IMG/VR virus record: IMGVR_UViG_3300034012_003212
Span: 1-64,000 of that record
Direction: 5' to 3' (one strand)
DNA length: 64,000 nucleotides
In this document: piece by piece, positions 1 to 64,000 of the stretch
How the letters are laid out: every line of letters starts with the position of its first letter
How positions within the stretch are numbered: position 1 is the stretch's first letter
The notes under the pieces: generated by a model
Seen by the model: the letters and a program-made list of their open reading frames with translations, nothing else
Databases searched by the model: none
Told to the model about the DNA's origin: nothing
Translations under genes and position numbers: made by a program

Positions 1-207
1 TCAAGGTCTTCAGGGATTGCAGGGAACTCAAGGAACTCAAGGAACCCAAGGTCTTCAGGGTCTTCAGGGTCTTCAGGGTCTTCAAGGTCTTCAGGGATTG
101 CAGGGAACTCAAGGAACTCAAGGAACCCAAGGTCTTCAGGGTCTTCAGGGTCTTCAGGGTCTTCAAGGTCTTCAGGGATTGCAGGGAACTCAAGGAACTC
201 AAGGAAC
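1..207 (+). repeat. Perfect 81-bp tandem repeat (about 2.5 copies) within collagen coding region
   Basis: Identical sequence restarts at 1, 82 and 163; the first mismatch is at 208. Confidence 0.9.
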
Positions 208-1474
208 TCAAGGTCTTCAGGGATTGCAGGGAACTCAAGGAACTCAGGGGGTTCAGGGATTGCAGGGTCTTCAGGGCTCTAGAGGAAGACTTAATGGATG
301 CTCAAGATTTAGATTTGAGACTTCCGTTGATCTTTCCGGAGATATGGAAACATCCAATGGTTCGTTTGATGGCTCAACGACTTCTGTAACTTTATGGGAT
401 GTTGATTACGACGGAAATAATATTGATGTTGAATTGTCGTTGCTGACGGTGGGTTCTTATATATCTGTTTCGTCTGGTGGCAATGGCCCAGTAACATACA
501 AAATAACATCTTCCACTAAATCAGGAAGTTTGTACACTTTCGGCGTTACTTATGTTTCTGGAACAACATACAGCCCTTCTCCTGGAACAATAGTGAATGT
601 GTGTTGGTTCTATTTAGGGCCTCAAGGATTACAAGGATTACAAGGATTACAGGGGATTCAGGGGAATCAAGGACCAATAGGATCAGGAACCCAGGGACTT
701 CAAGGACTTCAAGGACTTCAGGGGGCAAGAGGAACGCAAGGAGCAGAAGGAACTCAAGGCCTTCAGGGACTTCAGGGATTACAGGGTCTTCAAGGACCCC
801 AAGGAGTTCAGGGATTCACAGGCCCGCAGGGTCCTTCTAATGGAGGCGGCCCAGGAGGAGAGGGTGCACAGGGACCACAAGGTCTTCAGGGTTTTCAGGG
901 CCTTCAAGGTTTTCAGGGCGTTGCCGGTCTCAATGGTTCAGGAACACAGGGTGTGCAAGGCGTTCAAGGAACTGCACAGAGCAACATGATTGTCCTTGCT
1001 GCAAGTGGGGGTATACCTTCAGGAACTGATGGTGCTATAGGACCGTTACAAACAGAAACCCCGACAAATAAACAGAACTATGTGACACTAGAATTCATAG
1101 ATGACACCAAGAAACACTATGCACAATGGAGTGTGTTCATGCCCCCTCAGTATTCAGGAGGAACCGTGACTGCTAAGTTTGTATGGTATGCTGCATCGTC
1201 ATCAACAAACTCAGTGGTTTGGGGCTGCCAGGCGTATGCATTTGGAGATATGGTGAATTACGATCAATCATGGGGGACTGCGCAGGAAGTTACCGATGCG
1301 CATAGTAGCACAGCAAATGATGTACAAATATCTTCTGCTACAAGTGCAATAACTATAGGAGGCTCCCCTGGTGCAAATAAAATGGTGCAATTTAGAGTGT
1401 ATCGAGACCCATCCAACGGAAGCGATACGCTAGCACAGACAGCTTCATTGTTAATGGTAATAATAGAATACTAA
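1..1474 (+). CDS. Collagen-like (G-X-Q repeat) virion fibre protein, 5' truncated by window edge
   Basis: Frame is open from base 2. Long GTQ/GLQ triplet runs are interrupted by a globular segment and end in a beta-rich C-terminal domain. Confidence 0.85.
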   Translation, partial: QGLQGLQGTQGTQGTQGLQGLQGLQGLQGLQGLQGTQGTQGTQGLQGLQGLQGLQGLQGLQGTQGTQGTQGLQGLQGTQGTQGVQGLQGLQGSRGRLNGCSRFRFETSVDLSGDMETSNGSFDGSTTSVTLWDVDYDGNNIDVELSLLTVGSYISVSSGGNGPVTYKITSSTKSGSLYTFGVTYVSGTTYSPSPGTIVNVCWFYLGPQGLQGLQGLQGIQGNQGPIGSGTQGLQGLQGLQGARGTQGAEGTQGLQGLQGLQGLQGPQGVQGFTGPQGPSNGGGPGGEGAQGPQGLQGFQGLQGFQGVAGLNGSGTQGVQGVQGTAQSNMIVLAASGGIPSGTDGAIGPLQTETPTNKQNYVTLEFIDDTKKHYAQWSVFMPPQYSGGTVTAKFVWYAASSSTNSVVWGCQAYAFGDMVNYDQSWGTAQEVTDAHSSTANDVQISSATSAITIGGSPGANKMVQFRVYRDPSNGSDTLAQTASLLMVIIEY

Positions 1475-1475
1475 A

Positions 1476-2174
1476 ATGACGTTTAATTCATTAACAAGTT
1501 TTATTGATCAAGGTTCATACCTTAACTATACAACGAATACATTTTACCCGACAGCAGGAAGAATAATGTTTGCGTTTATAGTTGTCTCCAATAATGATGA
1601 TACCCTTGATTCTGTAACAGGATCACAATATACATGGGAAAAAGTAACATCCATACAATTTACCGGAGACGGAGGCGGGGGTTATGGATATTCAGGGTTA
1701 AATCTCTATTGGGCATATTGCGATTCTGGAAATAGTGACACTTTAAGCGTACAATGTCCTGGATCCTCAAACCCGAACACATGCATGATTTCTGTTTTTG
1801 AGATAGCTTCATCGTTTGGAAAGAATTGTTTTACTCCAAGGCAGATAACCTCAAATAAAACTAATGGTACAATTTTCCAGACAACATTCAATGCTAGCAA
1901 ATTAGAATCCAATGGTGCTTTTACGTTTGTAGCAGCGATTGATAAATTGACAACAAGCACAGCACCTACAAGTTATTCAGTCCTTGATACTATATCAGGA
2001 GGCACTCCGTTTGACTGCGGGGCGAGATTGGGGGTGATTGGATCAGGCACCAGTGGAACAAACGTACAATGGGGGGCGAATGATAGTTCTGTTGAATACG
2101 GGATGATAACAGTGGAGGTTTGGAATCCTCATACTGTTACAGGAACTGCCTACAGTTCTCCTATGGCATATTAA
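1476..2174 (+). CDS. Hypothetical S/T/G-rich virion or fibre-associated protein
   Basis: 232-aa ORF starting 1 nt after the collagen gene; beta-strand-rich composition. Confidence 0.6.
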   Translation: MTFNSLTSFIDQGSYLNYTTNTFYPTAGRIMFAFIVVSNNDDTLDSVTGSQYTWEKVTSIQFTGDGGGGYGYSGLNLYWAYCDSGNSDTLSVQCPGSSNPNTCMISVFEIASSFGKNCFTPRQITSNKTNGTIFQTTFNASKLESNGAFTFVAAIDKLTTSTAPTSYSVLDTISGGTPFDCGARLGVIGSGTSGTNVQWGANDSSVEYGMITVEVWNPHTVTGTAYSSPMAY

Positions 2175-2189
2175 AAAAAAAGAAGGTGG

Positions 2190-2200
2190 GATATATATAA
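2190..2200 (+). promoter_or_regulatory. Candidate phage late-promoter motif (ATATATA)
   Basis: GATATATATAA 23 nt before the ATG at 2224; the motif recurs before several other genes. Confidence 0.4.
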
Positions 2201-2223
2201 AGAACAAAAATTATCGGATATTT

Positions 2224-2610
2224 ATGATTTACATCGAAAAAGTAGTACAGCGTTTTTTACAGACAAGAGACCAGGCACACTCACTGCACTGGACAACAAA
2301 GAGTTACGCGGCACACAAAGCACTAGGAGATTTTTATGATTCTCTTCTCGACGGAATCGATAATTTCATAGAAGCATACAGCGGAAAGCATCCTGAAGCT
2401 TTCTCACAGAAAGCAAAAATCCCCGTGAGCATATCAATAGAACCTAACGCATCGCCCGATGGAATGATGTCATATTTCATGGATTTCAATAAATTCCTCG
2501 AAACTCTTTGTGCTGATCTCGTAGAGAACGGAGACGGAGACTTAGAGCATCTTGTGCTCGACCTTAAGAACGACACAAATAAGCTCCTCTACCTCTTACG
2601 TTTAAAATAA
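2224..2610 (+). CDS. Ferritin/Dps-like four-helix protein (DUF5856-like)
   Basis: QAHSLHW..KSYAAHKALGDFYD..D.FIEAY motif typical of phage ferritin-like proteins. Confidence 0.7.
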   Translation: MIYIEKVVQRFLQTRDQAHSLHWTTKSYAAHKALGDFYDSLLDGIDNFIEAYSGKHPEAFSQKAKIPVSISIEPNASPDGMMSYFMDFNKFLETLCADLVENGDGDLEHLVLDLKNDTNKLLYLLRLK

Positions 2611-2637
2611 GAGAACAATCACAAACAAACAAAATTT

Positions 2638-2832
2638 ATGAATCCTGAAATAAAGACAAAAAACGGCTCCGATAAATCATATGATAGCAGCGAAACCATC
2701 GCTAAATCAGAAGAAATTGAAAACACATCGGCATGTTATTTGAAGGTTATAGAAGAGATATGCAATCTCAAAGACCGTATGAAAGTGGGAAGGTCTAGTA
2801 CAAAGAAAGCAAAATTTAAGTGGGTGTACTAA
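2638..2832 (+). CDS. Hypothetical protein
   Basis: 64-aa ORF with AT-rich leader. Confidence 0.45.
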   Translation: MNPEIKTKNGSDKSYDSSETIAKSEEIENTSACYLKVIEEICNLKDRMKVGRSSTKKAKFKWVY

Positions 2833-3026
2833 CGACGTTTTTTTCGTTGTTTTTTCTTCTTACGCTGTCTCCAGGTCATAAAATCCATCAGATTAGGCCA
2901 AACATCCCCGCTACCCCTCTGCTCAGCAGAGGGTAGCACAACATCCCCCATTCCAGGAGTATCCTGCGGTGTAGCAAACCCCTGCGCATCCGCAGAGACT
3001 GCCCCTTCGTTCTCGTTTGTTTTCAT
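2829..3026 (-). CDS. Small hypothetical protein (TPGMG..V.P...GSGD motif, basic tail)
   Basis: Start reassigned to ATG 3026, which follows a GATATATA motif (3031-3038, minus strand). Confidence 0.55.
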   Translation of the reverse strand: MKTNENEGAVSADAQGFATPQDTPGMGDVVLPSAEQRGSGDVWPNLMDFMTWRQRKKKKQRKKRR

Positions 3027-3053
3027 ACTGTATATATCAAAAAATTTTATGAG

Positions 3054-3710
3054 ATGAAGAAAAGTGTTATTTTGAGTCCTATGATCATTAGATTGTTTAT
3101 CTTTTTGTGCCTCTTCTTTTCGGCGCATGCGAAAGAATGGGTCTATTTCGTTTCCCCGGATGACGTGTCTATCGTGATGTCAAAAAGGGCCATGACATCG
3201 AAGGAATGGAAAAAAACAGGACACAGCAATTTCGTGAACCTCTGTTTTTTTGAATCCCGGAATGTCGTCGGCACTCTCATCATAAACGGAAAGCACCAGG
3301 GAAGAACAAGGTCAAAGTGGCCATTCTTCTCCATCAGGCCTACTGCAGGAGAACTTCTGAAGTGTGTAAACGTGATCGACGGATTCTCCGGCAGCCACGA
3401 GCTTGTTGTCGATTATACTGCCACCAGATTCAAGAATACTAAGTTCTCGCGAAGGAGATGCCAAAGAACCTGCATCGGGGTGAATTCTCAAGGATGTATT
3501 GTGATATTCGTGAGCACGGGGATAAACCTCAACGATGCAGCAAAGAGGATGCAGGAAATAGGCTGTTCGTACGCAGTGAACGCAGACGGCGGATCTTCAA
3601 CGATGCTCACAAAATCAGGAAAACATCTCTGCAACACGAGTAGAAAGGTCCCTGTTATACTGAGCTGGAAGGAAACAAACAAAACCGAATATGTGGTTCC
3701 TATTCGTTAA
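3054..3710 (+). CDS. Phosphodiester glycosidase (NAGPA/DUF2233-like), probably exported
   Basis: AVNADGGSST resembles the family NLDGGGS motif; RTCIG motif; hydrophobic N-terminal signal-like segment (possible start 3081). Confidence 0.7.
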   Translation: MKKSVILSPMIIRLFIFLCLFFSAHAKEWVYFVSPDDVSIVMSKRAMTSKEWKKTGHSNFVNLCFFESRNVVGTLIINGKHQGRTRSKWPFFSIRPTAGELLKCVNVIDGFSGSHELVVDYTATRFKNTKFSRRRCQRTCIGVNSQGCIVIFVSTGINLNDAAKRMQEIGCSYAVNADGGSSTMLTKSGKHLCNTSRKVPVILSWKETNKTEYVVPIR

Positions 3711-3940
3711 GTATTGGTATGTCATAGAAATTCGGGTGCTCCATAGAAACATGCACCCAAAATCCCTTCTTTTTAAAGTCGACATCGACATCCACCCTGG
3801 ACGTTATCACACGCCGAAGTTTGAGTTCATTTTTAGCATATCGCAGTTAACAATCTTTTCACTGTATGTGTATAATAGACGAAACGAAAGGTCTGTGTTC
3901 GACTTTGACGATGAATTTGATTCAGAAGATGTAATCCGTT

Positions 3941-3984
3941 GAAAAAAATATTTTTTTCTTCGTGCTCGATTGTTTATATTTGCA
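3941..3984 (+). promoter_or_regulatory. Bacteroidota-type sigma70 promoter with upstream A7-TA-T7 palindrome
   Basis: GAAAAAAATATTTTTTTC at 3941-3958, then TATATTTG at 3975-3982 (TAnnTTTG -7 consensus). Confidence 0.7.
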
Positions 3985-4004
3985 CAACAACAAGGAGAAA
4001 CGGT

Positions 4005-4541
4005 ATGAACATCTTTGCGATAGATTCGGATCCTCTGATGGCAGCTTCATGGTTGGTAGACAAGCACGTTGTGAAAATGCCAGTCGAATATGCCCAGATG
4101 TTATGTACTGCGCATTGGGTTTCCGCTGGTATATCCAAAAGGAAATCCGTGGGTGAAAACGATGCCGATGGAATATTTAGGAATTTCCCTGATGGATGTA
4201 GTCCGTATCTACCCACACACGTGAACCATCCAAGTTCCGCGTGGGCCAGAGAAACGTTGGGGAATTACATGTGGCTCGCGGCTCACGCAAAGGCCACATG
4301 CAAGGAGTACACACGAAGGTACAAAAGAATCCATGCATCTGAGGCTGTCATAGATTGGTGTGCAACAAACATACCAACTGTTTGCGGAAATGACGTGCAC
4401 ATAACTCCGTTTAAACTCGCAATGCCAATTGAATTCAAGATCGACGAAGATCGGATAGAATCATATAGAAACTACTATCGGTATGCAAAAACCCATATAC
4501 ATTCATGGAAGATACCAGAATGCAAACCGAATTGGATCTAA
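4005..4541 (+). CDS. Pyrimidine-dimer DNA glycosylase / endonuclease V-like family protein
   Basis: MNIFAIDSDP..A...DKHVVKMP.EYAQMLCTAH and HVNHPSS.W motifs; AGGAG at 3993-3997 supports start 4005. Confidence 0.7.
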   Translation: MNIFAIDSDPLMAASWLVDKHVVKMPVEYAQMLCTAHWVSAGISKRKSVGENDADGIFRNFPDGCSPYLPTHVNHPSSAWARETLGNYMWLAAHAKATCKEYTRRYKRIHASEAVIDWCATNIPTVCGNDVHITPFKLAMPIEFKIDEDRIESYRNYYRYAKTHIHSWKIPECKPNWI

Positions 4542-4562
4542 TCACTTACACAGGAAATACAT

Positions 4563-4823
4563 ATGTTTAACGTTCGATACAAGAACTATACAGATCAAAC
4601 TCCCTCAGGGGATATAAGCATGAACATGGAATGGAAGCCGTTTGTTGCAACAGACGGTTACGACCAAAACAAATACTACATGGTCTGGTCTGACAATTCG
4701 TTTTCACTCCACAGAGGGACTTCTGACGTGCAGGAAAAAAACATAATCTGCGAGGGGGATGTTTACATTGCAGAAGTGACATGCCCTCAGGTACACCGTT
4801 TCCCACTTGCAGCAGGCTGCTAA
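4563..4823 (+). CDS. Hypothetical protein
   Basis: 86-aa ORF inside a co-directional cluster. Confidence 0.55.
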   Translation: MFNVRYKNYTDQTPSGDISMNMEWKPFVATDGYDQNKYYMVWSDNSFSLHRGTSDVQEKNIICEGDVYIAEVTCPQVHRFPLAAGC

Positions 4824-4835
4824 TCAAAGGAACAC

Positions 4836-5987
4836 ATGCAAACAACTCAATACTACGATGAATTTCTACGTTACTTCCAGTTGGCGCAAAAACAGCAGGA
4901 ACTGTGTAATTTAGGATCCGTCCCTCATCAGGAGAGTGATATCGGAGACGATCTCATGCACAACGTAGAACTGTATGATGTCGTCGAGAGAAAGTACGCC
5001 GGATTTTCACAGATAGTCAACGATGTGTTCTACGGATGGTCTGAAGAACACCCGTACTGGGAAAAAATGAAAAACGGTCTTATCACAAAACAGAGATCAA
5101 GGGTATCGAAGAATTGGACCGGGAAGCAATCTGATTTTTCATTGCCTGAATGGCTCTACCTGTTCCTTCTTCACAGGATAACAGGGTCTGCTATAAATTA
5201 CGCAACCAAACCTTCCGGGTATCATAACACACTTTTGTTCTATCTGCATGAATCAAGATCTATAGAAGATATGATCGGCCATGTAAACCGCCACAATGAG
5301 CCGTTCTACACTTCAATAGGATACCAGTTTCCCAGTTTTCCAAAACCACCAAGAGGGTCAATATATCGCAGGGGCGGTGATTATTACCTATCGGAATACG
5401 CCCCGAAACTCATAAGAGAACTATCGGATTGGCTCGAACAAGGAGGCAAACGAGATTTGAGAGAAATAGGACAATGGATGTTCGATTGGAACACTAGAAA
5501 CGGTCTGAGGGTTTACAGATTTCAGTACGCCGCATTCGTGGCCGATATAGCGGACTGGTACCCCAAATATGCGAACAGGGAATCGATGTTCTACTACGGA
5601 ACGAACGCAAGAGAGTGTTTATCATATCTCACCGAGGATAGAAAGAACAAAAAGGATGAGCACCTGGATTCCATAATGATGAAGATATATGAGGACACTG
5701 GATCTTTTCCGTACAATGCAGAAGACGTAGCGTGTGATTTCATACGTTGGGTGGAAAACTACATAAGACCCGGAGCGGACTATGACCATCTTGACCTCGA
5801 TGGGTTGTGGTCATCCTGCAGAATAAAAGACCATCCATACGGAAGACAAAAGGCGATGGTCGATCTAGGGCTCGTTGAGACCTTCAATGGCATCAGCTCA
5901 CATCCGTCGGATGACTATATTTTAAGAAAAAACAACATATCAGAAGAACAATACAAACACATGGTAAGAAAACATTATGCCTCATAA
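4836..5987 (+). CDS. Putative DNA base-hypermodification protein (aGPT-Pplase / amino acid:DNA transferase-like)
   Basis: 383-aa ORF overlapping a PLP enzyme gene. Family assignment is from recalled similarity to phage hypermodification loci and is not verified. Confidence 0.4.
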   Translation: MQTTQYYDEFLRYFQLAQKQQELCNLGSVPHQESDIGDDLMHNVELYDVVERKYAGFSQIVNDVFYGWSEEHPYWEKMKNGLITKQRSRVSKNWTGKQSDFSLPEWLYLFLLHRITGSAINYATKPSGYHNTLLFYLHESRSIEDMIGHVNRHNEPFYTSIGYQFPSFPKPPRGSIYRRGGDYYLSEYAPKLIRELSDWLEQGGKRDLREIGQWMFDWNTRNGLRVYRFQYAAFVADIADWYPKYANRESMFYYGTNARECLSYLTEDRKNKKDEHLDSIMMKIYEDTGSFPYNAEDVACDFIRWVENYIRPGADYDHLDLDGLWSSCRIKDHPYGRQKAMVDLGLVETFNGISSHPSDDYILRKNNISEEQYKHMVRKHYAS

Positions 5988-6849
5988 TAATCATACGATC
6001 GATGGTAAAAACATGGACATTGGTCTTTTGTCAAAAGAGGAGGCAAAGGATTACTACCTTTCTCTGTGCGAAGGCTGGGAGCCATATAATCCAGACCCTG
6101 TTGTCGTTGAACACAATGGCGTGAGGGTTGTTCGAGACGATGTCATAGTTGGAACAAAGACCCGAGCTGGTGATCTTTTGGCGTCAAAATTAGAATCAGA
6201 AACCATAGTATACTGCCAACCAAGAACAGGCCTGGCCGGAGTTTCTCTATTGGACGTTGCAAAAAACAGAGGAAAAAAGGTTGTGCTATTTATGCCAGCA
6301 TCCAAGAGGATCTCTCTTCACCAGGCATGTTGTATAGAACAAGGTGCTGAACCCATTTTCAAAAGAATAGCAGCGATGCCGAATCTCAATATCGCGGCAA
6401 AACAGTATGCAATCGATAACAAATTCGCATTCGTCCCGCTCGGTTTAAAGCATGAGTATGCAACAGCTGGTATAGTATACGCAGCAAGCAAGATAAAAGA
6501 ACCCGAAGATGTTTATGTGGCCGTGTCGACTGGCGTGTTATGCAGAGCGTTGCAGATCGCGTGGCCGAATGCAAAATTCCATCTCGTTGCAGTGGCAAGA
6601 AACCTGAAGGCTGGTGAAGCTGGGTGCAACGTCTCTGAAGTTATTTCAGAACCCCTTGAATTCCAGACGCCGGAAAAAAAGGAGAATCTACCCCCATTTC
6701 CTACTGTTTCTACCTATGACGGAAAGGTTTGGAAATACGTTCCCAAAAACTCAGGAAGGGACGTACTCATGTGGAATGTGGGCACGGATCCAGTTCTCCG
6801 AAATGAAAGCATATACGATGAGATAAAATCCCAGAGGGATTGGAGATAA
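5977..6849 (+). CDS. PLP-dependent enzyme, fold type II (TrpB/cysteine synthase-like)
   Basis: VRDD...GTKTR with candidate PLP lysine, G..GVS, and VAVSTGVL phosphate-binding loop. Confidence 0.7.
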   Translation: MPHNNHTIDGKNMDIGLLSKEEAKDYYLSLCEGWEPYNPDPVVVEHNGVRVVRDDVIVGTKTRAGDLLASKLESETIVYCQPRTGLAGVSLLDVAKNRGKKVVLFMPASKRISLHQACCIEQGAEPIFKRIAAMPNLNIAAKQYAIDNKFAFVPLGLKHEYATAGIVYAASKIKEPEDVYVAVSTGVLCRALQIAWPNAKFHLVAVARNLKAGEAGCNVSEVISEPLEFQTPEKKENLPPFPTVSTYDGKVWKYVPKNSGRDVLMWNVGTDPVLRNESIYDEIKSQRDWR

Positions 6850-6885
6850 TAGAAATACATCAAAAAAACCAAGCCGAAAACGTTT

Positions 6886-7038
6886 ATGGATCAGATAGCA
6901 TACATCGTCGGATACTTTTGCTTAGGTTATACTATAACTTCTCTCATGTTTGCTGTATGCATACGGCATTCGCTCACTCCAAGGAAAAAATTCAGGAGAA
7001 AACAGAAGCCATACAACAGAGATGGGATGATACATTGA
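6886..7038 (+). CDS. Small membrane protein (50 aa)
   Basis: Hand translation MDQIAYIVGYFCLGYYITSLMFAVCIRH...; hydrophobic helix then basic tail; below ORF-track cutoff. Confidence 0.35.
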   Translation: MDQIAYIVGYFCLGYTITSLMFAVCIRHSLTPRKKFRRKQKPYNRDGMIH

Positions 7039-7110
7039 TCGAGCATACCTCCCAACCAAACACCTCCTCGTAAGACAACACACCCCCAGAAAAAAAACAT
7101 CTGCATTTTT

Positions 7111-7149
7111 CAAATTTTTTTTTCACACATCCAAAATTTGTTATTTTTG
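7111..7149 (+). promoter_or_regulatory. Bacteroidota-type promoter, candidate driver of array block 1
   Basis: A/T tract at 7112-7123, then TATTTTTG at 7142-7149. Confidence 0.55.
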
Positions 7150-7178
7150 TAACGAATATTTCAACAACTTTTCAAGGA

Positions 7179-7466
7179 GTGCCAGAAATGGAACAAGTTA
7201 GAAAAGGTGCGTTTGATTGGTCAAAGCACCCATCAGTGTCGGGTCGTATGGTGTTCATTGCAAACCCAAACGAGTTTGCAACATTCGGAGATGATACGTC
7301 AAAGGAAGAATTTGTGCACATGCTTCGTAGGCACAATATCGAAAAGGAATTTGATTTCAAAAAGCAATTTTTGAAGTATTGGGCTCTTGTTATTGCAGGA
7401 GTTCTACCTTGGGCGTTCTTGATAATCAGAGCTCTGTTTGACGCGTATAATGTGTTTAAATCCTAA
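7179..7466 (+). CDS. Hypothetical protein with C-terminal transmembrane helix
   Basis: 95-aa ORF (alternative start 7188); WALVIAGVLPWAFLIIRAL. Confidence 0.6.
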   Translation: MPEMEQVRKGAFDWSKHPSVSGRMVFIANPNEFATFGDDTSKEEFVHMLRRHNIEKEFDFKKQFLKYWALVIAGVLPWAFLIIRALFDAYNVFKS

Positions 7467-7688
7467 TTCACTAACATTACAAGTACCATAAATGGCAACA
7501 GCACTTTCATTTTTTCTCATGATCCTTGTTTGCGAAATAGTGATATACGGATCATACAGGTTGGTCGTGGCCATCATCGATTTTATACACAAACATCAGT
7601 AGCATTTGCTGCTATAAACCTCGATTGTGTGAATTACGGTGATACACCTAACCCGTGCGTATTTCTATTTATACTAACAACAGAATCC

Positions 7689-7886
7689 ATGGACTTAGAG
7701 AATGCTAATGTTAAGATTTTTAACTTCTTGCGCACCTCTGTGTGTAACTCCGTGTATGACTCCATATGGGACCCCAGAAGGGACTCCACATGGGACTCCG
7801 TATGGGACTCCTTGAGGAATCCCGTGTTGGACTCCGTTGTTATTAGATTACAGGAACCCATAAGAGAAGAAAGGAAACGAGGATGA
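7689..7886 (+). CDS. SVxx array unit 1 (65 aa)
   Basis: MDLENA head; start reassigned from 7530. Confidence 0.7.
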   Translation: MDLENANVKIFNFLRTSVCNSVYDSIWDPRRDSTWDSVWDSLRNPVLDSVVIRLQEPIREERKRG

Positions 7887-8086
7887 ACTTAAAGAATATT
7901 GATATTAAGATTGGTAGGTCCATGCGGATCTCCGTGGAAAAATCCGCGTGGAACTACGTGTTGGACTCCGTGAGGCACTCCGAGTGGAATTCCGTGTGGT
8001 GGTCCGTGAGTTACTACGTGGAGAATTCCGCGTTGGACTCCGTGAATGATGGACTACAAAGACTCATAAGACAAGAAAGGAAATAA
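7883..8086 (+). CDS. SVxx array unit 2 (67 aa)
   Basis: MNL head, SVxx core, ATGA overlap. Confidence 0.75.
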   Translation: MNLKNIDIKIGRSMRISVEKSAWNYVLDSVRHSEWNSVWWSVSYYVENSALDSVNDGLQRLIRQERK

Positions 8087-8088
8087 GG

Positions 8089-8283
8089 ATGAACTTAGAG
8101 AATGTTAACTATAAGATCTGTGATTCTGCGTATGTATCCTCGTGGAACTCTGTGAGGGGCTCTGTGGTGGTCTCCGTGTGGAACTCTGTGAGTAACTCCG
8201 TGAGTAACTCCGTGAATGATAGACTACAAGAACCCATAAGAGAAGAAAGAGGAAGCGAAGATGAACTTAGAGAATGTTGGTAA
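8089..8283 (+). CDS. SVxx array unit 3 (64 aa, shifted tail)
   Basis: Tail runs 23 nt into unit 4. Confidence 0.7.
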   Translation: MNLENVNYKICDSAYVSSWNSVRGSVVVSVWNSVSNSVSNSVNDRLQEPIREERGSEDELRECW

Positions 8284-8455
8284 AAATATAGAATTCGCAT
8301 CGATCTCCATGGAAAACTTCGCGTTGGGCTCCGTATGGGACTCCTCTATGTACTACTCCATATGTGACTCTGTGAATTTCTTCGTGGAAAACTCAGTGGA
8401 AAACTCAGTGAATTTTAGACTACAGCAACCCATAAGACAAAAAAAACAGGGATGA
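8261..8455 (+). CDS. SVxx array unit 4 (64 aa)
   Basis: Head, core and tail present. Confidence 0.75.
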   Translation: MNLENVGKNIEFASISMENFALGSVWDSSMYYSICDSVNFFVENSVENSVNFRLQQPIRQKKQG

Positions 8456-8646
8456 ACTTAAAGGATGTTGAAGATAAGATTGAGGAGTCTGTGTCATACC
8501 CGTTGCACTCCGTGAGGGACTCCGTGAGGAATTCCATTAGCAACTCCATATGGCCCTCCAATTGGTACTCCGTGTGGAACTCCGTGGGGGGCTCTGTGAA
8601 TATTGGACTAAAAGGATCCATAAGAAAAGAAAGGAAACGAGGATGA
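8452..8646 (+). CDS. SVxx array unit 5 (64 aa)
   Basis: Head, core and tail; ATGA overlap. Confidence 0.75.
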   Translation: MNLKDVEDKIEESVSYPLHSVRDSVRNSISNSIWPSNWYSVWNSVGGSVNIGLKGSIRKERKRG

Positions 8647-8855
8647 ACTTAGAGAATGTTGGTAGGAAGATTTGGGATTACCCTAGGTCAGACTATATGT
8701 TGAACGATGTGTTTGATTGTGTGTATGGATCCGCCTTTACCTTCGCGCGGGACTCCGCGTCCGGTTTCGGGAGGGACTCTGTGTTTGAACCCGCGTGGGA
8801 ATCCGTGTATTATGGAGTGCAAGAACCCATAAGACAAGAATGGGAACAAGAATGA
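8643..8855 (+). CDS. SVxx array unit 6 (70 aa)
   Basis: Internal start of track ORF 8550-8855. Confidence 0.75.
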   Translation: MNLENVGRKIWDYPRSDYMLNDVFDCVYGSAFTFARDSASGFGRDSVFEPAWESVYYGVQEPIRQEWEQE

Positions 8856-9061
8856 ACTTAGAGAATGTTGATAATAAGATTGGTAAGTCCGTGGAGAACT
8901 CCGTTTTGGGCTCCGTGTGGAACTCCGTGTGGAACTCAATGGAGGACTCTGCGGGGAACTCCGTATGGTGCTTTGTGGGGGACTCTGTGGAGGACTCTGT
9001 GCAGAATGGACTACAAGAATCCATAAGAGAAGAGAGAAAACGAAAGAGGAAACGAGGATGA
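8852..9061 (+). CDS. SVxx array unit 7 (69 aa)
   Basis: Identical to unit 21. Confidence 0.75.
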   Translation: MNLENVDNKIGKSVENSVLGSVWNSVWNSMEDSAGNSVWCFVGDSVEDSVQNGLQESIREERKRKRKRG

Positions 9062-9267
9062 ACTTAGAGAATGTTAATTATAAGATCTGTGATTCTGCGT
9101 ATGTATACTCGTGGAGCTCCGTGAGGGACTCTGCGTGGAACTCTGTGATGGACTCCGTGTGGGGGGTGGTGTGGGCATCCGTGGATCATCCCATGAGTAA
9201 CTCCGTGGGGGACTCTGTGGATTTTGGACTACAAAGACCCATACGAGAAGAAAGGAGTCAGGGATGA
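9058..9267 (+). CDS. SVxx array unit 8 (69 aa)
   Basis: 5' part nearly identical to unit 3. Confidence 0.75.
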   Translation: MNLENVNYKICDSAYVYSWSSVRDSAWNSVMDSVWGVVWASVDHPMSNSVGDSVDFGLQRPIREERSQG

Positions 9268-9482
9268 ACTTAGAGAATGTTGGATATATGAGTGTGAATT
9301 ATGTGAGTGACTTGGTGAGTTTATCCATGAGAGACTCCGCGTGGAACTCCGTGTGGGACTTTTTGAGGGACTCCGTGGGGAACTCTGTGAGGGACTCTGT
9401 GGTGGTCTCCGTGTGGAACCCCGTGTGGGACTCCGTGAATATTGGACTACAAGAACCCATAAGAGAAGAAAGGGGCCGGTAA
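9264..9482 (+). CDS. SVxx array unit 9 (72 aa)
   Basis: TAA stop abuts the next ATG. Confidence 0.75.
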   Translation: MNLENVGYMSVNYVSDLVSLSMRDSAWNSVWDFLRDSVGNSVRDSVVVSVWNPVWDSVNIGLQEPIREERGR

Positions 9483-9692
9483 ATGAACTTAGAGAATGTT
9501 AGAGATAAGATTGGGAACTCCGTGAGTATCTCCGTGAATAACTCCGTGTGGTTGTCCGTGTGGAACTCCGTGGATAACACCATGTGGAACTCCGTGAGGA
9601 ACTCCGTGTATTTCTCCATGGGGAACTCCGTGAGAAACTCCGTGAATTTTAGACTACAAAGACCCATACGAGAAGAAAGGAGTCAGGGATGA
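9483..9692 (+). CDS. SVxx array unit 10 (69 aa)
   Basis: Head, core and tail present. Confidence 0.75.
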   Translation: MNLENVRDKIGNSVSISVNNSVWLSVWNSVDNTMWNSVRNSVYFSMGNSVRNSVNFRLQRPIREERSQG

Positions 9693-9874
9693 ACTTAGAG
9701 AATGTTAAAGATAATATTATGAACTCCGTGAGGAACTCCGTGTATTTCTCCGTGGGGAACTCCGTGTGGGACTCCGTGTGGTACTCCGTGTGGCGCTCCA
9801 CGCAGAACTCCGTGAGGAAGTCCGTGGATATTGGACTAACAGAACCCATACTACGAGAAAGGAGACGAAGATGA
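9689..9874 (+). CDS. SVxx array unit 11 (61 aa)
   Basis: ATGA overlap. Confidence 0.75.
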   Translation: MNLENVKDNIMNSVRNSVYFSVGNSVWDSVWYSVWRSTQNSVRKSVDIGLTEPILRERRRR

Positions 9875-10077
9875 ACTTAAAGAGTATTGAGGATGAGATT
9901 CATTCATGGATTGACTCCGTGGAGAGTTCCCTGAAAAACTCCATGTGGAATTACGTGTGTATTTACAGGTCGTATTCCGTGTGCGACCCCGTGTATAGCT
10001 TTGTTGAGAACTCTGTGCGGGATTCTGTTTATATTAGAATACAAAGACCTATAATAGAAGAATTAAAACGAAGATGA
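9871..10077 (+). CDS. SVxx array unit 12 (68 aa)
   Basis: ATGA overlap. Confidence 0.75.
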   Translation: MNLKSIEDEIHSWIDSVESSLKNSMWNYVCIYRSYSVCDPVYSFVENSVRDSVYIRIQRPIIEELKRR

Positions 10078-10250
10078 ACTTAAAGAATGTTGAAAATATG
10101 ATTTGGGAATCCGTGAGGGACTCCTTGTGGTATCCCATGCGGATATCTATATCAAACTCCGTGAAAAAGTCCGTGTGGGTCTCCGCTAGGGAATCTGTTT
10201 ATTATGGAGGAATACAACTACCCATAGCACGAGAAAGGAGACGGGGATGA
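10074..10250 (+). CDS. SVxx array unit 13 (58 aa)
   Basis: Hand translated; below track cutoff. Confidence 0.75.
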   Translation: MNLKNVENMIWESVRDSLWYPMRISISNSVKKSVWVSARESVYYGGIQLPIARERRRG

Positions 10251-10444
10251 ACTTAGAAGATGTTGGTAGGAAGATTGGGGGCTCCATGGATGACTTCGTG
10301 ATGAACTCCGTGTGGTGGTCCGTGGCCAACTCCGTGTGGAACTCCGTGTGGAACTCCGTGTACAACCCCGTGTGGAACTTTGTGAGGAACTCGGTGTATG
10401 ACGGAATAAAACTACCCATAAGAGTAGAGAGGAAACGAAGATGA
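10247..10444 (+). CDS. SVxx array unit 14 (65 aa)
   Basis: ATGA overlap. Confidence 0.75.
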   Translation: MNLEDVGRKIGGSMDDFVMNSVWWSVANSVWNSVWNSVYNPVWNFVRNSVYDGIKLPIRVERKRR

Positions 10445-10650
10445 ACTTAGAGCATGTTGAAAATAAGATTCGGGATTTTGTAAATATCTCAGTGGGGTTT
10501 TCTGTACAGGAATTTGCGTGGAACACCATGACTAAACCCGCGTGGTATTCCATATGGTGCCCCGCGTATAGCTCTGTGGAGAACTCCATGTGGGACTCCG
10601 TGAATATTGGACTACAAAAACCTGTAAGAGAAGAAAGAAAACAAAGATGA
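10441..10650 (+). CDS. SVxx array unit 15 (69 aa)
   Basis: ATGA overlap. Confidence 0.75.
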   Translation: MNLEHVENKIRDFVNISVGFSVQEFAWNTMTKPAWYSIWCPAYSSVENSMWDSVNIGLQKPVREERKQR

Positions 10651-10820
10651 ACTTAGTGCATGTTGGACATAAGATTGTGAAGTCCGTGGAGAACTCCGTG
10701 TGGAACTCCGTGTGGAACTCCGTGTGGAACTCCGTGAGGTTCTCCGTGTGGGACTCCGTTTTGGACTCCGTGAAGACTAGACTACAATTACCCATAAGAG
10801 AAGAAAGGGTACAGGGATGA
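10647..10820 (+). CDS. SVxx array unit 16 (57 aa)
   Basis: ATGA overlap. Confidence 0.75.
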   Translation: MNLVHVGHKIVKSVENSVWNSVWNSVWNSVRFSVWDSVLDSVKTRLQLPIREERVQG

Positions 10821-11011
10821 ACTCAGAGAATGTTAGTGGGAAGATTTGGAAGTTTCGGAGCTCCGTAGATAACTCCGTGTGGAACTTCGTGTGGAACTCT
10901 GTGAGGTTCCCCGGGAGGAACTCGGTGAGGGACTCTGTGAGGAACTCCGTGTGGGACTCTGTAAATATTGGACTAAAAGAACCCATAAGAGAAGAGAGGA
11001 AACAGGGATGA
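10817..11011 (+). CDS. SVxx array unit 17 (64 aa)
   Basis: ATGA overlap. Confidence 0.75.
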   Translation: MNSENVSGKIWKFRSSVDNSVWNFVWNSVRFPGRNSVRDSVRNSVWDSVNIGLKEPIREERKQG

Positions 11012-11193
11012 ACTTAGAGAGGGTTGAAGATAAGATTTGGGGCTACGTAGAGTATTCCGTATGGATATCTGTGGATAAACTTGTGTGGGACTCCGTGTGG
11101 TACTCCGTGTTTGACTCTGTATGGAACTCCGTAAGGGACTCTGTGAATTTTAGACTCCAAGAACCCATAAGAGAAGAGATGAAACAAAGATGA
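11008..11193 (+). CDS. SVxx array unit 18 (61 aa)
   Basis: ATGA overlap. Confidence 0.75.
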   Translation: MNLERVEDKIWGYVEYSVWISVDKLVWDSVWYSVFDSVWNSVRDSVNFRLQEPIREEMKQR

Positions 11194-11387
11194 ACTTAGA
11201 GAATGTTGGAAATAAAATTAGAACAAACGTATGGTATTATGAGTGGGGACATAGTTTCAACTATGCTAATGAATCGTTAGGACGTTCCATATATTTATCT
11301 GTTTATGCCCACATCTTTGATGGCATATTGAACTCTTTATATATTAGACTCCGAGAACCCATAATAGCACAAAAGAAACAGGTATGA
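11190..11387 (+). CDS. SVxx array unit 19 (65 aa, diverged non-repetitive core)
   Basis: Head and tail conserved, core unique. Confidence 0.75.
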   Translation: MNLENVGNKIRTNVWYYEWGHSFNYANESLGRSIYLSVYAHIFDGILNSLYIRLREPIIAQKKQV

Positions 11388-11581
11388 ACTTAGAGAATGC
11401 TAGAGATAAGATTGCGAACTCATTGTGGAAATCCGTGGAGGGTCCTGTGTGTACCTCCACGGGGAAATCCGTGCAGGACGATGGGTGGTTCCCCCTGATG
11501 ACCTCCGTGTGGAACTCCGTGAGGGACTCAGTGGATATTGGACTAACAGAACCCATAAGAAAAGAAAGGAAACAAGGATGA
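11384..11581 (+). CDS. SVxx array unit 20 (65 aa)
   Basis: ATGA overlap. Confidence 0.75.
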   Translation: MNLENARDKIANSLWKSVEGPVCTSTGKSVQDDGWFPLMTSVWNSVRDSVDIGLTEPIRKERKQG

Positions 11582-11787
11582 ACTTAGAGAATGTTGATAA
11601 TAAGATTGGTAAGTCCGTGGAGAACTCCGTTTTGGGCTCCGTGTGGAACTCCGTGTGGAACTCAATGGAGGACTCTGCGGGGAACTCCGTATGGTGCTTT
11701 GTGGGGGACTCTGTGGAGGACTCTGTGCAGAATGGACTACAAGAATCCATAAGAGAAGAGAGAAAACGAAAGAGGAAACGAGGATGA
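11578..11787 (+). CDS. SVxx array unit 21 (69 aa)
   Basis: Identical to unit 7. Confidence 0.75.
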   Translation: MNLENVDNKIGKSVENSVLGSVWNSVWNSMEDSAGNSVWCFVGDSVEDSVQNGLQESIREERKRKRKRG

Positions 11788-11981
11788 ACTTAGAGAATGT
11801 TAATTATAAGATTGGGAACTCGGTGAGGGACTCTGTGAACAACTCCTTGTGGAACTCCGTGTGGGACTCTGTGTTTAACCCTGTGAGGTACTCTGTATGG
11901 GATTCTGTGAATGACTCCATGGGGAGCTCTGTGAATATTGGACTAAAAGGATCCATAAGAAAAGAAAGGAAACAAGGATGA
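11784..11981 (+). CDS. SVxx array unit 22 (65 aa)
   Basis: Tail shared with unit 5. Confidence 0.75.
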   Translation: MNLENVNYKIGNSVRDSVNNSLWNSVWDSVFNPVRYSVWDSVNDSMGSSVNIGLKGSIRKERKQG

Positions 11982-12175
11982 ACTTAGAGCCGATTGATAA
12001 CAAGATTTGGATCTCCATACGGGACTCCGTGGATAACACCGTGCGGAACTCCGTGAATAAATCCGCGTGGAACCACGTAAGTTTCTTCGTGTGGAACTCC
12101 GTTTTGGACTCCGTGTGGATCTCTGTGAATATTGGACTACAAAACCCCATAAGAGAAGAGAGGAAACAGGGATGA
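11978..12175 (+). CDS. SVxx array unit 23 (65 aa)
   Basis: ATGA overlap. Confidence 0.75.
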   Translation: MNLEPIDNKIWISIRDSVDNTVRNSVNKSAWNHVSFFVWNSVLDSVWISVNIGLQNPIREERKQG

Positions 12176-12378
12176 ACTTAGAGAGTATTGAGGATGAGAT
12201 TCATTCATGGATTGACTCCGTTTCGGGCTCCATGTGGAAACCTGTGTGGGATTATATGTTGTACTCCGCGAGGGGCTCCGTGTGGGCCTCCGTGATGGAC
12301 TCCGCTGGGGACTATGTGGAGGACTCTGTGCAGAATGGACTACAAGAACACATAAGAGAAGAAAGGGCCGGTAAATGA
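12172..12378 (+). CDS. SVxx array unit 24 (68 aa)
   Basis: Head shared with unit 12. Confidence 0.75.
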   Translation: MNLESIEDEIHSWIDSVSGSMWKPVWDYMLYSARGSVWASVMDSAGDYVEDSVQNGLQEHIREERAGK

Positions 12379-12581
12379 ACTTAGAGAATGTTGATAAACC
12401 ATATTTTCACATTGTAGATAACACCCTATGGAATCGTGTGTACTCAGTATGGAAATCGTCATTAACAGTTTCCTCACATAATTTCGTGCGTGATTCTGTA
12501 GATATATCCATGAGATCTGTACAACTCTCGTTGCACGAGGGCGTATTAAGACCCGTAAGAGAAGAAAGAAAACAAGGATGA
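12375..12581 (+). CDS. SVxx array unit 25 (68 aa, diverged core)
   Basis: Head and tail conserved. Confidence 0.75.
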   Translation: MNLENVDKPYFHIVDNTLWNRVYSVWKSSLTVSSHNFVRDSVDISMRSVQLSLHEGVLRPVREERKQG

Positions 12582-12739
12582 ACTTAGAGGATGTTGGATA
12601 TAAGATCGGTGATTCTGTGTGTGTATCCGTGTGGTATTCTGTGAGTGACTATGCGTGGAACTCTGTGCAGGACTCCATAAAGGACCTTGCGTATAATGGG
12701 CTAAAAGAACCCATAAGAGAAGATAACAAACAAAGATGA
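12578..12739 (+). CDS. SVxx array unit 26 (53 aa)
   Basis: Hand translated. Confidence 0.75.
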   Translation: MNLEDVGYKIGDSVCVSVWYSVSDYAWNSVQDSIKDLAYNGLKEPIREDNKQR

Positions 12740-12909
12740 ACTTAGAGAATGTTGGAACTAAGGTTTGGGGCTCCGTGTGGAACTCCATGAGGTTCTTCGA
12801 GAGGGACTCCATGTGGGACTCCGTGAGGGACTCTATGTATAACTCCGTGTGGGACTCCGTGTTCGATGGGTTACAACTACCAATAAGAAAAGAGGGGAAA
12901 CAAGGATGA
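12736..12909 (+). CDS. SVxx array unit 27 (57 aa)
   Basis: Hand translated; head shared with unit 31. Confidence 0.75.
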   Translation: MNLENVGTKVWGSVWNSMRFFERDSMWDSVRDSMYNSVWDSVFDGLQLPIRKEGKQG

Positions 12910-13103
12910 ACTTAGAGAATGTTAAAGATAGGATTTGGTACTCCGTGGGGAACTCCGTGAGTGACCCCATGCGGAAATCCGTGTGGGACTTTTTGAGGGA
13001 CTCCGTGAAGTATCCTGTGTATAACTCCGTGGTGGTCTCCGTGTGGGACTCCGTGGATATTGGACTACAAGAACCCATAAGAGAAGAAAGGGCACAGGGA
13101 TGA
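12906..13103 (+). CDS. SVxx array unit 28 (65 aa)
   Basis: ATGA overlap. Confidence 0.75.
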   Translation: MNLENVKDRIWYSVGNSVSDPMRKSVWDFLRDSVKYPVYNSVVVSVWDSVDIGLQEPIREERAQG

Positions 13104-13270
13104 ACTTAGAATCGGTTGGTGTGAAGATAAGAGACACCGTGTGGAACTCCGTGTGGCCCTCCAATTGGTACTCCGTGTGGAACTCCGTGTTTGACCCCGT
13201 GAGGAACTCCGTGTGGGACTCCTTGAATATTGGACTACAAGAACCCATAAGAGAAGAAAGGGGCCGGTAA
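13100..13270 (+). CDS. SVxx array unit 29 (56 aa)
   Basis: Core shared with unit 33. Confidence 0.75.
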   Translation: MNLESVGVKIRDTVWNSVWPSNWYSVWNSVFDPVRNSVWDSLNIGLQEPIREERGR

Positions 13271-13528
13271 ATGAACTTAGAGAATGTTGGACATAAGATT
13301 TGGGGCTCCGTGTGGAACTCCATGAGGAAATTCGTGGGTATCTCCGTGAGGGTCTCTGCGTGGAAATCTGTGAGGTACTCCATGGGTATCTCCGTGGGAG
13401 ACTCTGTGTGGGACTCCGTGAAGGGCTCCGTGGGGGTCTCCGTGTTGAACTCTGTGTATGGAATACAAGACGCAATAAGAGAAGAAAGATTCAACAATGA
13501 GGCGGCACAAAAAAATATTTTTTTTTGA
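13271..13528 (+). CDS. SVxx array unit 30 (85 aa, tail broken by inserted module)
   Basis: Junction motif is cut after GAAGAAAG (13488); the frame runs on into promoter DNA. Confidence 0.7.
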   Translation: MNLENVGHKIWGSVWNSMRKFVGISVRVSAWKSVRYSMGISVGDSVWDSVKGSVGVSVLNSVYGIQDAIREERFNNEAAQKNIFF

Positions 13529-13551
13529 AAGTAGGATTGTGTATGTTTGCA
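13509..13551 (+). promoter_or_regulatory. Bacteroidota-type promoter P1 upstream of DUF6745-like gene
   Basis: A7-TA-T9-G, then TATGTTTG at 13542-13549. Confidence 0.7.
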
Positions 13552-13613
13552 TAGATATTTTTTCCAGGGAATATGAACCTGATTTGACATCAAGATTTTT
13601 TTAGTTTTCCAAT

Positions 13614-13653
13614 AAAATATTTTTTTTTGAAATCAGAAGTACGTATATTTGCA
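13614..13653 (+). promoter_or_regulatory. Bacteroidota-type promoter P2 upstream of DUF6745-like gene
   Basis: A4-TA-T9-G, then TATATTTG at 13644-13651; same spacing as P1, 102 bp downstream. Confidence 0.7.
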
Positions 13654-13699
13654 GAGGGTATAACCTCACAGTTTTTACAACTTTTTAAGGATAGCCATT

Positions 13700-14692
13700 A
13701 TGGCAAAAAAATATTCACCAAGCAATCCGCTTGAGAAACTCACTCCTGAAATGGAGGCGCTCATCCCAGTCGTCAGGGATGAATGGATTAACCGAGCATA
13801 CAAAGGGTTGAATCCAAATGATATTGACGAGAAGAAGGTGAAGAGTGCTGTACATTGGATATACAAAAAATCGGACTTGCCCAAGCCGATGGTCATCATA
13901 ACGGATTCGCCAAAAGCTGCTCAAGATGCAGCAAATGAATTGTATAAGAAGCATGTTGACCCATCAGCAAAGCGTCAGTATTTTCCATTTTCTGACAGTC
14001 TTTCTGTATCCGACTTCCGCTGGGTTGCATTCTATGATTACTTCACCCGCATTGGCGTCTTGCAAGACAAGACATTCAATAAATACATGGAGTACACAAA
14101 ACTTGGCATTTATGACACAATCAAACTTCACGATGTTTGTATTGTTGTGAAAATGCCTGAGTATGTTAAATCCACTATTGTGCGTGATGTTCGCGTCCCG
14201 CACAGTGAGGATTCTCCTGCTGTTAAGTTCATTGATGGTGATTCTTATTATTTCTGGAATGGTACATTGGTTCCGGAGAAATGGATCATGCGCAAAGACG
14301 AGATCACACAGAATGATATCATCTCAGAAGACAATGCCGAAAAGCGTCGTTGTCTCATGGAAATCCTTGGAGCAAAGAGGTATTATGACATCATCTCTGA
14401 TGGAAAGGGTCTTAAACTCATTGACGAGGACACAGACAATCAGGGATTCCCTATGAGATTGTATGAGACAACAAAGAATGATTCTATCGTCAACAAAAAG
14501 GTTCAATTCCTTGAAGTGACTGATCCATCAACAGGGCGAGTGTATAACATCTACCCTCCTAATCAGAATGCAAAGAATGTATGGGATGCGAAGGCACAGA
14601 CATTCAGTTCTGAGAAATTGTACGTCCGTCAGGGTGATGTTGGACTGACGAAGATAGGATACGATGAAGCGCATCCTGTGCAAGAAACATAA
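13700..14692 (+). CDS. DUF6745-like protein (330 aa)
   Basis: KLTPE.EALIP..RDEWI, DSP, W.AFYDYF, YFWNG..VPE.WI, I..E.NAEKRRCLME.LG, V.DPSTGR.Y...P and C-terminal RQGDV motifs. Confidence 0.7.
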   Translation: MAKKYSPSNPLEKLTPEMEALIPVVRDEWINRAYKGLNPNDIDEKKVKSAVHWIYKKSDLPKPMVIITDSPKAAQDAANELYKKHVDPSAKRQYFPFSDSLSVSDFRWVAFYDYFTRIGVLQDKTFNKYMEYTKLGIYDTIKLHDVCIVVKMPEYVKSTIVRDVRVPHSEDSPAVKFIDGDSYYFWNGTLVPEKWIMRKDEITQNDIISEDNAEKRRCLMEILGAKRYYDIISDGKGLKLIDEDTDNQGFPMRLYETTKNDSIVNKKVQFLEVTDPSTGRVYNIYPPNQNAKNVWDAKAQTFSSEKLYVRQGDVGLTKIGYDEAHPVQET

Positions 14693-14709
14693 TGTAATTT
14701 TTATAGTAT

Positions 14710-14718
14710 AATATATAC
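14710..14718 (+). promoter_or_regulatory. Candidate late-promoter motif (AATATATAC)
   Basis: ATATATA motif upstream of 14752; AGGAG at 14742-14746. Confidence 0.4.
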
Positions 14719-14751
14719 ACCTAATTAACTTTTTTTTCAATAGGAGATTTT

Positions 14752-15048
14752 ATGGATAAGTCAGAAAGAATCCGCAGAGTGATTGCTCGTGGTGAGCATT
14801 CCAACCATTCACATGTTGTGTGTGGTGATGATGTAACAATTCGTGAAGAGAAGGGCACAATTTTTGTCACAGTTGGCAATAGTGGTGCAGTTCTTCGTCA
14901 CTTGCTTGAGATGGAGTACATCGAAACAGGCAAGGAAGTATGGACAAAGGAACATGAAGATGTGCCGCTTCCTCAGGGTGAATATAAATTTGTTCCCCAG
15001 ATTGAGTACAATCCGCTCGATGAAACCATCCAAAGAACAAAGGACTAA
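14752..15048 (+). CDS. Small His-motif beta protein, usual DUF6745 partner
   Basis: ARGE.SNHSH...LRH...EHEDVPLPQGEYK..PQIEYNP......KD resembles the GE.tGHaH/HeEH..i.lp.G.Y...Q.EY partner family (recalled). Confidence 0.7.
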   Translation: MDKSERIRRVIARGEHSNHSHVVCGDDVTIREEKGTIFVTVGNSGAVLRHLLEMEYIETGKEVWTKEHEDVPLPQGEYKFVPQIEYNPLDETIQRTKD

Positions 15049-15075
15049 TCATATTAGTTCAAAAGATTGGTACAT

Positions 15076-15109
15076 AAAAATGGCACGCCTTAAACGTGCC
15101 ATTTTTTTT
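15076..15109 (+). terminator. Intrinsic terminator (possibly bidirectional)
   Basis: A5-TGGCACG-CCTTAAA-CGTGCCA-T8. Confidence 0.85.
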
Positions 15110-15125
15110 AACAGAGGAAACAAAG

Positions 15126-15323
15126 ATGAACTTAGAGAATGTTGGAACTAAGGTTTGGGACTCCATGTGGAACTCCATGAGGTTCTTCGAGAGGGACTCC
15201 ATGTGGGACTCCGTGTGGAACTCCGTGTGGGGTTCCGTAAGGGTCTCCGTGTGGGACTCTGTGTGGGATTCTGTTTATATTAGAATACAAAGACCTATAA
15301 TAGAAGAATTAAAACGAAGATGA
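15126..15323 (+). CDS. SVxx array unit 31 (65 aa)
   Basis: Preceded by the 3' half of a junction motif. Confidence 0.75.
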   Translation: MNLENVGTKVWDSMWNSMRFFERDSMWDSVWNSVWGSVRVSVWDSVWDSVYIRIQRPIIEELKRR

Positions 15324-15505
15324 ACTTAGAGAATGTTGGATATGAGATTTGGAAATCCGTGAGTTCCTCCGTGAGGAACTCTGTGGATGACTCCGCGTGG
15401 AACTCCGTGTGGGGTTCCGTGAGGGTCTCCGTGTGGGACTCTGTGCGGGATTCTGTTTATATTAGAATACAAAGACCTATAATAGAAGAATTAAAACGAA
15501 GATGA
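15320..15505 (+). CDS. SVxx array unit 32 (61 aa)
   Basis: Tail shared with units 12 and 31. Confidence 0.75.
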   Translation: MNLENVGYEIWKSVSSSVRNSVDDSAWNSVWGSVRVSVWDSVRDSVYIRIQRPIIEELKRR

Positions 15506-15723
15506 ACTTAGAGATTGTTGAAGATAAGATTTGGAGCTCCGTGGAGTATTCCGTGTGGATCTCTATGGATAAAATCGTGTGGAACTCCGTGTGGCCCTCC
15601 AATTGGTACTCCGTGTGGAACTCCGTGTTTGACCCCGTGAGGAACTCTGTGATGGACCCTGTGAGGGACTCTGTTTATGGTGGATTACAAATACCCATAA
15701 GACAAGAAAGGGAACGAGGATGA
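15502..15723 (+). CDS. SVxx array unit 33 (73 aa)
   Basis: ATGA overlap. Confidence 0.75.
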   Translation: MNLEIVEDKIWSSVEYSVWISMDKIVWNSVWPSNWYSVWNSVFDPVRNSVMDPVRDSVYGGLQIPIRQERERG

Positions 15724-15905
15724 ACTTAGAGAATGTTAAAGATAAGATTTGGAACTCCGTGAGGAACTCCGTGTATTTCTCCATGAAGAACTCCATGAGG
15801 AAATCTGCATGGAACTCCGTGATGGGCTCTGTGTGGGCCTTTGTGTGGGACTCTGTTTATGGTGGACTACAAGAACCCATAAGAGAAGAAAGGAGACAAG
15901 GATGA
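15720..15905 (+). CDS. SVxx array unit 34 (61 aa)
   Basis: ATGA overlap. Confidence 0.75.
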   Translation: MNLENVKDKIWNSVRNSVYFSMKNSMRKSAWNSVMGSVWAFVWDSVYGGLQEPIREERRQG

Positions 15906-16108
15906 ACTTAGAGCAGGTTGAATATAAGATTGGTAACTCCTTGTATGACTCCAAGTGGAACTCTGTGAGGTTCTCCGTGAGGAACTCCGTGTGGAAGTCC
16001 CTGTTGAGCGTGTGGGACTCCGTGTGGAAATCCGTGTTGGTCTCCGTGAGGGACTCTGTGCAGAATGGACTAAAAAACCCCATAAGAGAAGAATGGGGGC
16101 AAGAATGA
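15902..16108 (+). CDS. SVxx array unit 35 (68 aa)
   Basis: ATGA overlap. Confidence 0.75.
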   Translation: MNLEQVEYKIGNSLYDSKWNSVRFSVRNSVWKSLLSVWDSVWKSVLVSVRDSVQNGLKNPIREEWGQE

Positions 16109-16302
16109 ACTTAGATCTGGTTGGTGGGAAGATTTGGGATTCCATGTTGAACTCCGTGTGGGAATCCGTGTGGAACTCCGTGTTTGACTCCGTGAGGGAC
16201 TCTGTGGGGGGCTCCGTGAAGTATTCCGCATGGAACTCCGTGTGGGACTCTGTGAAAGTTGGACTACAAGAACCCATAAGAGAAGAAAGGAAACGAGGAT
16301 GA
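16105..16302 (+). CDS. SVxx array unit 36 (65 aa)
   Basis: ATGA overlap. Confidence 0.75.
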   Translation: MNLDLVGGKIWDSMLNSVWESVWNSVFDSVRDSVGGSVKYSAWNSVWDSVKVGLQEPIREERKRG

Positions 16303-16484
16303 ACTTAGAGCATGTTGAATATAAGATTGGTAACTCCGTGTATGACTCCATGTGGAACTCTGTGTGGGGTTCCGTGAGGGTCTCCGTGTGGGACTCCGTG
16401 GTGGTTTCCGTGGCGTATTTTGTGGGGGACTCCGTGAATATTAGACTACAGATACCCATAAGACAAGAAAGGGAACAGGAATGA
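16299..16484 (+). CDS. SVxx array unit 37 (61 aa)
   Basis: ATGA overlap. Confidence 0.75.
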   Translation: MNLEHVEYKIGNSVYDSMWNSVWGSVRVSVWDSVVVSVAYFVGDSVNIRLQIPIRQEREQE

Positions 16485-16735
16485 ACTTAGAGCCGGTTGA
16501 ATATAAGATTGGTAACGCCGTGTATGACTCCAAGTGGAACTCTGTGAGGTTCTCCGTGTGGAACTCCGTGTGGAAGTCCCTGTTGAGCGTGTGGGACTCC
16601 GTGTGGAAATCCGTGTTGGTCTCCGTGAGGGACTCTGTGGGGGGCTCCGTGAAGTATTCCGCATGGAACTCCGTGAGGGATTCTGTGTATTTTGGACTAA
16701 CAGAACCCATAAGACAAGAAAGGAAACGGGGATGA
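16481..16735 (+). CDS. SVxx array unit 38 (84 aa, chimera of units 35 and 36)
   Basis: 5' core matches unit 35 and 3' core matches unit 36. Confidence 0.75.
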   Translation: MNLEPVEYKIGNAVYDSKWNSVRFSVWNSVWKSLLSVWDSVWKSVLVSVRDSVGGSVKYSAWNSVRDSVYFGLTEPIRQERKRG

Positions 16736-16851
16736 ACTTAGAGCATGTTGGTAGAAAGATTTGGGAATCCTTGAAGAACTTTGCGTGGGATTTTGTGGGC
16801 ATTGGACACAAAAACACCCATAAGACGAGAAAGAGAAAAATGGGGACGAGG
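16732..16851 (+). pseudogene. SVxx array unit 39, shortened and frameshifted, fused in frame to unit 40
   Basis: GGACACAAAAACACCCAT has one extra nt versus canonical GGACTACAAGAACCCAT; no stop before 17025. Confidence 0.65.
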
Positions 16852-17025
16852 ATGAACTTAGAGAATGTTGGTAGGAAGATTGATATCCGCATGTGGTTCT
16901 CCGTGAGGATATCCGCGGAGAACCACACATTAAACTCCGTGGATATCTTCGTGTATTTCCCCGTGAGGGACTCTGTGTATGATGGAATACAACTACCCAT
17001 AAGAGAAGAAAAGAAACAAGGATGA
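16852..17025 (+). CDS. SVxx array unit 40 (57 aa)
   Basis: Own ATG at 16852. Confidence 0.7.
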   Translation: MNLENVGRKIDIRMWFSVRISAENHTLNSVDIFVYFPVRDSVYDGIQLPIREEKKQG

Positions 17026-17177
17026 ACTTAGAGAATGTTGGATATAAGATTTGGGATTTCGCGCCCATCCGATTGGAACAACCCACATGGTACTCTGTGA
17101 TGGAACCTGTGAATATTAGACTAATACAATCCATAAGTAACGAAAGGGAACACGAAGATGAACTTAGAGAGTGTTAG
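17022..17177 (+). CDS. SVxx array unit 41 (51 aa, shifted tail)
   Basis: Hand translated; overlaps unit 42 by 20 nt. Confidence 0.65.
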   Translation: MNLENVGYKIWDFAPIRLEQPTWYSVMEPVNIRLIQSISNEREHEDELREC

Positions 17178-17355
17178 TTGGAAGATTTCAAGATGTGTAC
17201 ATTCTTATGTGTATATTCCTGCTGAAAGTTTCATATTGAACTCCGTGAATGTCTCACGTTGGATTTCTATATGGGATTTTACTATGGATCCGTTATTACA
17301 ATCGGTTAACAACAGGATACAAACGCATATAAGACAAGAAAGGGGACGGGGATGA
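17158..17355 (+). CDS. SVxx array unit 42 (65 aa, diverged core)
   Basis: Head and tail conserved. Confidence 0.75.
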   Translation: MNLESVSWKISRCVHSYVYIPAESFILNSVNVSRWISIWDFTMDPLLQSVNNRIQTHIRQERGRG

Positions 17356-17486
17356 ACTTAGAGAATGTTAAAGATAAGATTTGGAACTCCGTGAGGAACT
17401 CCGTGGAGATTTCCGTGTGGGACTCTGTGGGAAAATCTGTGGATGGACTACACGGATCCATAATAAAAGAAAGGGAACAGGGATGA
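17352..17486 (+). CDS. SVxx array unit 43 (44 aa)
   Basis: Hand translated. Confidence 0.7.
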   Translation: MNLENVKDKIWNSVRNSVEISVWDSVGKSVDGLHGSIIKEREQG

Positions 17487-17689
17487 ACTTAAATGCTTTT
17501 ACTACAAATAATATAAAGGTGAGTAACTTCATGTGGAACTCCGTAGCGGACTCCGTGTGGAACTCCGTGTTGAACTCCGTGGAGATTTCCGTGTGGGGCT
17601 CCGTGTATAACTCCGTGAGGGACCCTGTGTGGAACTCTGTTTATGATGGACTTCAAGAACCCATAAGAGAAGAAAGGAAAAAAAGATGA
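17483..17689 (+). CDS. SVxx array unit 44 (68 aa)
   Basis: ATGA overlap. Confidence 0.75.
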   Translation: MNLNAFTTNNIKVSNFMWNSVADSVWNSVLNSVEISVWGSVYNSVRDPVWNSVYDGLQEPIREERKKR

Positions 17690-17883
17690 ACTTAGAGAAT
17701 GTTGAAGATAAGATTTGGGAATCCGTAGGGAACTCCGTGTGGGACTCCGTGGTGGTCTCCGTGAGGGAGTCCGTGGTGGTCTCCGTGAGGGGCTCTGTGG
17801 CGTATTCTATGGGGTACTTTGTGGCGAACTCCATGGATATTGGACTGCAAGAACCCATAAGAGAACAAAGGGAAAGAAGATGA
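17686..17883 (+). CDS. SVxx array unit 45 (65 aa)
   Basis: ATGA overlap. Confidence 0.75.
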   Translation: MNLENVEDKIWESVGNSVWDSVVVSVRESVVVSVRGSVAYSMGYFVANSMDIGLQEPIREQRERR

Positions 17884-18065
17884 ACTTGGCGTATGTTGGT
17901 ATTGAGATTGGGGACTACGTGATGGTCTCCGCGCTGGAGTCCGTGAGGATTTTCGTGCCAGACTCTGTAAGTGAGTCTGTGGATGACTTCGTGTGGGTCT
18001 CCTTGAGGGCCTCCGTGAATTTTAGACTACAAAGACCCATACGAGAAGAAAGGAGTCAGGGATGA
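17880..18065 (+). CDS. SVxx array unit 46 (61 aa)
   Basis: ATGA overlap. Confidence 0.75.
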   Translation: MNLAYVGIEIGDYVMVSALESVRIFVPDSVSESVDDFVWVSLRASVNFRLQRPIREERSQG

Positions 18066-18296
18066 ACTTAGAGAATGTTAGTGTTAAGATTTGGAACTCC
18101 GTGTGGTGGTCCGTGGGAAACTCCGTGTGGGTCTCCATGCGGGACTTTTTGAGGAGGGATTCCGTGGGGAACTCTGTGAGGGACTCCGTGGTGGTCTCCG
18201 TGAGGGACTCCGTGGATCTCCGTGAGGAACTCTGTATATAACTCAGTGGATTTTAGACTACAAGAACCCATAAGACAAGAAAGGAGACAGGGATGA
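18062..18296 (+). pseudogene. SVxx array unit 47, frameshifted
   Basis: Frameshift near GTGGATCTCCGT (~18215) gives TAA at 18239-18241; the tail motif is intact in another frame. Confidence 0.7.
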
Positions 18297-18487
18297 ACTT
18301 AGAGAATGTTAAAGATAAAATTTGGAACTCCGTGAGGAACTCCGTGTATATCTCCATGGAGAACTCCGTGTGGTACTCCATGAGGAAATCTGCATGGAAC
18401 TCCGTGAGGAACTCTGTGTGGGACTTTGTGTGGGACTCTGTGGATGGACTACAAGAACCCATAAGACAAGAAAGGAGACAGGGATGA
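18293..18487 (+). CDS. SVxx array unit 48 (64 aa)
   Basis: Close to unit 34. Confidence 0.75.
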   Translation: MNLENVKDKIWNSVRNSVYISMENSVWYSMRKSAWNSVRNSVWDFVWDSVDGLQEPIRQERRQG

Positions 18488-18621
18488 ACTTAGAGAATGT
18501 TAGAGATAGGATTTGGTACTCCGTGAGGAACTCCGTGATGGGCTCTGCGAGGATCTCTGTGAGGGATTCTGTGTATTTTGGACTAACAGAACCCATAAGA
18601 CAAGAAAGGAGACAGGGATGA
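18484..18621 (+). CDS. SVxx array unit 49 (45 aa)
   Basis: ATGA overlap. Confidence 0.75.
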   Translation: MNLENVRDRIWYSVRNSVMGSARISVRDSVYFGLTEPIRQERRQG

Positions 18622-18791
18622 ACTTAGAGAATGTTAGAGATAGGATTTGGTACTCCGTGAGGAACTCCGTGTATTTCTCCATGGAGAACTCCGCGGGGTA
18701 CTCCGTGGATAAATCCGTGAGGGACCCTGTGAGGGACTCTGTGGATTTTGGACTAGCAGCACCCATAAGACAAGAAAGGAGACAGGGATGA
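18618..18791 (+). CDS. SVxx array unit 50 (57 aa)
   Basis: Head identical to unit 49. Confidence 0.75.
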   Translation: MNLENVRDRIWYSVRNSVYFSMENSAGYSVDKSVRDPVRDSVDFGLAAPIRQERRQG

Positions 18792-18979
18792 ACTTAGAGA
18801 ATGTTAGAGATAAAATTTGGAACTCCGTGGATACCCCCGTGTGGCACTCCGTTTTGGACTCTGTGAATAACTCCTTTTTCTTGAGGGAATCCGTGTGGAA
18901 CTCTGCGAGGAACTCCGTGTGGAAGTCTGTGAATACTGGACTACAGTACCTAATAAGACGAGAAAGGGAACAGGAATGA
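18788..18979 (+). CDS. SVxx array unit 51 (63 aa)
   Basis: ATGA overlap. Confidence 0.75.
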   Translation: MNLENVRDKIWNSVDTPVWHSVLDSVNNSFFLRESVWNSARNSVWKSVNTGLQYLIRREREQE

Positions 18980-19158
18980 ACTTAGAGAATGTTAGAGATA
19001 TGATTTGGTACATAGGAGACGATGTTTTCTCGAGATTTGTTAAAATCCTCTGGTACCCGCCAGCAGAATCAGGGTATCAAAACATATTGACTCCTATGTG
19101 TGACTGCTTATACAATAGACTACAGACATCTATAAGACACCAAAGATGGCTCGGATGA
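18976..19158 (+). CDS. SVxx array unit 52 (60 aa, diverged core)
   Basis: Head conserved, core unique. Confidence 0.7.
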   Translation: MNLENVRDMIWYIGDDVFSRFVKILWYPPAESGYQNILTPMCDCLYNRLQTSIRHQRWLG

Positions 19159-19280
19159 ACTTAGATAATATTTGGAAATCCATGAGGCGTTCCGTGGATA
19201 AATCCATGAATAACTCCGCGTGGAACTCCGTGAATTTTAGACTGCAAAACCCCGTAAGACGAGAAAGAAGACATGGATGA
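19155..19280 (+). CDS. SVxx array unit 53 (41 aa)
   Basis: Hand translated; shortest intact unit. Confidence 0.7.
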   Translation: MNLDNIWKSMRRSVDKSMNNSAWNSVNFRLQNPVRRERRHG

Positions 19281-19474
19281 ATTTAACTGATGTTGATGGT
19301 ATAACCCAACATTTCATATGGCGTCTTATTACACGGCCCGCATGGGATTCTATTGTGAATTTTACAGGTGGATCCATGAGATCAGTTGATCACCCGGTGA
19401 AGGAATCGGTATGTAAAAGTCTACAAATGAAAATAAGATTCAACGTGCCGGTGGTAAAAATTCTATCGGATTAA
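19277..19474 (+). CDS. SVxx array unit 54 (65 aa, highly diverged)
   Basis: MNLTDV head with ATGA overlap. Confidence 0.6.
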   Translation: MNLTDVDGITQHFIWRLITRPAWDSIVNFTGGSMRSVDHPVKESVCKSLQMKIRFNVPVVKILSD

Positions 19475-19538
19475 TTCAATGGCGCCGTGTTAGATAATTT
19501 ATTGATATGATTTGTTTGTTAAAAAAAAGGAAATAGTC

Positions 19539-19760
19539 ATGAATTTACAAAACGCTGATTGTTTAAATGGATCAGTATTAGAATCCATTCTAAAATCTTG
19601 TTTTAGTTCCATCGAGAAACCTTTAGTGGAAATCACTTTGAGTTCAGTCGACCCCAAGATGTTAGAATATATTTGGGAAAACACGAGAGGAATGTTGTGG
19701 AACTCTGTTCTTTTAAGATTACAAAATCCAATAAGGGACGATTTCGCTACCAAAATTTAG
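19539..19760 (+). CDS. SVxx array unit 55 (73 aa, highly diverged terminal copy)
   Basis: MNLQNA head and WNSVLLRLQNPIR tail. Confidence 0.6.
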   Translation: MNLQNADCLNGSVLESILKSCFSSIEKPLVEITLSSVDPKMLEYIWENTRGMLWNSVLLRLQNPIRDDFATKI

Positions 19761-19816
19761 AACAATAGCCGCAGAGGGCTTTGTTGAATACCGTCATTTT
19801 TAGCAATCGTTGCGAT

Positions 19817-19825
19817 AATATATAC
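19817..19825 (+). promoter_or_regulatory. Candidate late-promoter motif (AATATATAC)
   Basis: 16 nt before the ATG at 19842. Confidence 0.4.
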
Positions 19826-19841
19826 AATAAACTTAAGTTCG

Positions 19842-20990
19842 ATGAAAAATGTGTTATTATCATTCAACGATTTCATAAAAAATAGGCTAAATGAAGGGGT
19901 TCGAGTCAGAGAAGACGGGGAATCAGGATGGATATTTGATTTTGATCGTGATCGGGAAGAAGATTTCATGTCATTGAAATTTTTAAACAGACCATCAAGG
20001 ACGCAAATATACAAGAATACTGACGTTAGCTATGAGTATTTTTATTGTTACAAGCTTGAAAAGGAAGAAGATACATCGGATTTTGTGAAGGCTGTAAAAT
20101 ACATAGATGAAGCACTCATAAATCCACAGGATCTTGAAAGATTTGTGAAAAAGGGAGTGATCGCACTCGACAAGAAACACGACCTGACTAAATTTAATTG
20201 CATCATCTACCCAAAATCGACTTCGAAGATATTAACAGAATTCGCCAAATTTGCTTCAGAAAAAAGTGGTGTGGCAAAACTGATCCCAGACGCACTTGTT
20301 AAAGTTCCAAATGAGGACATCACGTTAGATTTTGCAGCAATAGGAAGGCTCAAAGACCCAAAGACGAGGAAGGAAATTCTTAGGAACTTCAATAGAGCTG
20401 TAAAGGATCCGAATGGAAATTGGAAACGAAAGCCATTCAAGATGACAGATGTATATGTCAAATTTCGTAAGTTCATAACAAACTTTTTGAAATTCGGGGA
20501 TTCTGTGATAGAAAATAACCGGATGAAAAGAGACGTCTATAATGCAATAACTGCAAGTAATGTTCTCCTCATAGATGACTTCAGGACAACGGGGTCCACG
20601 ATCAAGGAGATGATCAAGAACATCGCAGAAATAGGTCCTAAACACATCGTCATATGTTGTCTGATTGTAATAGAAAAGTACAAGGAAAAGGACGTAGAAC
20701 GAGATAGAGACCGGATGGAAAGGAATATGCTTGACAATGCCGGAATACCATACAATGTCATAAAGAAGGACGGAAAAGACGTAAGAGTGGTCGACAAATC
20801 AAAGCTTGATAGGAAGTACATGGAATATGTATACAGTCATGAAGCGGGCGATTGGATCAAAAACCCGGGATTTGTGGGTGAATTTGAACACCAAGAAAGA
20901 ATAGAAGATAAATTCGGGAACGTGATACCCAATCCTTTTTATGACCCAAACTATAAACCCCTGAAAGAATCAAAAAAATTTTTCAGGTAA
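19842..20990 (+). CDS. Phosphoribosyltransferase-domain protein
   Basis: VLLIDDFRTTGSTI PRPP-binding motif; N-terminal MK...F..F.....NE leader. Confidence 0.7.
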   Translation: MKNVLLSFNDFIKNRLNEGVRVREDGESGWIFDFDRDREEDFMSLKFLNRPSRTQIYKNTDVSYEYFYCYKLEKEEDTSDFVKAVKYIDEALINPQDLERFVKKGVIALDKKHDLTKFNCIIYPKSTSKILTEFAKFASEKSGVAKLIPDALVKVPNEDITLDFAAIGRLKDPKTRKEILRNFNRAVKDPNGNWKRKPFKMTDVYVKFRKFITNFLKFGDSVIENNRMKRDVYNAITASNVLLIDDFRTTGSTIKEMIKNIAEIGPKHIVICCLIVIEKYKEKDVERDRDRMERNMLDNAGIPYNVIKKDGKDVRVVDKSKLDRKYMEYVYSHEAGDWIKNPGFVGEFEHQERIEDKFGNVIPNPFYDPNYKPLKESKKFFR

Positions 20991-21009
20991 GAGGAAATTT
21001 GTATTTTTG
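20972..21009 (+). promoter_or_regulatory. Bacteroidota-type promoter
   Basis: A7T5 tract, then TATTTTTG at 21002-21009. Confidence 0.55.
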
Positions 21010-21041
21010 CCCATGTATTTGAAACTATACGGGATCGTGCA

Positions 21042-21560
21042 ATGTTGAAGATCATATCGGGAGGTCAAACTGGTGTTGATACTGCCGGACTCATGGCGGC
21101 AAGGAACTGTGGATTGACGACAGGAGGATACATGCCAAAGGGGTTCATTACCGAGAGTTCCCCTGCTCCGCACTACAAAAACCTCTATGGAATCCAGGAA
21201 CTAGGTTCAAGCGACTACACAGTAAGGACCGACATGAACATAAAGAGTTCTGACGTGACCATGATATTCCACAATGGAACTGTGGGAAGAGGGACAAGAC
21301 GAACCATGGACAAATGTTTATCGTTCGGGAAGAAGCACTTTGTCTACAATATGCTCGAGAACATGAACGACCTAAATGGATTCATCGATATCATAGCAAA
21401 TGATCTGATCACATGTCGTGAAAAATTCGGAGATGATTTTACTGTCAACATAGCAGGAACAAGAGGATCGAAGCTTGGCATGAAGAATGAAAACATACTT
21501 GTGATAGTCCTGACAGAAGCCTTCAACAAATATAAACTTCACACTCAATCATATCAATAA
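21042..21560 (+). CDS. SLOG-family protein (putative molybdenum carrier / YpsA-like)
   Basis: KIISGGQTGVD.AGL, RT.MNI..SD and VNIAGTR motifs. Confidence 0.8.
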   Translation: MLKIISGGQTGVDTAGLMAARNCGLTTGGYMPKGFITESSPAPHYKNLYGIQELGSSDYTVRTDMNIKSSDVTMIFHNGTVGRGTRRTMDKCLSFGKKHFVYNMLENMNDLNGFIDIIANDLITCREKFGDDFTVNIAGTRGSKLGMKNENILVIVLTEAFNKYKLHTQSYQ

Positions 21561-21685
21561 GAACATCGAGATGTTGTATCACAGTAGATGACATATTGAA
21601 CCCAGATACAGGATCAGTTGTCTGGTCTCTGTTGTAATCCAAGAACTTACCCGGTTAGTTATTTTTTCAATTTTATAGGATTTAT

Positions 21686-22306
21686 ATGAACAAATTTTTT
21701 GTTTCAGCAGTAGCATGTCTAGTTATTTTTTCAAATTCTAGCACAGCTAACGGGGTCGTTGAATCGTCCCCTTTGAATTTTGTTGCACAGCAGCCCGCTT
21801 GCTGCTCAACATCATGGATAAGTGAAATCGGCATGTCGTTTCCGGTAAAGACCACGACATACAGAGATTTTTTAACGTCTAGCGGCGTGATCACAACTCC
21901 CATCACATCAGGAATGGGATACGGAGTTCAGTTCGGCAGGCACTATGTTGCGCGAGATGGTGCAACACTCGGTGTTGTTGTTGCTGCAAATGCATTCTAC
22001 TCGAATACCCCGGCAACAAATCAAGTTTATCAGGTGGCCGCATACTTCACTGGTCGTGCGTACTTTAGCCAATCTTGGCATGAAGGAATTTTTGCCGAGA
22101 TCGGCGCGGGCCCCGAAGTCGGAGGGACCTCAATAAATAGTGGCGACTTCCGTTATCAAGCGAATCTCTCTGCGAGGTTCGGCCTTGGCTATAACTACAG
22201 GTTCAATGACGATGTTTCCATCGGATTGTCTGTTGTTGCATCACCTTCGGTTATGTCTAGCAGCATAGTCGATGGATCCAGGGTATTGGTAAATATGCTC
22301 TGGTAA
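21686..22306 (+). CDS. Outer-membrane beta-barrel protein
   Basis: Signal peptide, alternating hydrophobic strands (RFGLGYNYRFN) and a terminal Trp. Confidence 0.65.
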   Translation: MNKFFVSAVACLVIFSNSSTANGVVESSPLNFVAQQPACCSTSWISEIGMSFPVKTTTYRDFLTSSGVITTPITSGMGYGVQFGRHYVARDGATLGVVVAANAFYSNTPATNQVYQVAAYFTGRAYFSQSWHEGIFAEIGAGPEVGGTSINSGDFRYQANLSARFGLGYNYRFNDDVSIGLSVVASPSVMSSSIVDGSRVLVNMLW

Positions 22307-22336
22307 AAAAGAGTATATGAAGGAAAGGGTAAGGAG

Positions 22337-22366
22337 ATCCTCCACGAAAGTGGGGGATTTTTTTTT
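22337..22366 (+). terminator. Intrinsic terminator
   Basis: ATCCTCCAC-GAAA-GTGGGGGAT followed by T8. Confidence 0.85.
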
Positions 22367-22394
22367 CTAGAATAGATTTTTTAGTATATTTGCA
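22357..22394 (+). promoter_or_regulatory. Bacteroidota-type promoter overlapping terminator T-tract
   Basis: TATATTTGCA at 22385-22394. Confidence 0.6.
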
Positions 22395-22428
22395 CCGCTA
22401 AATACTACACAACACATTAGGAACTTAG

Positions 22429-22665
22429 ATGGACGAAAGAAAATTGAGACTCATGATCATAGGCCGTGAAATGAACGCAGGCCGTATGACTGTGCAAGAA
22501 GGTCTTCGTGCGTGCGCAAACCTCGACGAAAAAGAATCGTTGGCGCAAAGGATGGAAACGCTCGCAAGACGGAGAGAAAAGGACAGAGAACGAAGGGCGA
22601 GAAAGAAACAGGAGACGCTACAACAAAAGTCTCTGCCTGAGAAGAAGGTCAAAACTCGCAGATAG
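22429..22665 (+). CDS. Basic hypothetical protein
   Basis: 78-aa ORF downstream of the promoter. Confidence 0.6.
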   Translation: MDERKLRLMIIGREMNAGRMTVQEGLRACANLDEKESLAQRMETLARRREKDRERRARKKQETLQQKSLPEKKVKTRR

Positions 22666-22677
22666 TTGTGCCGAAAT

Positions 22678-22749
22678 GATCTCGTAGCTCAGTGGTAGAG
22701 TATCTGACTTTTAATCAGAGTGCCGCGGGTTCAAGTCCCGCCGAGATCA
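22678..22749 (+). tRNA. tRNA-Lys (UUU)
   Basis: Acceptor GATCTCG/CGAGATC, D arm GCTC/GAGT, anticodon stem TCTGA/TCAGA with loop CTTTTAA, T arm GCGGG-TTCAAGT-CCCGC; no encoded CCA. Confidence 0.95.
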
Positions 22750-22774
22750 CGTGAAAAAAATTTTACCAAAGCTC

Positions 22775-22813
22775 AAAAATATTTTTTTCTCAGGTGAAAT
22801 TGTATTATTTTAG
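22775..22813 (+). promoter_or_regulatory. Probable promoter (one mismatch to TAnnTTTG)
   Basis: A5-TA-T7, then TATTTTAG at 22806 with the same 26-nt offset as 3941, 13509 and 13614. Confidence 0.5.
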
Positions 22814-22884
22814 CATCAGAAACGAGTGAGGGACTTTGGCTGTCTACTCACTTACATTGTACAACATATCAAAGGAGTAACCCT

Positions 22885-23190
22885 ATGATGAATAGAGCCA
22901 AAGGTAGAAACAAGACGAGCATCGATTACATCAAATCGGTTGCGAAAACTGCAACAGTAGTTGATCAGCGTGAGATCAATGTTTCAGTTGTTGGCAATTC
23001 GATATTTTCTCCGCTTGCCAATAAGATCCTTGCGCTTCCTCATGGTAAAGCCCTCGTTGCCGATTTCGGTAACAATGAGTTCATGAGTCGCAATGTATCA
23101 TTGCGGGATATCTGCAAGAAGAATGGAAAGAAACTCCACACAAAACGAATCAATGGAACTTGGTACGCCATGTGGACAACAAAGCGGTAA
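22885..23190 (+). CDS. Hypothetical protein
   Basis: 101-aa ORF between a promoter and a hairpin. Confidence 0.6.
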   Translation: MMNRAKGRNKTSIDYIKSVAKTATVVDQREINVSVVGNSIFSPLANKILALPHGKALVADFGNNEFMSRNVSLRDICKKNGKKLHTKRINGTWYAMWTTKR

Positions 23191-23212
23191 ACAAGCAATC
23201 TTCTGTTTGATG

Positions 23213-23247
23213 AAGGGTTTCGCGCTTTAATCTGGCCCGAAACCCTT
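23213..23247 (+). terminator. Hairpin, probable terminator
   Basis: AAGGGTTTCG / CGAAACCCTT 10-bp stem, 15-nt loop, T-rich tail. Confidence 0.55.
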
Positions 23248-23363
23248 ATTTATTTGATATATAGCACACGGTGTCTTCATGCTGACCGTCACTTCACATA
23301 GAATCTGTTGGATCAGATTATGAACATCGAAAAAATCTAGGTGTATAAAAAAACACATGTGCT

Positions 23364-23498
23364 ATGAAAAAGAAAGAAAACAATCAAAAACAAAAGGCAA
23401 AGCCGAAAAAAACCAGACAGGGATCAAGCATCAACACAAAGCTCTCGGCTGCCCCTAAAACTAAAAAAAGGAGCAAATATCGTGGTCAGGGAAGATAA
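23364..23498 (+). CDS. Small basic phage protein (KKTRQG...KYRGQGR)
   Basis: Hand translated, 44 aa; motif recalled from small basic proteins of T4-like phages. Confidence 0.55.
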   Translation: MKKKENNQKQKAKPKKTRQGSSINTKLSAAPKTKKRSKYRGQGR

Positions 23499-23658
23499 TC
23501 GAGGTATACTGCAGGATTGGCTTGGGATTATTGCTATATTGTTTCTCATAGTCGTGGTTCCCATCATATTAGGGTTCCTGTATATAATACTCCTACCATT
23601 GAGGATGTATACATCCATAAAAGAACGAATTGATGAATTTTACGAATCAAATCTGTAA
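23482..23658 (+). CDS. Small membrane protein (58 aa, GTG start)
   Basis: WLGIIAILFLIVVVPIILGFLYIILLPL hydrophobic stretch. Confidence 0.4.
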   Translation: MVREDNRGILQDWLGIIAILFLIVVVPIILGFLYIILLPLRMYTSIKERIDEFYESNL

Positions 23659-23678
23659 CACTACTACATAAAAAAATT

Positions 23679-23927
23679 ATGAGTAAGTCGAAGAACTACG
23701 ATAAGATAATGAGGAGGGGTGAGATAGCTCCTAAAATGCACATTGGTGCATCATCAGAACTTATAACACTTAGGCACAAAAAACTGATACCCATCAAAGA
23801 ATCGATGCCACTGTCTGATGTACCGGTTGAAAACTGCCCACATCTCGAGAAACTGCTAAAACAATACCCCGATAGTACGGTGATGGACTTCGGGGGCACA
23901 CCCATACTAAACGTTCACATCAACTAA
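23679..23927 (+). CDS. Hypothetical protein
   Basis: 82-aa ORF. Confidence 0.55.
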   Translation: MSKSKNYDKIMRRGEIAPKMHIGASSELITLRHKKLIPIKESMPLSDVPVENCPHLEKLLKQYPDSTVMDFGGTPILNVHIN

Positions 23928-23936
23928 GAGGGAACA

Positions 23937-24803
23937 ATGAAAGGAATAATCCTTGCCGGCGGTAGGGGTACGAGATTGTATCCGATGACGGAAGTCTGCA
24001 GTAAACAACTCCAGCCTATATACGACAAGCCCATGATATATTACCCTCTTGCGACATTGATGCTTGCAGGAATCAGGGACATACTCGTCATAAGCACACC
24101 GAGGGACACACCACTCATAAGCAATCTTCTAGGAGACGGTAGTCGTTGGGGTGTAAACATTTCATACGAAGTACAAAAAGAGCCCAAGGGTATAGCAGAG
24201 GCGTTCATATACGGGGCCGATTTTATAGGAAACGATCAGGTGTGCCTGATATTGGGAGACAATCTTTTCTACGGCAGTTTGGATTTCCTGAGAAACGCGA
24301 TAGCAATGAACACTGGAGGGACAATATTCGCGTACCAGGTGAATGATCCTGAGAGATACGGCGTCGTGGAAGTGGATGAAGATGGCAAAATACTCTCGAT
24401 AGAAGAAAAACCAAAAACGCCAAAATCAAATCTTGCTATTCCAGGTCTTTACATATTCAATTCAGATGTAGTTAATATCGCCAGAAACATATCCCAGAGC
24501 GCACGTGGTGAGCTAGAGATAACAGAGGTGCAGAACCAGTACCTAAAGAACAATTCGTTAAGGGTTGAGCGAATGGGGCGCGGAATGGCATGGCTGGATA
24601 CTGGAACTCCCGAGAGCCTAATAGAAGCAGGACAGTTCATATACTTGATAGAAAAGAGGCAAGGCATAAAAGTCGCATGTTTGGAAGAAATAGCTCTTAG
24701 GATGGGTTACTACGACAGTGATGATAAATTCATGGATGCAGTGGAACTTATACCACAGAGTCCATACAAACACTACTGCCTAAAAATATATAGTGAGATC
24801 TGA
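23937..24803 (+). CDS. rfbA: Glucose-1-phosphate thymidylyltransferase
   Basis: MKGIILAGG.GTRLYP, SKQL.P.YDKPMIYYP, LILGDN, EEKP..PKSN, RGELEIT and WLDTGT motifs. Confidence 0.95.
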   Translation: MKGIILAGGRGTRLYPMTEVCSKQLQPIYDKPMIYYPLATLMLAGIRDILVISTPRDTPLISNLLGDGSRWGVNISYEVQKEPKGIAEAFIYGADFIGNDQVCLILGDNLFYGSLDFLRNAIAMNTGGTIFAYQVNDPERYGVVEVDEDGKILSIEEKPKTPKSNLAIPGLYIFNSDVVNIARNISQSARGELEITEVQNQYLKNNSLRVERMGRGMAWLDTGTPESLIEAGQFIYLIEKRQGIKVACLEEIALRMGYYDSDDKFMDAVELIPQSPYKHYCLKIYSEI

Positions 24804-25323
24804 TTCCATACTTCGGTTCAATGCGGTCGGGGTGACACAAAAAAATGGTTATATGGCAATATCGATAAAGATAGCTCCTGATACAAAAGTACGCGTATCG
24901 GATAAATGTGTATTAAATAGCGGTGCGAAAGTAAAAGGGACACTGGTATTTAATAAATTTATGCAGAAAGGGAATCGTTCTATGCTAATAGCCGATACCA
25001 TCATAAATTACAATTCATATTTTTCCAATGGGGTTTGTAAATCACTCCATCATGGTGGAGATTTTTCTAATCTTTATTTCTACGACATACTTTTTTCCGA
25101 TGATTTAGTTATAGAAATTCAATTTGATTATTATCAAATTTCTAAATATTTAGACCCCCCTGGAATAGATGAAGAAAGAGCACTTGAGTATTTAGCAGAA
25201 AATTTTATAACAGATGATGCAGACGTTAATGAGTTATTCGATTTTTACGACCAAGACCTTTCGGTTAACTATACAGTGAGTACTGATACCGACTCTGTTG
25301 TTTACACGCTAAAAAGGGTCTAG
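24793..25323 (+). CDS. Hypothetical protein
   Basis: 176-aa ORF overlapping rfbA; start uncertain. Confidence 0.5.
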   Translation: MRSDSILRFNAVGVTQKNGYMAISIKIAPDTKVRVSDKCVLNSGAKVKGTLVFNKFMQKGNRSMLIADTIINYNSYFSNGVCKSLHHGGDFSNLYFYDILFSDDLVIEIQFDYYQISKYLDPPGIDEERALEYLAENFITDDADVNELFDFYDQDLSVNYTVSTDTDSVVYTLKRV

Positions 25324-25327
25324 CAGC

Positions 25328-25930
25328 ATGCCATATTCTGGTATTGCAAAAATAGAAATTCAGAAAAAGATGCAAATGGATAATTCAAATATCAGCGAAA
25401 GCTTAAAATGGCACCTGGAAAAAAACATTGGAGTGGTATCAAATATTTTCCGCCCCACCTCGAGGTCCTTTTTTGAGATCATAAACGAAGCTAGGATGTT
25501 ATACATTGATGGTTCCATTTCCCTTAATGAGAATGACCGCATTGTTCTGGATGAGACTGATATAGGAAAATTTGGAATGTTTCGTGGTAAACACGTTCCA
25601 CTTGATATGCCCATGTGGAAAGAAGAGGATGTATCAGAAGCAGAATACAAAGGCAGGAATGTTGAACTAAACAAACCAAAAAGGGGCGGAAAGAAGAAGT
25701 ATTACGTCTACACAATAAATCCGGAGACCAAAAAGGTCATAAAAATATCTTTCGGCGATGTCCATGGAGGATTGACCGCGAAAGTTTCCGATGCACAAGC
25801 TAGGAAGAGTTTTGCGGCTAGGCACAAATGTAGCACAAAGAAAGATAAGACAAAAGCAGGATACTGGGCATGTAGGATAAATAGGTACGGGTACCTATGG
25901 GGAGGAAAAACTTATCCGGGGTATTGGTAG
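25328..25930 (+). CDS. Conserved phage protein (basic C-terminal domain SFGD...ARKSF.ARHKC...KAGYWAC)
   Basis: Motif recalled from large dsDNA viruses; function unknown. Confidence 0.65.
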   Translation: MPYSGIAKIEIQKKMQMDNSNISESLKWHLEKNIGVVSNIFRPTSRSFFEIINEARMLYIDGSISLNENDRIVLDETDIGKFGMFRGKHVPLDMPMWKEEDVSEAEYKGRNVELNKPKRGGKKKYYVYTINPETKKVIKISFGDVHGGLTAKVSDAQARKSFAARHKCSTKKDKTKAGYWACRINRYGYLWGGKTYPGYW

Positions 25931-26203
25931 ATGCGCCTTCCATTTGATGAACAAAAGATAACAAAAAACGTCGCAATTAGAATCTTCTCAGAAGATACTC
26001 CACAGGAGGAGTTGATGTGGCACATGGACCCAGAAGATAGAACGATTCAATCTATCGAAGAAACTGATTGGATGATTCAACTCGATGACGAGCTTCCTCG
26101 AAAATTAACAGGTGAAGTAAGGATACCCGCAAATGTCTACCATAGATTGATAAAGGGAATCGGGAAGTTGAGACTACAGGTGACTTTTTACGATGGTGTA
26201 TGA
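25931..26203 (+). CDS. Cupin-like small protein
   Basis: WH.D.EDR...W.IQLD...P...IP...YHRLIKG pattern. Confidence 0.6.
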   Translation: MRLPFDEQKITKNVAIRIFSEDTPQEELMWHMDPEDRTIQSIEETDWMIQLDDELPRKLTGEVRIPANVYHRLIKGIGKLRLQVTFYDGV

Positions 26204-26220
26204 TAGATGCATTTCGGACT

Positions 26221-27183
26221 TTACCCCTTTCTCAATTTGCGCTTCAGATGGTCAGGGATCACATTAGGATTCCTTTTGAGCTCTGTTGCGAATCCTGTTT
26301 GTAAATTATACCGAATTGTCGTATCTACCTGAAGATCATCGGGCAGCCTTGTGATCCCTGTGCAACCAATGAGATCCAGATACCCTCCCACCTTGAGGCC
26401 ATCAGGCAGCTTCGTGAGTCCTGTGCAACCCCCTAGATCCAAATGCCTTCTCACGGTAAGACCATCAGGCAGCTCCTTGAGTCCTGTGCAATCCCCTAGA
26501 CCCAAATCCCCGTTCACAATGAGATTCTCAGGCAGATTCCTGAGTCCTATACAGCCATTGAGATACAAATGATCTCCTGCGATGAGATCGGCGGGCAGCT
26601 CTCTGAGCCCTGTGCAATTATTGAGATTTAAGACCCATCCAACCTTAAGTCCCTTAGGCAGCTCCGTGAGTCCTGGGCAATTCATCATAAAAAAATGCCC
26701 ATTCACTGTGAGGGCCTCAGGCAGCCTTGTGATTCCTGTGCAGTGATTTAAAGACAAAGTTCCATTTACCGTAAGGCCCTCAGGCAGTCTTGTGATTCCT
26801 GTGCAGTAATCCAAAACCAAACCCTTATTGGCCTCGAGGCCCTCAGGAAGCCTCGTGATTCCTGTGGAGGCGAAATTGAATTCACCTTTAACCTTGAGGT
26901 CTTCGGGCAGCCGCGTGATTCCTGTGCACAACCCGATATTCAAACCCCCATTGGCTTCGAGGACGTCAGGCAGCCTCGTGAGATACGAGCAACCGGCGAG
27001 ATTCAAATACCCGTTCACCTTGAGGACGTCAGGCAGCCTCGTGAGCTTTCTACATTCATAGAGAAACAAGCCCCCTCCCACAATGAGACGATCAAGAGTT
27101 CCTAAGGAGTCCAATGCTTTCTTTGAACAGTTCCTAAGATTTATTTCTGTCTGTTTTTCTATCTTTATCTTCTTCTTTATCAT
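26221..27183 (-). CDS. Leucine-rich repeat protein (12 repeats of ~21 aa)
   Basis: Repeats of L.V.G.L.L..CTG(I/L)T.LP. Confidence 0.9.
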   Translation of the reverse strand: MIKKKIKIEKQTEINLRNCSKKALDSLGTLDRLIVGGGLFLYECRKLTRLPDVLKVNGYLNLAGCSYLTRLPDVLEANGGLNIGLCTGITRLPEDLKVKGEFNFASTGITRLPEGLEANKGLVLDYCTGITRLPEGLTVNGTLSLNHCTGITRLPEALTVNGHFFMMNCPGLTELPKGLKVGWVLNLNNCTGLRELPADLIAGDHLYLNGCIGLRNLPENLIVNGDLGLGDCTGLKELPDGLTVRRHLDLGGCTGLTKLPDGLKVGGYLDLIGCTGITRLPDDLQVDTTIRYNLQTGFATELKRNPNVIPDHLKRKLRKG

Positions 27184-27243
27184 ATTCTATTTCTATTTTT
27201 GTAGCCCCTTTAACCCTTTCTCAATTTATTTAAGGGTAAGGCA

Positions 27244-27429
27244 TCATCGTATGGTTTCACCATTGATGATCTTGGCCTTAATATCAAGCGGAAGTTCACT
27301 TATACTGGAAGCGCTGTACCTCTTGAGCACATCTTCTATGTTCTTCATCTCAAAACTCCTATCAGTTTCCTTTCCTATTTCTTTGAGATTTCTCTTGACC
27401 AATGGCGCTATTTCTGAATATTTTTTCAT
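27244..27429 (-). CDS. Hypothetical protein
   Basis: 61 aa; 4-nt overlap with upstream gene. Confidence 0.55.
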   Translation of the reverse strand: MKKYSEIAPLVKRNLKEIGKETDRSFEMKNIEDVLKRYSASSISELPLDIKAKIINGETIR

Positions 27430-28001
27430 ATGCGTTTATTTTTTTGTATCCATCTCTCCGCAGAACTTACTATCTTTGGATGAGCATTTTTCAATATGGT
27501 TTTCCACTTATTATCTATTATAGGAGTGTAGTATTCGCTGAATATCGAGTACCGCAGAGGCCTCCCCTGTTTCAACAAATCTGGATTTGTTATGAATAGT
27601 CTGGCAGCCTCTGCCATCCTTTCATCCACATTCTTATCATCCCGATCTGATATATTTTCTTCTCTTGATTTTAGCTTTACGAAGTTTTTGCGAAAGCTTT
27701 TACCCAACTGATCAGATATGTAGTGTCCCATCTCATGGGCTATTATTCCGTAGGGCGTTAAATCCTCAACAAAACCAGGAAAAGACCAATCATGGCCGGG
27801 CACCTTTACAATAGGCCTGCACAACTTTCTATTTATATATATGACATTGTTCCAGTAGAATATTCCATAGAACGAATCATCCATGCTATTATCTATGATG
27901 ACCTTAGGGACTTCTAATTTATTTAGTTTGCAGAAGTCATGAGCAAGTTCAAGACCAGCTGATAATAAATGCTCTTTAGTTTCGAGCCCTTTGAAAATCA
28001 T
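27426..28001 (-). CDS. Zincin-like metallopeptidase domain protein
   Basis: IAHEMGH (HExxH) with downstream E (ERMAEA). Confidence 0.6.
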   Translation of the reverse strand: MIFKGLETKEHLLSAGLELAHDFCKLNKLEVPKVIIDNSMDDSFYGIFYWNNVIYINRKLCRPIVKVPGHDWSFPGFVEDLTPYGIIAHEMGHYISDQLGKSFRKNFVKLKSREENISDRDDKNVDERMAEAARLFITNPDLLKQGRPLRYSIFSEYYTPIIDNKWKTILKNAHPKIVSSAERWIQKNKRI

Positions 28002-28002
28002 T

Positions 28003-28437
28003 TCAGAAATCGCCCTTCTGCACCTGCAGACACGTCAAACCTAGTTCCCTCCACATATCAACAACAGAATTCCTATCATCAAGGACAAACCAAACATCGT
28101 GCCTCGGCGCTATTTTGTTCATATATATCTCCCTTTTTACTATATGATCAGGGCGGTTATCACCTTTCTTCCTCATATACAGTTCAATTGGAGTTTCTAT
28201 TCCATCGAAAACGTATTTACGAATCCACTGTTTTGTCGCATCCATACACGAATCTTCTCGGCCGGAACAAAATACTATGTCATTCCACTGTAGGTACAGG
28301 AGTTTAACGAGTTTTATGATATCCTTCTTGGGCATATCTTCCATGACCCTAGAATAATCATATATGTCCCTATCAGTCTTTTCTGATATAGTTCCATCTA
28401 TGTCGACGATTATGGTAGTCTTATTCTTATTTTTCAT
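28003..28437 (-). CDS. HAD phosphatase (T4 PNK 3'-phosphatase-like)
   Basis: IVDIDGT, CSGR, RPD..VK and LDDR..VVDMWR.LGL.CLQV motifs. Confidence 0.85.
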   Translation of the reverse strand: MKNKNKTTIIVDIDGTISEKTDRDIYDYSRVMEDMPKKDIIKLVKLLYLQWNDIVFCSGREDSCMDATKQWIRKYVFDGIETPIELYMRKKGDNRPDHIVKREIYMNKIAPRHDVWFVLDDRNSVVDMWRELGLTCLQVQKGDF

Positions 28438-29116
28438 CTTTACCCTCTTGAAAATACTTCATTTTATCCCTTATTTTTGCAGCTGCCTCGTAGTCTTCGT
28501 TCTTTATTGCTGCGTCCAACTCGTCTTGCAATGTCATTGATTCTCCTTCTTCTTTATCCTCTTCGATGTCATCGAAATGATCTTCAAATTCATCTTGGGG
28601 TTTATCCGTTGAATCAATTGATTTCTTGGATAAATTCATTATGACATCATTTGTTATGAAGATAGGCGCGTCGGCCCTCAATGATATTGATATTGCATCA
28701 CTCGGCCTGGAATCAAGGACGATGTGTCCTCCCTCATCTTGCACGATTATGGAAGAATACACTGTATCAAAACTATTCTTCTCAAAATCAATTCCATCTA
28801 TTACAACATACAATAGACGACCTTCCATTTTATCCATAAGTGTTACAAAGAGGTCGTGTGAGAACGGCCTGGATGTCATCCTTTCATCATTCTGGGCTTC
28901 AAGGAATATCGCTATTGACTGCGCCTCTGATCCACCTATTGTTATAGACACCATCTTCCCAGACTTGTTCTTTTCGCGGAGTATGAGGTTGTATGCATCC
29001 AAGATCTTATCGCTGGGAACAATGCCATATATCGTGAACTCGGAAGAATTCTTTGGCGTGCTGAAACTGTAATTTTCAATCCCATCATCATCCTCGTCGT
29101 CAAAAAAATCACTCAT
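28427..29116 (-). CDS. Bifunctional nuclease (DUF151) with C-terminal UVR domain
   Basis: IG..EAQSIA, RP.SHDL, DSRPSDAI..LRA.APIF; C-terminal LD.AI..EDYE.AAKIRD. Confidence 0.85.
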   Translation of the reverse strand: MSDFFDDEDDDGIENYSFSTPKNSSEFTIYGIVPSDKILDAYNLILREKNKSGKMVSITIGGSEAQSIAIFLEAQNDERMTSRPFSHDLFVTLMDKMEGRLLYVVIDGIDFEKNSFDTVYSSIIVQDEGGHIVLDSRPSDAISISLRADAPIFITNDVIMNLSKKSIDSTDKPQDEFEDHFDDIEEDKEEGESMTLQDELDAAIKNEDYEAAAKIRDKMKYFQEGKDEK

Positions 29117-30667
29117 TTATATCTCCATTGTATAAATTTTGTATGGAAATTCCTCATCCTTGTATATGTCAATCCTGGATTCGCCATGCTTTAGAAGGTA
29201 GTTTTTTTCTGCTTTAACTGACCTCTTAGAACCATCATGCTTCTTCCATGATAGATCATCTTGTATATCTATTATGGTCACAACATCTTTGTTTGCATTG
29301 AGCCTCATTCCCCTTCCGATGGATTGCTTTATGATCTTCTCAGACTTATAACTCTCCACAAAAAATATGTTGTGTATGTTATTTATACTTATTCCGGTGG
29401 AAAAAGTACCAAAAGATGCTATCAGAATTTTATCCCCGCTTTCTTCCATCAACTTCTTGTACTCATCCCTTATATTTATTGACGTCGAACCATCGACGTA
29501 ATGTATACCCCTATCGTCAGTTTCTTCGCGAAGTTGGTCGTATATCCTTCTTCCGTAGTTATCCTTTATGTTCTGGAAAAGAACCAGACTGTTGTTTTTT
29601 GATTTCTTTATGAGGTCACAAATGACCCTGAATCTTTCATTTGACTTTATGACGAGTTCCCGTTCCAGCGCTAGTTGTTTCTCCCCGGTCACTGTGTCTT
29701 TTATCAGCCTCAGATCAAACAGTTTTTTGCAGAGTTCATTGTTCTTGTATTTGAGCCTCACAACTTTTATGTTCACAGGCGTGGCGACTTTCTTTTCGAA
29801 GAGATCAATGGGTCGTATTTTATTGATTAACGGACCTATGAACGCTTGTATTGTTAATGCATCTGCTGTATCATCCTGTTGCAGAGTTCCAGAAAGCCCA
29901 AATTTTATCTCAGCATCTCGGCACTTTGATATGACAACCTTTACGCTCTTTGCATTTGTGAAATGCGCTTCATCCACACACACGACATTTATGCCTTCGA
30001 ACCAGGATTCATTCTGCTTAACAAGAGATTGAAACGTTCCTATTACAATATCCACATCCTGTTTTTTCTTCTCATTGACTTCACCGGACACCATCTGGGC
30101 CTTGAACTTCGTGAGCTTCTTCTCGAATGAATATTCTTCAAATGCATCCAATGTCTGTATTATCAAGCTCGTGTTGGGAACCACTATAAGCATCTTCGAC
30201 AACTTCCCCACATGCTTAAGATATGCAAAGATCATGAATATTATCAGAGTCTTACCAGCAGAAGTGGCAAGTTCACTTATAGATCTCTTGTATTTTAATA
30301 TCTTCAGGGCGGCATCTATCTGATAATCCCTCGGCTTCTTCTCATGGTCTTTGAAATATTCCTCTGCCCACTCGCTGAAGTGTTTTTCGTCGAAATCCGA
30401 CCATATGCTTCTTTCTATTCCATCAATTTCTATGGGTATACCGAATTTTGCACAGACATCTTTCACCTTTGCTATCAAACCTATAGGAACTCGGTTTGCT
30501 TTATCAAGAAATGAAATATTACCATCCCATAACTTTTTTCTCACTAGAGGATTGAACATCCAGTTCCGAATCTTCTTTGTGAGGGATGATCTCATCTGTT
30601 GCAATTCTCTGTCGGTGTACTCAGTGAACACCAACCAATTAGAATCTTCTGTGACAACTGCTTTCAT
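29117..30667 (-). CDS. uvsW: UvsW-like SF2 DNA helicase
   Basis: PRDYQ, ATSAGKT, DEAH, GLSGT, STGISI..IHN and QSIGRGMR motifs. Confidence 0.9.
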   Translation of the reverse strand: MKAVVTEDSNWLVFTEYTDRELQQMRSSLTKKIRNWMFNPLVRKKLWDGNISFLDKANRVPIGLIAKVKDVCAKFGIPIEIDGIERSIWSDFDEKHFSEWAEEYFKDHEKKPRDYQIDAALKILKYKRSISELATSAGKTLIIFMIFAYLKHVGKLSKMLIVVPNTSLIIQTLDAFEEYSFEKKLTKFKAQMVSGEVNEKKKQDVDIVIGTFQSLVKQNESWFEGINVVCVDEAHFTNAKSVKVVISKCRDAEIKFGLSGTLQQDDTADALTIQAFIGPLINKIRPIDLFEKKVATPVNIKVVRLKYKNNELCKKLFDLRLIKDTVTGEKQLALERELVIKSNERFRVICDLIKKSKNNSLVLFQNIKDNYGRRIYDQLREETDDRGIHYVDGSTSINIRDEYKKLMEESGDKILIASFGTFSTGISINNIHNIFFVESYKSEKIIKQSIGRGMRLNANKDVVTIIDIQDDLSWKKHDGSKRSVKAEKNYLLKHGESRIDIYKDEEFPYKIYTMEI

Positions 30668-31131
30668 CGTGTTCTAAAATTTTCTAAGTCCAATCGATGT
30701 TTTATTCCGAAAATCATGCTATCGAGGGTCTTGATCGTCTCGTACATGTAGCCGGAATGGGACTTCATTATATTTATATGGTGAATGTGATCAGAGCACG
30801 CCCCGTCAATTAAATTGTTCATATCAGTCCTGCCGTATCTGACATCCATGTTATTCAGTTCTTCTATGAGCTTTTTCTTCTTTTTGTTCAACCTAGACTC
30901 AACCCTTGAAATACTCATGGTTATGTTGTATTGATACTCAACTGCTTCCTGCCTTGAAGTGTATAGGTCAACCTGAAGCTCAGCTAGATTATGAACATCT
31001 CTGATCCTTTCAGCCATCTCTTTGATCCTGTTCCTCCAATCTTCCCGCTCATCAAGGAAGCGTTCACGCATTCCGTTGAGTTCTTCTTCTACTGTTTTAG
31101 AAGAGTCCCGTGTTTCTGTTTCTTTTTCCAT
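30664..31131 (-). CDS. uvsY: UvsY-like recombination mediator
   Basis: Helical; C-terminus ETIKTLDSMIFGIKHRLDLENF resembles UvsY; coupled to uvsW. Confidence 0.55.
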   Translation of the reverse strand: MEKETETRDSSKTVEEELNGMRERFLDEREDWRNRIKEMAERIRDVHNLAELQVDLYTSRQEAVEYQYNITMSISRVESRLNKKKKKLIEELNNMDVRYGRTDMNNLIDGACSDHIHHINIMKSHSGYMYETIKTLDSMIFGIKHRLDLENFRTR

Positions 31132-31315
31132 GTTCTTCGATCTTTACTTTAATTTTTTCTTTCTTCTTTATATCACCAATAGAAAATGATTTCAAATCCG
31201 GAAAGCTCAATTCACTTGCCGAAAATTCAATTTCACCCTTTAACTTCTGCTCAATGGGAGTGTCATCGGTAAAATCAACATGCTCCGTATTTTCTCTATA
31301 GTAAAACGATATCAT
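31097..31315 (-). CDS. Hypothetical protein
   Basis: 72-aa ORF filling the primase-uvsY gap. Confidence 0.4.
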   Translation of the reverse strand: MISFYYRENTEHVDFTDDTPIEQKLKGEIEFSASELSFPDLKSFSIGDIKKKEKIKVKIEEHGKRNRNTGLF

Positions 31316-32384
31316 ACTTGTTATTGGTAAAATAACTTGATATACCCTGTATCCTTTTGTTATTCATGACGCAATGAACGATAGTATCATTCCAATCGAC
31401 CTTGCTCTTCTTCATTTTTATTCCATTATCGTCCAAAAACTTCTTCCACATAAAAACATACTGGCCACTCTTCAGCAGTTCCATTGATTTCTTTTTACCC
31501 GGTTCGTCGTAATCAAAGAGATAGCGGAATCCCTCAAATTCAAACGGAACACTAGCATGGAGTGATGCAAGTGCTATGCTGTTGGGAAAAAGGAAACAAT
31601 CCATCGGTCCTTCAAATATTGTGATGACTTTGGAAAAGTCTACATTGAATATGTTGAATGTGTTGCTCAACTTATCCATTGACTGCACATCAAGGTCTTC
31701 AATGGACTCGTTCCTCTTCAATATATCCCTTGCCTTTGACCATTTGTATGTCATATACTTCTGGCCCTGCATTTCACGCATGCCAAAATTCCTGATCTGC
31801 CAACCTATAACTTTGTTGTCCTTTCTACAGATGTTGAGGACAAAAAGCCTTTTGTACTTTGGATCCCACAGAAAGTTTTCAAAATCTCTCTGCATCCGTT
31901 TCTCCAGATACACCTCTATGGCGGAACCCTCTATTTCGGTTAGATGCAGTTTGGTTTTGAGTTCTTCTCGATCAAACATGAAATCCTTCACTCGCGGATC
32001 GAATATAGATTCTATGAGCGTGTCTGGATTAAAACTCTTTGTTTTATTGTGCTTAAAAATAAGGGATTGCACCGCCAATTCACGTAGTTTATCCCATCCG
32101 CTTTTAAGCAAATCAAAATCGCGCAAGAACTTATCAAGATTTGCATGCATTTCACAGTTAAAGCAGTGAAAGCTAAGGCTGCTGAGGTAGAGATTTCCTC
32201 TTTTTTTGAACTGATTTGAACTGGAATCACCACAGTATGGGCACGCAAAATTTAGATTATCCTTTCCAATTTTGACCACAGACTTCTGCGAAGATTCACC
32301 GAATCTAATATTCAGTATCTCCCTAACACACGCTAGTATAATTTCTGACTTCTCTTCGTCAGAAATTGCAAATTCTTTTATCAT
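31296..32384 (-). CDS. DNA primase (T4 gp61-like)
   Basis: CPYCGDS...KRG...FHCFNC zinc finger; TOPRIM EGPMD and FDYDEPG; start reassigned to 32384, after the terminator. Confidence 0.9.
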   Translation of the reverse strand: MIKEFAISDEEKSEIILACVREILNIRFGESSQKSVVKIGKDNLNFACPYCGDSSSNQFKKRGNLYLSSLSFHCFNCEMHANLDKFLRDFDLLKSGWDKLRELAVQSLIFKHNKTKSFNPDTLIESIFDPRVKDFMFDREELKTKLHLTEIEGSAIEVYLEKRMQRDFENFLWDPKYKRLFVLNICRKDNKVIGWQIRNFGMREMQGQKYMTYKWSKARDILKRNESIEDLDVQSMDKLSNTFNIFNVDFSKVITIFEGPMDCFLFPNSIALASLHASVPFEFEGFRYLFDYDEPGKKKSMELLKSGQYVFMWKKFLDDNGIKMKKSKVDWNDTIVHCVMNNKRIQGISSYFTNNKYDIVLL

Positions 32385-32397
32385 ACTAATAGATATT

Positions 32398-32432
32398 AAA
32401 AAATCAGGGGGTTTAGTGTAAAACCCCCTGAT
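32398..32432 (-). terminator. Intrinsic terminator after SSB gene
   Basis: ATCAGGGGGTTT / AAACCCCCTGAT 12-bp stem, followed by a T-tract on the minus strand. Confidence 0.8.
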
Positions 32433-32453
32433 ATGATGCACAGAATTTGTATC

Positions 32454-33437
32454 TTAATCTAAATCATCGTAGGAATCAAGTCCCATGTCATCTATCGGAT
32501 CCAATTTTTTCTTTGAACTCGAGCTCGGGGCGGGAATGTCATCATCCAATATATCATAGACTGATGTCACTTTTTGAGACTGAGCATTCTTTTGCCTGGG
32601 TTCTGTGCGTTTCGATGATGTATTTATCTCATCAAAAGCATCTTCTATGATCTTCGCAGGATTGATTGAACCTGACTCAACACTCTGGATCAATCGATTC
32701 ACGAGATCATGCGTCTCGTCATCCCAGTCCTTGTATCCGTTATCCTCAAGGTTCGGCGAATTCTTCTCCAGCCAATCAGCAATTTCCTTCTTCTTTTCCT
32801 TGTCCTGCATAGCTTCTTCTATGCTAACCTTCTCGCCGTCTATGTGCAAGTATGGATATGAATCACCGTCGAACTTACAGCCCGAAACATCATCCCAATC
32901 TCCACTCTTCGTAAGATGGAGGACGAATCGCCTTCCGGTCAAGAGATTAAACGGATCACGGGGTGAGCCGATTTCGGGATTTATCTCACTCTCAATCTTG
33001 TCCTTTATCTTCTTTCCGAACTTGTAGATCATGATCTTGCCAACGAGTTCAGGTGCGTTGTCATCCTTGATGACTTGAACAAGGGCATAGCATGAAAGCT
33101 TTCTTGAGAATTTTTCGGCCTGTGCCTTCATGGTCACATCCTCAGAATCTCTGAGCTTCTTCCACATCTGATAAAGAACGCTCGATTTTCCTATAGAAGA
33201 GGGGCAATCGACGAGTTGACCTGAACCTGTTGAGGGATCAACCAACCAAGCGGTCCATTTTTGGATGATTGATTTTTGTTTGTTTTTGTACCAGGGTACA
33301 AATCGAACAACGGACTTATAGACGCCGTTGTTTCCGTTTTTCGTGTTCGGGCGATAGTAGATTCCACCCTCACTTTTTGCGCCTTTAAAGGCGTCAAGAC
33401 TATCGCTCGTGAGCAATGAGTCAAAATCAAAAGACAT
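32454..33437 (-). CDS. Single-stranded DNA-binding protein (T4 gp32-like)
   Basis: VRFVPW, CP.SIG, Y.LV.VIKD..PE..GKI..YKFGKKI and DPF.L..G..F.L motifs; acidic C-terminal tail. Confidence 0.85.
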   Translation of the reverse strand: MSFDFDSLLTSDSLDAFKGAKSEGGIYYRPNTKNGNNGVYKSVVRFVPWYKNKQKSIIQKWTAWLVDPSTGSGQLVDCPSSIGKSSVLYQMWKKLRDSEDVTMKAQAEKFSRKLSCYALVQVIKDDNAPELVGKIMIYKFGKKIKDKIESEINPEIGSPRDPFNLLTGRRFVLHLTKSGDWDDVSGCKFDGDSYPYLHIDGEKVSIEEAMQDKEKKKEIADWLEKNSPNLEDNGYKDWDDETHDLVNRLIQSVESGSINPAKIIEDAFDEINTSSKRTEPRQKNAQSQKVTSVYDILDDDIPAPSSSSKKKLDPIDDMGLDSYDDLD

Positions 33438-33560
33438 AAGAACTCCTTAGAAATTTAGAAAAATATAGAAAAACGCTAACGCGTTGAATAGTAGTATCGA
33501 AAGAATTTTTAGTTATCTAAGTCATTGTACTGTCAGCAAACGAAAAGGTTACTGCCGCCA

Positions 33561-36500
33561 TCACAAAAATTTAGCCAATGTTCCAGGGGGTACCCCTGTG
33601 ATGTAATCGCAGATTTCGTATTCATCAGTCTGGTTGTATTTGTAACTCTTTCCAGCCAGGGTGAGTGTCATGACCCTGGGTATTCTCTTCGAGAATGTGT
33701 TCTTGGTCTCAACAATCACCCTGGGCTCTTGCTCCATGAAATCTGTCACAACGTCATCTATCACATAGAATGTGTTTGAAACGAACTCGCCGGAGCCAGA
33801 ATATGGAGATCCGGACTTCGTGGTGCGTATCACGACGCGCTTGTAATTGACAGTCCTTTCTCCGTTCTGTTGGCTTGTCGTTACGGATTTGAAATTAGTC
33901 ATGTTTGTTATCAATGTCCTCGTGACGTTGTTAACTGAGTCATTTCTTCCGTTATACAGGGAAATAAGAAGAGAGTCATAGAACTTCGCAAGCGTTACCT
34001 GCCAATCATTGTTCGCTGCCGTTTGATTGGGGACGGTGAATGAAAAATCCCCAGCGCCCTTATTAGAATATAGGGCCTTAAATATGCCATCCCATCCTAC
34101 ATACTCCTGGATACCGAACTTCAATATTTTGTTCGCAGAATCTGAATTCAGGAATATATCTATCTTTGTTCCCACCTCGGATGCAACATCTGTTATCGTG
34201 TTAAGAAGCGTGTCGGTGTATGAATACGATTGTGAGTAGAAGAACGATTTAGAGTCCCTTCCATTCGTCGTACTGTTGACGGTTGGAACGTCTTTCTCGT
34301 ACGTATTCACCGTCAATGAGTCTATGTATTTGCTATATCCTGCCAAAAACGTGTTCTTTTTGTTTACAACATCTTGCTTTCCCTGATCGTAGTTCGAATC
34401 CAAAGCAACTTCAACCCTAAACGTCGGTAAACTTCCTATGGTCCTCGTGTACATGGAATATGCAGTGGTGTACGATGAATTTCCGGTTTCAACTGAATAT
34501 GGTATGTTCAGCTTCTGACCTTGGGTACTTTTCATCTTTTCACCATTGAATTCCAGCAACGCGAATTTGAGTTTTGTCGCACTACCACCCTGAGTCATAT
34601 TGATGTCAGTGGTCTGTGAACTAGAATCCTTTTCTATGAACCACTTTGAATCGTACGGTGTTTCTGTTGTCAAAAAAGTCCTAGGCTGTTGTTTCCTCAG
34701 TTCTGCATATTTTCCACCATTAGTCCTGGCATCATTCACGAATTCGGTGTTGAAAAGTTTTTCTATCTTCGACTGGAACAATTTATTATTGCTTGTTCGT
34801 ATTTCATACCTTCCTGTGAAATTAGGAGTTTTTACAAAATAGACGTCATAATACACAGTATACGCCGAAGCCTCCGAGGATCCAGAAGATGACATACCCT
34901 CAGAACTTCCTGATTTAATGTCAGTCGCAAAGGAACTCTTCAGGGGATCTTGCCATGTGTTCACGTCTCTGAAAACGCTATCAACATTTATTCTTCTGAA
35001 TGTGGTATTGTTATCGTTAGCCCCTGATACTGTGCCTGTTCCGGTTGTTGTTCCAGTAGTTGTCGCAAAATTACCACCCGTACTCGATACATTCGTTGCA
35101 TTTTTTCCTGTGCCTGTCGTGGTACTACCAGTTCCCGTGCTTGTGCCAGTTCCGGTTCCTGAGCCAGTTCCAGATCCTTGGCTGGTGCCTGTTCCGGTTC
35201 CAGCGGATGAAGAGGAACCAGCGGTTGTTGTTCCAGTGGTCGTTGTTGTTCCAGTAGTTGTAGTATTCTGTGAATTTAGGTTCTGTATCTGTTCGCGTAG
35301 CGAATTTATGACATCCGATATTTCACGAACCGAGGATGATTGATTCTGTTTTGCTGCATCCATCGCAGCCTTTAGATCATCTTCACGTTTCTTCAAAAGT
35401 GCATTACGTTGATCGAACTCGGTCTTTTGGTCCTGCAGTGATGAAGTTTGATCTAGGAGTGTTTTTTGTTGTCCAAGCAGCGCAGTTTCAAGCGCCTTCA
35501 GACTCTCTTCCTTCGAGTTCAGGAGTGATTCCCTGGAATTCAGCGATGACTCTCTTTTATCGAGAGATGCTTCCTTTTCCTTTATTCCCGCAAGTCTCGT
35601 CGATATCGCATTGTTTCTCATCAACTCAACTTTATCGAGAACCTTCTGATAATTATCAAAATTCTCAACGCTCCCCTTGTATATTACAGTCTCCTCTCCG
35701 GTGTTCCCGTCAGACAGAACCTCCACCACCGATATGTACTTCTTCTGTATAGAATAGCTCTTTGTGTTATAGAGGACGTTTATGAATTCTTCTGCGGACT
35801 TGGAGGACCATTCGGCAAATGGAACAAGTACTTCTTTTCCGCGTATGTCTGATGCTATATCCAGGCTGACAGTTCCTCTGACTGTATTCGTGTTTCTAAC
35901 CGTTATGAAGAATTTTCCTGGGAGGTCATCAATCATCCTAGAAGCATCGGCAGCGGGGACCCTGAACATCAACATGCCATTTTTGGGATCGTTGATCTGA
36001 AGATTCGCAGAAGAAGTCTCTCCTATGAAAGGAGAATACGTCGCATACCTATACCTCGATCCAGTGGATGATTCGATGATGATATTTATCTCCTGCGCAT
36101 CAGAAAGATCCAATGTTTGTATCTCTTCTGGAGTCACACGATACACCCTAAATCTAAAATAATTATCAAACGGGTTCACGAGTATCACAGCATCGGATTG
36201 ACCGAACACTATATCCCATTCAAATAATTCCTCTGGTACATATTCACCGGTTTTAGATAAAAACAACTTAGCAGTGCTCACTGAAACGTTCACAGAGTCG
36301 TAGAACGAAGGCGACACTATTCGTCGTATTCTCACATCCTGTTTCTGAACAGGGAATGTGAACTTAGGACCTTCTGTTATAGCGTTGTAGATCTTCATAG
36401 GAACAAGTTCAGAACCTATGTCAAGCTTCAACGAATTCTTTCCAAATTTCTTCGGCTCAAATGATGTCACAGATGAACTTCTTATTATCTGTGTTCCGTC

Positions 36501-37547
36501 GTCTTCGTTCGTCAGACGCATCGTGTAATCAATGGAAAATGAGAACGCAGTGTCCGCATTCTTGAGTATTGGCCTGTACAGAAACGGTTGATCGAAATCC
36601 TCCTTCTGCAAAATAACGTTACTTGAGCTGTACACCTCAGAAAAACCTATCTGTTCTGTGACGGTCAATTCATGGATGACAACATAACGGCCCCGGGTCT
36701 CATTCAGGACTGCGATATAATCTGCTATGAATTCGCCCTTCCATGTTGGATAATATTCAAAATAATCACCATTTTGTGTTATGACTGCGGCAAGGTCTCC
36801 GTACTGATCCTGCTGTTCAAACGAGGTGTATGACGGAAGCCCAGTTCGAACATAATCGAATCCGTTAAAATTTGTCACCTCCTCGATCTCATAGAAATTC
36901 ATCTTTATAAGACCGTCGGTGGAGAATCCGCTCCCATCGCTCGTCAGATAATATGCTAGCGCGTCTGTTTTTACCGGAGCAGAATCAAATTCCGTCACAA
37001 GATCTGCTAGCGACGGTATCCTAAACTCAACATACTTGTCGTAATTTGTTCCGTTTATTATGACAGGCTTTGTGTTTAGTTTTATGTAATCATCGCCATT
37101 GACATACGTAAATAAACCAACCCTTGCATCAGATAAACCATTGTTCTCGGGATATGCGATTTCTAGGACGAAACCATTCGCCGCGCTGAATGTAAATCCA
37201 GAGCGTATGTGAACGCGAATGCTGTCATAGTTCACATTCCATGATTGTCCCGGGGATGCGAGATCCGAGAGGCTCGTTACTTCAAACCTAGGATCCGTAG
37301 GAAGGTACAGTATAGGAATGTCTTGTTCGGTTCGAACCCATTGATTTTTTCCTATCTGTACGCTCGACCGATCTAGGACATTTCCTGTCTTGGAATAAGA
37401 CCTATTATCATTGACAGAATACCGATAACCGAGGATTGTGTTATCGATCAATGTAAATGTTGCATCTGATGAAGAAGCGGTATAATCACTATACTGTATC
37501 TCTATCAGAGCATAATCTGTAATTTGTATTAGTCTTGACTTTGGCAT
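33561..37547 (-). CDS. Large putative virion protein with coiled coil and T/G/S-rich linker
   Basis: 1328-aa ORF in the structural operon. Confidence 0.6.
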   Translation of the reverse strand: MPKSRLIQITDYALIEIQYSDYTASSSDATFTLIDNTILGYRYSVNDNRSYSKTGNVLDRSSVQIGKNQWVRTEQDIPILYLPTDPRFEVTSLSDLASPGQSWNVNYDSIRVHIRSGFTFSAANGFVLEIAYPENNGLSDARVGLFTYVNGDDYIKLNTKPVIINGTNYDKYVEFRIPSLADLVTEFDSAPVKTDALAYYLTSDGSGFSTDGLIKMNFYEIEEVTNFNGFDYVRTGLPSYTSFEQQDQYGDLAAVITQNGDYFEYYPTWKGEFIADYIAVLNETRGRYVVIHELTVTEQIGFSEVYSSSNVILQKEDFDQPFLYRPILKNADTAFSFSIDYTMRLTNEDDGTQIIRSSSVTSFEPKKFGKNSLKLDIGSELVPMKIYNAITEGPKFTFPVQKQDVRIRRIVSPSFYDSVNVSVSTAKLFLSKTGEYVPEELFEWDIVFGQSDAVILVNPFDNYFRFRVYRVTPEEIQTLDLSDAQEINIIIESSTGSRYRYATYSPFIGETSSANLQINDPKNGMLMFRVPAADASRMIDDLPGKFFITVRNTNTVRGTVSLDIASDIRGKEVLVPFAEWSSKSAEEFINVLYNTKSYSIQKKYISVVEVLSDGNTGEETVIYKGSVENFDNYQKVLDKVELMRNNAISTRLAGIKEKEASLDKRESSLNSRESLLNSKEESLKALETALLGQQKTLLDQTSSLQDQKTEFDQRNALLKKREDDLKAAMDAAKQNQSSSVREISDVINSLREQIQNLNSQNTTTTGTTTTTGTTTAGSSSSAGTGTGTSQGSGTGSGTGTGTSTGTGSTTTGTGKNATNVSSTGGNFATTTGTTTGTGTVSGANDNNTTFRRINVDSVFRDVNTWQDPLKSSFATDIKSGSSEGMSSSGSSEASAYTVYYDVYFVKTPNFTGRYEIRTSNNKLFQSKIEKLFNTEFVNDARTNGGKYAELRKQQPRTFLTTETPYDSKWFIEKDSSSQTTDINMTQGGSATKLKFALLEFNGEKMKSTQGQKLNIPYSVETGNSSYTTAYSMYTRTIGSLPTFRVEVALDSNYDQGKQDVVNKKNTFLAGYSKYIDSLTVNTYEKDVPTVNSTTNGRDSKSFFYSQSYSYTDTLLNTITDVASEVGTKIDIFLNSDSANKILKFGIQEYVGWDGIFKALYSNKGAGDFSFTVPNQTAANNDWQVTLAKFYDSLLISLYNGRNDSVNNVTRTLITNMTNFKSVTTSQQNGERTVNYKRVVIRTTKSGSPYSGSGEFVSNTFYVIDDVVTDFMEQEPRVIVETKNTFSKRIPRVMTLTLAGKSYKYNQTDEYEICDYITGVPPGTLAKFL

Positions 37548-38287
37548 CAGAAATTTATTATGTTTAATCCTACAGTCAAACTCAGCGCGGGAATTATGCC
37601 TAATTGGCCCGATGGTGAAATTCCATATCCTATAGAAGGACCTATTGACAATGAAAATCTCTTGTTGTCGTTTATAAAAGGTTTCTCCGGATCCTTTACT
37701 GCGCCTTCCACATCAAAATATACTCCAGGAAAATCCGTTCTTGCGTATGCCTTGATTTTTCCATCTTCTTCCTTTATCCCAGTAAAAATCTTAATCCTCA
37801 GCTTAAAATCTTCAATTGTCGATTGTTTTGAATCCAACACGAGATTTGAATCCTTTGTCCTTATTCTAATGGGCGTTGTTCCCTTGAACGCAATGCTATT
37901 CAATGAATCGTGGTTCTTCTCATAATTGAATTTTATAGAAAACGTAGAGTCTCCCGTCTTATAGATATAATTATCCACAAATATGGTATCTACTCCTATT
38001 GTTGTTGAAGCCCCTGTTATTGTCTTACCCTTCTGTGCTATGAGCTCTTTTGTCAACTGTGAGTTAAGCTTCTTAAGAGTTTCAATGTCTCCAATGTATA
38101 CCATTCGCTCGTACACAGCCCTTCCAAGCGCATCCACGCTCTTCTTTGTAACATCTCTCAACGCTTCAATGTTCTGATTAGCCTCATTTATGTCCCTCTG
38201 CTTTGAACTACATGACTTTATGCTAGCAAAAAGAGCTATACATAGTCCTAGTATCACGGCAGAAAAAATCAGATCCTTCTTTGTCAT
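37547..38287 (-). CDS. Membrane-anchored protein, possible spanin-like
   Basis: N-terminal TM segment, coiled coil, C-terminal beta strands ending in Phe. Confidence 0.4.
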   Translation of the reverse strand: MTKKDLIFSAVILGLCIALFASIKSCSSKQRDINEANQNIEALRDVTKKSVDALGRAVYERMVYIGDIETLKKLNSQLTKELIAQKGKTITGASTTIGVDTIFVDNYIYKTGDSTFSIKFNYEKNHDSLNSIAFKGTTPIRIRTKDSNLVLDSKQSTIEDFKLRIKIFTGIKEEDGKIKAYARTDFPGVYFDVEGAVKDPEKPFINDNKRFSLSIGPSIGYGISPSGQLGIIPALSLTVGLNIINF

Positions 38288-38298
38288 TTTTAAATCCT

Positions 38299-38553
38299 CT
38301 ATTTATTTGAAAGTATTGCGTTGTAGATATTAAAACCTTTACCATACTTCTTTTCACAACGAAGCTTCAATTCATTTTCGCTGTTTTTTATATCCTCTAG
38401 TTCAACATGTAATTCAGAATTCAAATTCTCTAACATCTTTATAGAATTTGTGATATTCTCGAATTTTTCCATCAATAGCGCGTAGTTTTTTATTATACGC
38501 CTAGCTTCGAACAACTCCTTACTGAAATCTGAGTCATTTTCGGGTCTCATCAT
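38299..38553 (-). CDS. Small coiled-coil protein
   Basis: 84 aa with heptad pattern. Confidence 0.6.
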   Translation of the reverse strand: MMRPENDSDFSKELFEARRIIKNYALLMEKFENITNSIKMLENLNSELHVELEDIKNSENELKLRCEKKYGKGFNIYNAILSNK

Positions 38554-41117
38554 AATTGATTGCTTCCTATTAGTTCAAAATTCACATGTGCATAAATAAC
38601 ATTAATACCAGATCGTATTATCTTCAGGGGAACTGTTGGTATTCCAGTCTGCCTTGATGTATACATCTTAAAATCTTTTGCGACGCCCCACGGATGTGAT
38701 AGTTCGTAATCCTTTTCCATAATGAATCCAACTTCTGCAACTTCATTATACCTCAAAGGAACAACATCACTGGATTCAACCTTTATCACGTGATTACTCA
38801 TCACAGTATTCTTGAAGTTGTATGTGTTCACTGAGTTGTTTTTTGACAGATTTATGCCAGAGACAAAATCAGAACTCGTTCCATTTAATGCATAGTAGTC
38901 GGCAAAAACAGGTGACTCAGAATTTCCTTCACCGAACTGCGCGGGCGCTACTTCTCTTGTATGTGTTGAAAGATACGAATATATCACAGGTGATGCGTAT
39001 GTTGAACCATCTCCATAATACGAATCATAGAATGGCGATGGACCTGCTGTATCTGGAATCCTCTGACCCCAGGGGACAGTCGCATCATAGACCATGACAG
39101 CTGTGTGAATAGGTATAGGAGAACCAAGGCCTGTGTAAAGTTCCTGAAGAAGTGTTGGACTACTGTCCGTATTTCCTAATACGCTGTTAACGTATGCATA
39201 CGCAACAACCGAGACGCGATAGAACGACACCTTATCATCATTCGAAGAAGCGGACTTTATCTTGTTCAGAACAAGAGGAGCTCTACGATAGTCCATAGGG
39301 AGTGCATAATTCCTTGACGTCACCGTATCGGTATACTGGCTAGTGTTTGCAACTCCAGCGTAATTGTCTATCAAAGAAGAAACACTCGGCGCATTCGACG
39401 TCTTGAAATCAGTGAAATCATACTCAAGTTTTGCCGTCTGCCTGAGCTGACCTATTCCCATCTTTGCCTGTTTTATCGGAGTGTATAACACATTTTTTTG
39501 GTACTTGTGTGCTAAGTCGGACGATGAGTTCGGCCAACCCCAGGATGATACCCTGTTGTTCTTAACCTGTAAACCCACATCCGGTGAAATATCTGCCCTC
39601 CATGCACTTGCCAAAATGGAACTAAAGTATTCGTACCTGGAAGGATCCTGGGCAAAACTCAGGTACTCTGCTCCCCATTGCATATCACCTACCGATGGAA
39701 GATATCCCAGTCTCGAACCAAGTTCATTCGATTTATGGAGCCACGCAGATGAATATGTTATCCTCGAACCAAGAAAATTCATACTCTCCGGAGTAAGAAC
39801 ACTGTTACTGGATGCGTTATAGCTTATGTTTATATAGTTACCTACAACATCGACTTCTAGGTCGTCTTGTATGTTAAGATAAAAAGAATCCTCTCCAGAT
39901 GAATTAAGTGTGCTGAGAGTTACGCCATCCTTTTGAACAACAACATTGGAGAATGAATTCGAAACTCCGCCTCCGCCGCCCGGACCGGAAATTCCTAGTA
40001 TCTGTATCGGGCCTCCTGATGTTTCATCAGAAAATCCGATTCCGTTCATTGCTTTTATCTGGAATGATGTTGTTGGAAACACGGAGGTTTGACTACTCAG
40101 AGTTATTGTTGCCAATCCATATGTTGGGCCCGATCCAAGAGAATCAAAAACTATGCTAACAACTGGATCAACTACAGGCGCTTCCTGTTCAAAACTATTC
40201 CACTGCCCAGAATAGAAATATTCAAAGTGATCTGTATTCCACCTGAAAGCTCCATCATTGAAATCAGTTCCACTTGTTGTGTTGGAAACAAAACGAACTG
40301 GTCCTCCTATTATTCCATAGGTCTTCTGGTCATTTGAATTTATGAGAGTCTCACTGGCCCCCAAAAGAAAGAATGGCCCGTTTGTACCTGGATTATCAGA
40401 TGGCTTATTGATACTTATGCGATCGAATATTATGCTGGCGTACTGTTTATGAGTGGAGTAATCTCCATTTCTTAGTCCCTGTATTATGAGTCTTTCTATC
40501 TGCGGATTTGCTGAATTCCAGAATGAATTTATCACTGTACCCGAATAATCCATCCATAGGGAATCGGATTGCCTTGCATCCTGGTTGGCGAGTCTGATGT
40601 TATTGCCGTTCAATCCTGAATTGAACACCTTTAATTTATACGTGCCGCCGATGTTGACTCCTGTTTCGGTGGAATCACTCGTTAGCAGCAGGGAATATTC
40701 ATCACTTGAATTTGTTACAGTATTGCTTGTGGTGTCCTTTTTGAAGAAGTTTCCAGCGATTCCCTGTGATGTTCCGAGTGAACCCATTAGAATCCATATG
40801 CTTCCATCGAATTGATATATGTCAGATGTCGTTAGGTCGATGTACATGTCGCCATCAAACGCCCCAGTTCCTGACGCAGGAGAGCCATTTCCCGTTGTCC
40901 ACTGACTGCCACGTATGCCATCATCGCCTTTTGCTCCAGGAATACCCGCCGGGCCTGGAGGGCCGGAAACACCAGGAAGACCCGTGAGGCCCCTTTTTCC
41001 AGTGGGACCGCCTCCGTTTAAAGAAATCTGCTCGAAGTTAAAATTTATCTTCTCGATTGCTCTAAATAGAGCGTCCGTTTGCTCTATTCTATGTAAATTA
41101 ATCTGGTTCAATGGCAT
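38550..41117 (-). CDS. Tail-fibre-like protein with short collagen segment
   Basis: GPTGKRGLTGLPGVSGPPGPAGIPGAKGDDGIRG followed by G..GD.Y.D...W motif. Confidence 0.65.
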   Translation of the reverse strand: MPLNQINLHRIEQTDALFRAIEKINFNFEQISLNGGGPTGKRGLTGLPGVSGPPGPAGIPGAKGDDGIRGSQWTTGNGSPASGTGAFDGDMYIDLTTSDIYQFDGSIWILMGSLGTSQGIAGNFFKKDTTSNTVTNSSDEYSLLLTSDSTETGVNIGGTYKLKVFNSGLNGNNIRLANQDARQSDSLWMDYSGTVINSFWNSANPQIERLIIQGLRNGDYSTHKQYASIIFDRISINKPSDNPGTNGPFFLLGASETLINSNDQKTYGIIGGPVRFVSNTTSGTDFNDGAFRWNTDHFEYFYSGQWNSFEQEAPVVDPVVSIVFDSLGSGPTYGLATITLSSQTSVFPTTSFQIKAMNGIGFSDETSGGPIQILGISGPGGGGGVSNSFSNVVVQKDGVTLSTLNSSGEDSFYLNIQDDLEVDVVGNYINISYNASSNSVLTPESMNFLGSRITYSSAWLHKSNELGSRLGYLPSVGDMQWGAEYLSFAQDPSRYEYFSSILASAWRADISPDVGLQVKNNRVSSWGWPNSSSDLAHKYQKNVLYTPIKQAKMGIGQLRQTAKLEYDFTDFKTSNAPSVSSLIDNYAGVANTSQYTDTVTSRNYALPMDYRRAPLVLNKIKSASSNDDKVSFYRVSVVAYAYVNSVLGNTDSSPTLLQELYTGLGSPIPIHTAVMVYDATVPWGQRIPDTAGPSPFYDSYYGDGSTYASPVIYSYLSTHTREVAPAQFGEGNSESPVFADYYALNGTSSDFVSGINLSKNNSVNTYNFKNTVMSNHVIKVESSDVVPLRYNEVAEVGFIMEKDYELSHPWGVAKDFKMYTSRQTGIPTVPLKIIRSGINVIYAHVNFELIGSNQL

Positions 41118-41118
41118 T

Positions 41119-44100
41119 TTAGTTCCTGGTTATGTTGAATGCTAATAAAACTCTATATGCTCCGTCCAGGGGAAACGACGTGACAAATCCATTCTGGTCA
41201 TTCACCTGTAGTTCATCCATTTTTCTATAGTCCTTTAAATCTTTTGGATCGTTTACGGAAGAAATCACTTCAGTGACTGAAGATGGGCAAGTGTATATTT
41301 CAACACTCTTTATGGAATAAGCATTTATTAGTTCTGATTCTATATATTCCCTTGCAACAGCATACGGATTGGAAGATGAGAGAACTGATCTAACATTATC
41401 AAAAAACTTAGCAAGCCCCTTGGAAAATATCTCATCTGCTATTATCTTTTTCAAGTTTACTTGCAGTGTCAAATAATTAGATGTTGTTACATACGAAACA
41501 CTAAAATTTTCATCATTCACCGAATGATCGTACTGATGGCTTCTGAGGTACCGAGGAAGATTACACTCCCTGGATCCAAGGAAAAACCTTCCAGTACTCT
41601 TTGCATCGATTCCGATGACACCAACATCAATTGTTTTATCCTTTGCTTTCGCGTACATCGCATTCTTCCATATATCAATATTCGGCTGTATGAAAATCCT
41701 GCCGACTGCGAAGGGAAGTCTAACGCGGTCACCGTTAACTGCAGTGATGCCATCGCTTATGACATTATCGGATACCCGTCTGAACCATAAACCAATATTG
41801 TTCGTTCCGACGACATTTGTGTTCATTCCATTGAATGAATTGTAGAAGATTTTTGATAGAAGCTTATCTTCTGATGATGAAAAATGAAGAACATCCTTGT
41901 ATGATGGTTCAAAGTCACCGTCGACCCTGAATATGTTCAAATCATTCTTGCTATCAGTAAAGGTTATCTTCCCTGAAAAATCAACAAATGCACTCTTATA
42001 CGAATTTGGTTTTAATTTCTGAGGGGTGTTGTACTCAAATTGAATTTTAGACTGTGAAAGTTTTCCAGAAAGGCCGACGTAAATATCATGGAATAATCCG
42101 TATGATATATCTTCTAGCACCTTTTGTGCAACACATGAATTTATTGTATCAGCGTACACTGGTTGGTCTCCTACAGCATATACGACAGGCGACGATATTT
42201 TTGTCAATATACCTGATACATCAACCGGTGCTGAATTCTGACCATATAGCCTAAGGCTTCCATCACATGTGATACTATCTTTTCCATCAAATTTAAAGAG
42301 TGTTTTGATAGGACCCGTAGTAGAGTCGCACACCATAGAAAAGAATGAATCGAGATATGAACCATCGACGAATGTCCTCTTCCTCATGAGCACAGGATCA
42401 TATACACCCCTGATACGTTCTCTAGGGATGCACATAGAAATTTTCACATTCTCTTTATACAACAATCCTTCTATTATGTAATCGCAGTTGGGATAATATG
42501 GAACTTTTAACAGTTCAATATCATTCGGTGCCGCATAATCATATTCGATTGTTACCTTCGTTTCGTACTCTTCTCTCCTGAAACCATCATGCCTTTGGGC
42601 ATCATCATATGAATTCGTTGGGTTTATGTAAGAATTCTTTTTGATAATTTTCTTGTCATTATATGCCCTAGGAGATAGATCAAATCTCAGAATATCATCG
42701 GATCCAAATATGCACATAGGACCATACAATTGGCCGTATTGGGTGTTTAATTGGTTATTCGACAGATTATAGAGCTCTTTTACTGTCAACGATCCGTCTA
42801 TTGAACTCGTGGACAATGACACACTAACAAGAAGCGTGATGCATCTCCATTTTTCGTTCGTGATGACTGTTATTTTCCTTGGTCCAAAATTACCATCTTC
42901 TACCTGTAGAACCGAGCAGAATCTATAACCATCGATGTTGTTCTTGGAGATCAATCTCAATGGAAGACCTTTAAACATCGTCTCAAATTTATCGTCATCT
43001 GATGTTTTTACTTTAGACCAAAGAGTCCTATAACTCCTCCTATTTCCACTTGTGAATTTTTCAGAACCATCTCCGACTGAAAAATATGCAGTGAAATAAT
43101 CGTAGTCCACTGATTTCAAGAGTTCAGGATCAATTCTTTTTCCTGTGTAATCATACGTAAATTCATCCTCCGGTGTTGCATCCATCGGCCACCCAGAAAT
43201 CACATAAAAATCGAGCGGAAACGTGTCAGGTATCGCGTCGTTGTATGGTATTCCAGTGAAGTTATCATACTGAAGTTGAAGGGGGTCGGCGTTCAATGTG
43301 TATGGTTCCAAATTTGCATTGCTGGAATCAGACTTCTTCCATCTTCCAACATTCGGAAATGTTTTACCCCTCTGCGATCTCATAGACGATGCTATGTTAT
43401 TTGTCGATTGTTCTTTTGTTATAGATGAACGATTTCTCACCAAAACTTCTTTTGTGTACTCTTCTCCGTTTAGATTATTGAACGGATAATCCTGGGATAA
43501 GCCAACCCTTGAAAAACTAATCCCCTGTGAGTCTCTGTATGGGAGTTCATCAAAGAAGTTAAGGTCAACAAATCTTTTGAACGATAATAGATGAATAGAG
43601 GTCTCAAGCTCCTCTACTAGTTTGATCCTTCCGTCCTTGATGAATGGCTCTGAATCAAGCGATATGAGAATGCTGTTCTCCCTTGCCTGCTTTGCTCCCA
43701 ATACATCAGGGATGAACAGATTTCTTTCATCAAGGGAAATAATCCTACAATTTTTTCCAGAAGGGGAAAACACAGAAGTAGATTCTTTTATGAGACCAGA
43801 GAACGATTCGGGTATGGAATAGACGTTATCAGAAGACCTGAACACGAATCTCGAGAATGCATATGTTATTTTCCTATCGTAATTGATGAACTGCTTGCGC
43901 GCCATCCTTCCGTTTATCTTTATGCTCCTGTTAAAATAATTGGAAATCATTATAGAAGAATCTCCGGTGTCATCGTCCATGATAACACATAAGTTTCCAG
44001 ATTCTATGGAACATTTGAAAGGAGGATTCTTAAACGATTGTAAACCAATGAGAAACATTGATTCAAGTGTCTGAGAATTTACTATAGGAGAATAAACGAT

Positions 44101-46965
44101 TTCGTGTTCTACGTTTTCAACCTGAAGATATCCGTAAAGGGATACATCATATTTACCCCCTGAAAAGTACAGCCTGTATTTATTATTTCCTACGTTTTCA
44201 GTGGAAACATATTCCAACGTGACGTTATTAGATGGATCCTCTGATACAAGAGTGTATATGAAATGTCCTTCTGGATACAATTCATCTGATGATACCTCAA
44301 GTGTGGTCCAATCTTTATTCGAATTAAATCCTGTGAACTGTATTGTTTTCTTCCACCCTCCCATCGATGAATGATCTACTGTTTGCCTATTATCAAGCAT
44401 GACGTTCCAACGTTTTACTGATGTTTTCGTCTTCCTCTCTATGATGATTGAATCACCAGGAGTCGGAGTAAAATCGGGCTGTGTTACGAACTTGATGCTA
44501 CACAGAGGTTTAAAATCTTCAACCTTTTTTGCGGGAATTGCAGTGGAACCGATATTGGCCTTTGTGTTCCCGAAATCAAGAACATTTGATTTTATCGATG
44601 CTATGGCGTTCATCTCATTTCCGGCATCAATCACATCGATCGTACTTATAGAATAGAAAGAATTCTTCGTCTGTAATACATACTGTCTTCCAGGGGATGA
44701 AATTGATGTGCTCGGCGGGAAACTGACTGATTTTCCATCAGAAAGGAGATCGAGCGTAACAACTCCTCCGTTGGAAAGGTTTCCATTATTTTCCAACAAC
44801 TCAAAGAATACCGTGTAGTAATCGTCGGTCGACGTGATGTATTTAGGCAAAAACGTGACGTTAGAAAGCCTTGTTGTATCATAGAGAACTATGGCCTGTC
44901 TAACATCAAGTTTTTGATCGGCAACACCATCAAGCCAACGTGAAAGTTCATTGTCATCGAGATCCTGCTTTGATAAAACAATGCACGATGATTTTGATGC
45001 ATCGCTTGCATCCAATCTAAAAGATCCGTTCGATGTAGTTGTTTCATCTGGATCAAAATCAAAAAATCTCACGTAATACTTATTGCCATCAGTGGAATAC
45101 ACATCATCGTCCGTACATGTTAATGTGGCAATACCTGTTAATGATTCATACGCGCAACCAGTTACATTAAGATACTGCACGAGTGTTCCGTCTTCCTTCT
45201 CTAAGCGAACTGTGAATGATCCGGATTTTAGTTCTTCCGGATCAAACATGGAGTATATGGTGACTATAAGTTTCTTTGATGCGGATGATTCACTCTCAGT
45301 TGTAGCGTAATGGCGTAGTTTGTAGATGTTAGAATTCTTTGAAGCCTCGTCAGATGACCTAGATACCATCCGTGCTTCATTGAACCTCTTCGCACTGAGA
45401 ACCACCTTTACATCATCTTTGCTAGAAATCACGAGACTGTCTGTTAAAAACTTATCAGGAGATGATGAGAAGTCCTGCGTGAAAAGTGAAGATGTTTTTT
45501 GTAAATCAACTGAGTACTTTCCGATTTCTATGGAATCACAATAGAGTCCAAAGTATTGATATATTTCAAATGGACTTGCATCTTTATCATCGAATAAGAA
45601 TTCGATGTTCATGAACTGAGGGGAATATATTCCGCCTCTGGAGAATCCAGAAGTTATAAGGTCATTGAACTCAAAATCAGATAATCCTGATTGTATATCA
45701 GAACCAAGGAATTCTATATGTTCTGTCCATTCTCCATTCTTTACAGAAAGTCCAGTCCATGTAACTTTGTAATTGGATTGAGTGTCGATGTGAACAGGGC
45801 TCACATTAAATTTATCGTTAGACTTTATATTATCCAGATACGGGCCAAGCTCCGAATTTTTAATATCAATAATCTTTACGACCCTGGACTCTGAAAATAG
45901 ATCGCTTGTTTCCGATGTGACGGGTTTTGCAAATATTGCAAAATATTGGGGCACTTTTCCTTTAATCCACAGGGGCGCAAATGCCTTTAGCGATTCCCGG
46001 TTTCCTATCGTTCGCTCCACCCCTGCGTTTATTCCAGTGAAATATTGTTCAGAGAATTTATCAGTGGAATATTTTAGGTCTATCTCATTGAACGAATATA
46101 TCGAATCGGCGGGAACATATTCAAAAAATTTAGAAGAGTCCCTGGCAAGGCCCAAATTTGTGCAGCGCCTCCTGTAACTCATATGGAACGGGGATGACGA
46201 CGCCCATATCTTGTCCATATACAGTTTTCCTCCAGAATCCAACTGAAGTGTCATGGAACTGGATATGGGAACGAATGATCTAGCAAGTTGAAGGGTATCA
46301 TCCTGGTCATTTACCGAAGGAGGATTCAAGTTCGGTTGGATCTTTTCTTCCTCAGGTGTGACATAAAATTCATAGAATAATGAGCGCTTTCCTGGTATTT
46401 CTAGTTTTACGCTAGCGTATTTTTCTGTGTAATCATACGTTCTTGAACTTATGCGTAGGTATACTCTGGTCTCAGGCTGTAATGCTATGGTATATGAACC
46501 ATTTGCAACAACTGGCGAATTAACATCAGGAAGGTTTCCTCCAAGTAGGCGAGCCAAAGAAAATTGATCAACAGAAAATCTAGGAAAACCGCCGACTGTA
46601 GTGACATATTCCAATTCGATTCCGGTGAACAATCCTTCTTCCGAAAACAAATAGAACTTATTTCCAGAATCGAAATGTTGATATTCTGCAAAGGATGGTA
46701 TGTGTATCTCAAGGAAATACACAGGAGAGCCGGTAGAATACGACCGTATTGCAACAAGCTTATCGTTCTCGATAAAAAATCCAGGTATCTTTGGAACTGT
46801 TATGTATCGGCTCTCTCCAGGGGAATAGAGTGTTTCGTTGTTCTCGATGGAAAGAATACCATAAACATCATTTATCCGCACACGATAGTTCAGGTCGTCG
46901 CGGCATGAATTATTTGTAACAGGTAAGAAAAAATTATCTATTTTTTTCCTGGAATATATTTTCAT
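41119..46965 (-). CDS. Very large putative tail/baseplate protein (1948 aa)
   Basis: Uninterrupted ORF in the structural operon. Confidence 0.55.
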   Translation of the reverse strand: MKIYSRKKIDNFFLPVTNNSCRDDLNYRVRINDVYGILSIENNETLYSPGESRYITVPKIPGFFIENDKLVAIRSYSTGSPVYFLEIHIPSFAEYQHFDSGNKFYLFSEEGLFTGIELEYVTTVGGFPRFSVDQFSLARLLGGNLPDVNSPVVANGSYTIALQPETRVYLRISSRTYDYTEKYASVKLEIPGKRSLFYEFYVTPEEEKIQPNLNPPSVNDQDDTLQLARSFVPISSSMTLQLDSGGKLYMDKIWASSSPFHMSYRRRCTNLGLARDSSKFFEYVPADSIYSFNEIDLKYSTDKFSEQYFTGINAGVERTIGNRESLKAFAPLWIKGKVPQYFAIFAKPVTSETSDLFSESRVVKIIDIKNSELGPYLDNIKSNDKFNVSPVHIDTQSNYKVTWTGLSVKNGEWTEHIEFLGSDIQSGLSDFEFNDLITSGFSRGGIYSPQFMNIEFLFDDKDASPFEIYQYFGLYCDSIEIGKYSVDLQKTSSLFTQDFSSSPDKFLTDSLVISSKDDVKVVLSAKRFNEARMVSRSSDEASKNSNIYKLRHYATTESESSASKKLIVTIYSMFDPEELKSGSFTVRLEKEDGTLVQYLNVTGCAYESLTGIATLTCTDDDVYSTDGNKYYVRFFDFDPDETTTSNGSFRLDASDASKSSCIVLSKQDLDDNELSRWLDGVADQKLDVRQAIVLYDTTRLSNVTFLPKYITSTDDYYTVFFELLENNGNLSNGGVVTLDLLSDGKSVSFPPSTSISSPGRQYVLQTKNSFYSISTIDVIDAGNEMNAIASIKSNVLDFGNTKANIGSTAIPAKKVEDFKPLCSIKFVTQPDFTPTPGDSIIIERKTKTSVKRWNVMLDNRQTVDHSSMGGWKKTIQFTGFNSNKDWTTLEVSSDELYPEGHFIYTLVSEDPSNNVTLEYVSTENVGNNKYRLYFSGGKYDVSLYGYLQVENVEHEIVYSPIVNSQTLESMFLIGLQSFKNPPFKCSIESGNLCVIMDDDTGDSSIMISNYFNRSIKINGRMARKQFINYDRKITYAFSRFVFRSSDNVYSIPESFSGLIKESTSVFSPSGKNCRIISLDERNLFIPDVLGAKQARENSILISLDSEPFIKDGRIKLVEELETSIHLLSFKRFVDLNFFDELPYRDSQGISFSRVGLSQDYPFNNLNGEEYTKEVLVRNRSSITKEQSTNNIASSMRSQRGKTFPNVGRWKKSDSSNANLEPYTLNADPLQLQYDNFTGIPYNDAIPDTFPLDFYVISGWPMDATPEDEFTYDYTGKRIDPELLKSVDYDYFTAYFSVGDGSEKFTSGNRRSYRTLWSKVKTSDDDKFETMFKGLPLRLISKNNIDGYRFCSVLQVEDGNFGPRKITVITNEKWRCITLLVSVSLSTSSIDGSLTVKELYNLSNNQLNTQYGQLYGPMCIFGSDDILRFDLSPRAYNDKKIIKKNSYINPTNSYDDAQRHDGFRREEYETKVTIEYDYAAPNDIELLKVPYYPNCDYIIEGLLYKENVKISMCIPRERIRGVYDPVLMRKRTFVDGSYLDSFFSMVCDSTTGPIKTLFKFDGKDSITCDGSLRLYGQNSAPVDVSGILTKISSPVVYAVGDQPVYADTINSCVAQKVLEDISYGLFHDIYVGLSGKLSQSKIQFEYNTPQKLKPNSYKSAFVDFSGKITFTDSKNDLNIFRVDGDFEPSYKDVLHFSSSEDKLLSKIFYNSFNGMNTNVVGTNNIGLWFRRVSDNVISDGITAVNGDRVRLPFAVGRIFIQPNIDIWKNAMYAKAKDKTIDVGVIGIDAKSTGRFFLGSRECNLPRYLRSHQYDHSVNDENFSVSYVTTSNYLTLQVNLKKIIADEIFSKGLAKFFDNVRSVLSSSNPYAVAREYIESELINAYSIKSVEIYTCPSSVTEVISSVNDPKDLKDYRKMDELQVNDQNGFVTSFPLDGAYRVLLAFNITRN

Positions 46966-46966
46966 C

Positions 46967-49900
46967 TCAGATTTGGATAGTTGAAGTTAGTTGAGAAGTA
47001 TACCTTGTGCTTCCGTCAGAAACATATGATGAAGAGATTATGAAATCAAAAGAGAACAGTGGATCCCCCTTACAACTTATGTCGATGCCAAGACCTCGTA
47101 CCGATGTTAAATTGGAAAAATTCCTGTTTACAAGACCGCCGAGGTTATTCAGCTTATCGGTAAATCTGTACTGGAATATTATAGGTATCACAACTTTATA
47201 CTCTTCACCCATTGGAAGTTCCTTGAATGAATTTAACCCGCTTCCATTAACTTTTATTGTTTCAATCGATGGGCTCTGAATATAAAGATATGATCCAACT
47301 GTGTCGCTTCCAATCAAGTATGGATCGTCGTAGCTAAACCCTAGTTTCATAGGATATGGCCACTGTGAATTTTCAGAGAACTGAGCATATCCAGCCTGAG
47401 GCTTCGGCCTCGTTGGATCATCACTCGGAGATACGACAAAAGCTGAATTGTGGTGAAACTGAGGATATCTAAACGGAGCATTCGATGCCATGCTATCTAC
47501 TTTACTATTCAACATAGGAGAATTGAAGTAATTAGCCAATGTTGGTTTGTTTGTTGTGCTTGGCGAATACTGATCGGTTCCAACCTTTACAAATTTTATG
47601 GCCGGATGATCCACGCTTACGCAGAACGATGTTAGACTGCCTCCACCCAACGGGGAAAGGTATTCAATGTCACCGACTGTATTCGTTGTATTTGAATCAA
47701 AATCGTTGGACCAAACGTTCGCATGAGTAGGAGCATTATATCCAAGATCCGAATTTGGGATCAACTGGGTCGGAGGCGCAAACTGATCATAGAAATTATA
47801 GAGACCGTTCAATGAAACTGCCCTGGAATATATGAACTGGCTCGCCTGTTGGGACGATTGATATGGTATGGGCTGGTTTGCGACATACTCCGGAAGATAG
47901 TACGAATCCCTCGTTCTCATTGGGGCAGCCGCGAGTCCTATCGGAACTCGATTGTATGCCTTGTTCGAGTAATCCTGGGGGACCTGAACGCCGTTAAAAA
48001 TATTTCCAGCAGACGAAGGAAGACCATCTCTAAGAAGGCCCGGGAACTGTGATAACAGCATCAATGGAGTTGCTGATGAGTTTTCTATCACAAGATTGTA
48101 CTGTTTTGTGACTATCGCCCCTGGCCTTTCAGATTCAGAAACTAATTTTAGGTCCTCTACATAGAATCCAGCGTTGGCAGAAATCGTAGCTCCGTTTGCG
48201 ACAGATATAGAGTTTCCATATGGATCTATTATTGAAACCTTTAGCATGCCCTTTCCTGTTTCAACCTTCGTCCTAAGCGCTGATAACTGTGCCTCAAGAT
48301 CTTTTATCTTCTGGGCAAGCGTTACTACGCTGTTGGCATCTATCGAATAAGAGATCTCATCTGCATTATGTGCAACGTACACTGATCCAACTTGAGTGGA
48401 GTTCTGTATGTGCTCTGTTATTCCAATGTTGGTTAAAGAATCCTGGAGTCCCTTTTGGGCTAATTTTGTCTGTATGCTTGTGACAAGATTAGCGACATCG
48501 GGTTTAACAAGTGATTCAGGAAAATCAACAACGATACTGGTGGAAAAATCGCTTTCGATCGGATTCGCCGGCCATCCTGCTTCTGAAATACTTGAAACTT
48601 GTATTTCTACCCTTTCTCCTTGCGTGATCGCAACCTCAAGCTGCTGCGTATTGACTTCATCCGGATTCTGTATATCGCTCTGCCTCCATACAACGGATCC
48701 ATCAGGAAGAACGACTCGATTCCTTGGTTTTGTGACAAACTCCTGCCACCTAGAAAAATATGCACTCGCAGTGCTTCCATCCTGGCTAGTGAACGGAACC
48801 TCCCTCGCCGATGCAGTAGATTCATTCATTGGTAGATACCGGTAACGAACCCTGAATGCAATGACCTCCTGCTTTTTCCCCTGTATAGATACGCGGGCTG
48901 CTGGTATTTCCCAGAAACCAAAGATGGAGTATTTCGAAGGTGTTGTTGAAATATTAGGATTCTGTGCCAATATATTTTCAGCCTTCGTCAACAGCCCAGA
49001 ATTCATCTCATTCAGGGAATTTATCTGTTTCTGAATAGATTCCTTGGAAGACTGATACGCAATCGACGCAGTGGATGTTGCGCTAACAGTATCTGTTGCA
49101 GTGAGATTCTGGTTTAACTTATTGAGTTCGATGTTAAGACTCGATATCTTCTTATCGTTGTTGTGTATCTGAGAATATATCTGATTTAATTCATTTTCAG
49201 CCTGGGTTCCGTCTATCTGATCATTGAGACGCTTTACAACGAAATTATCCTGTCTGAGTTCGGGTGGTGATGGTTTAGTTCCTGTTAGTATGCTCACCCT
49301 CTTTTCGCGCGCATGGGAAACTAAATCTTCGCTGAGATCTATGACATATGTGTCATAAAAATCTGATATTCCTACATTTCCCTTAGAAGACTGGTAGAAT
49401 AAATCATTGGTATAAAATCCAACACCAGGAGACCACTCGGATGAAGTTATGTTATCTTGTATAGGTTTCATGAAGAGTATTTCGTACTCATTCATTGCTA
49501 TGGGAACATTCAATATCTGAGGATTGTATAGCTCACTTTGTATGCTTAAAACATCCACACCTATTTCTATAGAATCTGCTCCTTGCGTTCTCTTCAACGT
49601 CACAATATTCTTTGTTTCATCTATCTCGGTGACAGAAAAAAGAGATGAACCCTTTATGAGAACGTCGCCGGGTTTCAATGCCTGATTCGATTTCACCCTT
49701 GATATAGAATCAGTGTAATTCAGAGAATCAAGCACATACCTCCTGATGTTGTTTTGGCCCGATACTCGATCAAGTATCTTAACAACGCTAAATGTTCCGT
49801 AGTACCTTGGAGTTGCTGGAGGCAGCTCCATCGTCTCATCATCTATGTTAAAGTTAATGAGAGAATCGGTTAAAAAGAGAACACAATCATCGAATGATAT

Positions 49901-50428
49901 ATCGTTCTTTCCCTTAAATGCATTTTCGAATATTGTCTTTTTATCGGCTGTATCAGCATCAACAAGTAATCTCCTGACCTGTACGTGTTTTACATTAGAA
50001 TCTATCTTTCCTGATAGATCAAAACGAACCGTCATGAGAGGTGACATGAGGTTCTTAAAGAAATAATTGTCCTGTGGAACGAACGTCGTGGGAGTCGTCA
50101 GCGATGTTATTCTCCTAGGAGATGGGGACAAATTAACAGCTATTATCCTCTTGAATGAACCGTCGGATTGGCGAACAAGAACATCCGATTCTCCTATTCC
50201 ACTCATGTTGGACACATTGGTGTCGATCCTTCGCAATTCTGAACGAAGATAACCAAGGGACGGTATGCTCAGCGTGGAAGTGTTTCCGTTATCAAGGGTT
50301 ACACTAACATCTATCGTCTCATTCGGAGTGCTAGAAGCAAGCGCAAGCGCGTTAAGTATTTCAATCGCATTTTTGTGCAATCTTACTATATCTAGCAAGT
50401 ATGATGAAGAACTATTCGTTGCTGCCAT
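46967..50428 (-). CDS. Putative baseplate/tail protein (1153 aa)
   Basis: Coiled-coil and Ig/FN3-like beta segments; operon context. Confidence 0.55.
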   Translation of the reverse strand: MAATNSSSSYLLDIVRLHKNAIEILNALALASSTPNETIDVSVTLDNGNTSTLSIPSLGYLRSELRRIDTNVSNMSGIGESDVLVRQSDGSFKRIIAVNLSPSPRRITSLTTPTTFVPQDNYFFKNLMSPLMTVRFDLSGKIDSNVKHVQVRRLLVDADTADKKTIFENAFKGKNDISFDDCVLFLTDSLINFNIDDETMELPPATPRYYGTFSVVKILDRVSGQNNIRRYVLDSLNYTDSISRVKSNQALKPGDVLIKGSSLFSVTEIDETKNIVTLKRTQGADSIEIGVDVLSIQSELYNPQILNVPIAMNEYEILFMKPIQDNITSSEWSPGVGFYTNDLFYQSSKGNVGISDFYDTYVIDLSEDLVSHAREKRVSILTGTKPSPPELRQDNFVVKRLNDQIDGTQAENELNQIYSQIHNNDKKISSLNIELNKLNQNLTATDTVSATSTASIAYQSSKESIQKQINSLNEMNSGLLTKAENILAQNPNISTTPSKYSIFGFWEIPAARVSIQGKKQEVIAFRVRYRYLPMNESTASAREVPFTSQDGSTASAYFSRWQEFVTKPRNRVVLPDGSVVWRQSDIQNPDEVNTQQLEVAITQGERVEIQVSSISEAGWPANPIESDFSTSIVVDFPESLVKPDVANLVTSIQTKLAQKGLQDSLTNIGITEHIQNSTQVGSVYVAHNADEISYSIDANSVVTLAQKIKDLEAQLSALRTKVETGKGMLKVSIIDPYGNSISVANGATISANAGFYVEDLKLVSESERPGAIVTKQYNLVIENSSATPLMLLSQFPGLLRDGLPSSAGNIFNGVQVPQDYSNKAYNRVPIGLAAAPMRTRDSYYLPEYVANQPIPYQSSQQASQFIYSRAVSLNGLYNFYDQFAPPTQLIPNSDLGYNAPTHANVWSNDFDSNTTNTVGDIEYLSPLGGGSLTSFCVSVDHPAIKFVKVGTDQYSPSTTNKPTLANYFNSPMLNSKVDSMASNAPFRYPQFHHNSAFVVSPSDDPTRPKPQAGYAQFSENSQWPYPMKLGFSYDDPYLIGSDTVGSYLYIQSPSIETIKVNGSGLNSFKELPMGEEYKVVIPIIFQYRFTDKLNNLGGLVNRNFSNLTSVRGLGIDISCKGDPLFSFDFIISSSYVSDGSTRYTSQLTSTIQI

Positions 50429-50429
50429 T

Positions 50430-52574
50430 TTATCTTATTTTTTCAATGTTAAATGTGTACGTCTTTGGATCAAGACAAACTACTTCAAAATAGGGCTGAT
50501 TTCCAGAGAACGAGAACTGCGACGCGTTGAATGTGCCTATTATTTTGCTGTACGGGACCGCCGCGCCAGATCTGTTAGTCGAATCAGTGATTATAGAGAA
50601 CTTCTTCTCAAACGGGTTGTAACCGCTCTGTAAGTTAACCGGAGAAGAAAAACAGATGCGTATTATTTGTCCAGACTGAAACTGAATATTAGAATCATCT
50701 ATGAGGAGCGTCATGTCCATGTTCGGATCAAATGGAGATGAATCATCGGTCTTAAATAGAACATAATTACTTCCATCAAGGAGCGTGTGAGTATATTGGA
50801 AAACCGAATTCACTTCACTGTATTCATTAAGATCGATGTACGGTTTAGCTACATCGATGGAATAACCTGCCCGAGTGTTGGAAATTTCAACCTTTCCTGC
50901 GCGTTTCTTTAGGTTTATACCACGTCCTGACGTGAGAACATCAACGTTGTATTGCATCAAAACACTGGTCTTGTTGTTATAGATATCTATGATTGCATCA
51001 TAGTTTCTCTGTATCAGATCTATTATGGATTTTGAATTGCTGAAATATGCCTGAGAATCTATAAAATCCTGTTCCAGCGTCGTCACACGCGAATCCAAAG
51101 AATCCACAGAATTCTGTGTCAACAGTTGTTCCTCTATGTCATCAATCCTTTTTTGAAGAAGGGATATATTTGCTAACTGCGTGAGCAATTGATCACTTGC
51201 GCCCCTCAATTCAGTCAATGCTTCATTGAATAATTGAAGGGAAAATGTGTTGTAATCATTTATGCTCGATTGAACAGAAGTGTCCTCAACATTCGTATCG
51301 AGCCTTAAATTAACTCTAAGACCATACGAATTTCCGTTCATGTTAGTTTCAACATTAGGACGGTACTTCGTGAATCTCGGTATGTATGCGCCGCTCGTGG
51401 AAGGCTGCAGATCATCGAGGAACAGCACCCCGAAGAGGTTTGTTGCCTTCTGCGTCGGATCATCCTTTGACACAATGTCATAATATATGAGCACTGTATT
51501 AAAGTCAAAGGATGTACTTCCTGGTGTCTTGTTGAACGAATACCACGAATTGGTAGCAGCCTCTTGGTTTGCCAATTGGTAGTTCGTGAGATCAAAGTCT
51601 ATACCAATTCCGTCTAATCGGCTTCTTCTGAAATACACGTCATTTCCGGCTTCTGCTCCTATTCCGACTATCTTTAGATCATCGTTCCTTGAATCATTGA
51701 GCCTCACGGGTTCAAGGAAATACGTGTTATCACTTGTGTATGGCCACCACCATGAATCCGATTGGTAGTTTCCTGATGAATCCTTCTTGTACAATTCGTA
51801 TGTTGATCCATCGGTGTATGAGCCCTCACAATCATAATACGCGCGCGTATCTAGGCCTGAAGGTTGCACATCATCAGCGGTTCTTCCAGATATGTACGCC
51901 TGATCCAACGGATTCAACGGAGAATACCGAAGCGCGGTGTTCGCTGCGTAATTGGTATCCTTTGTCTCGCTCGTGAACATTACATATGGGCTCCTTCCTG
52001 CATCTGTTGGAACGTGGATGTAGATCTCTGCTTGAGTACTTCCGTTCACGCTAGATGTATTAACGAGGTCAACTTCACCGACGTACTTTATAACCCTTGA
52101 ATATTGGAGACTTTCGTCCTCTTCAACAAATCTTTGACCAGTGCTTGTGTTATTCGTCGATGTCTCGGATGCGTTCGATTCCCTGAACCTCAATGCTCCG
52201 ATTTCCTTCAGCCATTTGAAAAAGACTCGTTCTGATACGGTATGCAGGGCAGATGAATCATAACTGTCCTGACTCTGTATGAGAGTCTCAAGGTTGAATG
52301 CGTAATCCTGTAGCGAATTTGCAAATGCTATATTAGCCGAGCTTGATGCGTCATATACCTTGGAATACGCTCCTGGAACAGAACGAAGCTGTACATAATT
52401 CTCATAGTTCTCGGGAGTGGCTATATTCGGTATGTCGAGTAATGCAAATTTTGAGAACGTCACATCATAGCTAGGATTGGAGAACGTGAAATTGATGTCC
52501 TCTACGCTAGAAGGGAATGTATAGACGGTACCGCCTTGTACTCGTATCGGCCTTATGAATGGTGCTACTGCCAT
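50430..52574 (-). CDS. Putative virion structural protein (714 aa)
   Basis: Operon context; ATATATA motif at 52582-52588 upstream. Confidence 0.55.
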   Translation of the reverse strand: MAVAPFIRPIRVQGGTVYTFPSSVEDINFTFSNPSYDVTFSKFALLDIPNIATPENYENYVQLRSVPGAYSKVYDASSSANIAFANSLQDYAFNLETLIQSQDSYDSSALHTVSERVFFKWLKEIGALRFRESNASETSTNNTSTGQRFVEEDESLQYSRVIKYVGEVDLVNTSSVNGSTQAEIYIHVPTDAGRSPYVMFTSETKDTNYAANTALRYSPLNPLDQAYISGRTADDVQPSGLDTRAYYDCEGSYTDGSTYELYKKDSSGNYQSDSWWWPYTSDNTYFLEPVRLNDSRNDDLKIVGIGAEAGNDVYFRRSRLDGIGIDFDLTNYQLANQEAATNSWYSFNKTPGSTSFDFNTVLIYYDIVSKDDPTQKATNLFGVLFLDDLQPSTSGAYIPRFTKYRPNVETNMNGNSYGLRVNLRLDTNVEDTSVQSSINDYNTFSLQLFNEALTELRGASDQLLTQLANISLLQKRIDDIEEQLLTQNSVDSLDSRVTTLEQDFIDSQAYFSNSKSIIDLIQRNYDAIIDIYNNKTSVLMQYNVDVLTSGRGINLKKRAGKVEISNTRAGYSIDVAKPYIDLNEYSEVNSVFQYTHTLLDGSNYVLFKTDDSSPFDPNMDMTLLIDDSNIQFQSGQIIRICFSSPVNLQSGYNPFEKKFSIITDSTNRSGAAVPYSKIIGTFNASQFSFSGNQPYFEVVCLDPKTYTFNIEKIR

Positions 52575-52591
52575 ATTGTATTATATATTTC

Positions 52592-53932
52592 TTATGAGAA
52601 TGTGTTAAATATCGTGGAATCAGAAAACGAAGAGAAATCCCTCTTCGATGCACCGAATCCCATGATCTGAACTTCATACCGACAATTTGTCAATATCGAA
52701 TGAATTCGCGTATCCCTCTCATTGACCGTGACGTACCGCCAAGAACTCGAAAAAACTGGCTTGAAGCGGGCAGTATAGTATGAAAATTTCTTGTTCTTTT
52801 TGACCTGAATTCTGAAAGAACTGCTGGGATTTTCCAAAATGTAGTCAACGAGATCACTGTTTTGTAATCCATGAAGAGCGTCAGAATTTTCTATAGGTAT
52901 GTTGATCCTTGGGTCTTCCGTCACGATGTACCAAGAAGTAGAATTGCGAGATGCGCCGGATGGCTTATATATTGTTTTTAGGGTGAAAGAATTACCAGAA
53001 GATGACGAAACGATCCCGATAAAATACTTTGACCCAAGATCCTGTGATTCCAGATCTAACGGGGTTGCTGAAACGTATACTCTTTTTCCTACTTCGTATT
53101 CCCCGGATGGATTCAAGAGAGAAACTACAACAGAATCCGATAGCTTCAATTGAAGGAGATTCACCTGAAGCGAATTCGTAAAATCATATGTTTGATTACT
53201 AAAAGAGCAGTCCCCTGATATTATCAACTCCCTCGTATCATCACTTCCATTGGAATTTCTTAAAAGAACTGGATTACCTGGTTCAAAGTTCCCGTTTTCA
53301 AACTGGGTGCGTGATGCTTTTACCCATATGTTCGGATTCGGCGTCTCTACATCAGAGTAAGAAAGAACCCTAGAGGACACGTGATTGCTCGAATCATTTG
53401 TGATGTAATTAATTGAAAAACTAATATCGTTGCTTAACCGGAATAGATCTTCCTGTGATACATCAAGATCTCGTGAATAAACGACTGAATACTTTTTATC
53501 AGTCTCAGAAACGTATGAATCAAAATCTGAATCACATGAATCATCTAGCAATACTGCATATGTGTTTGTCATCCTCCTCTGAACAGCAACGACAGTGAAT
53601 TTCCAACATCTCGATGTGTAATCATCGATGATTAGCAAAGTATCCCTTCCGTTTAATGATGATCCATATAGGTCGTCATCATTTATCAGTCCATTGAAAG
53701 TAATCTGATACAAACATCCGCGTGATATTTCATTTCCACCATTCTGATTCAAACTCCTGGAGTAAAAAACAGAATCGACTGTTATTGTTTTTGTGAGGCC
53801 TGATACTTCATTTTCTTCAGATTTCAAAAAAGAATAGCGTGAAGCATCAAGAGAAGATGCTCCTAAAAAATTAGAATTATCAAGCCCTGGTACGCTCGGG
53901 TATTTTACGTCGCAGTTTAATCTATAGGACAT
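52592..53932 (-). CDS. Putative structural protein with C-terminal FN3-like domain
   Basis: W.YVTV......L....YEVQIMG pattern. Confidence 0.5.
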   Translation of the reverse strand: MSYRLNCDVKYPSVPGLDNSNFLGASSLDASRYSFLKSEENEVSGLTKTITVDSVFYSRSLNQNGGNEISRGCLYQITFNGLINDDDLYGSSLNGRDTLLIIDDYTSRCWKFTVVAVQRRMTNTYAVLLDDSCDSDFDSYVSETDKKYSVVYSRDLDVSQEDLFRLSNDISFSINYITNDSSNHVSSRVLSYSDVETPNPNIWVKASRTQFENGNFEPGNPVLLRNSNGSDDTRELIISGDCSFSNQTYDFTNSLQVNLLQLKLSDSVVVSLLNPSGEYEVGKRVYVSATPLDLESQDLGSKYFIGIVSSSSGNSFTLKTIYKPSGASRNSTSWYIVTEDPRINIPIENSDALHGLQNSDLVDYILENPSSSFRIQVKKNKKFSYYTARFKPVFSSSWRYVTVNERDTRIHSILTNCRYEVQIMGFGASKRDFSSFSDSTIFNTFS

Positions 53933-56900
53933 GATTCTCTTTCCATTTTTTCGTATGTTTCATACACAGAAACGAATCCGGTTTTTTCGATAGTCTTCGT
54001 GTTGTTATTGACATCAACCACTGTTGCAATTACATTGTAATTACCTGCTCTTTGAAACGTCCATGCCAAATTCTCAGACTTAATTTTCACGAGTGTGACA
54101 CCGGATCTGGAATCTTCCAACTCCCATATGACATTCTTGGCTCCAGGTATTTTACAGTTTGCTAACGAAAAGAACACAGTAGAAAACACAGGTGCATCCA
54201 CATGGTCCACTCCTATGTACGAGTCATTCCAACAGAAACTACCGTTCAGATACGGCGAATATTGTCTGCGAAGATCTTTGACAAAATCTTCTGCGCAAAG
54301 ACTGAAATGTTTATTAGGCGGATATGTTGCACCACCTTCCAACCAACCACGGGTGATTGAATAATCCAAAGGATTATAGCTTCCTAATTCTTCGGTGAGA
54401 CTATCATTCTTGAAATCATACACAGGATACGATGTGCCCCTTGTCAGAAATTCAGGATCACTTCCATACACACCATTATCATACTCGAGGTAACACAATC
54501 CTGATGTTCCAGGAACCTTAGCACTTGCTAGTATAAAATACTCAGGTTGTACATATTTCTCGGTATCCGTTTCTGGGTCATACACTATAACATCCTGTAA
54601 TTCTGCCCATTCTGTGAAGTACACTCGATAATCTGTCACATCAACAACATTCTGATAATCAGTATTATGTTCAACGGGTATAGAAATTATCGCATTTATC
54701 GGATCGAATGAGGAAGCATCACTTATCGTGAGTTCTATTGTATCAGTTCCATCTGAGCTTTTTATGCGTATCGTCTTTCCTATCTCAAAGTATGGAAGTG
54801 AAGTTATGTCATTTTCGAAATAAAAACTAACGTTCTGGCTAACGCTTCCATTGTCTGAATAATTCGAAAGAACATACGCATCACCGACCTTGTATCCACC
54901 GGACATATAATATGGCCAGAATCCATATGAAATTGATGTGTAATAATCAGTCTTCACAGGAGACGATGAATTATTGTAGAAGACAGCGTTTTCTGATACC
55001 TTTCCATCGAAGTCATTTGAGCCAATAGAAGCTGGTTCGACTATAACATAATCCCCTTGGGATAGTTCATCCAGAGACATCTTGGAATACGGAGTGCTCT
55101 TGTACTCTCCATAAATGGAAGTAGTTCCAACCGAAAGAACCCGGAAAGCATACGTATTCTCATCATACTGGCCAAGGTAAACGAGTTTTGCAGAAGGACT
55201 ACGATGTGCTTGAATCTTTCCATCAATTGGTGTTCCAGGTAACATAAAGCAAACATCCCCTGTTTCAAATGATGCATATTGATCGTTTGCCTCTACGAGT
55301 ATTGTGTATGGCTCTATTCGCACAAGGCCAATAGATTCATCATACAATGCGACGCTGTAATTGAATTTTGAAATTCCCTCATCGTTCGATGATCTAAGAG
55401 CTTCAACCGCGTCTCCGAGTGTCATGAATTGCGTGTTGGGAAATTCAAATAATTCTCCTGAGTCAACGCGAATCGTGCCGCCAGGGGAAACTGCATTAAG
55501 TTTAAATCCACATATCGCCGGTGAATGGTAATCAAATGATCCCCATGTCCTCGAAAAGGAATCCTGCCATCGCACTTTTGCTGATTTCCACTTTGAAACT
55601 GCATCCACGCCGTACCACTCCTGTGCGTAATCAAGATCAAAATCAGAAAATTGGATCATGTAACTAAGATCTATTTTTCTTAGATTATTGAATGGATCAT
55701 CGAGTACTAGAGAAGTCTTTCCATTTGCATATGTTATTCCATTGATGTAGAACGAAACATCCGAGTCAACGTTATTCCAATACGCAACAATATCATTTGA
55801 TGGATCATTCGGATCTGGAATAAAAGATAATGCGTTATTCTGTGAACTTGCATATATGATGGTCTTTCCGTTATATGGCGTAATCGTTCCAGGGAGAAAT
55901 CTTGCAATAAAATCAAAGTACCTTATAGAACAATTTTCTAGTGATTCTATTCTTGAACTATTGATCAATTCAGATGGATCAAAATTAAATGGCCTTTCGT
56001 CCAATGATTCAAACACTATAGTGGTTGTGTTTCCGTCGCTATCGTACCGGGATTGTTTAATTAAACCCTCATTAAAGGAAGTCTGACCATACAATTTGTA
56101 CTCAATTGATGTATTTGTTCTCATGCGACTGGTTACATCACCAGTGACGCCAAACATGTATCTTGGGCGATATCCATCATACCGTAGATCTGTTGACATT
56201 GAATAAAATGTCAAATCTCCTATTTCTTTTCTGGATATTATGGATATCTGTTTTCCATACAGTTCAGATTCTGAATGCTCACCTTCAATTGTTATGAGTT
56301 TTTGGGTGCTATCATAGTACTTTACTTTGTATCCTTCTCGATTTTCTTGCACAGTAAACCGAACAAACATGCCAGACTTTATCATCTGTGCATTTGGTTC
56401 ATCCGGGTTGAAGTAATTTCCACTTATTTTTACTATGCTCTTGTTGTAATCTATTTCAGATATAGGAAGAATAATAGATTCAAGCACTTCGTCTTTTCCT
56501 AGATAAGAAGAAACAGACGAATCTTTCCACCTGATTCCACAATTCTGCCATGTTGTATTCTTGAGTGATCGATAAAGACTATTCACGTCGGATCGCCTCT
56601 TTCTCTTCGGACGGAGGACCCCCTGGTTTCTTTCTGCCCAAGACCATGCCCCTTGTTTCCATGTCTGGTTTACATCAGTCCACAACTCAATCTTATTTGA
56701 TGCTCGGTATATCCCTGCGATGTTCGTCGATTTCATCAGCACCTGGAAAAGAGATTTCTTTGTCCTCGACTGACTTCCGCTGCTCGTGAGATAATACGCG
56801 AGTGTTACATCGTAGTTGCCTTCGTATGGAACCACCACATCGTGTACTTCAAGGTCTTCTATCTTTCCTCGTTTTCTGTACGTAAATGGAACTTCCCTTT

Positions 56901-59325
56901 CGGCTGATTTGACTCTCCATTCCATTTCATACGCATCTTTGGATGCTATACCTTTCCATGAATACTGGGTTCCCGGGAGCTCTTGCTCCGAAGACATCAT
57001 ATTCTTCCATGTCTGTTTTAGATCCGACCATGTGACACTGAACGTATTTGCCGTAAGTGTGACGGTCGCTCCTATGTTTGCCTGAGAATCATCAACAAAG
57101 TTAGAATAACTCTTGTTGACATAGAAGCTTCTTAATTCGAAGTCTTTGATGTCCTGAATAGAAAATTGAGCAAGATCCTGAACCTTAACGCCATCTCCTA
57201 TGTTATCGTCGGTGCGGTACCCGGTTCCAAGATCCTCTATGTATGCTATCGACGGTTCTGCCGTAAAATCTATGTCAAGATAATCTGGGGATGCTGTGAT
57301 AGTTTCATTCTGAGTCAGCCAACTTTCTATTGCATACGTTTCAAAATAAACCCCCTCGCCCGTTATGTCGACTATTCTTGCATTCAGAGGAAGGAAATAC
57401 TTCTTTAGAACATTCTTAAGAGAGAATAACTTTATGAGTATCTCATCATTCGTGAAATCAAACACATCCTGTGTCACAGGCTGGCCGTATTCATCATATG
57501 TTCCAGTGAGCCTATTTATGTCGTAGAATAGGCTAAACTTATTTGTCTTTTTCCAGTTTTGACTGGGAATTAATTTATCATTATTTACATCTGTCAGATT
57601 CAATGGCACTTCCACCTGACGATATTTACCGTAGATGGTGGATTGCATATCTATGTTCTTCCAATATTCTTTGAGACGGAGATCACCGTAGCCAAAAAAC
57701 TTTATAGCATTTATGAAACCCTTGTACGATCCAGTATATGGAAATATGTGATCGCCTGCCGCTAGTAATTCCTTCCTCTTCTCATTCACTATAAGGTAAT
57801 CAGGGAGTATCTCATTCACATCGGAACCTCGGAAAATAGGTCCAACATCTGGAACTATATCCATGCCCAGGTTCTGCAAAAGCATCTTGAATCGTTCATC
57901 TTCTCCTTCTACTTCCCCGTAGAATGCAACTTCGGCAACCTTCTGTTCATTCTCTATCGGGGTGCAACGAAACACTATGAGTGAATTCTGCTGAGGTATT
58001 ATCCCGTGCTCACTGTTTCCAAAATCAAGTGTCACTAGAGACGGAGTCCTCCTTGTTATCTGGACAACTGATTCTTCTTTTTCATATCCTGTGATGTCAT
58101 ACACAACTGAGATATCTTGCACATCCTGTTTTGAATATGCAATCCTATATTTAGATATGTCATCAACAAGCGACAGCGCAGCGTTATCTTCTATGTAAAC
58201 CGTTGTCGTGTCTTCTACTGGATCGTGCTCACTGTATACAATCTTGCACAGAAAGTTCTTTGATATGTCGCCGTCCTTATAAACAACAATATCCCCGTTC
58301 TGTGAAAGATTGGGCTCAGTTGCAATTGATTTATGGGATTCAAAAGTGAGACTCATTGAACCCAGATCAAGAGAAGATGAAGACTGCAGCTTTGTTCCGC
58401 TCCCTGGCGGTATTAGGTATACGTCAAACGAGTTGTTCTTAAACGAGAAGTCTTCTGGAACATCGAAAGGAAAACTCTGTGATTGCAGGCCAGTTCCAAG
58501 GAATGATTGGACTTCCGAACTTTCTACAGATGATAGATTTTTATAGTATATTTCAAGAGTTCTTGCGAATCTGGATTCTTCGTCCGAATGCAACGCTATG
58601 TTGACCTGCATGATCTTTTTATTCAGATCGTCAGATGGATCAATTATCCTGTATAATGTTGCATCAGAGTCGACTGAAATAGGTATATCACCAGAAAATG
58701 TCACCCCTTCGATATCATCCCCGGAACCATTATTAAGTAATATATCCTGAGTCTCTACTCTTTTTATGATAGCAGAATTTGCGCTTGTCTCCGCCTGAAA
58801 AAGAAATATGTTCTTCTCAAACTCGTACTCCCTCCATTTAAAAAAGAAGTATGAATCGGCATCGCCTCTTGGGTGTACATATGTAAATGTTTCAAGCCTC
58901 CACGAAGAATGGCTTCCACTTCCCTGTGAATAGACTATTCTTATGTGGGCATAACCAGTGGTTTCATTATATCCGAGTATATCTGCAACAAAATAATTCG
59001 AAGCATCGGATGTATCATATGATTTAAAGCTCTTTCCGGGCTTTAGAATTTTTGCGATTCCCAAAGATCCCGTCGGATCCGGTGTAAGAGGTATATCGGC
59101 ATATGTTGCAGTCTCTTTAGAAAGCGCATCAAGGTCTATAGATTGAGTGAATTCTTCCTTGTACTTCACCTCCTCAACTATAAAAAGATGCTGTACTTCA
59201 TGCAGAGAAGAAGACACTCTTGGGAAATAAGACATACCATACCAGACACCGTGTGTCCTTGTGAGGTTTAGCTCATTGCCGTTTTTATCAAAAAACTTTA
59301 AGTGTCTTCCTACTTCTACAAGCAT
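53917..59325 (-). CDS. Large baseplate/tail protein (1802 aa) with C-terminal PKD-like domain
   Basis: IFPYTGSYKGFINAIKFFGY wedge-like segment; WTFQRAGNYNV.ATV.D. Confidence 0.55.
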   Translation of the reverse strand: MLVEVGRHLKFFDKNGNELNLTRTHGVWYGMSYFPRVSSSLHEVQHLFIVEEVKYKEEFTQSIDLDALSKETATYADIPLTPDPTGSLGIAKILKPGKSFKSYDTSDASNYFVADILGYNETTGYAHIRIVYSQGSGSHSSWRLETFTYVHPRGDADSYFFFKWREYEFEKNIFLFQAETSANSAIIKRVETQDILLNNGSGDDIEGVTFSGDIPISVDSDATLYRIIDPSDDLNKKIMQVNIALHSDEESRFARTLEIYYKNLSSVESSEVQSFLGTGLQSQSFPFDVPEDFSFKNNSFDVYLIPPGSGTKLQSSSSLDLGSMSLTFESHKSIATEPNLSQNGDIVVYKDGDISKNFLCKIVYSEHDPVEDTTTVYIEDNAALSLVDDISKYRIAYSKQDVQDISVVYDITGYEKEESVVQITRRTPSLVTLDFGNSEHGIIPQQNSLIVFRCTPIENEQKVAEVAFYGEVEGEDERFKMLLQNLGMDIVPDVGPIFRGSDVNEILPDYLIVNEKRKELLAAGDHIFPYTGSYKGFINAIKFFGYGDLRLKEYWKNIDMQSTIYGKYRQVEVPLNLTDVNNDKLIPSQNWKKTNKFSLFYDINRLTGTYDEYGQPVTQDVFDFTNDEILIKLFSLKNVLKKYFLPLNARIVDITGEGVYFETYAIESWLTQNETITASPDYLDIDFTAEPSIAYIEDLGTGYRTDDNIGDGVKVQDLAQFSIQDIKDFELRSFYVNKSYSNFVDDSQANIGATVTLTANTFSVTWSDLKQTWKNMMSSEQELPGTQYSWKGIASKDAYEMEWRVKSAEREVPFTYRKRGKIEDLEVHDVVVPYEGNYDVTLAYYLTSSGSQSRTKKSLFQVLMKSTNIAGIYRASNKIELWTDVNQTWKQGAWSWAERNQGVLRPKRKRRSDVNSLYRSLKNTTWQNCGIRWKDSSVSSYLGKDEVLESIILPISEIDYNKSIVKISGNYFNPDEPNAQMIKSGMFVRFTVQENREGYKVKYYDSTQKLITIEGEHSESELYGKQISIISRKEIGDLTFYSMSTDLRYDGYRPRYMFGVTGDVTSRMRTNTSIEYKLYGQTSFNEGLIKQSRYDSDGNTTTIVFESLDERPFNFDPSELINSSRIESLENCSIRYFDFIARFLPGTITPYNGKTIIYASSQNNALSFIPDPNDPSNDIVAYWNNVDSDVSFYINGITYANGKTSLVLDDPFNNLRKIDLSYMIQFSDFDLDYAQEWYGVDAVSKWKSAKVRWQDSFSRTWGSFDYHSPAICGFKLNAVSPGGTIRVDSGELFEFPNTQFMTLGDAVEALRSSNDEGISKFNYSVALYDESIGLVRIEPYTILVEANDQYASFETGDVCFMLPGTPIDGKIQAHRSPSAKLVYLGQYDENTYAFRVLSVGTTSIYGEYKSTPYSKMSLDELSQGDYVIVEPASIGSNDFDGKVSENAVFYNNSSSPVKTDYYTSISYGFWPYYMSGGYKVGDAYVLSNYSDNGSVSQNVSFYFENDITSLPYFEIGKTIRIKSSDGTDTIELTISDASSFDPINAIISIPVEHNTDYQNVVDVTDYRVYFTEWAELQDVIVYDPETDTEKYVQPEYFILASAKVPGTSGLCYLEYDNGVYGSDPEFLTRGTSYPVYDFKNDSLTEELGSYNPLDYSITRGWLEGGATYPPNKHFSLCAEDFVKDLRRQYSPYLNGSFCWNDSYIGVDHVDAPVFSTVFFSLANCKIPGAKNVIWELEDSRSGVTLVKIKSENLAWTFQRAGNYNVIATVVDVNNNTKTIEKTGFVSVYETYEKMERESCPID

Positions 59326-59353
59326 TATTGTATTGATTCTTTAAAAATTTATC

Positions 59354-60157
59354 TTAGACTGTTTCTATGTATGCGCCATACATGTTAAGTATCAACCATT
59401 CTGAACCAGTCCATGCCAATTCGACGCAGCTGTAATACAGATCCGATCCAACCGCAGTGCTATTATTTGCCAGAAGTATTCCTTCGCCTGCTGCCACGCC
59501 GACGATGCTTCCACCGGTAGGAGCAAGTAGGTAGTGGCCTGCCACATTAGTCACATCTTCATTTAATTTCGTGCATATGGTTATCCTCTGACCTATATCA
59601 CCGGTGTTAGGGAGTCTTACGTCCTTTATCGTGAATCCATCTGCTGTATTCGAAGGATCATACGATGATGTCCATTGAAGGAGGAACACAGATTTTTTTG
59701 TCGTTGTTATCGTTCCAGTTGTTCCACTTACGGTTGCATATGATGCAGAGTCGTAAGCTGCGATGAATGAATCTGCGAATCCATTCTGCACAACCGATCC
59801 AGAACTCGCAAGATTGTACGCAGAGATCTTGTATGTCGAATTTGACTGTGTGATATCCCCGCTGCTTGCAGTGATGCCTCCTGTTGAAGTCATCGTGTTC
59901 ACTGTAGTCGAACCAGATACAGAAACGTTACCTGCAACAGTAGCAGATTTCTGAAGCTCCAGTCCTACTACTGAAGTGGCTTCACTTTGTACCTTTTCTA
60001 TCACCACGCTCGAAAGAACTGCATCTCCGGATGATGAATCGACGAATTCGTTCAAAGAGTCAACTGAGTCCTTGAGTTTTGTGAAATTGTCATTTATTGT
60101 GATCCTCGATGATGCGATCTCATCGGTTTCGAGGATTTCTGTTATATTTATCGCCAT
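59354..60157 (-). CDS. Putative virion/fibre protein
   Basis: SRITINDNFTKL N-terminal motif typical of fibre attachment segments. Confidence 0.5.
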   Translation of the reverse strand: MAINITEILETDEIASSRITINDNFTKLKDSVDSLNEFVDSSSGDAVLSSVVIEKVQSEATSVVGLELQKSATVAGNVSVSGSTTVNTMTSTGGITASSGDITQSNSTYKISAYNLASSGSVVQNGFADSFIAAYDSASYATVSGTTGTITTTKKSVFLLQWTSSYDPSNTADGFTIKDVRLPNTGDIGQRITICTKLNEDVTNVAGHYLLAPTGGSIVGVAAGEGILLANNSTAVGSDLYYSCVELAWTGSEWLILNMYGAYIETV

Positions 60158-60185
60158 GGTTTACCTCTTGTATTATTTTAAAATT

Positions 60186-61907
60186 TTACTTACTCTTTAA
60201 TTTTTTTATCTTCTCAGTGGAATACCTGTTGTATATCGATTGACTGAGGATGTCTTTTATCTCTATGTTCACAGGTGAAGCTGTGTTGAAATCTATTGTA
60301 TCATTATAGAAATTACCATATCGATCATACCAACCTCCTCGTATCACAGGCAACTCGCCTTTTCCTATTATTATATCCCCCTGCGCATCAAGGCCTATGT
60401 CAACGGGCTCAACAGCATTCGGATTTGTACTCAGCTCAGCAAGCCATTTTTCTTTGCTTCTTTCATTTTCTTCACACATAAACCTCACATTGACCGAATC
60501 AACACCTTCGATTCCTTCAATGACTGACACAATATCACTCTGCGGTATTCTATCTCTTCTCACAAATGTTAGAAGGTACTCGTTGATACTGGAAACAATA
60601 GAACTTCGTATGAGGTCAAGAGAATAGTTCTCGAACACAACAATGCTTATATTCAGTACATACTTCTTTATAACTGGTCGGAGTATCCTCATCTCAGATG
60701 TTACAAGCATTGAACCGGATTCCCTTACGTACTCTCGTATTTTTGAAACCTCATCATCAAACAAGTTAAATTTTGCAATGTCTATACTAAAATAATTCTC
60801 ATTTGATTTTAGCCTTTTTGTTATATCAGGAACCAAATACACGTAGATGATGTTATCATCGTCAAGGTAATCATCGTTAAACGTATCAAATGCGTCAACT
60901 ATTGAGAAGTAATTGAGTTTCTGAAGAAAGTATATGTAATTCTCTGCTCGGGCAAGCACAAAACTTTTTGATGCCCTAGGAGCTAATAATTTTGTGAGCT
61001 CAATAGGTTCCGGCGATGTACCAAGAACGACCTTTGTTGCCAATTTTATACTAAGGGCACTGTTTGCATCTATAGTTCTACCGAGGGCGTCAAAAACAGG
61101 ATCTATGAATATGAACTTGGCCCTATCGGTCATGTCGATAATGTTTCCAAATGAACCGAGTGTTAGTAGGTATTGGACTGTTATGGTAGAACCAGGCTGA
61201 GGTATTTTTCCATATTGACCATTCCCGAATATTATATCGATACCGCTATTCAGTGAAGTTCGAACTAGGCAAGAAGGGGATTCCGGTGGCATATCATAAA
61301 AACTATCGTATGCCTTATATTCTTCTCCATTTACGTAGATGTTCACGAAATGATTATCTATGTTATCGTTGTTCTGAACTACAGCATTGAATGATTGCAA
61401 AGGGAGTCCAGTTCCTGTGAAATTCTGGGTTTCTATTTTTCCCTGAATTATCTTTGTTCTTACTTGCGCAGGACTTCCAACGGTCATACGTATCTCTTCC
61501 CTTGCGGCAAGGATTACATAATCTATGTTTGTGTTCACGCAACGTATGAGCGTGAGATTTGGTATTACGATCTGATTGTTTGCTGCTTGTACACTTTCAC
61601 CGGTGAAACTTATGTAAATATCACCCGTCGCACCCATTGCCCTCGTTGGATTATGGCCAGTTAATCTAGAGAGACCATATACTGAACTCTTTCTTGTTGC
61701 TGTATTTATGTTCAGCTCATTTACGCTATCCTCTATGTAAAACATGACCTTCTGTGCAAATGCAGCGATGGCGATCATTATCTGTCCGTACGCAGACGAA
61801 GGGCCGAATACAGCCAAGGATTGGGAGTACGTATTTGAAAAATAGGTCCTTACGTCTTCGTATACCTGCGAAAAGAGGACACTTACTTTTTTAATTAGTG
61901 GGTTCAT
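60186..61907 (-). CDS. Baseplate wedge subunit (T4 gp6-like)
   Basis: ELNINTATRKSSVYGL.RL.G.NP, FG.G..G..P and IYVYLVP motifs. Confidence 0.8.
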   Translation of the reverse strand: MNPLIKKVSVLFSQVYEDVRTYFSNTYSQSLAVFGPSSAYGQIMIAIAAFAQKVMFYIEDSVNELNINTATRKSSVYGLSRLTGHNPTRAMGATGDIYISFTGESVQAANNQIVIPNLTLIRCVNTNIDYVILAAREEIRMTVGSPAQVRTKIIQGKIETQNFTGTGLPLQSFNAVVQNNDNIDNHFVNIYVNGEEYKAYDSFYDMPPESPSCLVRTSLNSGIDIIFGNGQYGKIPQPGSTITVQYLLTLGSFGNIIDMTDRAKFIFIDPVFDALGRTIDANSALSIKLATKVVLGTSPEPIELTKLLAPRASKSFVLARAENYIYFLQKLNYFSIVDAFDTFNDDYLDDDNIIYVYLVPDITKRLKSNENYFSIDIAKFNLFDDEVSKIREYVRESGSMLVTSEMRILRPVIKKYVLNISIVVFENYSLDLIRSSIVSSINEYLLTFVRRDRIPQSDIVSVIEGIEGVDSVNVRFMCEENERSKEKWLAELSTNPNAVEPVDIGLDAQGDIIIGKGELPVIRGGWYDRYGNFYNDTIDFNTASPVNIEIKDILSQSIYNRYSTEKIKKLKSK

Positions 61908-61918
61908 TTCATAATTTT

Positions 61919-63262
61919 TTAAAGACGCATGACCGAAGTCTTATCGTCAATACCTGCGAGGTCGGATATATCACCGGAACGTACTATACACTTTTTAAGA
62001 TCGCCTTTAACGTTGTGTGGTGCATTGTCAATATAGCAATCAAAAAAGGTGTTATGGGGTGTAGCAATATGACATGATTTTATCTTTGAGAACTCTATGT
62101 TGTTGTCCAGCGAGATGTTACAGTAAAACAAATGAGACTCTTTTACTTTACATCCTATGAAGGTGCACTGTTCTATCACAGCACCTTTTATGTAACAGTC
62201 GACGAAATCCATATCAGAAAATTTCCACGATCTAAGAAACTTTCCATCTTTTACTTGATACCGATGTAGGTCGTTATCAAGGTTTATCATGCCAGACTTC
62301 AACCCGTTTGTATATATCAGATTGAATAGGATGTTTCTTATCTCATTCCAGTATGTTGCCAACAGCTGATCATCGTCCTTGAGATCGACAAAAACTTTGA
62401 TCTTTGGATACATCACCTTAAAAACCCTGTGATTTATTATACTATTGACAAACTTTTTATGGTCTATCATCCTCTGTCTCAGGCTATCGACATCCGCTTG
62501 ATCGTATGATGGAACCCTCAGGCATTCATATATGGTCAGAGCTGTATAATCAATGAGACTTAGTATATCTTCTATCTTTTCCTCATAATCCCGCCCTCCC
62601 ATATACCTCATTTCAAGGTAACCAAATTCAAGCTTTGAGAAATTGAAACCAAAGTACTTGTCACTTGGTACGGTAAAACTCGAACGATTTATCGTCTTTA
62701 TGTTATCTGTGAAGGAAAAAAGATTATTCGGAAGGACAAAATCTATAGACTTTGCAAAAACATTGTCCATCCTCTCGGGAAACTTATCGAATACATTATT
62801 CTCATCGTAGGATAATATGAGTTTTAATGGATCCAACCCTGATAAATTTATGGTTTTATCAGGGGTCTTAAATGGATCAAAACTTATATTTACGTGTATG
62901 CCAGAACGAGATGTGGTTTTTCCATTATCTCGTATGTAATTAAGAACTTTAGCTAGTATTATTTTTGCCTCATAATAAGGAGTAGGACCGGTGACCAATT
63001 CCATCATCGCCGGCCCTCCTGAAAAATCATGCTCTAGCTTATAGTTATAGTAAGAAACCTTCATCTCTGTGTGAGCTCCGGGTATCTTTTTTCCGCTAGG
63101 ATCTGTCTTAAATGCAGCAACGACCTTTTTTTCAAGGATATCTGATAGTTCGCGCGCAACTTTATTGAATCCCTTCTTACAAAAGAATTCAAACTCAAAT
63201 CCTATTATAACAGAATTCAGTATCGCGTTCTTATTTAAAAAATCCCTTGTTTTAAGGTTCAT
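61919..63262 (-). CDS. Putative amidoligase (COOH-NH2 ligase family) with C-terminal beta-helix-like repeats
   Basis: IGFEFEF, ELVTGP, SGIHVNISF and YLEMRYMGG motifs. Confidence 0.65.
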   Translation of the reverse strand: MNLKTRDFLNKNAILNSVIIGFEFEFFCKKGFNKVARELSDILEKKVVAAFKTDPSGKKIPGAHTEMKVSYYNYKLEHDFSGGPAMMELVTGPTPYYEAKIILAKVLNYIRDNGKTTSRSGIHVNISFDPFKTPDKTINLSGLDPLKLILSYDENNVFDKFPERMDNVFAKSIDFVLPNNLFSFTDNIKTINRSSFTVPSDKYFGFNFSKLEFGYLEMRYMGGRDYEEKIEDILSLIDYTALTIYECLRVPSYDQADVDSLRQRMIDHKKFVNSIINHRVFKVMYPKIKVFVDLKDDDQLLATYWNEIRNILFNLIYTNGLKSGMINLDNDLHRYQVKDGKFLRSWKFSDMDFVDCYIKGAVIEQCTFIGCKVKESHLFYCNISLDNNIEFSKIKSCHIATPHNTFFDCYIDNAPHNVKGDLKKCIVRSGDISDLAGIDDKTSVMRL

Positions 63263-64000
63263 TTTCTGTGTATAATGTTGCTTGGATCAAATTCCGTTTT
63301 TCATTTATACTACTAACTACGATTTTTACCGTGTCCCCTTGCTTTATCCTTTGTTGTGGAGCAGTCACTGATTTGATGGGAACTGTTGTAATTATGTTTC
63401 CGAATTTAATGGTAACATGTGATCCGCGTATAGATTCCACTAGAACATCGACGCACAGATCACTATCGTTAGTTTCTATGATATTTTTTAGGTTCTTCAA
63501 TTGTTCGTACAACGCCTGAACAAAACTTTCATTTTGCGTGAGAACAAAATTCTTAGGCGGTATGACATCCCGGATCCAAACTTCTATTTCAGAACCAGGC
63601 CTTAAAAGCTTTGAAGAAAAATCAGCCGCAGTCTGTTTATTCATATCACCCACGGACAGAAGACCTGTCATTATGCCGTTAAACTCAACAAAAACTCCAG
63701 CATCTATCGATCCCGTCACTATGCCAACGTACAGATTCCTTATATCAAGGTCTGCCACCATCTTAGGCATGATGTGATCTATGTACTTCTTATTGGAAAC
63801 GATGAACGTGTTATTCGCATGGATATACGAATCTACCATCACTTTTATAGTCTTTCCAATGAGTGCTTCAAAATTTGTTATCTTATTAGCACTTGCGAGT
63901 GAACCTGGCAAAAATGCTTCAATGCCATTGATATCAACAAAATATCCCCCTTTGTTCTTCTGAAGGACCTTTGCATCATACACTTTCGTTTGCGCATCAA
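63252..64000 (-). CDS. Multi-S1-domain RNA-binding protein (ribosomal protein bS1-like), 5' truncated
   Basis: A.V..KNKGGYFVDINGIEAFLPGS and G.VTG....GVFVEF.G..TGLL S1 repeats; frame open to the window edge. Confidence 0.8.
   Translation of the reverse strand, partial: DAQTKVYDAKVLQKNKGGYFVDINGIEAFLPGSLASANKITNFEALIGKTIKVMVDSYIHANNTFIVSNKKYIDHIMPKMVADLDIRNLYVGIVTGSIDAGVFVEFNGIMTGLLSVGDMNKQTAADFSSKLLRPGSEIEVWIRDVIPPKNFVLTQNESFVQALYEQLKNLKNIIETNDSDLCVDVLVESIRGSHVTIKFGNIITTVPIKSVTAPQQRIKQGDTVKIVVSSINEKRNLIQATLYTENEP

What the first reader, a model, noticed from the sequence alone, without database searches (positions are those of the whole stretch)
7689..19760. 55-member array of coupled mini-genes with fixed head and tail and a hypervariable 4-residue-repeat core
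Seen: 30 + 25 tandem ORFs (intact units 41-85 aa) share the head MNLENV..KI and the tail GLQEPIREER..G around a core of S-V-x-x modules. Only one pair of units is identical. The array takes about 10.5 kb of an otherwise compact phage genome. Inference: it is a maintained library of variant peptides, for example interchangeable binding subunits, decoys or anti-defence effectors against a variable host target. I do not recognise this organisation from any described system. No recombinase, RT or cas gene is in the window.
Basis: partly seen in the sequence, partly recalled or inferred. Interest (0 to 1): 0.95.

Follow-up and report, generated by a model that had tools for sequence, protein, structure and literature searches.

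The report
Phage array of 55 variable mini-genes
A 260-kb phage carries 55 back-to-back mini-genes for different single-helix proteins of about 65 residues. Their variable 4-residue-repeat core is the same repeat that relatives carry inside one neighbouring protein (DUF6745), so this looks like a protein part that was split off, amplified and rapidly diversified, with function still unknown.

Summary
There are 30 + 25 tandem + strand ORFs at 7689-13528 and 15126-19760. They share the head MNLENV..KI, a core of x-x-S-V modules and the tail GLQEPIREER. 47 of the 55 end in an ATGA stop/start overlap.

- **Not an assembly artefact.** An independent 135-kb assembly is 100% identical over window 11672-24692.
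- **What the core is.** It is the same period-4 repeat ([W/R/G][D/N/A]SV) that hundreds of proteins carry internally, mainly Pfam DUF6745.
- **Context.** The two sub-arrays flank a DUF6745 gene that lacks this repeat (13700-14692), plus a conserved 98-aa His-rich partner gene (14752-15048).
- **Relatives.** Related phages with a repeatless DUF6745 have 1, at least 2, at least 10 or 55 stand-alone mini-genes beside the pair. Three relatives with an internal repeat have none.
- **Turnover.** In strains whose DUF6745 and partner genes are nearly identical, units are replaced, deleted or resized.
- **Selection.** Between lineages all synonymous sites of the module have flipped while the peptide pattern is kept.

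Best reading: a translated, translationally coupled gene family evolving by duplication and loss. It derives from the DUF6745 repeat arm, now supplied in trans and amplified. The biochemical role is inferred only. I found no described equivalent.

The parts
7689..13528 (+). Sub-array 1: 30 mini-genes (53-85 aa) with head MNLENV..KI, core of x-x-S-V modules and tail GLQEPIREER..G. They are joined by ATGA overlaps.
   Evidence: The part 11672-13528 is reproduced 100% in the independent assembly L008.
8852..9086 (+). First copy of the only long exact repeat (235 bp). The second copy is at 11578-11812. It contains the one identical unit pair.
13700..14692 (+). DUF6745 protein of 330 aa that lacks the internal tetrapeptide repeat many family members carry.
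   Evidence: Pfam PF20530, 42.9 bits against a cut-off of 27. 88 homologues. No repeat by the period-4 scan. AF2 pLDDT 93. No PDB fold match. The best viral match is the DUF6745 protein of Microcystis phage LMM01.
14752..15048 (+). 98-aa His-rich partner protein. Invariant residues are ARGE.SNH.H, then H, then E.WT.EH.D.
   Evidence: Adjacent to DUF6745 in 7 of 7 loci at 48-73% identity. More than 713 homologues, none named and none with a Pfam domain. No Pfam, PHROG or PDB hit.
15126..19760 (+). Sub-array 2: 25 mini-genes (41-97 aa) of the same design. The last two units (19277, 19539) are degenerate.
   Evidence: The whole block is 100% identical in L008. Near-identical stretches with module indels occur in L001 and L002.
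16732..17025 (+). Frameshifted unit fused to the next one, giving a 97-aa ORF. It is an example of unit decay.
   Evidence: The same fusion is present in L001 and L002.
18062..18241 (+). Unit with a broken tail. The relative L001 has an intact 78-aa version.

Best explanation
**What it is.** The array is a real, translated multigene family. Each unit encodes a protein of about 65 residues predicted to be one long alpha-helix. A conserved Ser-Val seam recurs every four residues. Two free positions per module are mostly W/R/G followed by N/D.

**Origin.** This core is the same repeat that most members of the DUF6745 family carry as an internal arm between their N- and C-terminal parts. In this phage clade the DUF6745 gene has no arm. 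The arm is instead encoded as a separate mini-gene next to DUF6745 and its 98-aa partner: one copy in one relative, and expanded to 55 copies here.

**Expression (inferred).** The units are co-oriented with DUF6745 and its partner. They are chained by stop/start overlaps, with a purine-rich Shine-Dalgarno-like run embedded in each tail. This predicts polycistronic expression with translational coupling.

**How the family changes (shown by comparison).**
- Slippage of whole 12-nt modules.
- Unequal crossing-over, which gains or loses units.
- Gene conversion between units, which produces mosaics.

**Function (inferred).** The helices act together with the DUF6745/partner pair as trans-supplied, interchangeable variable arms. 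The phage would then make many surface variants at once, most plausibly in a conflict with its host.
For: **Coding**
- 47 of 55 junctions are ATGA overlaps.
- 21 units have lengths that require in-frame indels which are not whole modules. About 5 units are frame-broken.
- The head M-N-L-[D/E]-N-[V/I]-G is kept between the window and the L005/L003 lineage through synonymous changes.
- The module is NGG-NAC-TCC-GTG here and NGG-NAT-TCT-GTT there. All three synonymous third positions have flipped while [W/R/G][D/N]SV is kept.

**Concerted evolution**
- Module codons are far from the genome's own usage: TCC 67% against 13%, GTG 86% against 24%, AAC far above AAT against 40%.

**Link to DUF6745**
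- The unit profile finds 1370 proteins. The top hits are 370-570 aa with 100-280 aa of period-4 repeat, and 8 of 10 tested are PF20530.
- P0084 and P0099 carry exactly x-x-S-V repeats internally.

**Synteny**
- Stand-alone mini-genes sit beside a repeatless DUF6745 plus partner in several relatives: the window (55), L005 (at least 10), L012 (at least 2, with a different head and tail but the same core and ATGA overlap) and L130 (exactly 1).
- The P0005 contig has at least 9 flanking small genes, but no DNA was available to check them.
- L006, L013 and L014, whose DUF6745 has a 27-37 aa internal repeat, have none.

**Turnover**
- L009, L010 and L011 differ from the window in DUF6745 and partner by 0-2 synonymous changes. 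Their flanking units are nonetheless deleted, resized or only 73-84% identical to any window unit.

**Structure and RNA**
- AF2 predicts a helix over residues 3-64 at pLDDT 77.
- The junction RNA is unstructured, and no Rfam family matches.
Against: - There is no expression or protein data.
- pN/pS is about 1 among paralogues and about 0.8 among near-orthologous units. Short-term evolution therefore looks nearly neutral, and positive selection is not shown.
- About five units are decaying.
- L004 has a repeatless DUF6745 with no mini-gene in the 14.5 kb held. The cis/trans complementarity is therefore not strict, and the counted loci are few and phylogenetically related.
- The function of DUF6745 is unknown: no PDB fold match, and no PADLOC or NCBIfam hit.
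- An interaction between mini-protein and DUF6745 was not tested. The AF2 model of the repeatless protein is well ordered at the insertion point, so it does not obviously need an arm.
- A period of 4.0 residues does not give a straight amphipathic face on an ideal alpha-helix. The helix model may be incomplete.
Confidence: 0.55

Rival explanations
1. Selfish or neutral expansion. A gene fragment with a slippage-prone 12-nt repeat has ballooned by unequal crossing-over, like a coding minisatellite. The units would have no function of their own.
For: - pN/pS is about 0.8-1.
- Differences between near-orthologous units are spread 46:29:36 over the three codon positions.
- Copy number differs between strains.
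- Several units are broken.
- Codon usage is unlike the rest of the genome.
Against: - In-frame indels are in excess and 47 ATGA junctions are preserved.
- Mini-genes persist beside DUF6745 in lineages whose DUF6745 pS is about 0.84.
- The peptide pattern and the head are kept through complete synonymous turnover.
- 10.5 kb is a real packaging cost for a phage.
Confidence: 0.15
2. Silent-cassette library. The units would be donors that recombine into an expressed gene carrying the same repeat, as in antigenic variation (Borrelia vls, Neisseria pilS, Treponema tprK).
For: - Many variant cassettes lie next to a family member.
- Units are mosaics of one another.
- Unit order differs between strains.
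Against: - Every unit has its own ATG, a Shine-Dalgarno-like run and a coupled stop.
- The adjacent DUF6745 has no repeat to receive cassettes. It is unchanged in strains whose arrays differ.
- No other ORF in the 64 kb matches the unit profile.
- No recombinase was found.
- The remaining 196 kb of the genome was not examined.
Confidence: 0.08
3. DNA-level element. The roughly 400 copies of the 12-nt module would be protein-binding iterons, for example for DUF6745 acting like the lambda O initiator, whose origin lies inside its own gene. The ORFs would be incidental.
For: - DUF6745 lies beside replication genes in some phages: SSB and primase in L006, DnaB in L013, Toprim in L004.
- The internal repeat sits between two protein parts, as the lambda origin does in O (from memory).
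- Module third positions are homogenised.
Against: - The DNA motif is not conserved between lineages (TCCGTG against TCTGTT), while the peptide is.
- Other family members use x-x-Q-V, x-x-N-V or S-E-L-x repeats with a similar two-variable-position, hydrophobic-fourth-residue layout.
- The head, stop and overlap architecture has no explanation at DNA level.
- No fold or sequence match to DNA-binding proteins was found.
Confidence: 0.05
4. Arrayed precursor peptides of a ribosomally made, modified peptide (RiPP). They would have a fixed leader and follower and a hypervariable core, and be matured by DUF6745 and the His-rich partner.
For: - The design is a fixed head, variable core and fixed tail.
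- Many precursors next to two conserved proteins of unknown function resemble prochlorosin-type precursor families (from memory).
- The partner has invariant His, Glu and Asp residues that suggest metal binding.
Against: - The same repeat is normally an internal segment of DUF6745 itself, which does not fit a precursor.
- The head is only about 10 residues.
- Head and tail differ completely in L012 while the core persists.
- Cys is rare.
- No known RiPP enzyme family was detected.
Confidence: 0.05
5. Targeted hypermutation by a diversity-generating retroelement, or an assembly artefact.
For: - Variation concentrates in codon positions 1-2 of the NGG and NAC codons.
- AAC is the classic DGR codon (from memory).
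- Repeats are hard to assemble.
Against: - No RT is present in the window.
- Units differ in length, so no single template could serve them.
- The commonest variable first base is T, not A.
- Bacterial and viral proteins show the same W/R/G pattern widely.
- The artefact reading is refuted for 11672-19760 by the identical independent assembly and by several other contigs.
Confidence: 0.03

Closest known systems
Internal tetrapeptide-repeat arm of DUF6745 (PF20530) proteins, for example in Microcystis phage Ma-LMM01 and many bacterial and viral homologues
   Same: The period-4 repeat is of the same kind: a hydrophobic fourth residue, a small or polar third residue, mostly W/R/G at the first position and D/N/A at the second. 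Lengths are variable. The unit profile scores these proteins best.
   Different: There the repeat is one internal segment of a 350-570 aa protein. Here it is 55 free-standing ORFs, each with its own start, head, tail and coupled stop, beside a DUF6745 that lacks the segment. The family itself has no known function.
Gene-amplification 'accordions' and multigene families that evolve by duplication and loss in viruses (for example poxvirus K3L amplification; from memory)
   Same: Tandem amplification next to the parent locus, copy-number differences between close strains, divergence and decay of copies.
   Different: The array is retained across deep lineages and its units are translationally coupled mini-genes. 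No selective agent is known.
Silent-cassette antigenic variation loci (Borrelia vls, Neisseria pilS, Treponema tprK donors; from memory)
   Same: Dozens of variant segments with conserved flanks, clustered at one locus, and mosaic by gene conversion.
   Different: The units are complete ORFs with starts and ribosome-binding runs. No expression site was found in the window.
T4-type internal proteins with a shared N-terminal capsid-targeting sequence (from memory)
   Same: Small polymorphic phage proteins with a fixed head of about 10 residues and a variable body, some of which are anti-defence effectors.
   Different: There is no sequence similarity. The head differs between lineages (MNLENV, MNLDNIG, M[K/R]YI, MKLNNVG). 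No evidence of packaging or cleavage was obtained.
Repeat-variable-diresidue proteins (TALE, PPR, PUF; from memory)
   Same: The logic is the same: an invariant scaffold with two hypervariable residues per module. Here there are 94 distinct di-residues.
   Different: The module is 4 residues rather than 34-36. No ligand is known. This is an analogy only.

Membership tests
Pfam DUF6745 (PF20530), for the gene at 13700-14692 | Match to the family model above the gathering score | tested here: met
   42.9 bits against a cut-off of 27, E = 4.4e-11. Nearly all homologues listed carry PF20530.
DUF6745-type tetrapeptide repeat, for the unit core | Period-4 repeat with a conserved small-plus-hydrophobic pair and two variable positions dominated by W/R/G and D/N/A | tested here: met
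   296 x-x-S-V modules. 125 of 173 fetched long proteins carry at least 20 aa of a period-4 repeat, most of this type. Profile hits reach E = 7e-44.
DUF6745-type tetrapeptide repeat, for the unit core | The repeat lies inside a DUF6745 (or other larger) protein, between the N- and C-terminal parts | tested here: not met
   The units are free-standing ORFs of 41-97 aa. In 51 IMG/VR loci with the repeat, it lies in a single ORF of about 50-560 aa (stop-to-stop; the short ones sit at locus ends), and none holds an array.
Diversity-generating retroelement target | Reverse transcriptase nearby | tested here: not met
   No RT among ORFs of 150 aa or more in the 64 kb. The remaining 196 kb of the contig was not examined.
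Diversity-generating retroelement target | Template/variable repeat pair with adenine-specific substitutions | tested here: not met
   Units differ in length (41-97 aa). At the most variable site the bases are T 152, A 76, G 58 and C 12. Mosaic and indel differences dominate between strains.
CRISPR array | Near-identical short direct repeats separated by unique spacers, with cas genes | tested here: not met
   The units are ORFs. The conserved junction varies. No cas gene and no Rfam match.
Silent-cassette antigenic variation | Promoterless, start-less cassettes plus an expression site with the same variable region | tested here: not met
   Each unit has an ATG and a purine-rich run upstream. 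There is no other profile hit in the window. The rest of the genome was not examined.
RiPP precursor array | Recognisable maturation enzyme and a leader peptide recognised by it | tested here: inconclusive
   No known RiPP enzyme family in Pfam or NCBIfam for the neighbours. DUF6745 and the partner have unknown function. The head is not conserved in L012.
Anti-phage defence or counter-defence families in PADLOC | Match to a defence-system model | tested here: not met
   No hit for the unit, DUF6745 or the partner.

The most novel reading that the evidence does not exclude
The 4-residue module may be the shortest known repeat with a variable di-residue. In this reading each helix is a programmable reader of a repeating polymer (single-stranded nucleic acid, glycan or teichoic acid), one module per monomer. 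DUF6745 and its partner would be the effector onto which arms are mounted. The phage would then express a library of 55 specificities at once, and the thousands of bacterial and viral proteins with these arms would share one recognition code. The evidence does not exclude this: there are two free positions per module, 94 distinct di-residues, a module rise of about 6 A on a helix, and residues typical of sugar or base contacts. Nothing tested here supports it directly.
Probability: 0.08. Interest if true: 0.95.

Novelty: new variant of a known kind. Interest (0 to 1): 0.74.

Why it matters
**A handle on an uncharacterised repeat.** The period-4 W/R/G-D/N repeat arm is widespread. The unit profile finds 1370 representative proteins, and the repeat occurs in DUF6745 proteins, in a second unrelated family, in many phages and in giant-virus bins. 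No paper in the searched library mentions it.

**A natural experiment.** Here the arm has been cut out, given its own start and stop, and multiplied 55-fold beside the rest of the protein and a tightly linked partner. That makes the arm's role testable on its own.

**An unusual genome organisation.** About 4% of a jumbo-phage genome is spent on chained mini-genes that turn over between strains whose neighbouring genes are nearly identical. This may be the longest run of translationally coupled ORFs seen in a phage.

**If the arms are binding surfaces.** This would be a new way for a virus to field many specificities at once without a mutagenic retroelement.

Tried and rejected
- **Family and structure searches on the units.** Pfam, PHROGs, NCBIfam, PADLOC and PDB sequence searches gave nothing meaningful.
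- **Phage genome collection.** Megablast of the region against INPHARED phages found no match. tblastn of DUF6745 found one weak hit.
- **Fold search of the DUF6745 model.** No PDB match, best E = 0.19. BFVD returned only other DUF6745 proteins.
- **Related loci.** The search for related loci with the unit or DUF6745 alignments failed for lack of conserved stretches. Two scans of GTDB genomes found no cellular relative of this phage clade's DUF6745, so the host stays unknown.
- **Regulatory signals.** Promoter and terminator scans were at shuffle level. Shine-Dalgarno use by other genes is weak, 10 of 28.
- **RNA.** No Rfam family and no junction RNA structure.
- **Other strands and frames.** Long ORFs on the minus strand and in other + frames (for example 12922-13593 and 16446-17000) are by-products of a 12-nt repeat that has no stop in any frame.
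- **Frameshift fusion.** A -1 frameshift into a polyprotein was considered. There is no slippery site, and the L005 lineage uses a 14-nt overlap instead.
- **L018.** This 261-kb contig turned out to be an unrelated high-GC virus.
- **Literature.** Searches found nothing on the motif, DUF6745 or comparable arrays.

Full report
**1.

On the + strand there are 55 small ORFs. Thirty lie in 7689-13528 and 25 in 15126-19760.

- **Design.** They share the head MNLENV..KI and the tail GLQEPIREER..G. The core is built of four-residue x-x-S-V modules (alignment A1).
- **Junctions.** 47 of the 55 end in TGA overlapping the next ATG as ATGA. Each unit is therefore read one frame back from the one before.
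- **Size and diversity.** Lengths are 41-85 aa, plus a 97-aa fusion. Only one pair is identical (8852 and 11578). Median pairwise identity is 42%.
- **Specificity.** A profile of the units hits 54 stop-to-stop ORFs in the 64-kb window. All lie in the array on the + strand.
- **Spurious ORFs.** Long ORFs in other frames and on the minus strand arise because the 12-nt repeat has no stop in any frame.

**2. It is not an assembly artefact**

The window is the first 64 kb of a 260,658-bp contig (JGI 3300034012, also IMG/VR UViG_3300034012_003212).

- A 135-kb contig from a different assembly (ENA ERZ27272050, locus L008) is 100.000% identical over 13,021 bp. This equals window 11672-24692. It covers the last ten units of sub-array 1 and all of sub-array 2.
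- Other samples give short contigs made only of such units (L001, L002, L003).
- Inside the array the longest exact repeat is 235 bp and the next is 84 bp. Short reads can therefore resolve it.
- The order of 7689-11671 rests on this one assembly.

**3. Genome context**

PHROG and Pfam hits include baseplate wedge, tail fibres, helicase, primase, SSB and a nuclease. Together with the contig length they indicate a jumbo tailed phage.

No RT, recombinase or cas gene is present among ORFs of 150 aa or more. The host is unknown. Shine-Dalgarno use is weak, and no GTDB genome encodes a close relative of the phage's DUF6745.

**4. The key is the gene that interrupts the array**

- **DUF6745.** ORF 13700-14692 (330 aa) is a DUF6745 protein.
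- **Its relatives.** It has 88 homologues. The longer ones carry an internal period-4 repeat. The repeat sits between the conserved 'SP..AQ..AN' stretch and the 'Y..FS.Y....W.SFYDFF' stretch. It is x-x-Q-V, x-x-N-V or S-E-L-x, and in many cases exactly x-x-S-V.
- **Repeatless clade.** The window protein and all relatives at 55% identity or more lack this repeat.
- **Reverse search.** The unit profile, searched against 1.84 billion representatives, finds 1370 proteins. The best are 370-570 aa with 100-280 aa of such repeat. Eight of the ten tested are DUF6745.
- **Same residue preferences everywhere.** The first free position is mostly W/R/G and the second mostly D/A/N.
- **Second family.** A group of about 260-aa proteins starting MC.FFSC carries the same repeat.
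- **Conclusion.** The unit core is a widespread but uncharacterised protein module. It has no Pfam model and no paper in the searched library.

**5. A conserved three-part neighbourhood**

ORF 14752-15048 (98 aa) has invariant His, Glu and Asp residues.

- It lies next to DUF6745 in 7 of 7 loci examined, at 48-73% identity.
- It belongs to an unnamed family of more than 713 proteins.

Stand-alone mini-genes with an x-x-S-V core lie beside this pair in five cases:

| Locus | DUF6745 identity to window | Mini-genes | Notes |
|---|---|---|---|
| Window | - | 55 | |
| P0005 contig | 78% | at least 9 flanking small genes | No DNA available to check them |
| L005 | 61% | at least 10, on both sides | Head MNLDNIG, tail R.QYES[R/K/N], 14-nt overlap |
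| L012 | 60% | at least 2 before the contig ends | Head M[K/R]YI, tail QL.D.., ATGA overlap |
| L130 | 56% | exactly 1 | Head MKLNNVG |

All five have a repeatless DUF6745.

- L006, L013 and L014 have DUF6745 proteins with a 27-37 aa internal repeat and no mini-gene.
- L004 has neither repeat nor mini-gene.
- The simplest history is that the arm became a separate gene in this clade and was then amplified to different degrees. The sample is small and related, so this is suggestive and not proven.
- In 51 other IMG/VR loci with 12-nt periodic TCCGTG repeats and a profile hit, the repeat lies in a single ORF. None has an array.

**6. Evidence that the units are proteins under selection**

- **Indels.** Unit lengths fall in all four classes modulo 4 (34, 15, 4 and 2 units). 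At least 21 units have therefore had in-frame indels that are not whole modules. Only about five units are frame-broken.
- **Synonymous turnover.** Between the window lineage and the L005/L003 lineage, DUF6745 pS is 0.84, which is saturated. The module has changed from NGG-NAC-TCC-GTG to NGG-NAT-TCT-GTT. Every synonymous third position has flipped while the peptide is kept.
- **Head.** It is kept through AAC/AAT, TTA/CTA and AAT/AAC changes.
- **Homogenisation within a lineage.** The synonymous sites are homogenised and unlike the genome's own codon usage. This indicates concerted evolution.
- **Why paralogue pN/pS is about 1.** The same homogenisation explains the value of about 1 in head and tail.
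- **Tails.** They embed a purine run upstream of the next ATG (GAAAGGAAA here, TAAGGAG in L005). Part of the 'fixed tail' is therefore probably a ribosome-binding signal.
- **RNA.** Junction RNA is unstructured.

**7. Dynamics**

Strains L009, L010 and L011 differ from the window in DUF6745 and partner by 0-2 synonymous substitutions. Their arrays differ far more.

- L009 goes from unit 8643 straight into a hybrid of the 8852-type and 12172 units. About 16 units are missing relative to the window.
- Several units match no window unit better than 73-84%.
- Others differ by exactly 5 modules. For example the window unit at 17352 has 44 aa and the L001 version 64 aa.
- The broken unit 18062 is intact in L001.
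- Replaced units are mosaics of other units.
- For near-orthologous units, pN/pS is about 0.8.

The array therefore evolves by module slippage, unequal crossing-over and gene conversion, with gain and loss of units. This is far faster than its neighbours evolve. Positive selection is not demonstrated.

**8. Structure**

- **Mini-protein.** AF2 with the 48-unit alignment gives one continuous helix over residues 3-64, pLDDT 77.
- **Faces of the helix.** Ser and Val form the conserved seam, and the two free positions form the opposite face.
- **A caveat on the helix.** The hydrophobic moment peaks at 90 degrees, not 100. On an ideal helix the seam winds, which suggests supercoiled packing against a partner.
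- **DUF6745.** It models at pLDDT 93. It has no PDB fold match and no PDB sequence match. Its function is unknown.

**9. Interpretation**

*Shown:*
- The units form a real, rapidly rearranging array of coding mini-genes.
- Their core is the DUF6745-type repeat arm.
- The array is physically linked to a repeatless DUF6745 and its partner across lineages.

*Inferred:*
- Polycistronic, coupled translation.
- Origin by gene fission followed by amplification.
- Action in trans with DUF6745 and the partner as interchangeable variable arms, probably in phage-host conflict.

Rivals are set out in the Rival explanations section: neutral expansion, silent cassettes, DNA iterons, RiPP precursors, and DGR or artefact. 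None is fully excluded, because 196 kb of the genome and all expression data are missing.

**10. Novelty**

The repeat module and DUF6745 are catalogued but uncharacterised. I found no description of mini-gene arrays of this kind. I rate it a new variant of a known kind: a tandemly amplified viral multigene family that evolves by duplication and loss. The organisation is unusual, and it offers a clear route to the function of a large unknown family.

Noticed in passing
window 14752-15048; alignment A4: The 98-aa partner of DUF6745 belongs to a large unnamed family (more than 713 proteins, no Pfam model). Its invariant motifs are ARGE.SNH.H, H50 and E.WT.EH.D, which look like a small metal-binding site. 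From memory the layout is cupin-like, but this was not tested.
   Followed up: partly
proteins P0207, P0231, P0164, P0178, P0206: A second, unrelated family of about 260 aa starts MC.FFSC and ends ..LVPSFDGK.WRLH. It carries the same x-x-S-V repeat internally. The repeat is therefore a module shared between families.
   Followed up: no
IMG/VR loci L019-L128: 114 viral stretches contain 12-nt periodic TCCGTG repeats. They include several giant-virus bins (GVMAG contigs L046, L059, L060, L069, L081, L090). The same codons for Ser-Val recur across very different viruses.
   Followed up: partly
window 19842-20990: A 382-aa protein directly after the array has a phosphoribosyltransferase domain. 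It shows weak similarity to the PADLOC models PRTase_III-A and ShosT.
   Followed up: no
window 21042-21560: The 172-aa ORF carries a precomputed Pfam hit to cpYpsA (PF12694) in the gene table of locus L007.
   Followed up: no
window 1-1474: A collagen-like Gly-X-Y tail-fibre gene contains 9-, 27- and 81-nt tandem repeats. It is cut by the contig start.
   Followed up: no
window 26332-26866 (minus-strand ORF 26221-27183): Tandem repeats of 63 nt, about 3 copies in each of three overlapping arrays, lie inside a 320-aa ORF of unknown function.
   Followed up: no
window 28427-29116 (minus strand) and 3054-3710: The first ORF has a bifunctional nuclease domain plus a UVR motif. The second is an NAGPA-type phosphodiester glycosidase.
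   Followed up: no
window 22678-22750: A single tRNA-Lys (anticodon TTT).
   Followed up: no
window 8000-20000: GC skew in the array is 0.18-0.27, against about 0.03-0.12 in neighbouring + strand genes. The cause is the G-rich module (TGG, GTG). This could mislead skew-based origin prediction.
   Followed up: no
PADLOC model PDLC03396 (REase_II) against P0099: A model for a type II nicking endonuclease matches the x-x-S-V repeat region of a DUF6745 protein at E = 1.5e-7. Some seed sequences of that model probably contain the same repeat, which is a likely source of false annotation.
   Followed up: no

Follow-up and report, generated by a model that had tools for sequence, protein, structure and literature searches.

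Fifty-five coupled mini-genes arrayed in tandem in a freshwater jumbo myovirus, with repeat codons that vary mainly at their first two positions

The window analyzed here is a stretch of 64,000 nucleotides from a freshwater jumbo myovirus. Within it, 55 mini-genes form a tandem array and are translationally coupled; each encodes a protein of ~60 residues built from a tetrapeptide repeat (x4-Ser-Val-x3). The codons for x3 and x4 vary at their first and second positions more than at their third. This is probably the outcome of repeat amplification combined with selection at the level of the protein, rather than of retro-mutagenesis. Here, the array would have undergone concerted evolution from a single founder 12-mer, with purifying selection on Ser and Val and diversifying or relaxed selection on x3 and x4.

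The array runs from 7689 to 19760, and not merely from 9483 to 17883 as the initial annotation had it. In its first block (7689..13528), units are spaced at 170+12k nt, and each product begins with the leader MNLENVxxKI, continues as (x4-S-V-x3)n, and ends with the tail xxGLQEPIREERKQG. According to the junction table, most of the 55 genes are joined by an ATGA stop/start overlap (gap -4), in the first block nearly all of them, and the tail of the preceding unit carries an AGGA/GGAG-like motif. The features discussed below are these:

7689..13528, + strand: array block 1, 30 tandem small genes of 41-85 aa, from the ORF list
9483..9692, + strand: unit 10, a typical unit of 69 aa with 11 modules
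10647..10820, + strand: the 57-aa unit used for structure and complex predictions
13700..14692, + strand: DUF6745 (PF20530) gene within the array, 330 aa, Pfam E = 4.4e-11
14752..15048, + strand: 98-aa gene directly 3' of the DUF6745 gene, with BLASTP matches in distant phages
15126..19760, + strand: array block 2, a further 25 small genes in tandem, belonging to the family of block 1
16732..17025, + strand: fused unit of 97 aa, in which a truncated unit reads through into the next (internal start 16852)
17686..17883, + strand: unit 45, 65 aa

The copies differ by ~29% pairwise, even in leader and tail, and the units of block 2 become increasingly degenerate toward its 3' end (19155-19760). 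Unit 45 has a near-identical orthologue in locus L001 (97.5% of nucleotides). The 97-aa fusion is also present in L001-L004; it is therefore old, and not an error of assembly.

To tabulate codons, a module was defined as an in-frame TCCGTG with at most one mismatch, which gave 340 modules, 279 of them internal. The initial annotation had claimed that x3 and x4 follow a fixed-wobble NNG-NNC pattern that reverses the usual order of coding variability. The full tabulation bears out the reversal: over the internal modules, entropy at codon positions 1/2/3 falls from 1.66 through 1.38 to 1.01 for x3, and from 1.52 through 1.20 to 1.04 for x4, so the third positions are indeed less variable than the first and second. 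The third bases are, however, strongly biased rather than fixed, being G at x3 in 217 of the 279 internal modules (78%) and C at x4 in 221 (79%). The pattern is thus real but was overstated, and the claim is confirmed in part. The hand counts behind it were correct on recount, both in unit 45 (x3 NNG in 9/10, x4 NNC in 7/10) and in unit 10 (x4 NNC in 9/11), where x3 is NNG in just 5/11. With codon usage taken from 118 long ORFs of this phage, the amino acids observed would lead one to expect 143.6 NNG codons at x3 (z = 13.6) and 83.5 NNC codons at x4 (z = 18.8). A control from the same genome, an LRR-like module in 43 copies, shows the normal order (diversity 0.217/0.240/0.394 at positions 1/2/3).

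Nor is the pattern peculiar to x3 and x4, where it had been placed. It is found there, but silent sites are frozen throughout the gene. Leader and tail codons have diversities of 0.336/0.284/0.227 at positions 1/2/3. The Ser of the module is TCC in 84% of cases (13% in the genome) and the Val is GTG in 95% (24% in the genome), non-preferred codons in a genome of 42% GC. Amino acids that have several codons keep the founder wobble: AGG outnumbers AGA by 56 to 2, GGG outnumbers GGA/GGT by 14 to 5, GTC outnumbers GTA/GTT by 17 to 2, and Asp at x4 is GAC 68 times and GAT 6 times. A subclass of x3 codons ends instead in T (GAT 11, GAC 0; TAT 11, TAC 1).

The mechanism that we propose begins with one founder 12-mer per array, here AAC TCC GTG TGG. 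Slippage, unequal crossing-over, and gene conversion then enlarged the array and keep it homogeneous. Silent positions, including the wobble positions of x3 and x4, are identical by descent because the array comes from one homogenised founder 12-mer. Purifying selection at the protein level maintains Ser and Val, while the residues at x3 and x4 would be free to change, or positively selected to do so. In the pattern observed, new residues are reached in one or two steps at codon positions 1 and 2, with the founder wobble retained: from TGG to AGG, GGG, TTG, or GAG, and from AAC to GAC, GTC, GGC, or TTC. Changes at the third base are rarer in part because they would convert TGG to a stop or Cys, and AAC to Lys.

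Comparison with other phages supports this argument. A search with the profile of the mini-proteins returned 1618 representatives, the top matches being DUF6745 proteins with a central repeat. Indeed, the x-S-V-x repeat forms the center of hundreds of phage DUF6745 proteins, which consist of an N-domain, (SVxx)20-60, and a C-domain. Nine arrays were found independently, eight of them DUF6745 arrays ascertained by protein and one an independent array of mini-genes. Their founder codons are TCA-GTA, AGT-GTA, TCC-GTG (two arrays), TCT-GTG, TCA-GTC, AGC-GTC, AGT-GTC, and TCT-GTT. Each is homogeneous at its silent sites and variable at positions 1 and 2 of x3 and x4 (diversity of 0-0.44 at the Ser/Val wobble, against 0.49-0.69 at x3 position 1). 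On this evidence a universal DNA motif is excluded, and adenine-specific mutagenesis of the kind performed by diversity-generating retroelements (DGRs) is largely so. Across lineages, Ser is kept through both TCN and AGY codons. Strain comparisons, made on Logan contigs and thus at the level of assembled sequence, revealed indels of 12-nt modules, the duplication of two genes, and a conversion tract. Strains from different metagenomes share 99.9% identity over the greater part of the aligned locus. The array's second half lies within this part, and x3 and x4 do not change there.

Which kind of selection acts on x3 and x4 is a more subtle matter. The initial annotation had offered three causes, of which DGR-like mutagenesis and a DNA/RNA constraint found no support; diversifying selection survives with a caveat. 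The non-founder fraction at positions 1 and 2 of x3 and x4 lies at 28-57%, whereas four-fold silent sites of the same modules reach 11.6% (Fisher p = 3e-47). This amounts to 2.4-4.9 times the change at four-fold sites, which argues for omega > 1 if the Ser/Val wobble sites are presupposed to be neutral. However, when all pairs of modules are compared, NG86 pN/pS reaches just 1.6 at x3 and 1.0 at x4, by a method whose assumptions are violated by concerted evolution and recombination; the value of 0.27 at Ser speaks for selection on the protein. The values for x3 and x4 fit relaxed as well as diversifying selection. No neighbor avoidance or periodicity was found among x3/x4 residues (z about -1.5), and there is therefore no sign of selection for local heterogeneity.

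These values might also be read as those of a selfish or neutral "accordion" of mini-genes, recently expanded and making no functional protein, in which the pattern reflects a founder effect plus the removal of stop and Cys codons. A pN/pS near 1 at x4 and of 1.6 at x3 would suit this reading, as would the random order of x3/x4 residues, the degenerate 3' units, and the concentration of x3 residues (W/R/G/S/C) in that column of the code whose second base is G, a grouping with little chemical logic. We regard it as unlikely. By the tally of the junction table, ~48/54 units are intact, canonically coupled ORFs, where neutral decay at the observed divergence predicts ~13. Ser/Val, leader, and tail are conserved as protein through different codons in each lineage, and related phages, sampled in several lakes and over several years, retain both the array and its synteny with the DUF6745 gene. 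Against neutrality, too, stand the excess over four-fold sites and a predicted complex (below) that passes its controls.

A constraint on the nucleotides themselves, with coding incidental, is much less probable; CTCCGTGnnGnn would here serve as a protein-binding site, a methylation site, or an RNA structure. The non-preferred TCC and GTG codons invite the idea, and TCC-GTG recurs in a phage of 35% GC (L017) and in high-GC phages. However, it was the nucleotide pattern itself that led to the high-GC loci, which are biased by that ascertainment, while the L017 gene is a close relative that shares junction sequence with the units of the window. Homologues ascertained by protein encode Ser-Val by each of the seven other codon pairs listed above, including those with AGY serine, so a constraint on CTCCGTG, as earlier proposed, is not supported. 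RNA folding is ordinary (z-scores of -0.3 to -2.1), and the ORFs are intact far above neutral expectation. The family-wide version of the motif is already refuted.

Slightly less probable still is that an error-prone reverse transcriptase copies a template (AAC TCC GTG AAG, with adenines at the four variable positions) into the modules. In DGR variable regions, such as that of the Bordetella phage BPP-1 Mtd type, phage-borne AAC codons become NNC, and the fixed wobble prevents stops. The array likewise varies at codon positions 1 and 2, placing variable residues on a conserved scaffold; in the window no adenine occurs at the eight invariant positions of the module, and stops cannot arise from NNC. 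Further, 41% of the differences between contigs of different samples fall on a reference A, against an A content of 29% (p = 0.006). However, neither a reverse transcriptase, nor a template repeat, nor adenine specificity was found. RVT_1 has no match in the phage's own 260-kb genome (G000, 88% complete), nor in the related phages with the same repeat, G001 (93% complete) and G003 (100%). No template-like copy of the module lies outside the array, and AACTCCGTGAAG was found nowhere. In sister arrays, adenines in the invariant codons TCA, GTA, and AGT do not vary (diversity 0-0.11), and variable positions have C, T, or G founders. Cytosine is nearly absent at the variable positions (2-3%), ordinary point changes occur also in leader, tail, and Ser/Val codons, and the constancy of x3 and x4 between strains of different samples, in the 99.9% identical part of the locus, marks the variation as germline and stable, unlike that of a DGR. 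The variation also extends across hundreds of modules in 55 genes, where a DGR has one C-terminal variable region. The DGR reading is thus largely refuted.

That the true gene lies on the opposite strand and encodes a (V-P-H-G)n protein, so that the "non-synonymous" variation is silent, is hardly credible. The codon arithmetic does hold for the window and the high-GC loci: read in the exactly complementary frame, NGG (W/R/G) turns into CCN (Pro), NAC (N/D/Y/H) into GTN (Val), and V/M into His. Antisense ORFs, 60-220 aa long, also span much of the array, and long ones exist at the high-GC loci. In the window, however, the VPHG frame lacks an ATG and is closed in every unit by a TAA opposite the conserved Leu3 codon TTA (41/43). 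The long antisense ORFs sit in another, wobble-sharing frame (HTEF), which shows the same reversed pattern and whose ATG is preceded by a pyrimidine-rich stretch instead of a ribosome-binding site. In every module of L025, TCA reads TGA on the complementary strand, and the x3 variants of L026 are non-synonymous in antisense. The sense frame of fused homologues runs on without a break into conserved N- and C-domains.

A possible role for the mini-proteins is suggested by the DUF6745 gene within the array. This gene is without the central SVxx repeat of its homologues; judged from its sequence, the local protein has lost it. L001 and L002 likewise have this repeat-less gene embedded in the array, and no SVxx mini-genes were found near the nine loci that carry the repeat in cis. 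Both forms share the tetrapeptide, its variable positions (x3 mostly W/R/G, x4 mostly D/N/A), the frozen wobble, and a physical link to the DUF6745 gene. They differ in that the array places the repeat outside the DUF6745 polypeptide, in 55 separate coupled ORFs that have a conserved leader and tail of their own. Searches for a structural relative of DUF6745, and for a paper mentioning it, returned none.

Given an alignment of 45 paralogue rows, AF2 models the 57-aa unit (10647..10820) as a single uninterrupted helix from residue 3 to residue 56 (mean pLDDT 83.5); this structure is uncertain, the repeat in a fused DUF6745 model having pLDDT < 50 and an Atlas model of a mini-protein 0.58. The same unit is predicted to bind the DUF6745 protein encoded within the array, with ipSAE of 0.70/0.70/0.86 against 0.00 for the best of 3 controls, scores that rest on author-built alignments and may stem from what the model has learned of the fused family. 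The ipSAE mark applied is reached by 58/80 solved complexes and 2/110 mismatched pairs. At the predicted interface, each of the 16 core Ser/Val residues makes contact, but 7/16 x3/x4 residues do not (Fisher p = 0.007). The Ser/Val face would thus dock on the DUF6745 protein and leave the x3/x4 face more exposed. The array would then offer many alternative variable helices to one conserved scaffold; in other phages, this repeat is part of the DUF6745 polypeptide.

Other known systems resemble the array in part. Weak NCBIfam matches point to the Ser-Asp repeat adhesins of staphylococci (Sdr/Clf), coding minisatellites that form low-complexity spacers without position-specific hypervariability. 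Their repeats, too, are short, in frame, homogeneous within an array, and lineage-specific, and change by whole units between strains; unlike them, the array strongly diversifies two of four residues and places the repeat in separate genes. In the conotoxins of cone snails, framework residues reportedly keep one codon while intervening residues outpace silent sites. These toxins are likewise a large multigene family with conserved flanks and position-specific codon conservation, but they are secreted eukaryotic proteins with a Cys framework, neither coupled in tandem nor periodic at 12 nt. The poxvirus K3L gene is said to expand its copy number in tandem as an "accordion." There, as here, a small gene expands in a large viral genome and its copies then diversify; poxvirus accordions are, however, transient and nearly identical in their copies, whereas the array is stable across strains and its copies are well diverged.

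The DUF6745 neighborhood has two further features. The 98-aa gene matches the gene that follows DUF6745 in L027 (BLASTP E = 2e-9) and L021 (E = 0.022), and genes of ~100 aa follow DUF6745 in L025-L028; by these similarities, it appears to be a conserved companion of DUF6745 in distant phages. In L034, a second, unrelated array of mini-genes lies directly 3' of a DUF6745 C-terminus.

The mini-gene array runs on the plus strand well beyond the interval 9483-17883 to which the initial annotation had confined it. Its single interruption is a pair of genes, the first of which belongs to the family DUF6745.

7689-19760, plus strand: mini-gene array, 55 small ORFs of 41-97 aa
13700-14692, plus strand: DUF6745 gene, 330 aa (Pfam E = 4.4e-11), repeat-less
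14752-15048, plus strand: 98-aa gene after DUF6745, homologous to the ~100-aa genes that follow DUF6745 elsewhere

Alignment of the mini-proteins gives a leader (MNLENVxxKI), 5-15 modules of the tetrapeptide x4-S-V-x3, and a tail (xxGLQEPIREERKQG). Units measure 170+12k nt, each module being 12 nt. At nearly all junctions the sequence is ATGA, where the stop TGA overlaps the next ATG, and the Glu-Glu-Arg-Lys codons of the tail (GAAGAAAGGAAAC...) put an AGGA/GGAG-like motif 6-10 nt upstream of the next start. The module is found nowhere in the genome outside the array, and the mini-proteins have no match in Pfam, PHROGs or NCBIfam. Compared with RiPP precursors, in which only the leader would be conserved, they are conserved at both termini and have a periodic core; no recognised RiPP enzyme lies near the array, its neighbours being weak PALP and PRTase matches and DUF6745. 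GC skew across the array (8001-20000) is strongly positive, 0.18-0.27 against ~0.03-0.12 in flanking plus-strand genes, as expected from G-rich modules. A scan for promoters and terminators gave only shuffle-level results.

Two irregularities deserve mention. The units at 8852-9061 and 11578-11787, ~2.7 kb apart, have identical 69-aa products that end in an unusual KRKRKRG tail; they stem from a recent duplication of a segment inside the array. At 16732-17025 (2567-2860 in the related strain L001), a truncated unit is fused to its neighbour as a 97-aa ORF; the fusion is kept in the related strains L001-L004, which marks it as old and tolerated, not an artefact of assembly.

The variable codons x3 and x4 of the module had been reported to change at positions 1-2 while the wobble base stayed fixed, as NNG-NNC. 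Across the 279 internal modules, entropy falls from position 1 through position 3 (1.66/1.38/1.01 at x3, 1.52/1.20/1.04 at x4), so that third positions are indeed less variable than first and second in both codons. The wobble base is biased but not fixed: 78% of x3 codons end in G and 79% of x4 codons in C. The hand counts that supported the report, made on units 10 (9483-9692) and 45 (17686-17883), were correct on recount, but x3 is NNG in only 5/11 cases in unit 10.

Given the amino acids present and codon usage across the genome's 118 long ORFs, 143.6 NNG codons are expected at x3 where 217 are observed (z = 13.6), and 83.5 NNC codons at x4 where 221 are observed (z = 18.8). The invariant codons are equally skewed, serine being TCC in 84% of cases in modules versus 13% genome-wide, and valine GTG in 95% versus 24%. 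Leader and tail codons behave alike, with diversity at positions 1/2/3 of 0.336/0.284/0.227; tail codon -6 (GAA/CGA/CAA/AAA/AGA) gives 0.62/0.40/0.00. A 43-copy LRR-like family in the same genome, used as a control, has the normal order, 0.217/0.240/0.394. The reversal of variability is real, family-specific and gene-wide; the signature is statistically strong, though it had been overstated.

Concerted evolution from a founder 12-mer (here AAC TCC GTG TGG), together with position-specific selection on the protein, accounts for the signature; a retroelement or a DNA motif does not. Here, the alternatives observed are one- or two-step neighbours, at positions 1-2, of the founders TGG at x3 (AGG 56, GGG 14, GAG 14, TTG 13) and AAC at x4 (GAC 68, GTC 17, GGC 13, TTC 12). 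The founder wobble is retained in amino acids that have several codons (AGG 56 vs AGA 2; GAC 68 vs GAT 6). A third-base change of TGG gives a stop or Cys, and one of AAC gives Lys or the silent AAT (5 vs 86). The T-ending x3 subclass (GAT, AAT, TAT) matches the codons used in the module that directly precedes the tail, and seems to be a second founder type.

Diversifying selection, one of the causes that had been proposed for the pattern, survives in part. The non-founder base is present at 55%, 35%, 57% and 28% of x3/x4 positions 1-2, whereas 11.6% of four-fold silent sites in the same modules have changed (p = 3e-47). If four-fold silent sites are neutral, x3 and x4 evolve faster than neutral. 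NG86 pN/pS values are more modest (x3 1.6, x4 1.0, Ser 0.27), and the claim is therefore one of relaxed-to-diversifying selection, with positive selection unproven. Selection also acts on the mini-gene ORFs as such: a stop would result from 5% of possible substitutions, and ~48/54 units are intact where ~13/54 would be expected at the observed divergence. No higher-order periodicity or neighbour avoidance was found at x3/x4. Recent paralogues supply five equal-length pairs at ≥80% identity, too few for statistics on their substitution spectrum.

Evidence for concerted evolution comes from other arrays. A pattern scan of viral contigs found phage DUF6745 proteins with long TCC GTG NGG GMC runs; such a scan is nucleotide-ascertained, and a protein profile search was therefore used instead. 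A profile of 45 mini-proteins matches 1618 cluster representatives at E ≤ 0.001, making DUF6745 with its hypervariable tetrapeptide repeat a large uncharacterised phage family. The best matches are Pfam DUF6745 proteins of 370-570 aa, built as an N-domain, (SVxx)20-60 and a C-domain, and the SVxx runs within them are detectable by the profile. Three other matches proved to be unrelated low-complexity SxK/SLK repeats: one in a 41.9-Mb eukaryotic contig (L029/P0010), and the long proteins P0092 and P0148. The DUF6745 protein, used as a query for related loci, gave no confirmed locus. A literature search found no paper mentioning DUF6745, and nothing relevant on tetrapeptide repeats with phage and hypervariability or on tandem small genes of jumbo phages.

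In the DNA of eight DUF6745 arrays, the founder Ser-Val codon pairs are TCA-GTA, AGT-GTA, TCC-GTG (two arrays), TCT-GTG, TCA-GTC, AGC-GTC and AGT-GTC; among nine independent arrays, eight distinct pairs occur. Within these eight arrays, Ser/Val wobble diversity is 0-0.44, and the x3/x4 wobble is usually nearly constant too, while position 1 of x3 has a diversity of 0.49-0.69 in all of them. Silent sites are thus uniform within an array yet specific to its lineage. Because founder codons differ while Ser-Val is kept, across both serine codon families, Ser-Val is conserved as protein, and there is no universal DNA motif. The internal homogeneity of the arrays means, in turn, that each was homogenised or refounded since its lineage split, which is concerted evolution.

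Close strains agree with this. In a comparison of assembled contigs, L001 and L002, ~99% identical, share 8.5 kb at 99.9% identity with three isolated SNPs, two of them in x4 codons of one gene. In another stretch, 98.6% identical, the differences are clustered, and the alignment also contains one 12-nt indel and one conversion tract. The two strains also differ by a two-gene duplication, so whole units are gained or lost between close relatives, and run X2, from another lake sample, has a 12-nt insertion at 12811. The sequencing runs are represented by Logan contigs, from which minor variants are lost and which are interrupted within the array; clustered differences in them are probably cross-mapped paralogues or conversion tracts.

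An antisense gene was considered as an alternative, since a frame in exact complement would render the sense variation silent (NGG to Pro, NAC to Val). However, this frame, VPHG, is closed in every unit by a TAA opposite the TTA of Leu3 and has no ATG; in the DUF6745 locus L025 it is closed by TGA. The antisense ORFs that are long lie in a frame that shares the wobble, and they have no ribosome-binding site. Antisense coding was rejected on these grounds. On the minus strand of 7600-19800, nearly every unit contains such an ORF, starting MGSCSP... and continuing as (H-T-E-F)n, some running for 120-220 aa (for example, 12922-13593). They are probably shadow ORFs, liable to mis-annotation by gene callers.

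Adenine mutagenesis by a diversity-generating retroelement (DGR), also suggested for the pattern, was rejected on four lines of evidence. No reverse transcriptase (PF00078) was found in the whole record (260,658 bp, 88% complete) or in four related phage genomes, in a search whose positive controls responded; the relatives lacking it include 93%- and 100%-complete genomes. No template repeat was found outside 7600-19800, whether as TCCGTG-n6-TCCGTG, as degenerate TCNGTN x3 or as AACTCCGTGAAG, nor was six-frame (S[VMAI]xx)3, barring two chance 12-residue strings. In homologous arrays, the adenines of TCA, GTA and AGT stay constant (diversity 0-0.11), and the positions that vary have C, T or G as founder base; just 41% of contig differences fall on A. 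Finally, x3 and x4 are nearly unchanged between strains in the 99.9%-identical stretch of assembled contigs.

A constraint on the motif as DNA or RNA, the remaining cause that had been put forward, fails on the differing founder codons and on RNA folding that is ordinary (z from -0.3 to -2.1). Translation in frame +1 (T-P-C/W-G) would restore the canonical order of variability but requires TGA readthrough in 31% of modules and meets TAG and TGA in each leader; the long ORFs (≤1948 aa), which table 11 reads cleanly, the ATGA junctions and TGA as stop all imply the standard code.

Underlying the signature is a hypervariable tetrapeptide repeat of DUF6745 proteins that is distributed here over 55 translationally coupled mini-genes on either side of a scaffold without the repeat. 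Unlike its homologues, which carry the repeat in cis, the DUF6745 protein of the window has its repeats in separate ORFs. At 13985-14020 (residues ~96-107; the same in L001 and L002), where homologues carry the repeat, it has FSDS[LM]SVSD[FY]RW, apparently a remnant of one or two modules. In the window, L001 and L002, the repeat-less gene sits within the array; the flanks of nine loci that carry the repeat in cis contain no SVxx mini-genes. The two arrangements look complementary.

A second array, at 162-929 of L034 (an ENA metagenome scaffold of 931 bp), lies right after a DUF6745 C-terminus. It is unrelated to that of the window, having the leader MNI[ND]LNKKI, the tail ...KLNEYRFK, 20-nt gene overlaps, founder codons TCT-GTT and mostly NNT at x4. 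This points to more than one splitting of the repeat into mini-genes: at least one phage clade has such arrays beside a repeat-less scaffold, and a second independent lineage probably does too. A single mini-gene copy occurs in a 35% GC phage (L017, IMGVR_UViG_3300043773_001180, 12973-13503, minus strand), in whose contig, 31% complete, no DUF6745 was found. Its upstream junction (gaaagggccggtaaATG) is that of the window array, and the gene before it, of 109 aa, has a tail-like C-terminus, ...LRKGR; the copy looks like an array fragment moved by recombination.

The gene after DUF6745 is homologous among distant phages (14752-15048, plus strand, in the window; 4445-4756 in L027, E = 2e-9; 10280-10714 in L021, a weak match), with a shared GExxxHxH ... 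LPxGxY pattern. Therefore, DUF6745 seems to travel as a two-gene cassette.

What might the split accomplish? AF2, given an alignment of paralogues, models the mini-protein as one helix over residues 3-56 (pLDDT 83.5). For a DUF6745 protein with the repeat fused in, the model folds the N- and C-domains together with confidence (pLDDT > 90, pTM 0.72) and leaves the repeat as an excursion (pLDDT < 50). The DUF6745 fold has no similar solved structure: Foldseek gives no hit at E ≤ 0.001 and the best VIA Z is 4.3, which offers no functional lead. Since the repeat is in cis in one arrangement and in an array in the other, gene-fusion logic led to a computational test of binding between DUF6745 and a mini-protein. 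The window DUF6745 with the mini-protein of 10647-10820 gave ipSAE values of 0.70, 0.70 and 0.86, against 0.00 for the best of three controls; the ipSAE mark is reached by 58/80 solved complexes and 2/110 mismatched pairs, counts that apply approximately, since the alignments were custom-made. To some extent, the predicted binding may derive from what the model knows of the fused family.

In the predicted interface, 16/16 core Ser/Val residues are in contact and 7/16 x3/x4 residues lie outside (p = 0.007), which fits a conserved face that docks and a variable face that is displayed. The array might, quite tentatively, be a germline repertoire, where a single conserved DUF6745 scaffold could take up any of ~55 alternative helices in trans. 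Each helix would dock on it through the Ser/Val face and display the diversified x3/x4 face, giving combinatorial surfaces without a reverse transcriptase, for example against variable host targets or defences. In other phages, the 20-60 modules built into the DUF6745 protein would do the same in cis. On this reading, a frozen C/T or G at the wobble position would guard fast-changing codons from stops. Should the predicted docking prove real, this would be a new viral way of encoding a repertoire of variable binding surfaces.

More generally, a DGR-like codon signature, with first and second bases that vary, a fixed wobble base and no stop codons, can arise without a retroelement, through repeat amplification and position-specific selection. 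Surveys in which DGR targets are called from NNC-type patterns need to allow for this origin.

The record (260,658 bp, linear, CheckV 88%), whose first 64 kb form the window, belongs by its PHROG matches to a large tailed phage. The sequencing runs that contain the region come from lake and freshwater metagenomes; in run X1, a lake sample, 94% of the sampled words are present. A blastn search of INPHARED phages matched neither the array nor the baseplate region.

29117-30667: helicase (PHROG match)
38550-41117: tail-fibre-like repeats (PHROG match)
60186-61907: baseplate wedge protein (PHROG match)

Five very large ORFs on the minus strand of 33561-59325 (1328, 1948, 1153, 714 and 1802 aa) adjoin the baseplate and tail-fibre-like genes and are presumably structural; the four largest have no Pfam match and the 714-aa ORF no PHROG match. 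The LRR-like family that served as control fills ~27 kb outside the window (~197,400-224,500 of the record) with ~60-70 copies of the module LxLxGCxGITKLPEDLxV, which end in YYNSETGFxGHEDEPGVIPxxLKHKL. The same module occurs in one 320-aa ORF of the window (26221-27183, minus strand).

What the first reader, a model, noticed from the sequence alone, without database searches (positions are those of the whole stretch)
13474..15129. The 1.6-kb DUF6745 module interrupts a junction motif in its middle
Seen: unit 30 ends ...ATAAGAGAAGAAAG (13488) and then breaks into unrelated DNA. Block 2 begins ...AG|GAAACAAAGATGAAC (about 15117). Joined, the halves give ATAAGAGAAGAAAGGAAACAAAGATGAAC, a canonical junction (compare 10626-10652), with 2-3 bp AG/AGA microhomology. 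The intervening DNA is self-contained: twin promoters, two genes and a terminator. Inference: the junction is a recombination or insertion hotspot, and the module entered or can excise like a cassette.
Basis: partly seen in the sequence, partly recalled or inferred. Interest (0 to 1): 0.75.

Follow-up and report, generated by a model that had tools for sequence, protein, structure and literature searches.

The report
Partner operon embedded in minigene array
A 1.6-kb two-gene operon does split a repeat junction cleanly in a phage's array of 53 tiny genes, but it looks like the array's own long-linked partner, fixed in place by one old rearrangement, rather than a mobile cassette.

Summary
Observation confirmed. 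Unit 30 stops matching the canonical junction at 13488. Unit 31's leader starts matching at 15117. Removing the 1,628 bp between them restores a canonical junction: right length, IREERKQR stop, ATGA overlap, 58.2 bits against a median of 56.3.

- Every assembly of this phage that I could read has identical boundaries.
- No empty site, second copy, terminal repeat or recombinase was found.
- A sister lineage (DUF6745 78% identical) shares the right boundary.
- The insert uses the phage's own promoter type and base composition.

The insert is not unrelated DNA. Forty of 88 DUF6745 homologues carry internal tetrapeptide repeats of the kind that make up the array units. The window's protein belongs to a repeat-less clade. 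In all five lineages of that clade whose downstream DNA is visible, the order is DUF6745, a roughly 100-aa partner, a terminator, then an array of stand-alone repeat minigenes. A complex model places a unit on DUF6745 around the site where homologues carry their repeats (0.87; best control 0.01).

Best reading: an anciently linked operon embedded by one old rearrangement, while flanking units turn over by homologous recombination. The function is unknown.

The parts
7689..13488 (+). Array block 1. It holds 30 tandem minigenes of about 45-72 aa, each of the form MNLENV..KIW, then (x-S-V-W/R/G)n, then GLQEPIREERKQG. Stops and starts overlap as ATGA.
   Evidence: TRF finds 12-nt (4-aa) periods. 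Every unit is an open frame.
13271..13528 (+). Unit 30, the last unit of block 1. Its canonical tail is cut after IREER and reads 12 further codons into the insert. The tail is distinctive: GIQDAIREER instead of GLQEPIREER.
13486..13489 (.). Left joint, where the array junction ends and the insert begins. Its position is ambiguous within AG or AGA.
   Evidence: The bases are identical in L003 to L008.
13508..13554 (+). Promoter-like element P1: a T run, about 14 nt of spacer, then TATGTTTGCA.
   Evidence: About 10 sites in the 260-kb genome share this motif class.
13610..13656 (+). Promoter-like element P2, 81% identical to P1. Only its -7 box (GTACGTATATTTG) is matched upstream of the gene in lineage B.
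13700..14692 (+). DUF6745 protein, 330 aa. It is the repeat-less form. Homologues carry tetrapeptide repeats between about residues 81 and 94.
14752..15048 (+). Conserved 98-aa partner protein. It is all-beta, with the invariant motif ARGE.S.H.H. It lies next to DUF6745 across the family.
15076..15113 (+). Intrinsic terminator: 12-bp perfect stem, 7-nt loop and a T run.
   Evidence: The 141-nt right end is 93% conserved with lineage B.
15115..15118 (.). Right joint, where the insert ends and the leader of unit 31 begins.
15117..19280 (+). Array block 2. It holds 23 units. Unit 31 (15126-15323) comes first. Two degenerate units follow, at 19279-19474 and 19539-19760.

Best explanation
The 1,628 bp at 13489-15116 are not a foreign cassette. 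They are the array's own partner operon: DUF6745 plus a conserved gene of about 100 aa, with phage-type promoters and a terminator.

Shown:
- In the clade of repeat-less DUF6745 genes, the order is operon, terminator, then an array of stand-alone tetrapeptide-repeat minigenes.
- Many other DUF6745 proteins carry such repeats inside the protein, at one fixed place.

Inferred:
- In the common ancestor of this phage and its sister lineage, one DNA rearrangement left units on both sides of the operon. It was either an insertion of the operon into a unit junction, or a duplication and deletion that placed units upstream of it. The left joint dates from that event.
- The operon has stayed fixed since. 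The highly similar units around it are continually gained, lost and exchanged by homologous recombination, both within a genome and between co-circulating phages. That recombination can rewrite the flanks only up to the edge of homology, so the two half-junctions stay sharp.
- The minigene products dock on DUF6745 in trans, taking the place of the internal repeats. The array would then be a library of alternative subunits for one scaffold.
For: - Clean complementarity of the half-junctions.
- Identical joints in seven other contigs of this phage, while the neighbouring units differ. L004 lacks units 7-23 and unit 31.
- Sister lineage B has the operon inside the same kind of array, with a homologous right end (141 nt, 93% identical). 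Its first downstream unit differs among the window, L004, L012 and L039. Its DUF6745 is 78% identical, its partner 84%, and the operon DNA about 73%.
- Units 98-99% identical between the two lineages (window 16732, 16852, 17686) lie downstream of the operon here and upstream of it in B. Unit exchange is therefore more recent than operon divergence.
- The order operon, terminator, first unit is seen in the window, B, L010, L151 and L153/L155. All five fall in one clade with 100/100 support.
- 40 of 88 homologues carry internal repeats starting at about residues 67-97.
- The partner gene lies next to DUF6745 in 27 of 39 loci examined.
- The complex model scores 0.87 against a best control of 0.01. 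That mark was reached by 58 of 80 solved complexes and 2 of 110 mismatched pairs. Contacts on DUF6745 flank residues 81-94.
- The promoter motif class recurs about 10 times in the genome. GC of the two genes is 0.42-0.43 against 0.416 for the genome.
- There are no recombinases and no end repeats.
Against: - The left joint is not shared with lineage B, whose left flank is a degenerate 77-aa unit and non-homologous DNA. At least one lineage was remodelled, and the age of this exact joint is bounded only by the strain-level contigs.
- The direction and mechanism of the rearrangement cannot be told from these data.
- Absence of empty sites rests on contigs chosen for carrying the operon and on Logan unitigs, which drop rare variants.
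- Binding is a model's confidence computed with my own alignments. Paralogous units give little co-evolutionary signal.
- There is no promoter between the terminator and unit 31, so how block 2 is expressed is unexplained.
- Neither protein has a recognisable fold match. Foldseek gave E >= 0.04 for DUF6745 and >= 0.5 for the partner. VIA-align gave Z <= 5.0 and <= 3.3. The biochemical function is unknown.
Confidence: 0.6

Rival explanations
1. Active mobile cassette. The stretch is an element that inserts into and excises from array junctions by site-specific or homing recombination.
For: The junction is interrupted cleanly and without any loss of bases, with 2-3 nt of ambiguity. The stretch is a self-contained transcription unit. 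The operon sits among non-orthologous units in the two lineages.
Against: There are no terminal direct or inverted repeats and no att-like sites. There is no match to Phage_integrase, Resolvase, HNH, HNH_3, GIY-YIG or TnpB-like domains, and the SegE search was uninformative. Neither encoded protein resembles a nuclease or recombinase fold. The genome has a single copy. The joints are identical in all strain contigs, and no empty-site joint was found. The right end is shared with a lineage about 27% diverged in operon DNA. The different unit neighbours are explained by unit turnover, which is seen directly between strains.
Confidence: 0.06
2. No insertion into a junction ever happened. A tandem array begins and ends at the same phase of its repeat. 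If an ancestral segment (operon, whole array, and a little downstream flank) was tandemly duplicated and the first operon copy was later lost, block 1's last unit would end exactly where block 2's first unit begins. Bases from 13489 to about 13600, which hold P1, would then be the old downstream flank of the array.
For: The right boundary has the same layout (terminator, a leader of about 15-18 nt, first unit) in lineages where the operon sits at the 5' edge of the array (L153, L151). It therefore looks ancestral rather than an insertion scar. Only the -7 box of P2 is matched in lineage B, and nothing of P1 or the DNA left of it. The genome has one operon copy, so an 'insertion' also needs a second event to remove the donor copy. 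L010's last unit also reads into a different tail.
Against: No homologue of 13489-13600 lies beyond the distal end of any array I could read. Blocks 1 and 2 show no collinear duplicate structure. No remnant of a first operon copy lies upstream of block 1. The model needs two events, although none of them requires a coincidence.
Confidence: 0.22
3. Moron-type acquisition. A foreign promoter-gene-terminator unit from an unrelated phage landed in the array by illegitimate recombination and has no functional link to it.
For: The anatomy of own promoters plus own terminator is typical of phage morons. The joints have only 2-3 nt of microhomology.
Against: The link between operon and array is conserved in five lineages of one clade. 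The repeat motif is shared with homologues. Binding to a unit is predicted. The promoters are of the resident phage's class, and the composition equals the genome's.
Confidence: 0.07

Closest known systems
Pfam PF20530 (DUF6745) proteins with internal tetrapeptide repeats, for example P0017, P0021, P0028 and P0081 from metagenomes
   Same: The N- and C-terminal domains are homologous (E from 1e-88 down to 1e-18). In 40 of 88 homologues, repeats of the form x-x-[S/Q/N]-[V/L] sit at the position that corresponds to residues 81-94 here. The partner of about 100 aa is often adjacent.
   Different: The window's protein has no repeats. Instead, 53 separate minigenes that encode such repeats surround it. 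No function is published for the family; no paper mentions DUF6745 or PF20530.
Mycobacteriophage Tweety gp54 (PMC2884959; PMC9262239), a tunable counter-defence protein
   Same: Unique N- and C-terminal regions flank 40-48 tetrapeptide repeats with a variable W/G position. The number of repeats changes readily, and that tunes the protein's activity against a prophage defence. This is the same architecture as the repeat-bearing DUF6745 proteins.
   Different: There is no detectable homology (no Pfam match; hhalign probability 0.1%; BLASTP E = 11). Its repeat is AA[G/W/Q][S/Y], not [D/N]SV[W/R/G]. Its repeats are in cis within one gene, not in an array of separate genes. The counter-defence role is only an analogy here.
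Phage morons (a promoter-gene-terminator unit inserted between genes)
   Same: A self-contained transcription unit lies between two genes of an operon-like array.
   Different: Composition and promoters are those of the resident genome. The unit is conserved in linkage with the array across lineages, and it is not absent from any relative I could read.
Integron gene cassettes, IS elements and free-standing homing endonuclease genes
   Same: A discrete block interrupts a conserved site.
   Different: There is no attC site, no integrase, no terminal inverted repeats or convincing target duplication, no transposase, no endonuclease domain and no second copy.

Membership tests
Pfam PF20530 (DUF6745) | A match to the family HMM above the curated gathering score | tested here: met
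   42.9 bits against a cut-off of 27, E = 4.4e-11, residues 167-286. There are 88 homologues, most annotated PF20530.
Repeat-bearing DUF6745 architecture | A run of tetrapeptide repeats between the N-terminal and C-terminal domains | tested here: not met
   The window protein and its 14 closest relatives have no repeat residues. 40 of the 88 homologues do have them.
Site-specific recombination cassette (integron-like or att-flanked) | A tyrosine or serine recombinase in the genome, and recombination sites (imperfect inverted repeats or direct repeats) at the ends | tested here: not met
   PF00589 and PF00239 give no match in the 260,658-bp record. There are no end repeats beyond AG. The record is estimated to be 88% complete.
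Transposon or IS element | Terminal inverted repeats, a target-site duplication, and a transposase or TnpB | tested here: not met
   There are no terminal inverted repeats. PF07282 gives no match. Both encoded proteins lack any nuclease-like fold match. DDE transposase families were not searched individually.
Free-standing homing endonuclease gene | An HNH, GIY-YIG or LAGLIDADG endonuclease encoded in or beside the insert | tested here: not met
   PF01844, PF13392 and PF01541 give no match. The PF19835 search was uninformative because its controls also found nothing. LAGLIDADG was not searched.
Mobile element of any kind | Polymorphic presence: empty sites, other insertion sites or circular forms | tested here: inconclusive
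   None was seen in seven other contigs or in the Logan contigs of four runs. Unitigs drop rare variants, and no raw reads were available.
Phage moron | Own promoter and terminator, composition unlike the flanks, and absence from close relatives at that site | tested here: not met
   The promoter-like elements and the terminator are present. However, GC equals the genome's, the promoter class is resident, and the unit is present in all relatives I could read.
Tweety gp54-like counter-defence proteins | Sequence homology to gp54 and a demonstrated counter-defence activity | tested here: not met
   No homology. Activity cannot be tested with these tools.

The most novel reading that the evidence does not exclude
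A split, combinatorial protein system. A lineage of freshwater phages removed the variable tetrapeptide-repeat segment from its DUF6745 protein. It now encodes that segment as dozens of separate, rapidly recombining minigenes (53 here). Their products each dock on the same DUF6745 scaffold, perhaps together with the 98-aa partner. The phage would then make many 'tunings' of one effector at once, in the way Tweety gp54 is tuned by its repeat number. The operon sits inside the array because scaffold and library are inherited as one unit.
Probability: 0.3. Interest if true: 0.8.

Novelty: new variant of a known kind. Interest (0 to 1): 0.5.

Why it matters
As a mobile-element claim the finding is weak. 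The interruption is real, but it is old, fixed and unaccompanied by any mobility machinery.

The context is the valuable part. It links an uncharacterised family (DUF6745, with no literature) to tetrapeptide repeats. It shows that one phage clade carries those repeats as a large, fast-recombining array of stand-alone genes next to a repeat-less scaffold. It also gives a directly testable prediction: units bind the scaffold where the cis repeats would be.

If that prediction holds, this would be a new way for a virus to generate protein diversity, through a library of exchangeable subunits maintained by homologous recombination. It would also be a natural system for asking what tunable tetrapeptide repeats do.

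The locus is in addition a clear example of how unit turnover in a tandem gene array keeps the scars of an old rearrangement sharp, so that they look like a recent insertion.

Tried and rejected
- Searches for close relatives in the phage collection and in IMG/VR found nothing useful. These used DNA, the DUF6745 protein, the PRTase neighbour, a strict junction pattern and a three-unit-start pattern. The 109 pattern hits were chance matches, apart from L127, which is a DUF6745 with internal WDSL repeats.
- A look-up of unit 31's exact product failed, because gene callers used an upstream GTG start.
- Only Logan contigs were available, not raw reads. The 'skip' joints seen across the region have sides of 20-40 nt and extra letters between them, and they correspond to other array junctions. 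I do not count them as empty sites.
- An X3 contig with loose ends at 13593 and 13626 matches only about 34 nt, so I set it aside.
- A strict Bacteroidota promoter pattern (TTTG, 16-22 nt, TAnnTTTG) does not hit the twin elements, whose spacing is about 14 nt. The host assignment is therefore left open.
- The sigma-70 consensus scan found no more sites than in shuffled sequence.
- Sequence and fold searches for both proteins gave no credible match in PDB, PHROGs, PADLOC or NCBIfam.
- A local BLAST of the array against itself under-reported repeats, so I replaced it with a diagonal-extension script.
- The left flanks of the window and of lineage B could not be aligned meaningfully.
Full report
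**What the region is**

The window is the first 64 kb of a 260,658-bp IMG/VR virus record from lake water, estimated to be 88% complete. From 7689 to 19280 the + strand carries 53 tandem minigenes of about 45-72 aa. Each has the form MNLENV..KIW, then repeats of x-S-V-[W/R/G], then GLQEPIREERKQG. The stop of each overlaps the next start as ATGA. Two degenerate units follow, reaching 19760. The array is broken once, between unit 30 (13271-13528) and unit 31 (15126-15323).

Unit 30 follows the canonical tail up to ...ATAAGAGAAGAAAG at 13488 and then reads 12 codons into other DNA. The leader GAAACAAAG of unit 31 begins at 15117.

I built a weight matrix from 51 real junctions.
- The joined sequence scores 58.2 bits, against a median of 56.3 for real junctions.
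- The actual sequence upstream of unit 31 scores 16.0.
- Three breakpoint pairs are equivalent because of a shared AG. A fourth gives another canonical variant.
- The insert is 1,628 bp.
- The joined frame gives IREERKQR, a stop and the ATGA overlap.

The insert holds the following features.
- Two promoter-like elements that are 81%-identical copies of 47 nt.
- A DUF6745 gene.
- A 98-aa gene.
- A strong hairpin terminator.

Seven further contigs from other samples and assemblers have the same joints, and one Logan unitig spans both. The arrangement is therefore real.

**There is no sign of mobility**

- The ends carry no direct or inverted repeats beyond AG.
- The genome holds one copy.
- It gives no match to Phage_integrase, Resolvase, HNH, HNH_3, GIY-YIG or TnpB-like domains. 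The SegE search was uninformative.
- High-confidence models of both proteins (pLDDT 89.5 and 88.8) match no solved fold, nuclease or otherwise.
- The Logan contigs of four runs show no joint from 13488 to 17. The skips that appear have short sides and belong to other array junctions.
- Unit 30 has a distinctive tail (GIQDAIREER). In every locus I hold, that tail is joined to the insert and never to a canonical junction.
- The promoter motif (a T run, about 14 nt, then TAT[A/G]TTTGCA) recurs about ten times across the genome.
- GC of the two genes (0.42-0.43) equals the genome's 0.416, while the array is at 0.46.

**The flanks move; the insert does not**

Strain-level contigs are 95-96% identical across the insert yet differ in their units. 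L004 lacks units 7-23 and unit 31 and has another unit in place of units 28-29.

A sister lineage is represented by L012 and L035 to L041. Its DUF6745 is 78% identical, its partner 84%, and the operon DNA about 73%.
- Its genes outside the array are only 36-66% identical in local protein alignments and are rearranged.
- It has the operon inside the same kind of array, with 14-16 units upstream and about 10 downstream.
- The 141-nt right end, from the partner's last codons through the terminator and TTTTTTTTAACAGA[G/A]GAAAC, is 93% identical between the lineages.
- The first unit after the right end differs among the window, L004, L012 and L039.
- The left side is not homologous. Lineage B has a degenerate 77-aa unit there, and only P2's -7 box is matched.
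- Three units are 98-99% identical in DNA between the lineages (window 16732, 16852, 17686). They lie downstream of the operon here and upstream of it in lineage B.

Units are therefore exchanged and reshuffled much faster than the operon diverges. Within the window, near-identical tracts between units run across junctions and end inside unit bodies. One 98%-identical tract (12728-12825 and 15118-15215) stops exactly at the right joint. Recombination evidently rewrites the flanks up to the edge of homology.

**The insert belongs with the array**

- Of 88 DUF6745 homologues, 40 carry internal tetrapeptide repeats (DQVW, DNVW, DSVW/ASVE and similar). These start at residues 67-97, between the N-terminal and C-terminal domains.
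- The window's protein and its nearest relatives lack such repeats.
- In a maximum-likelihood tree these relatives form one clade with 100/100 support.
- In every member of that clade whose downstream DNA is visible, the order is DUF6745, a partner of about 100 aa, a hairpin terminator, a short leader, then an array of stand-alone repeat minigenes. This holds for the window, lineage B, L010, L151 and L153/L155.
- The arrays are of three sequence subtypes, with tails IREERKQG, RRQYESR and ETNVKDKQ.
- In L153 and L151 the operon sits at the 5' edge of the array, with no units seen upstream.
- The partner gene is adjacent to DUF6745 in 27 of 39 loci, including loci with repeat-bearing proteins, and can lie on either side.

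A complex prediction of DUF6745 with unit 31 gave a score of 0.87 in three runs, against 0.01 for the best of three controls. That mark was reached by 58 of 80 solved complexes and 2 of 110 mismatched pairs, and those counts hold only roughly because I supplied my own alignments. The contacts on DUF6745 (residues 71-86 and 94-115, plus the N-terminal helices) flank the point where homologues carry their repeats. This supports binding but does not demonstrate it.

**How the operon came to be embedded**

The exact complementarity of the two half-junctions points to a single clean indel at a junction. The right boundary, however, has the same layout as in lineages where the operon heads the array, so it may be ancestral.

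Because the genome has one operon copy, an insertion would also need loss of the donor copy. An alternative is duplication of the ancestral segment (operon, whole array, a little flank) followed by loss of the first operon copy. A tandem array begins and ends at the same phase, so this gives the same complementarity without any coincidence. I found no trace of the predicted flank homology. I cannot decide between the two.

Both readings agree on three points: the event was old, it happened once, and it did not involve a cassette mechanism. I give 0.6 to the embedded-partner-operon reading as a whole. Separately, I give 0.22 to the specific duplication variant in which no junction was ever interrupted, 0.06 to an active cassette and 0.07 to an unrelated moron.

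**Comparison with what is known**

No paper in the library mentions DUF6745 or PF20530. The nearest described analogue is mycobacteriophage Tweety gp54. It has unique termini flanking 40-48 tetrapeptide repeats, and changes in repeat number tune a counter-defence (PMC2884959; PMC9262239). It is not homologous to DUF6745. I therefore offer counter-defence only as an analogy.

**Open points**

- There is no promoter between the terminator and unit 31, so expression of block 2 needs read-through or something I did not detect.
- The function of both proteins is unknown.
- The host is not established.

**Verdict**

- The cassette and hotspot interpretation is not supported.
- What is there is a conserved scaffold-plus-library locus that appears to be undescribed.

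Noticed in passing
window 1-1474 (+): The open frame at 2-1474 is full of 9-nt repeats (GGTCTTCAG, GGAACTCAA) with 27-, 36- and 81-nt super-periods. This is a Gly-X-Y, collagen-like repeat, as seen in some phage fibre proteins.
   Followed up: no
window 26332-26866 (inside the minus-strand frame 26221-27183): Three overlapping arrays of a 63-nt (21-aa) tandem repeat, 72-80% matching, in a region where GC rises to 0.48.
   Followed up: no
window 16732-17025; L035:2567-2860: A truncated unit is fused in frame to the next unit, giving a 97-aa product. This odd pair is 98-99% identical in DNA between two phage lineages whose DUF6745 operons are only about 73% identical. That suggests recent exchange of array segments between phages.
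   Followed up: partly
window 8822-9086 and 11548-11812: A 265-nt segment is duplicated at 98.5% identity and spans more than one unit. Strain contig L004 joins unit 6 to unit 24, so it lacks the 17 units in between.
   Followed up: partly
genome positions about 3975, 13542, 13644, 22385, 156610 (+) and 117199, 146534, 147205, 147996, 186541 (-): A recurrent promoter-like motif: an A/T run such as AAAAATATTTTTTT, about 14 nt of spacer, then TAT[A/G]TTTGCA. The -7 box resembles the Bacteroidota TAnnTTTG element, but the spacing to the upstream TTTG is shorter than the textbook 19 nt.
   Followed up: partly
window 15020-15125 compared with L012:2084-2190: The 3' end of the partner gene, its trailer and the terminator are 93% identical between lineages, while the coding DNA of the operon is about 73% identical. 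This could reflect a constraint on an RNA element or a more recent exchange of this end.
   Followed up: no
window 19842-21560: Directly after the array lie a 382-aa protein with a phosphoribosyltransferase domain (Pfam E = 4e-7) and a 172-aa cpYpsA-family protein. A NAGPA-family gene lies at 3054-3710. In lineage B the NAGPA gene lies downstream of the array instead.
   Followed up: no
L010:3690-5255; L153:8388-11103; L151:5070-5270: Other phages carry arrays of the same design but with different unit heads and tails: MNLDNIG...RRQYESR with 14-nt overlaps, and MKQIDLYSV...ETNVKDKQ. Gene callers often miss the units or call them in the wrong frame.
   Followed up: partly
window 33561-59325 (-): A run of very large open frames on the minus strand (1328, 855, 1948, 1153, 714, 446 and 1802 aa), as in jumbo-phage structural or polymerase modules. 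None was examined.
   Followed up: no
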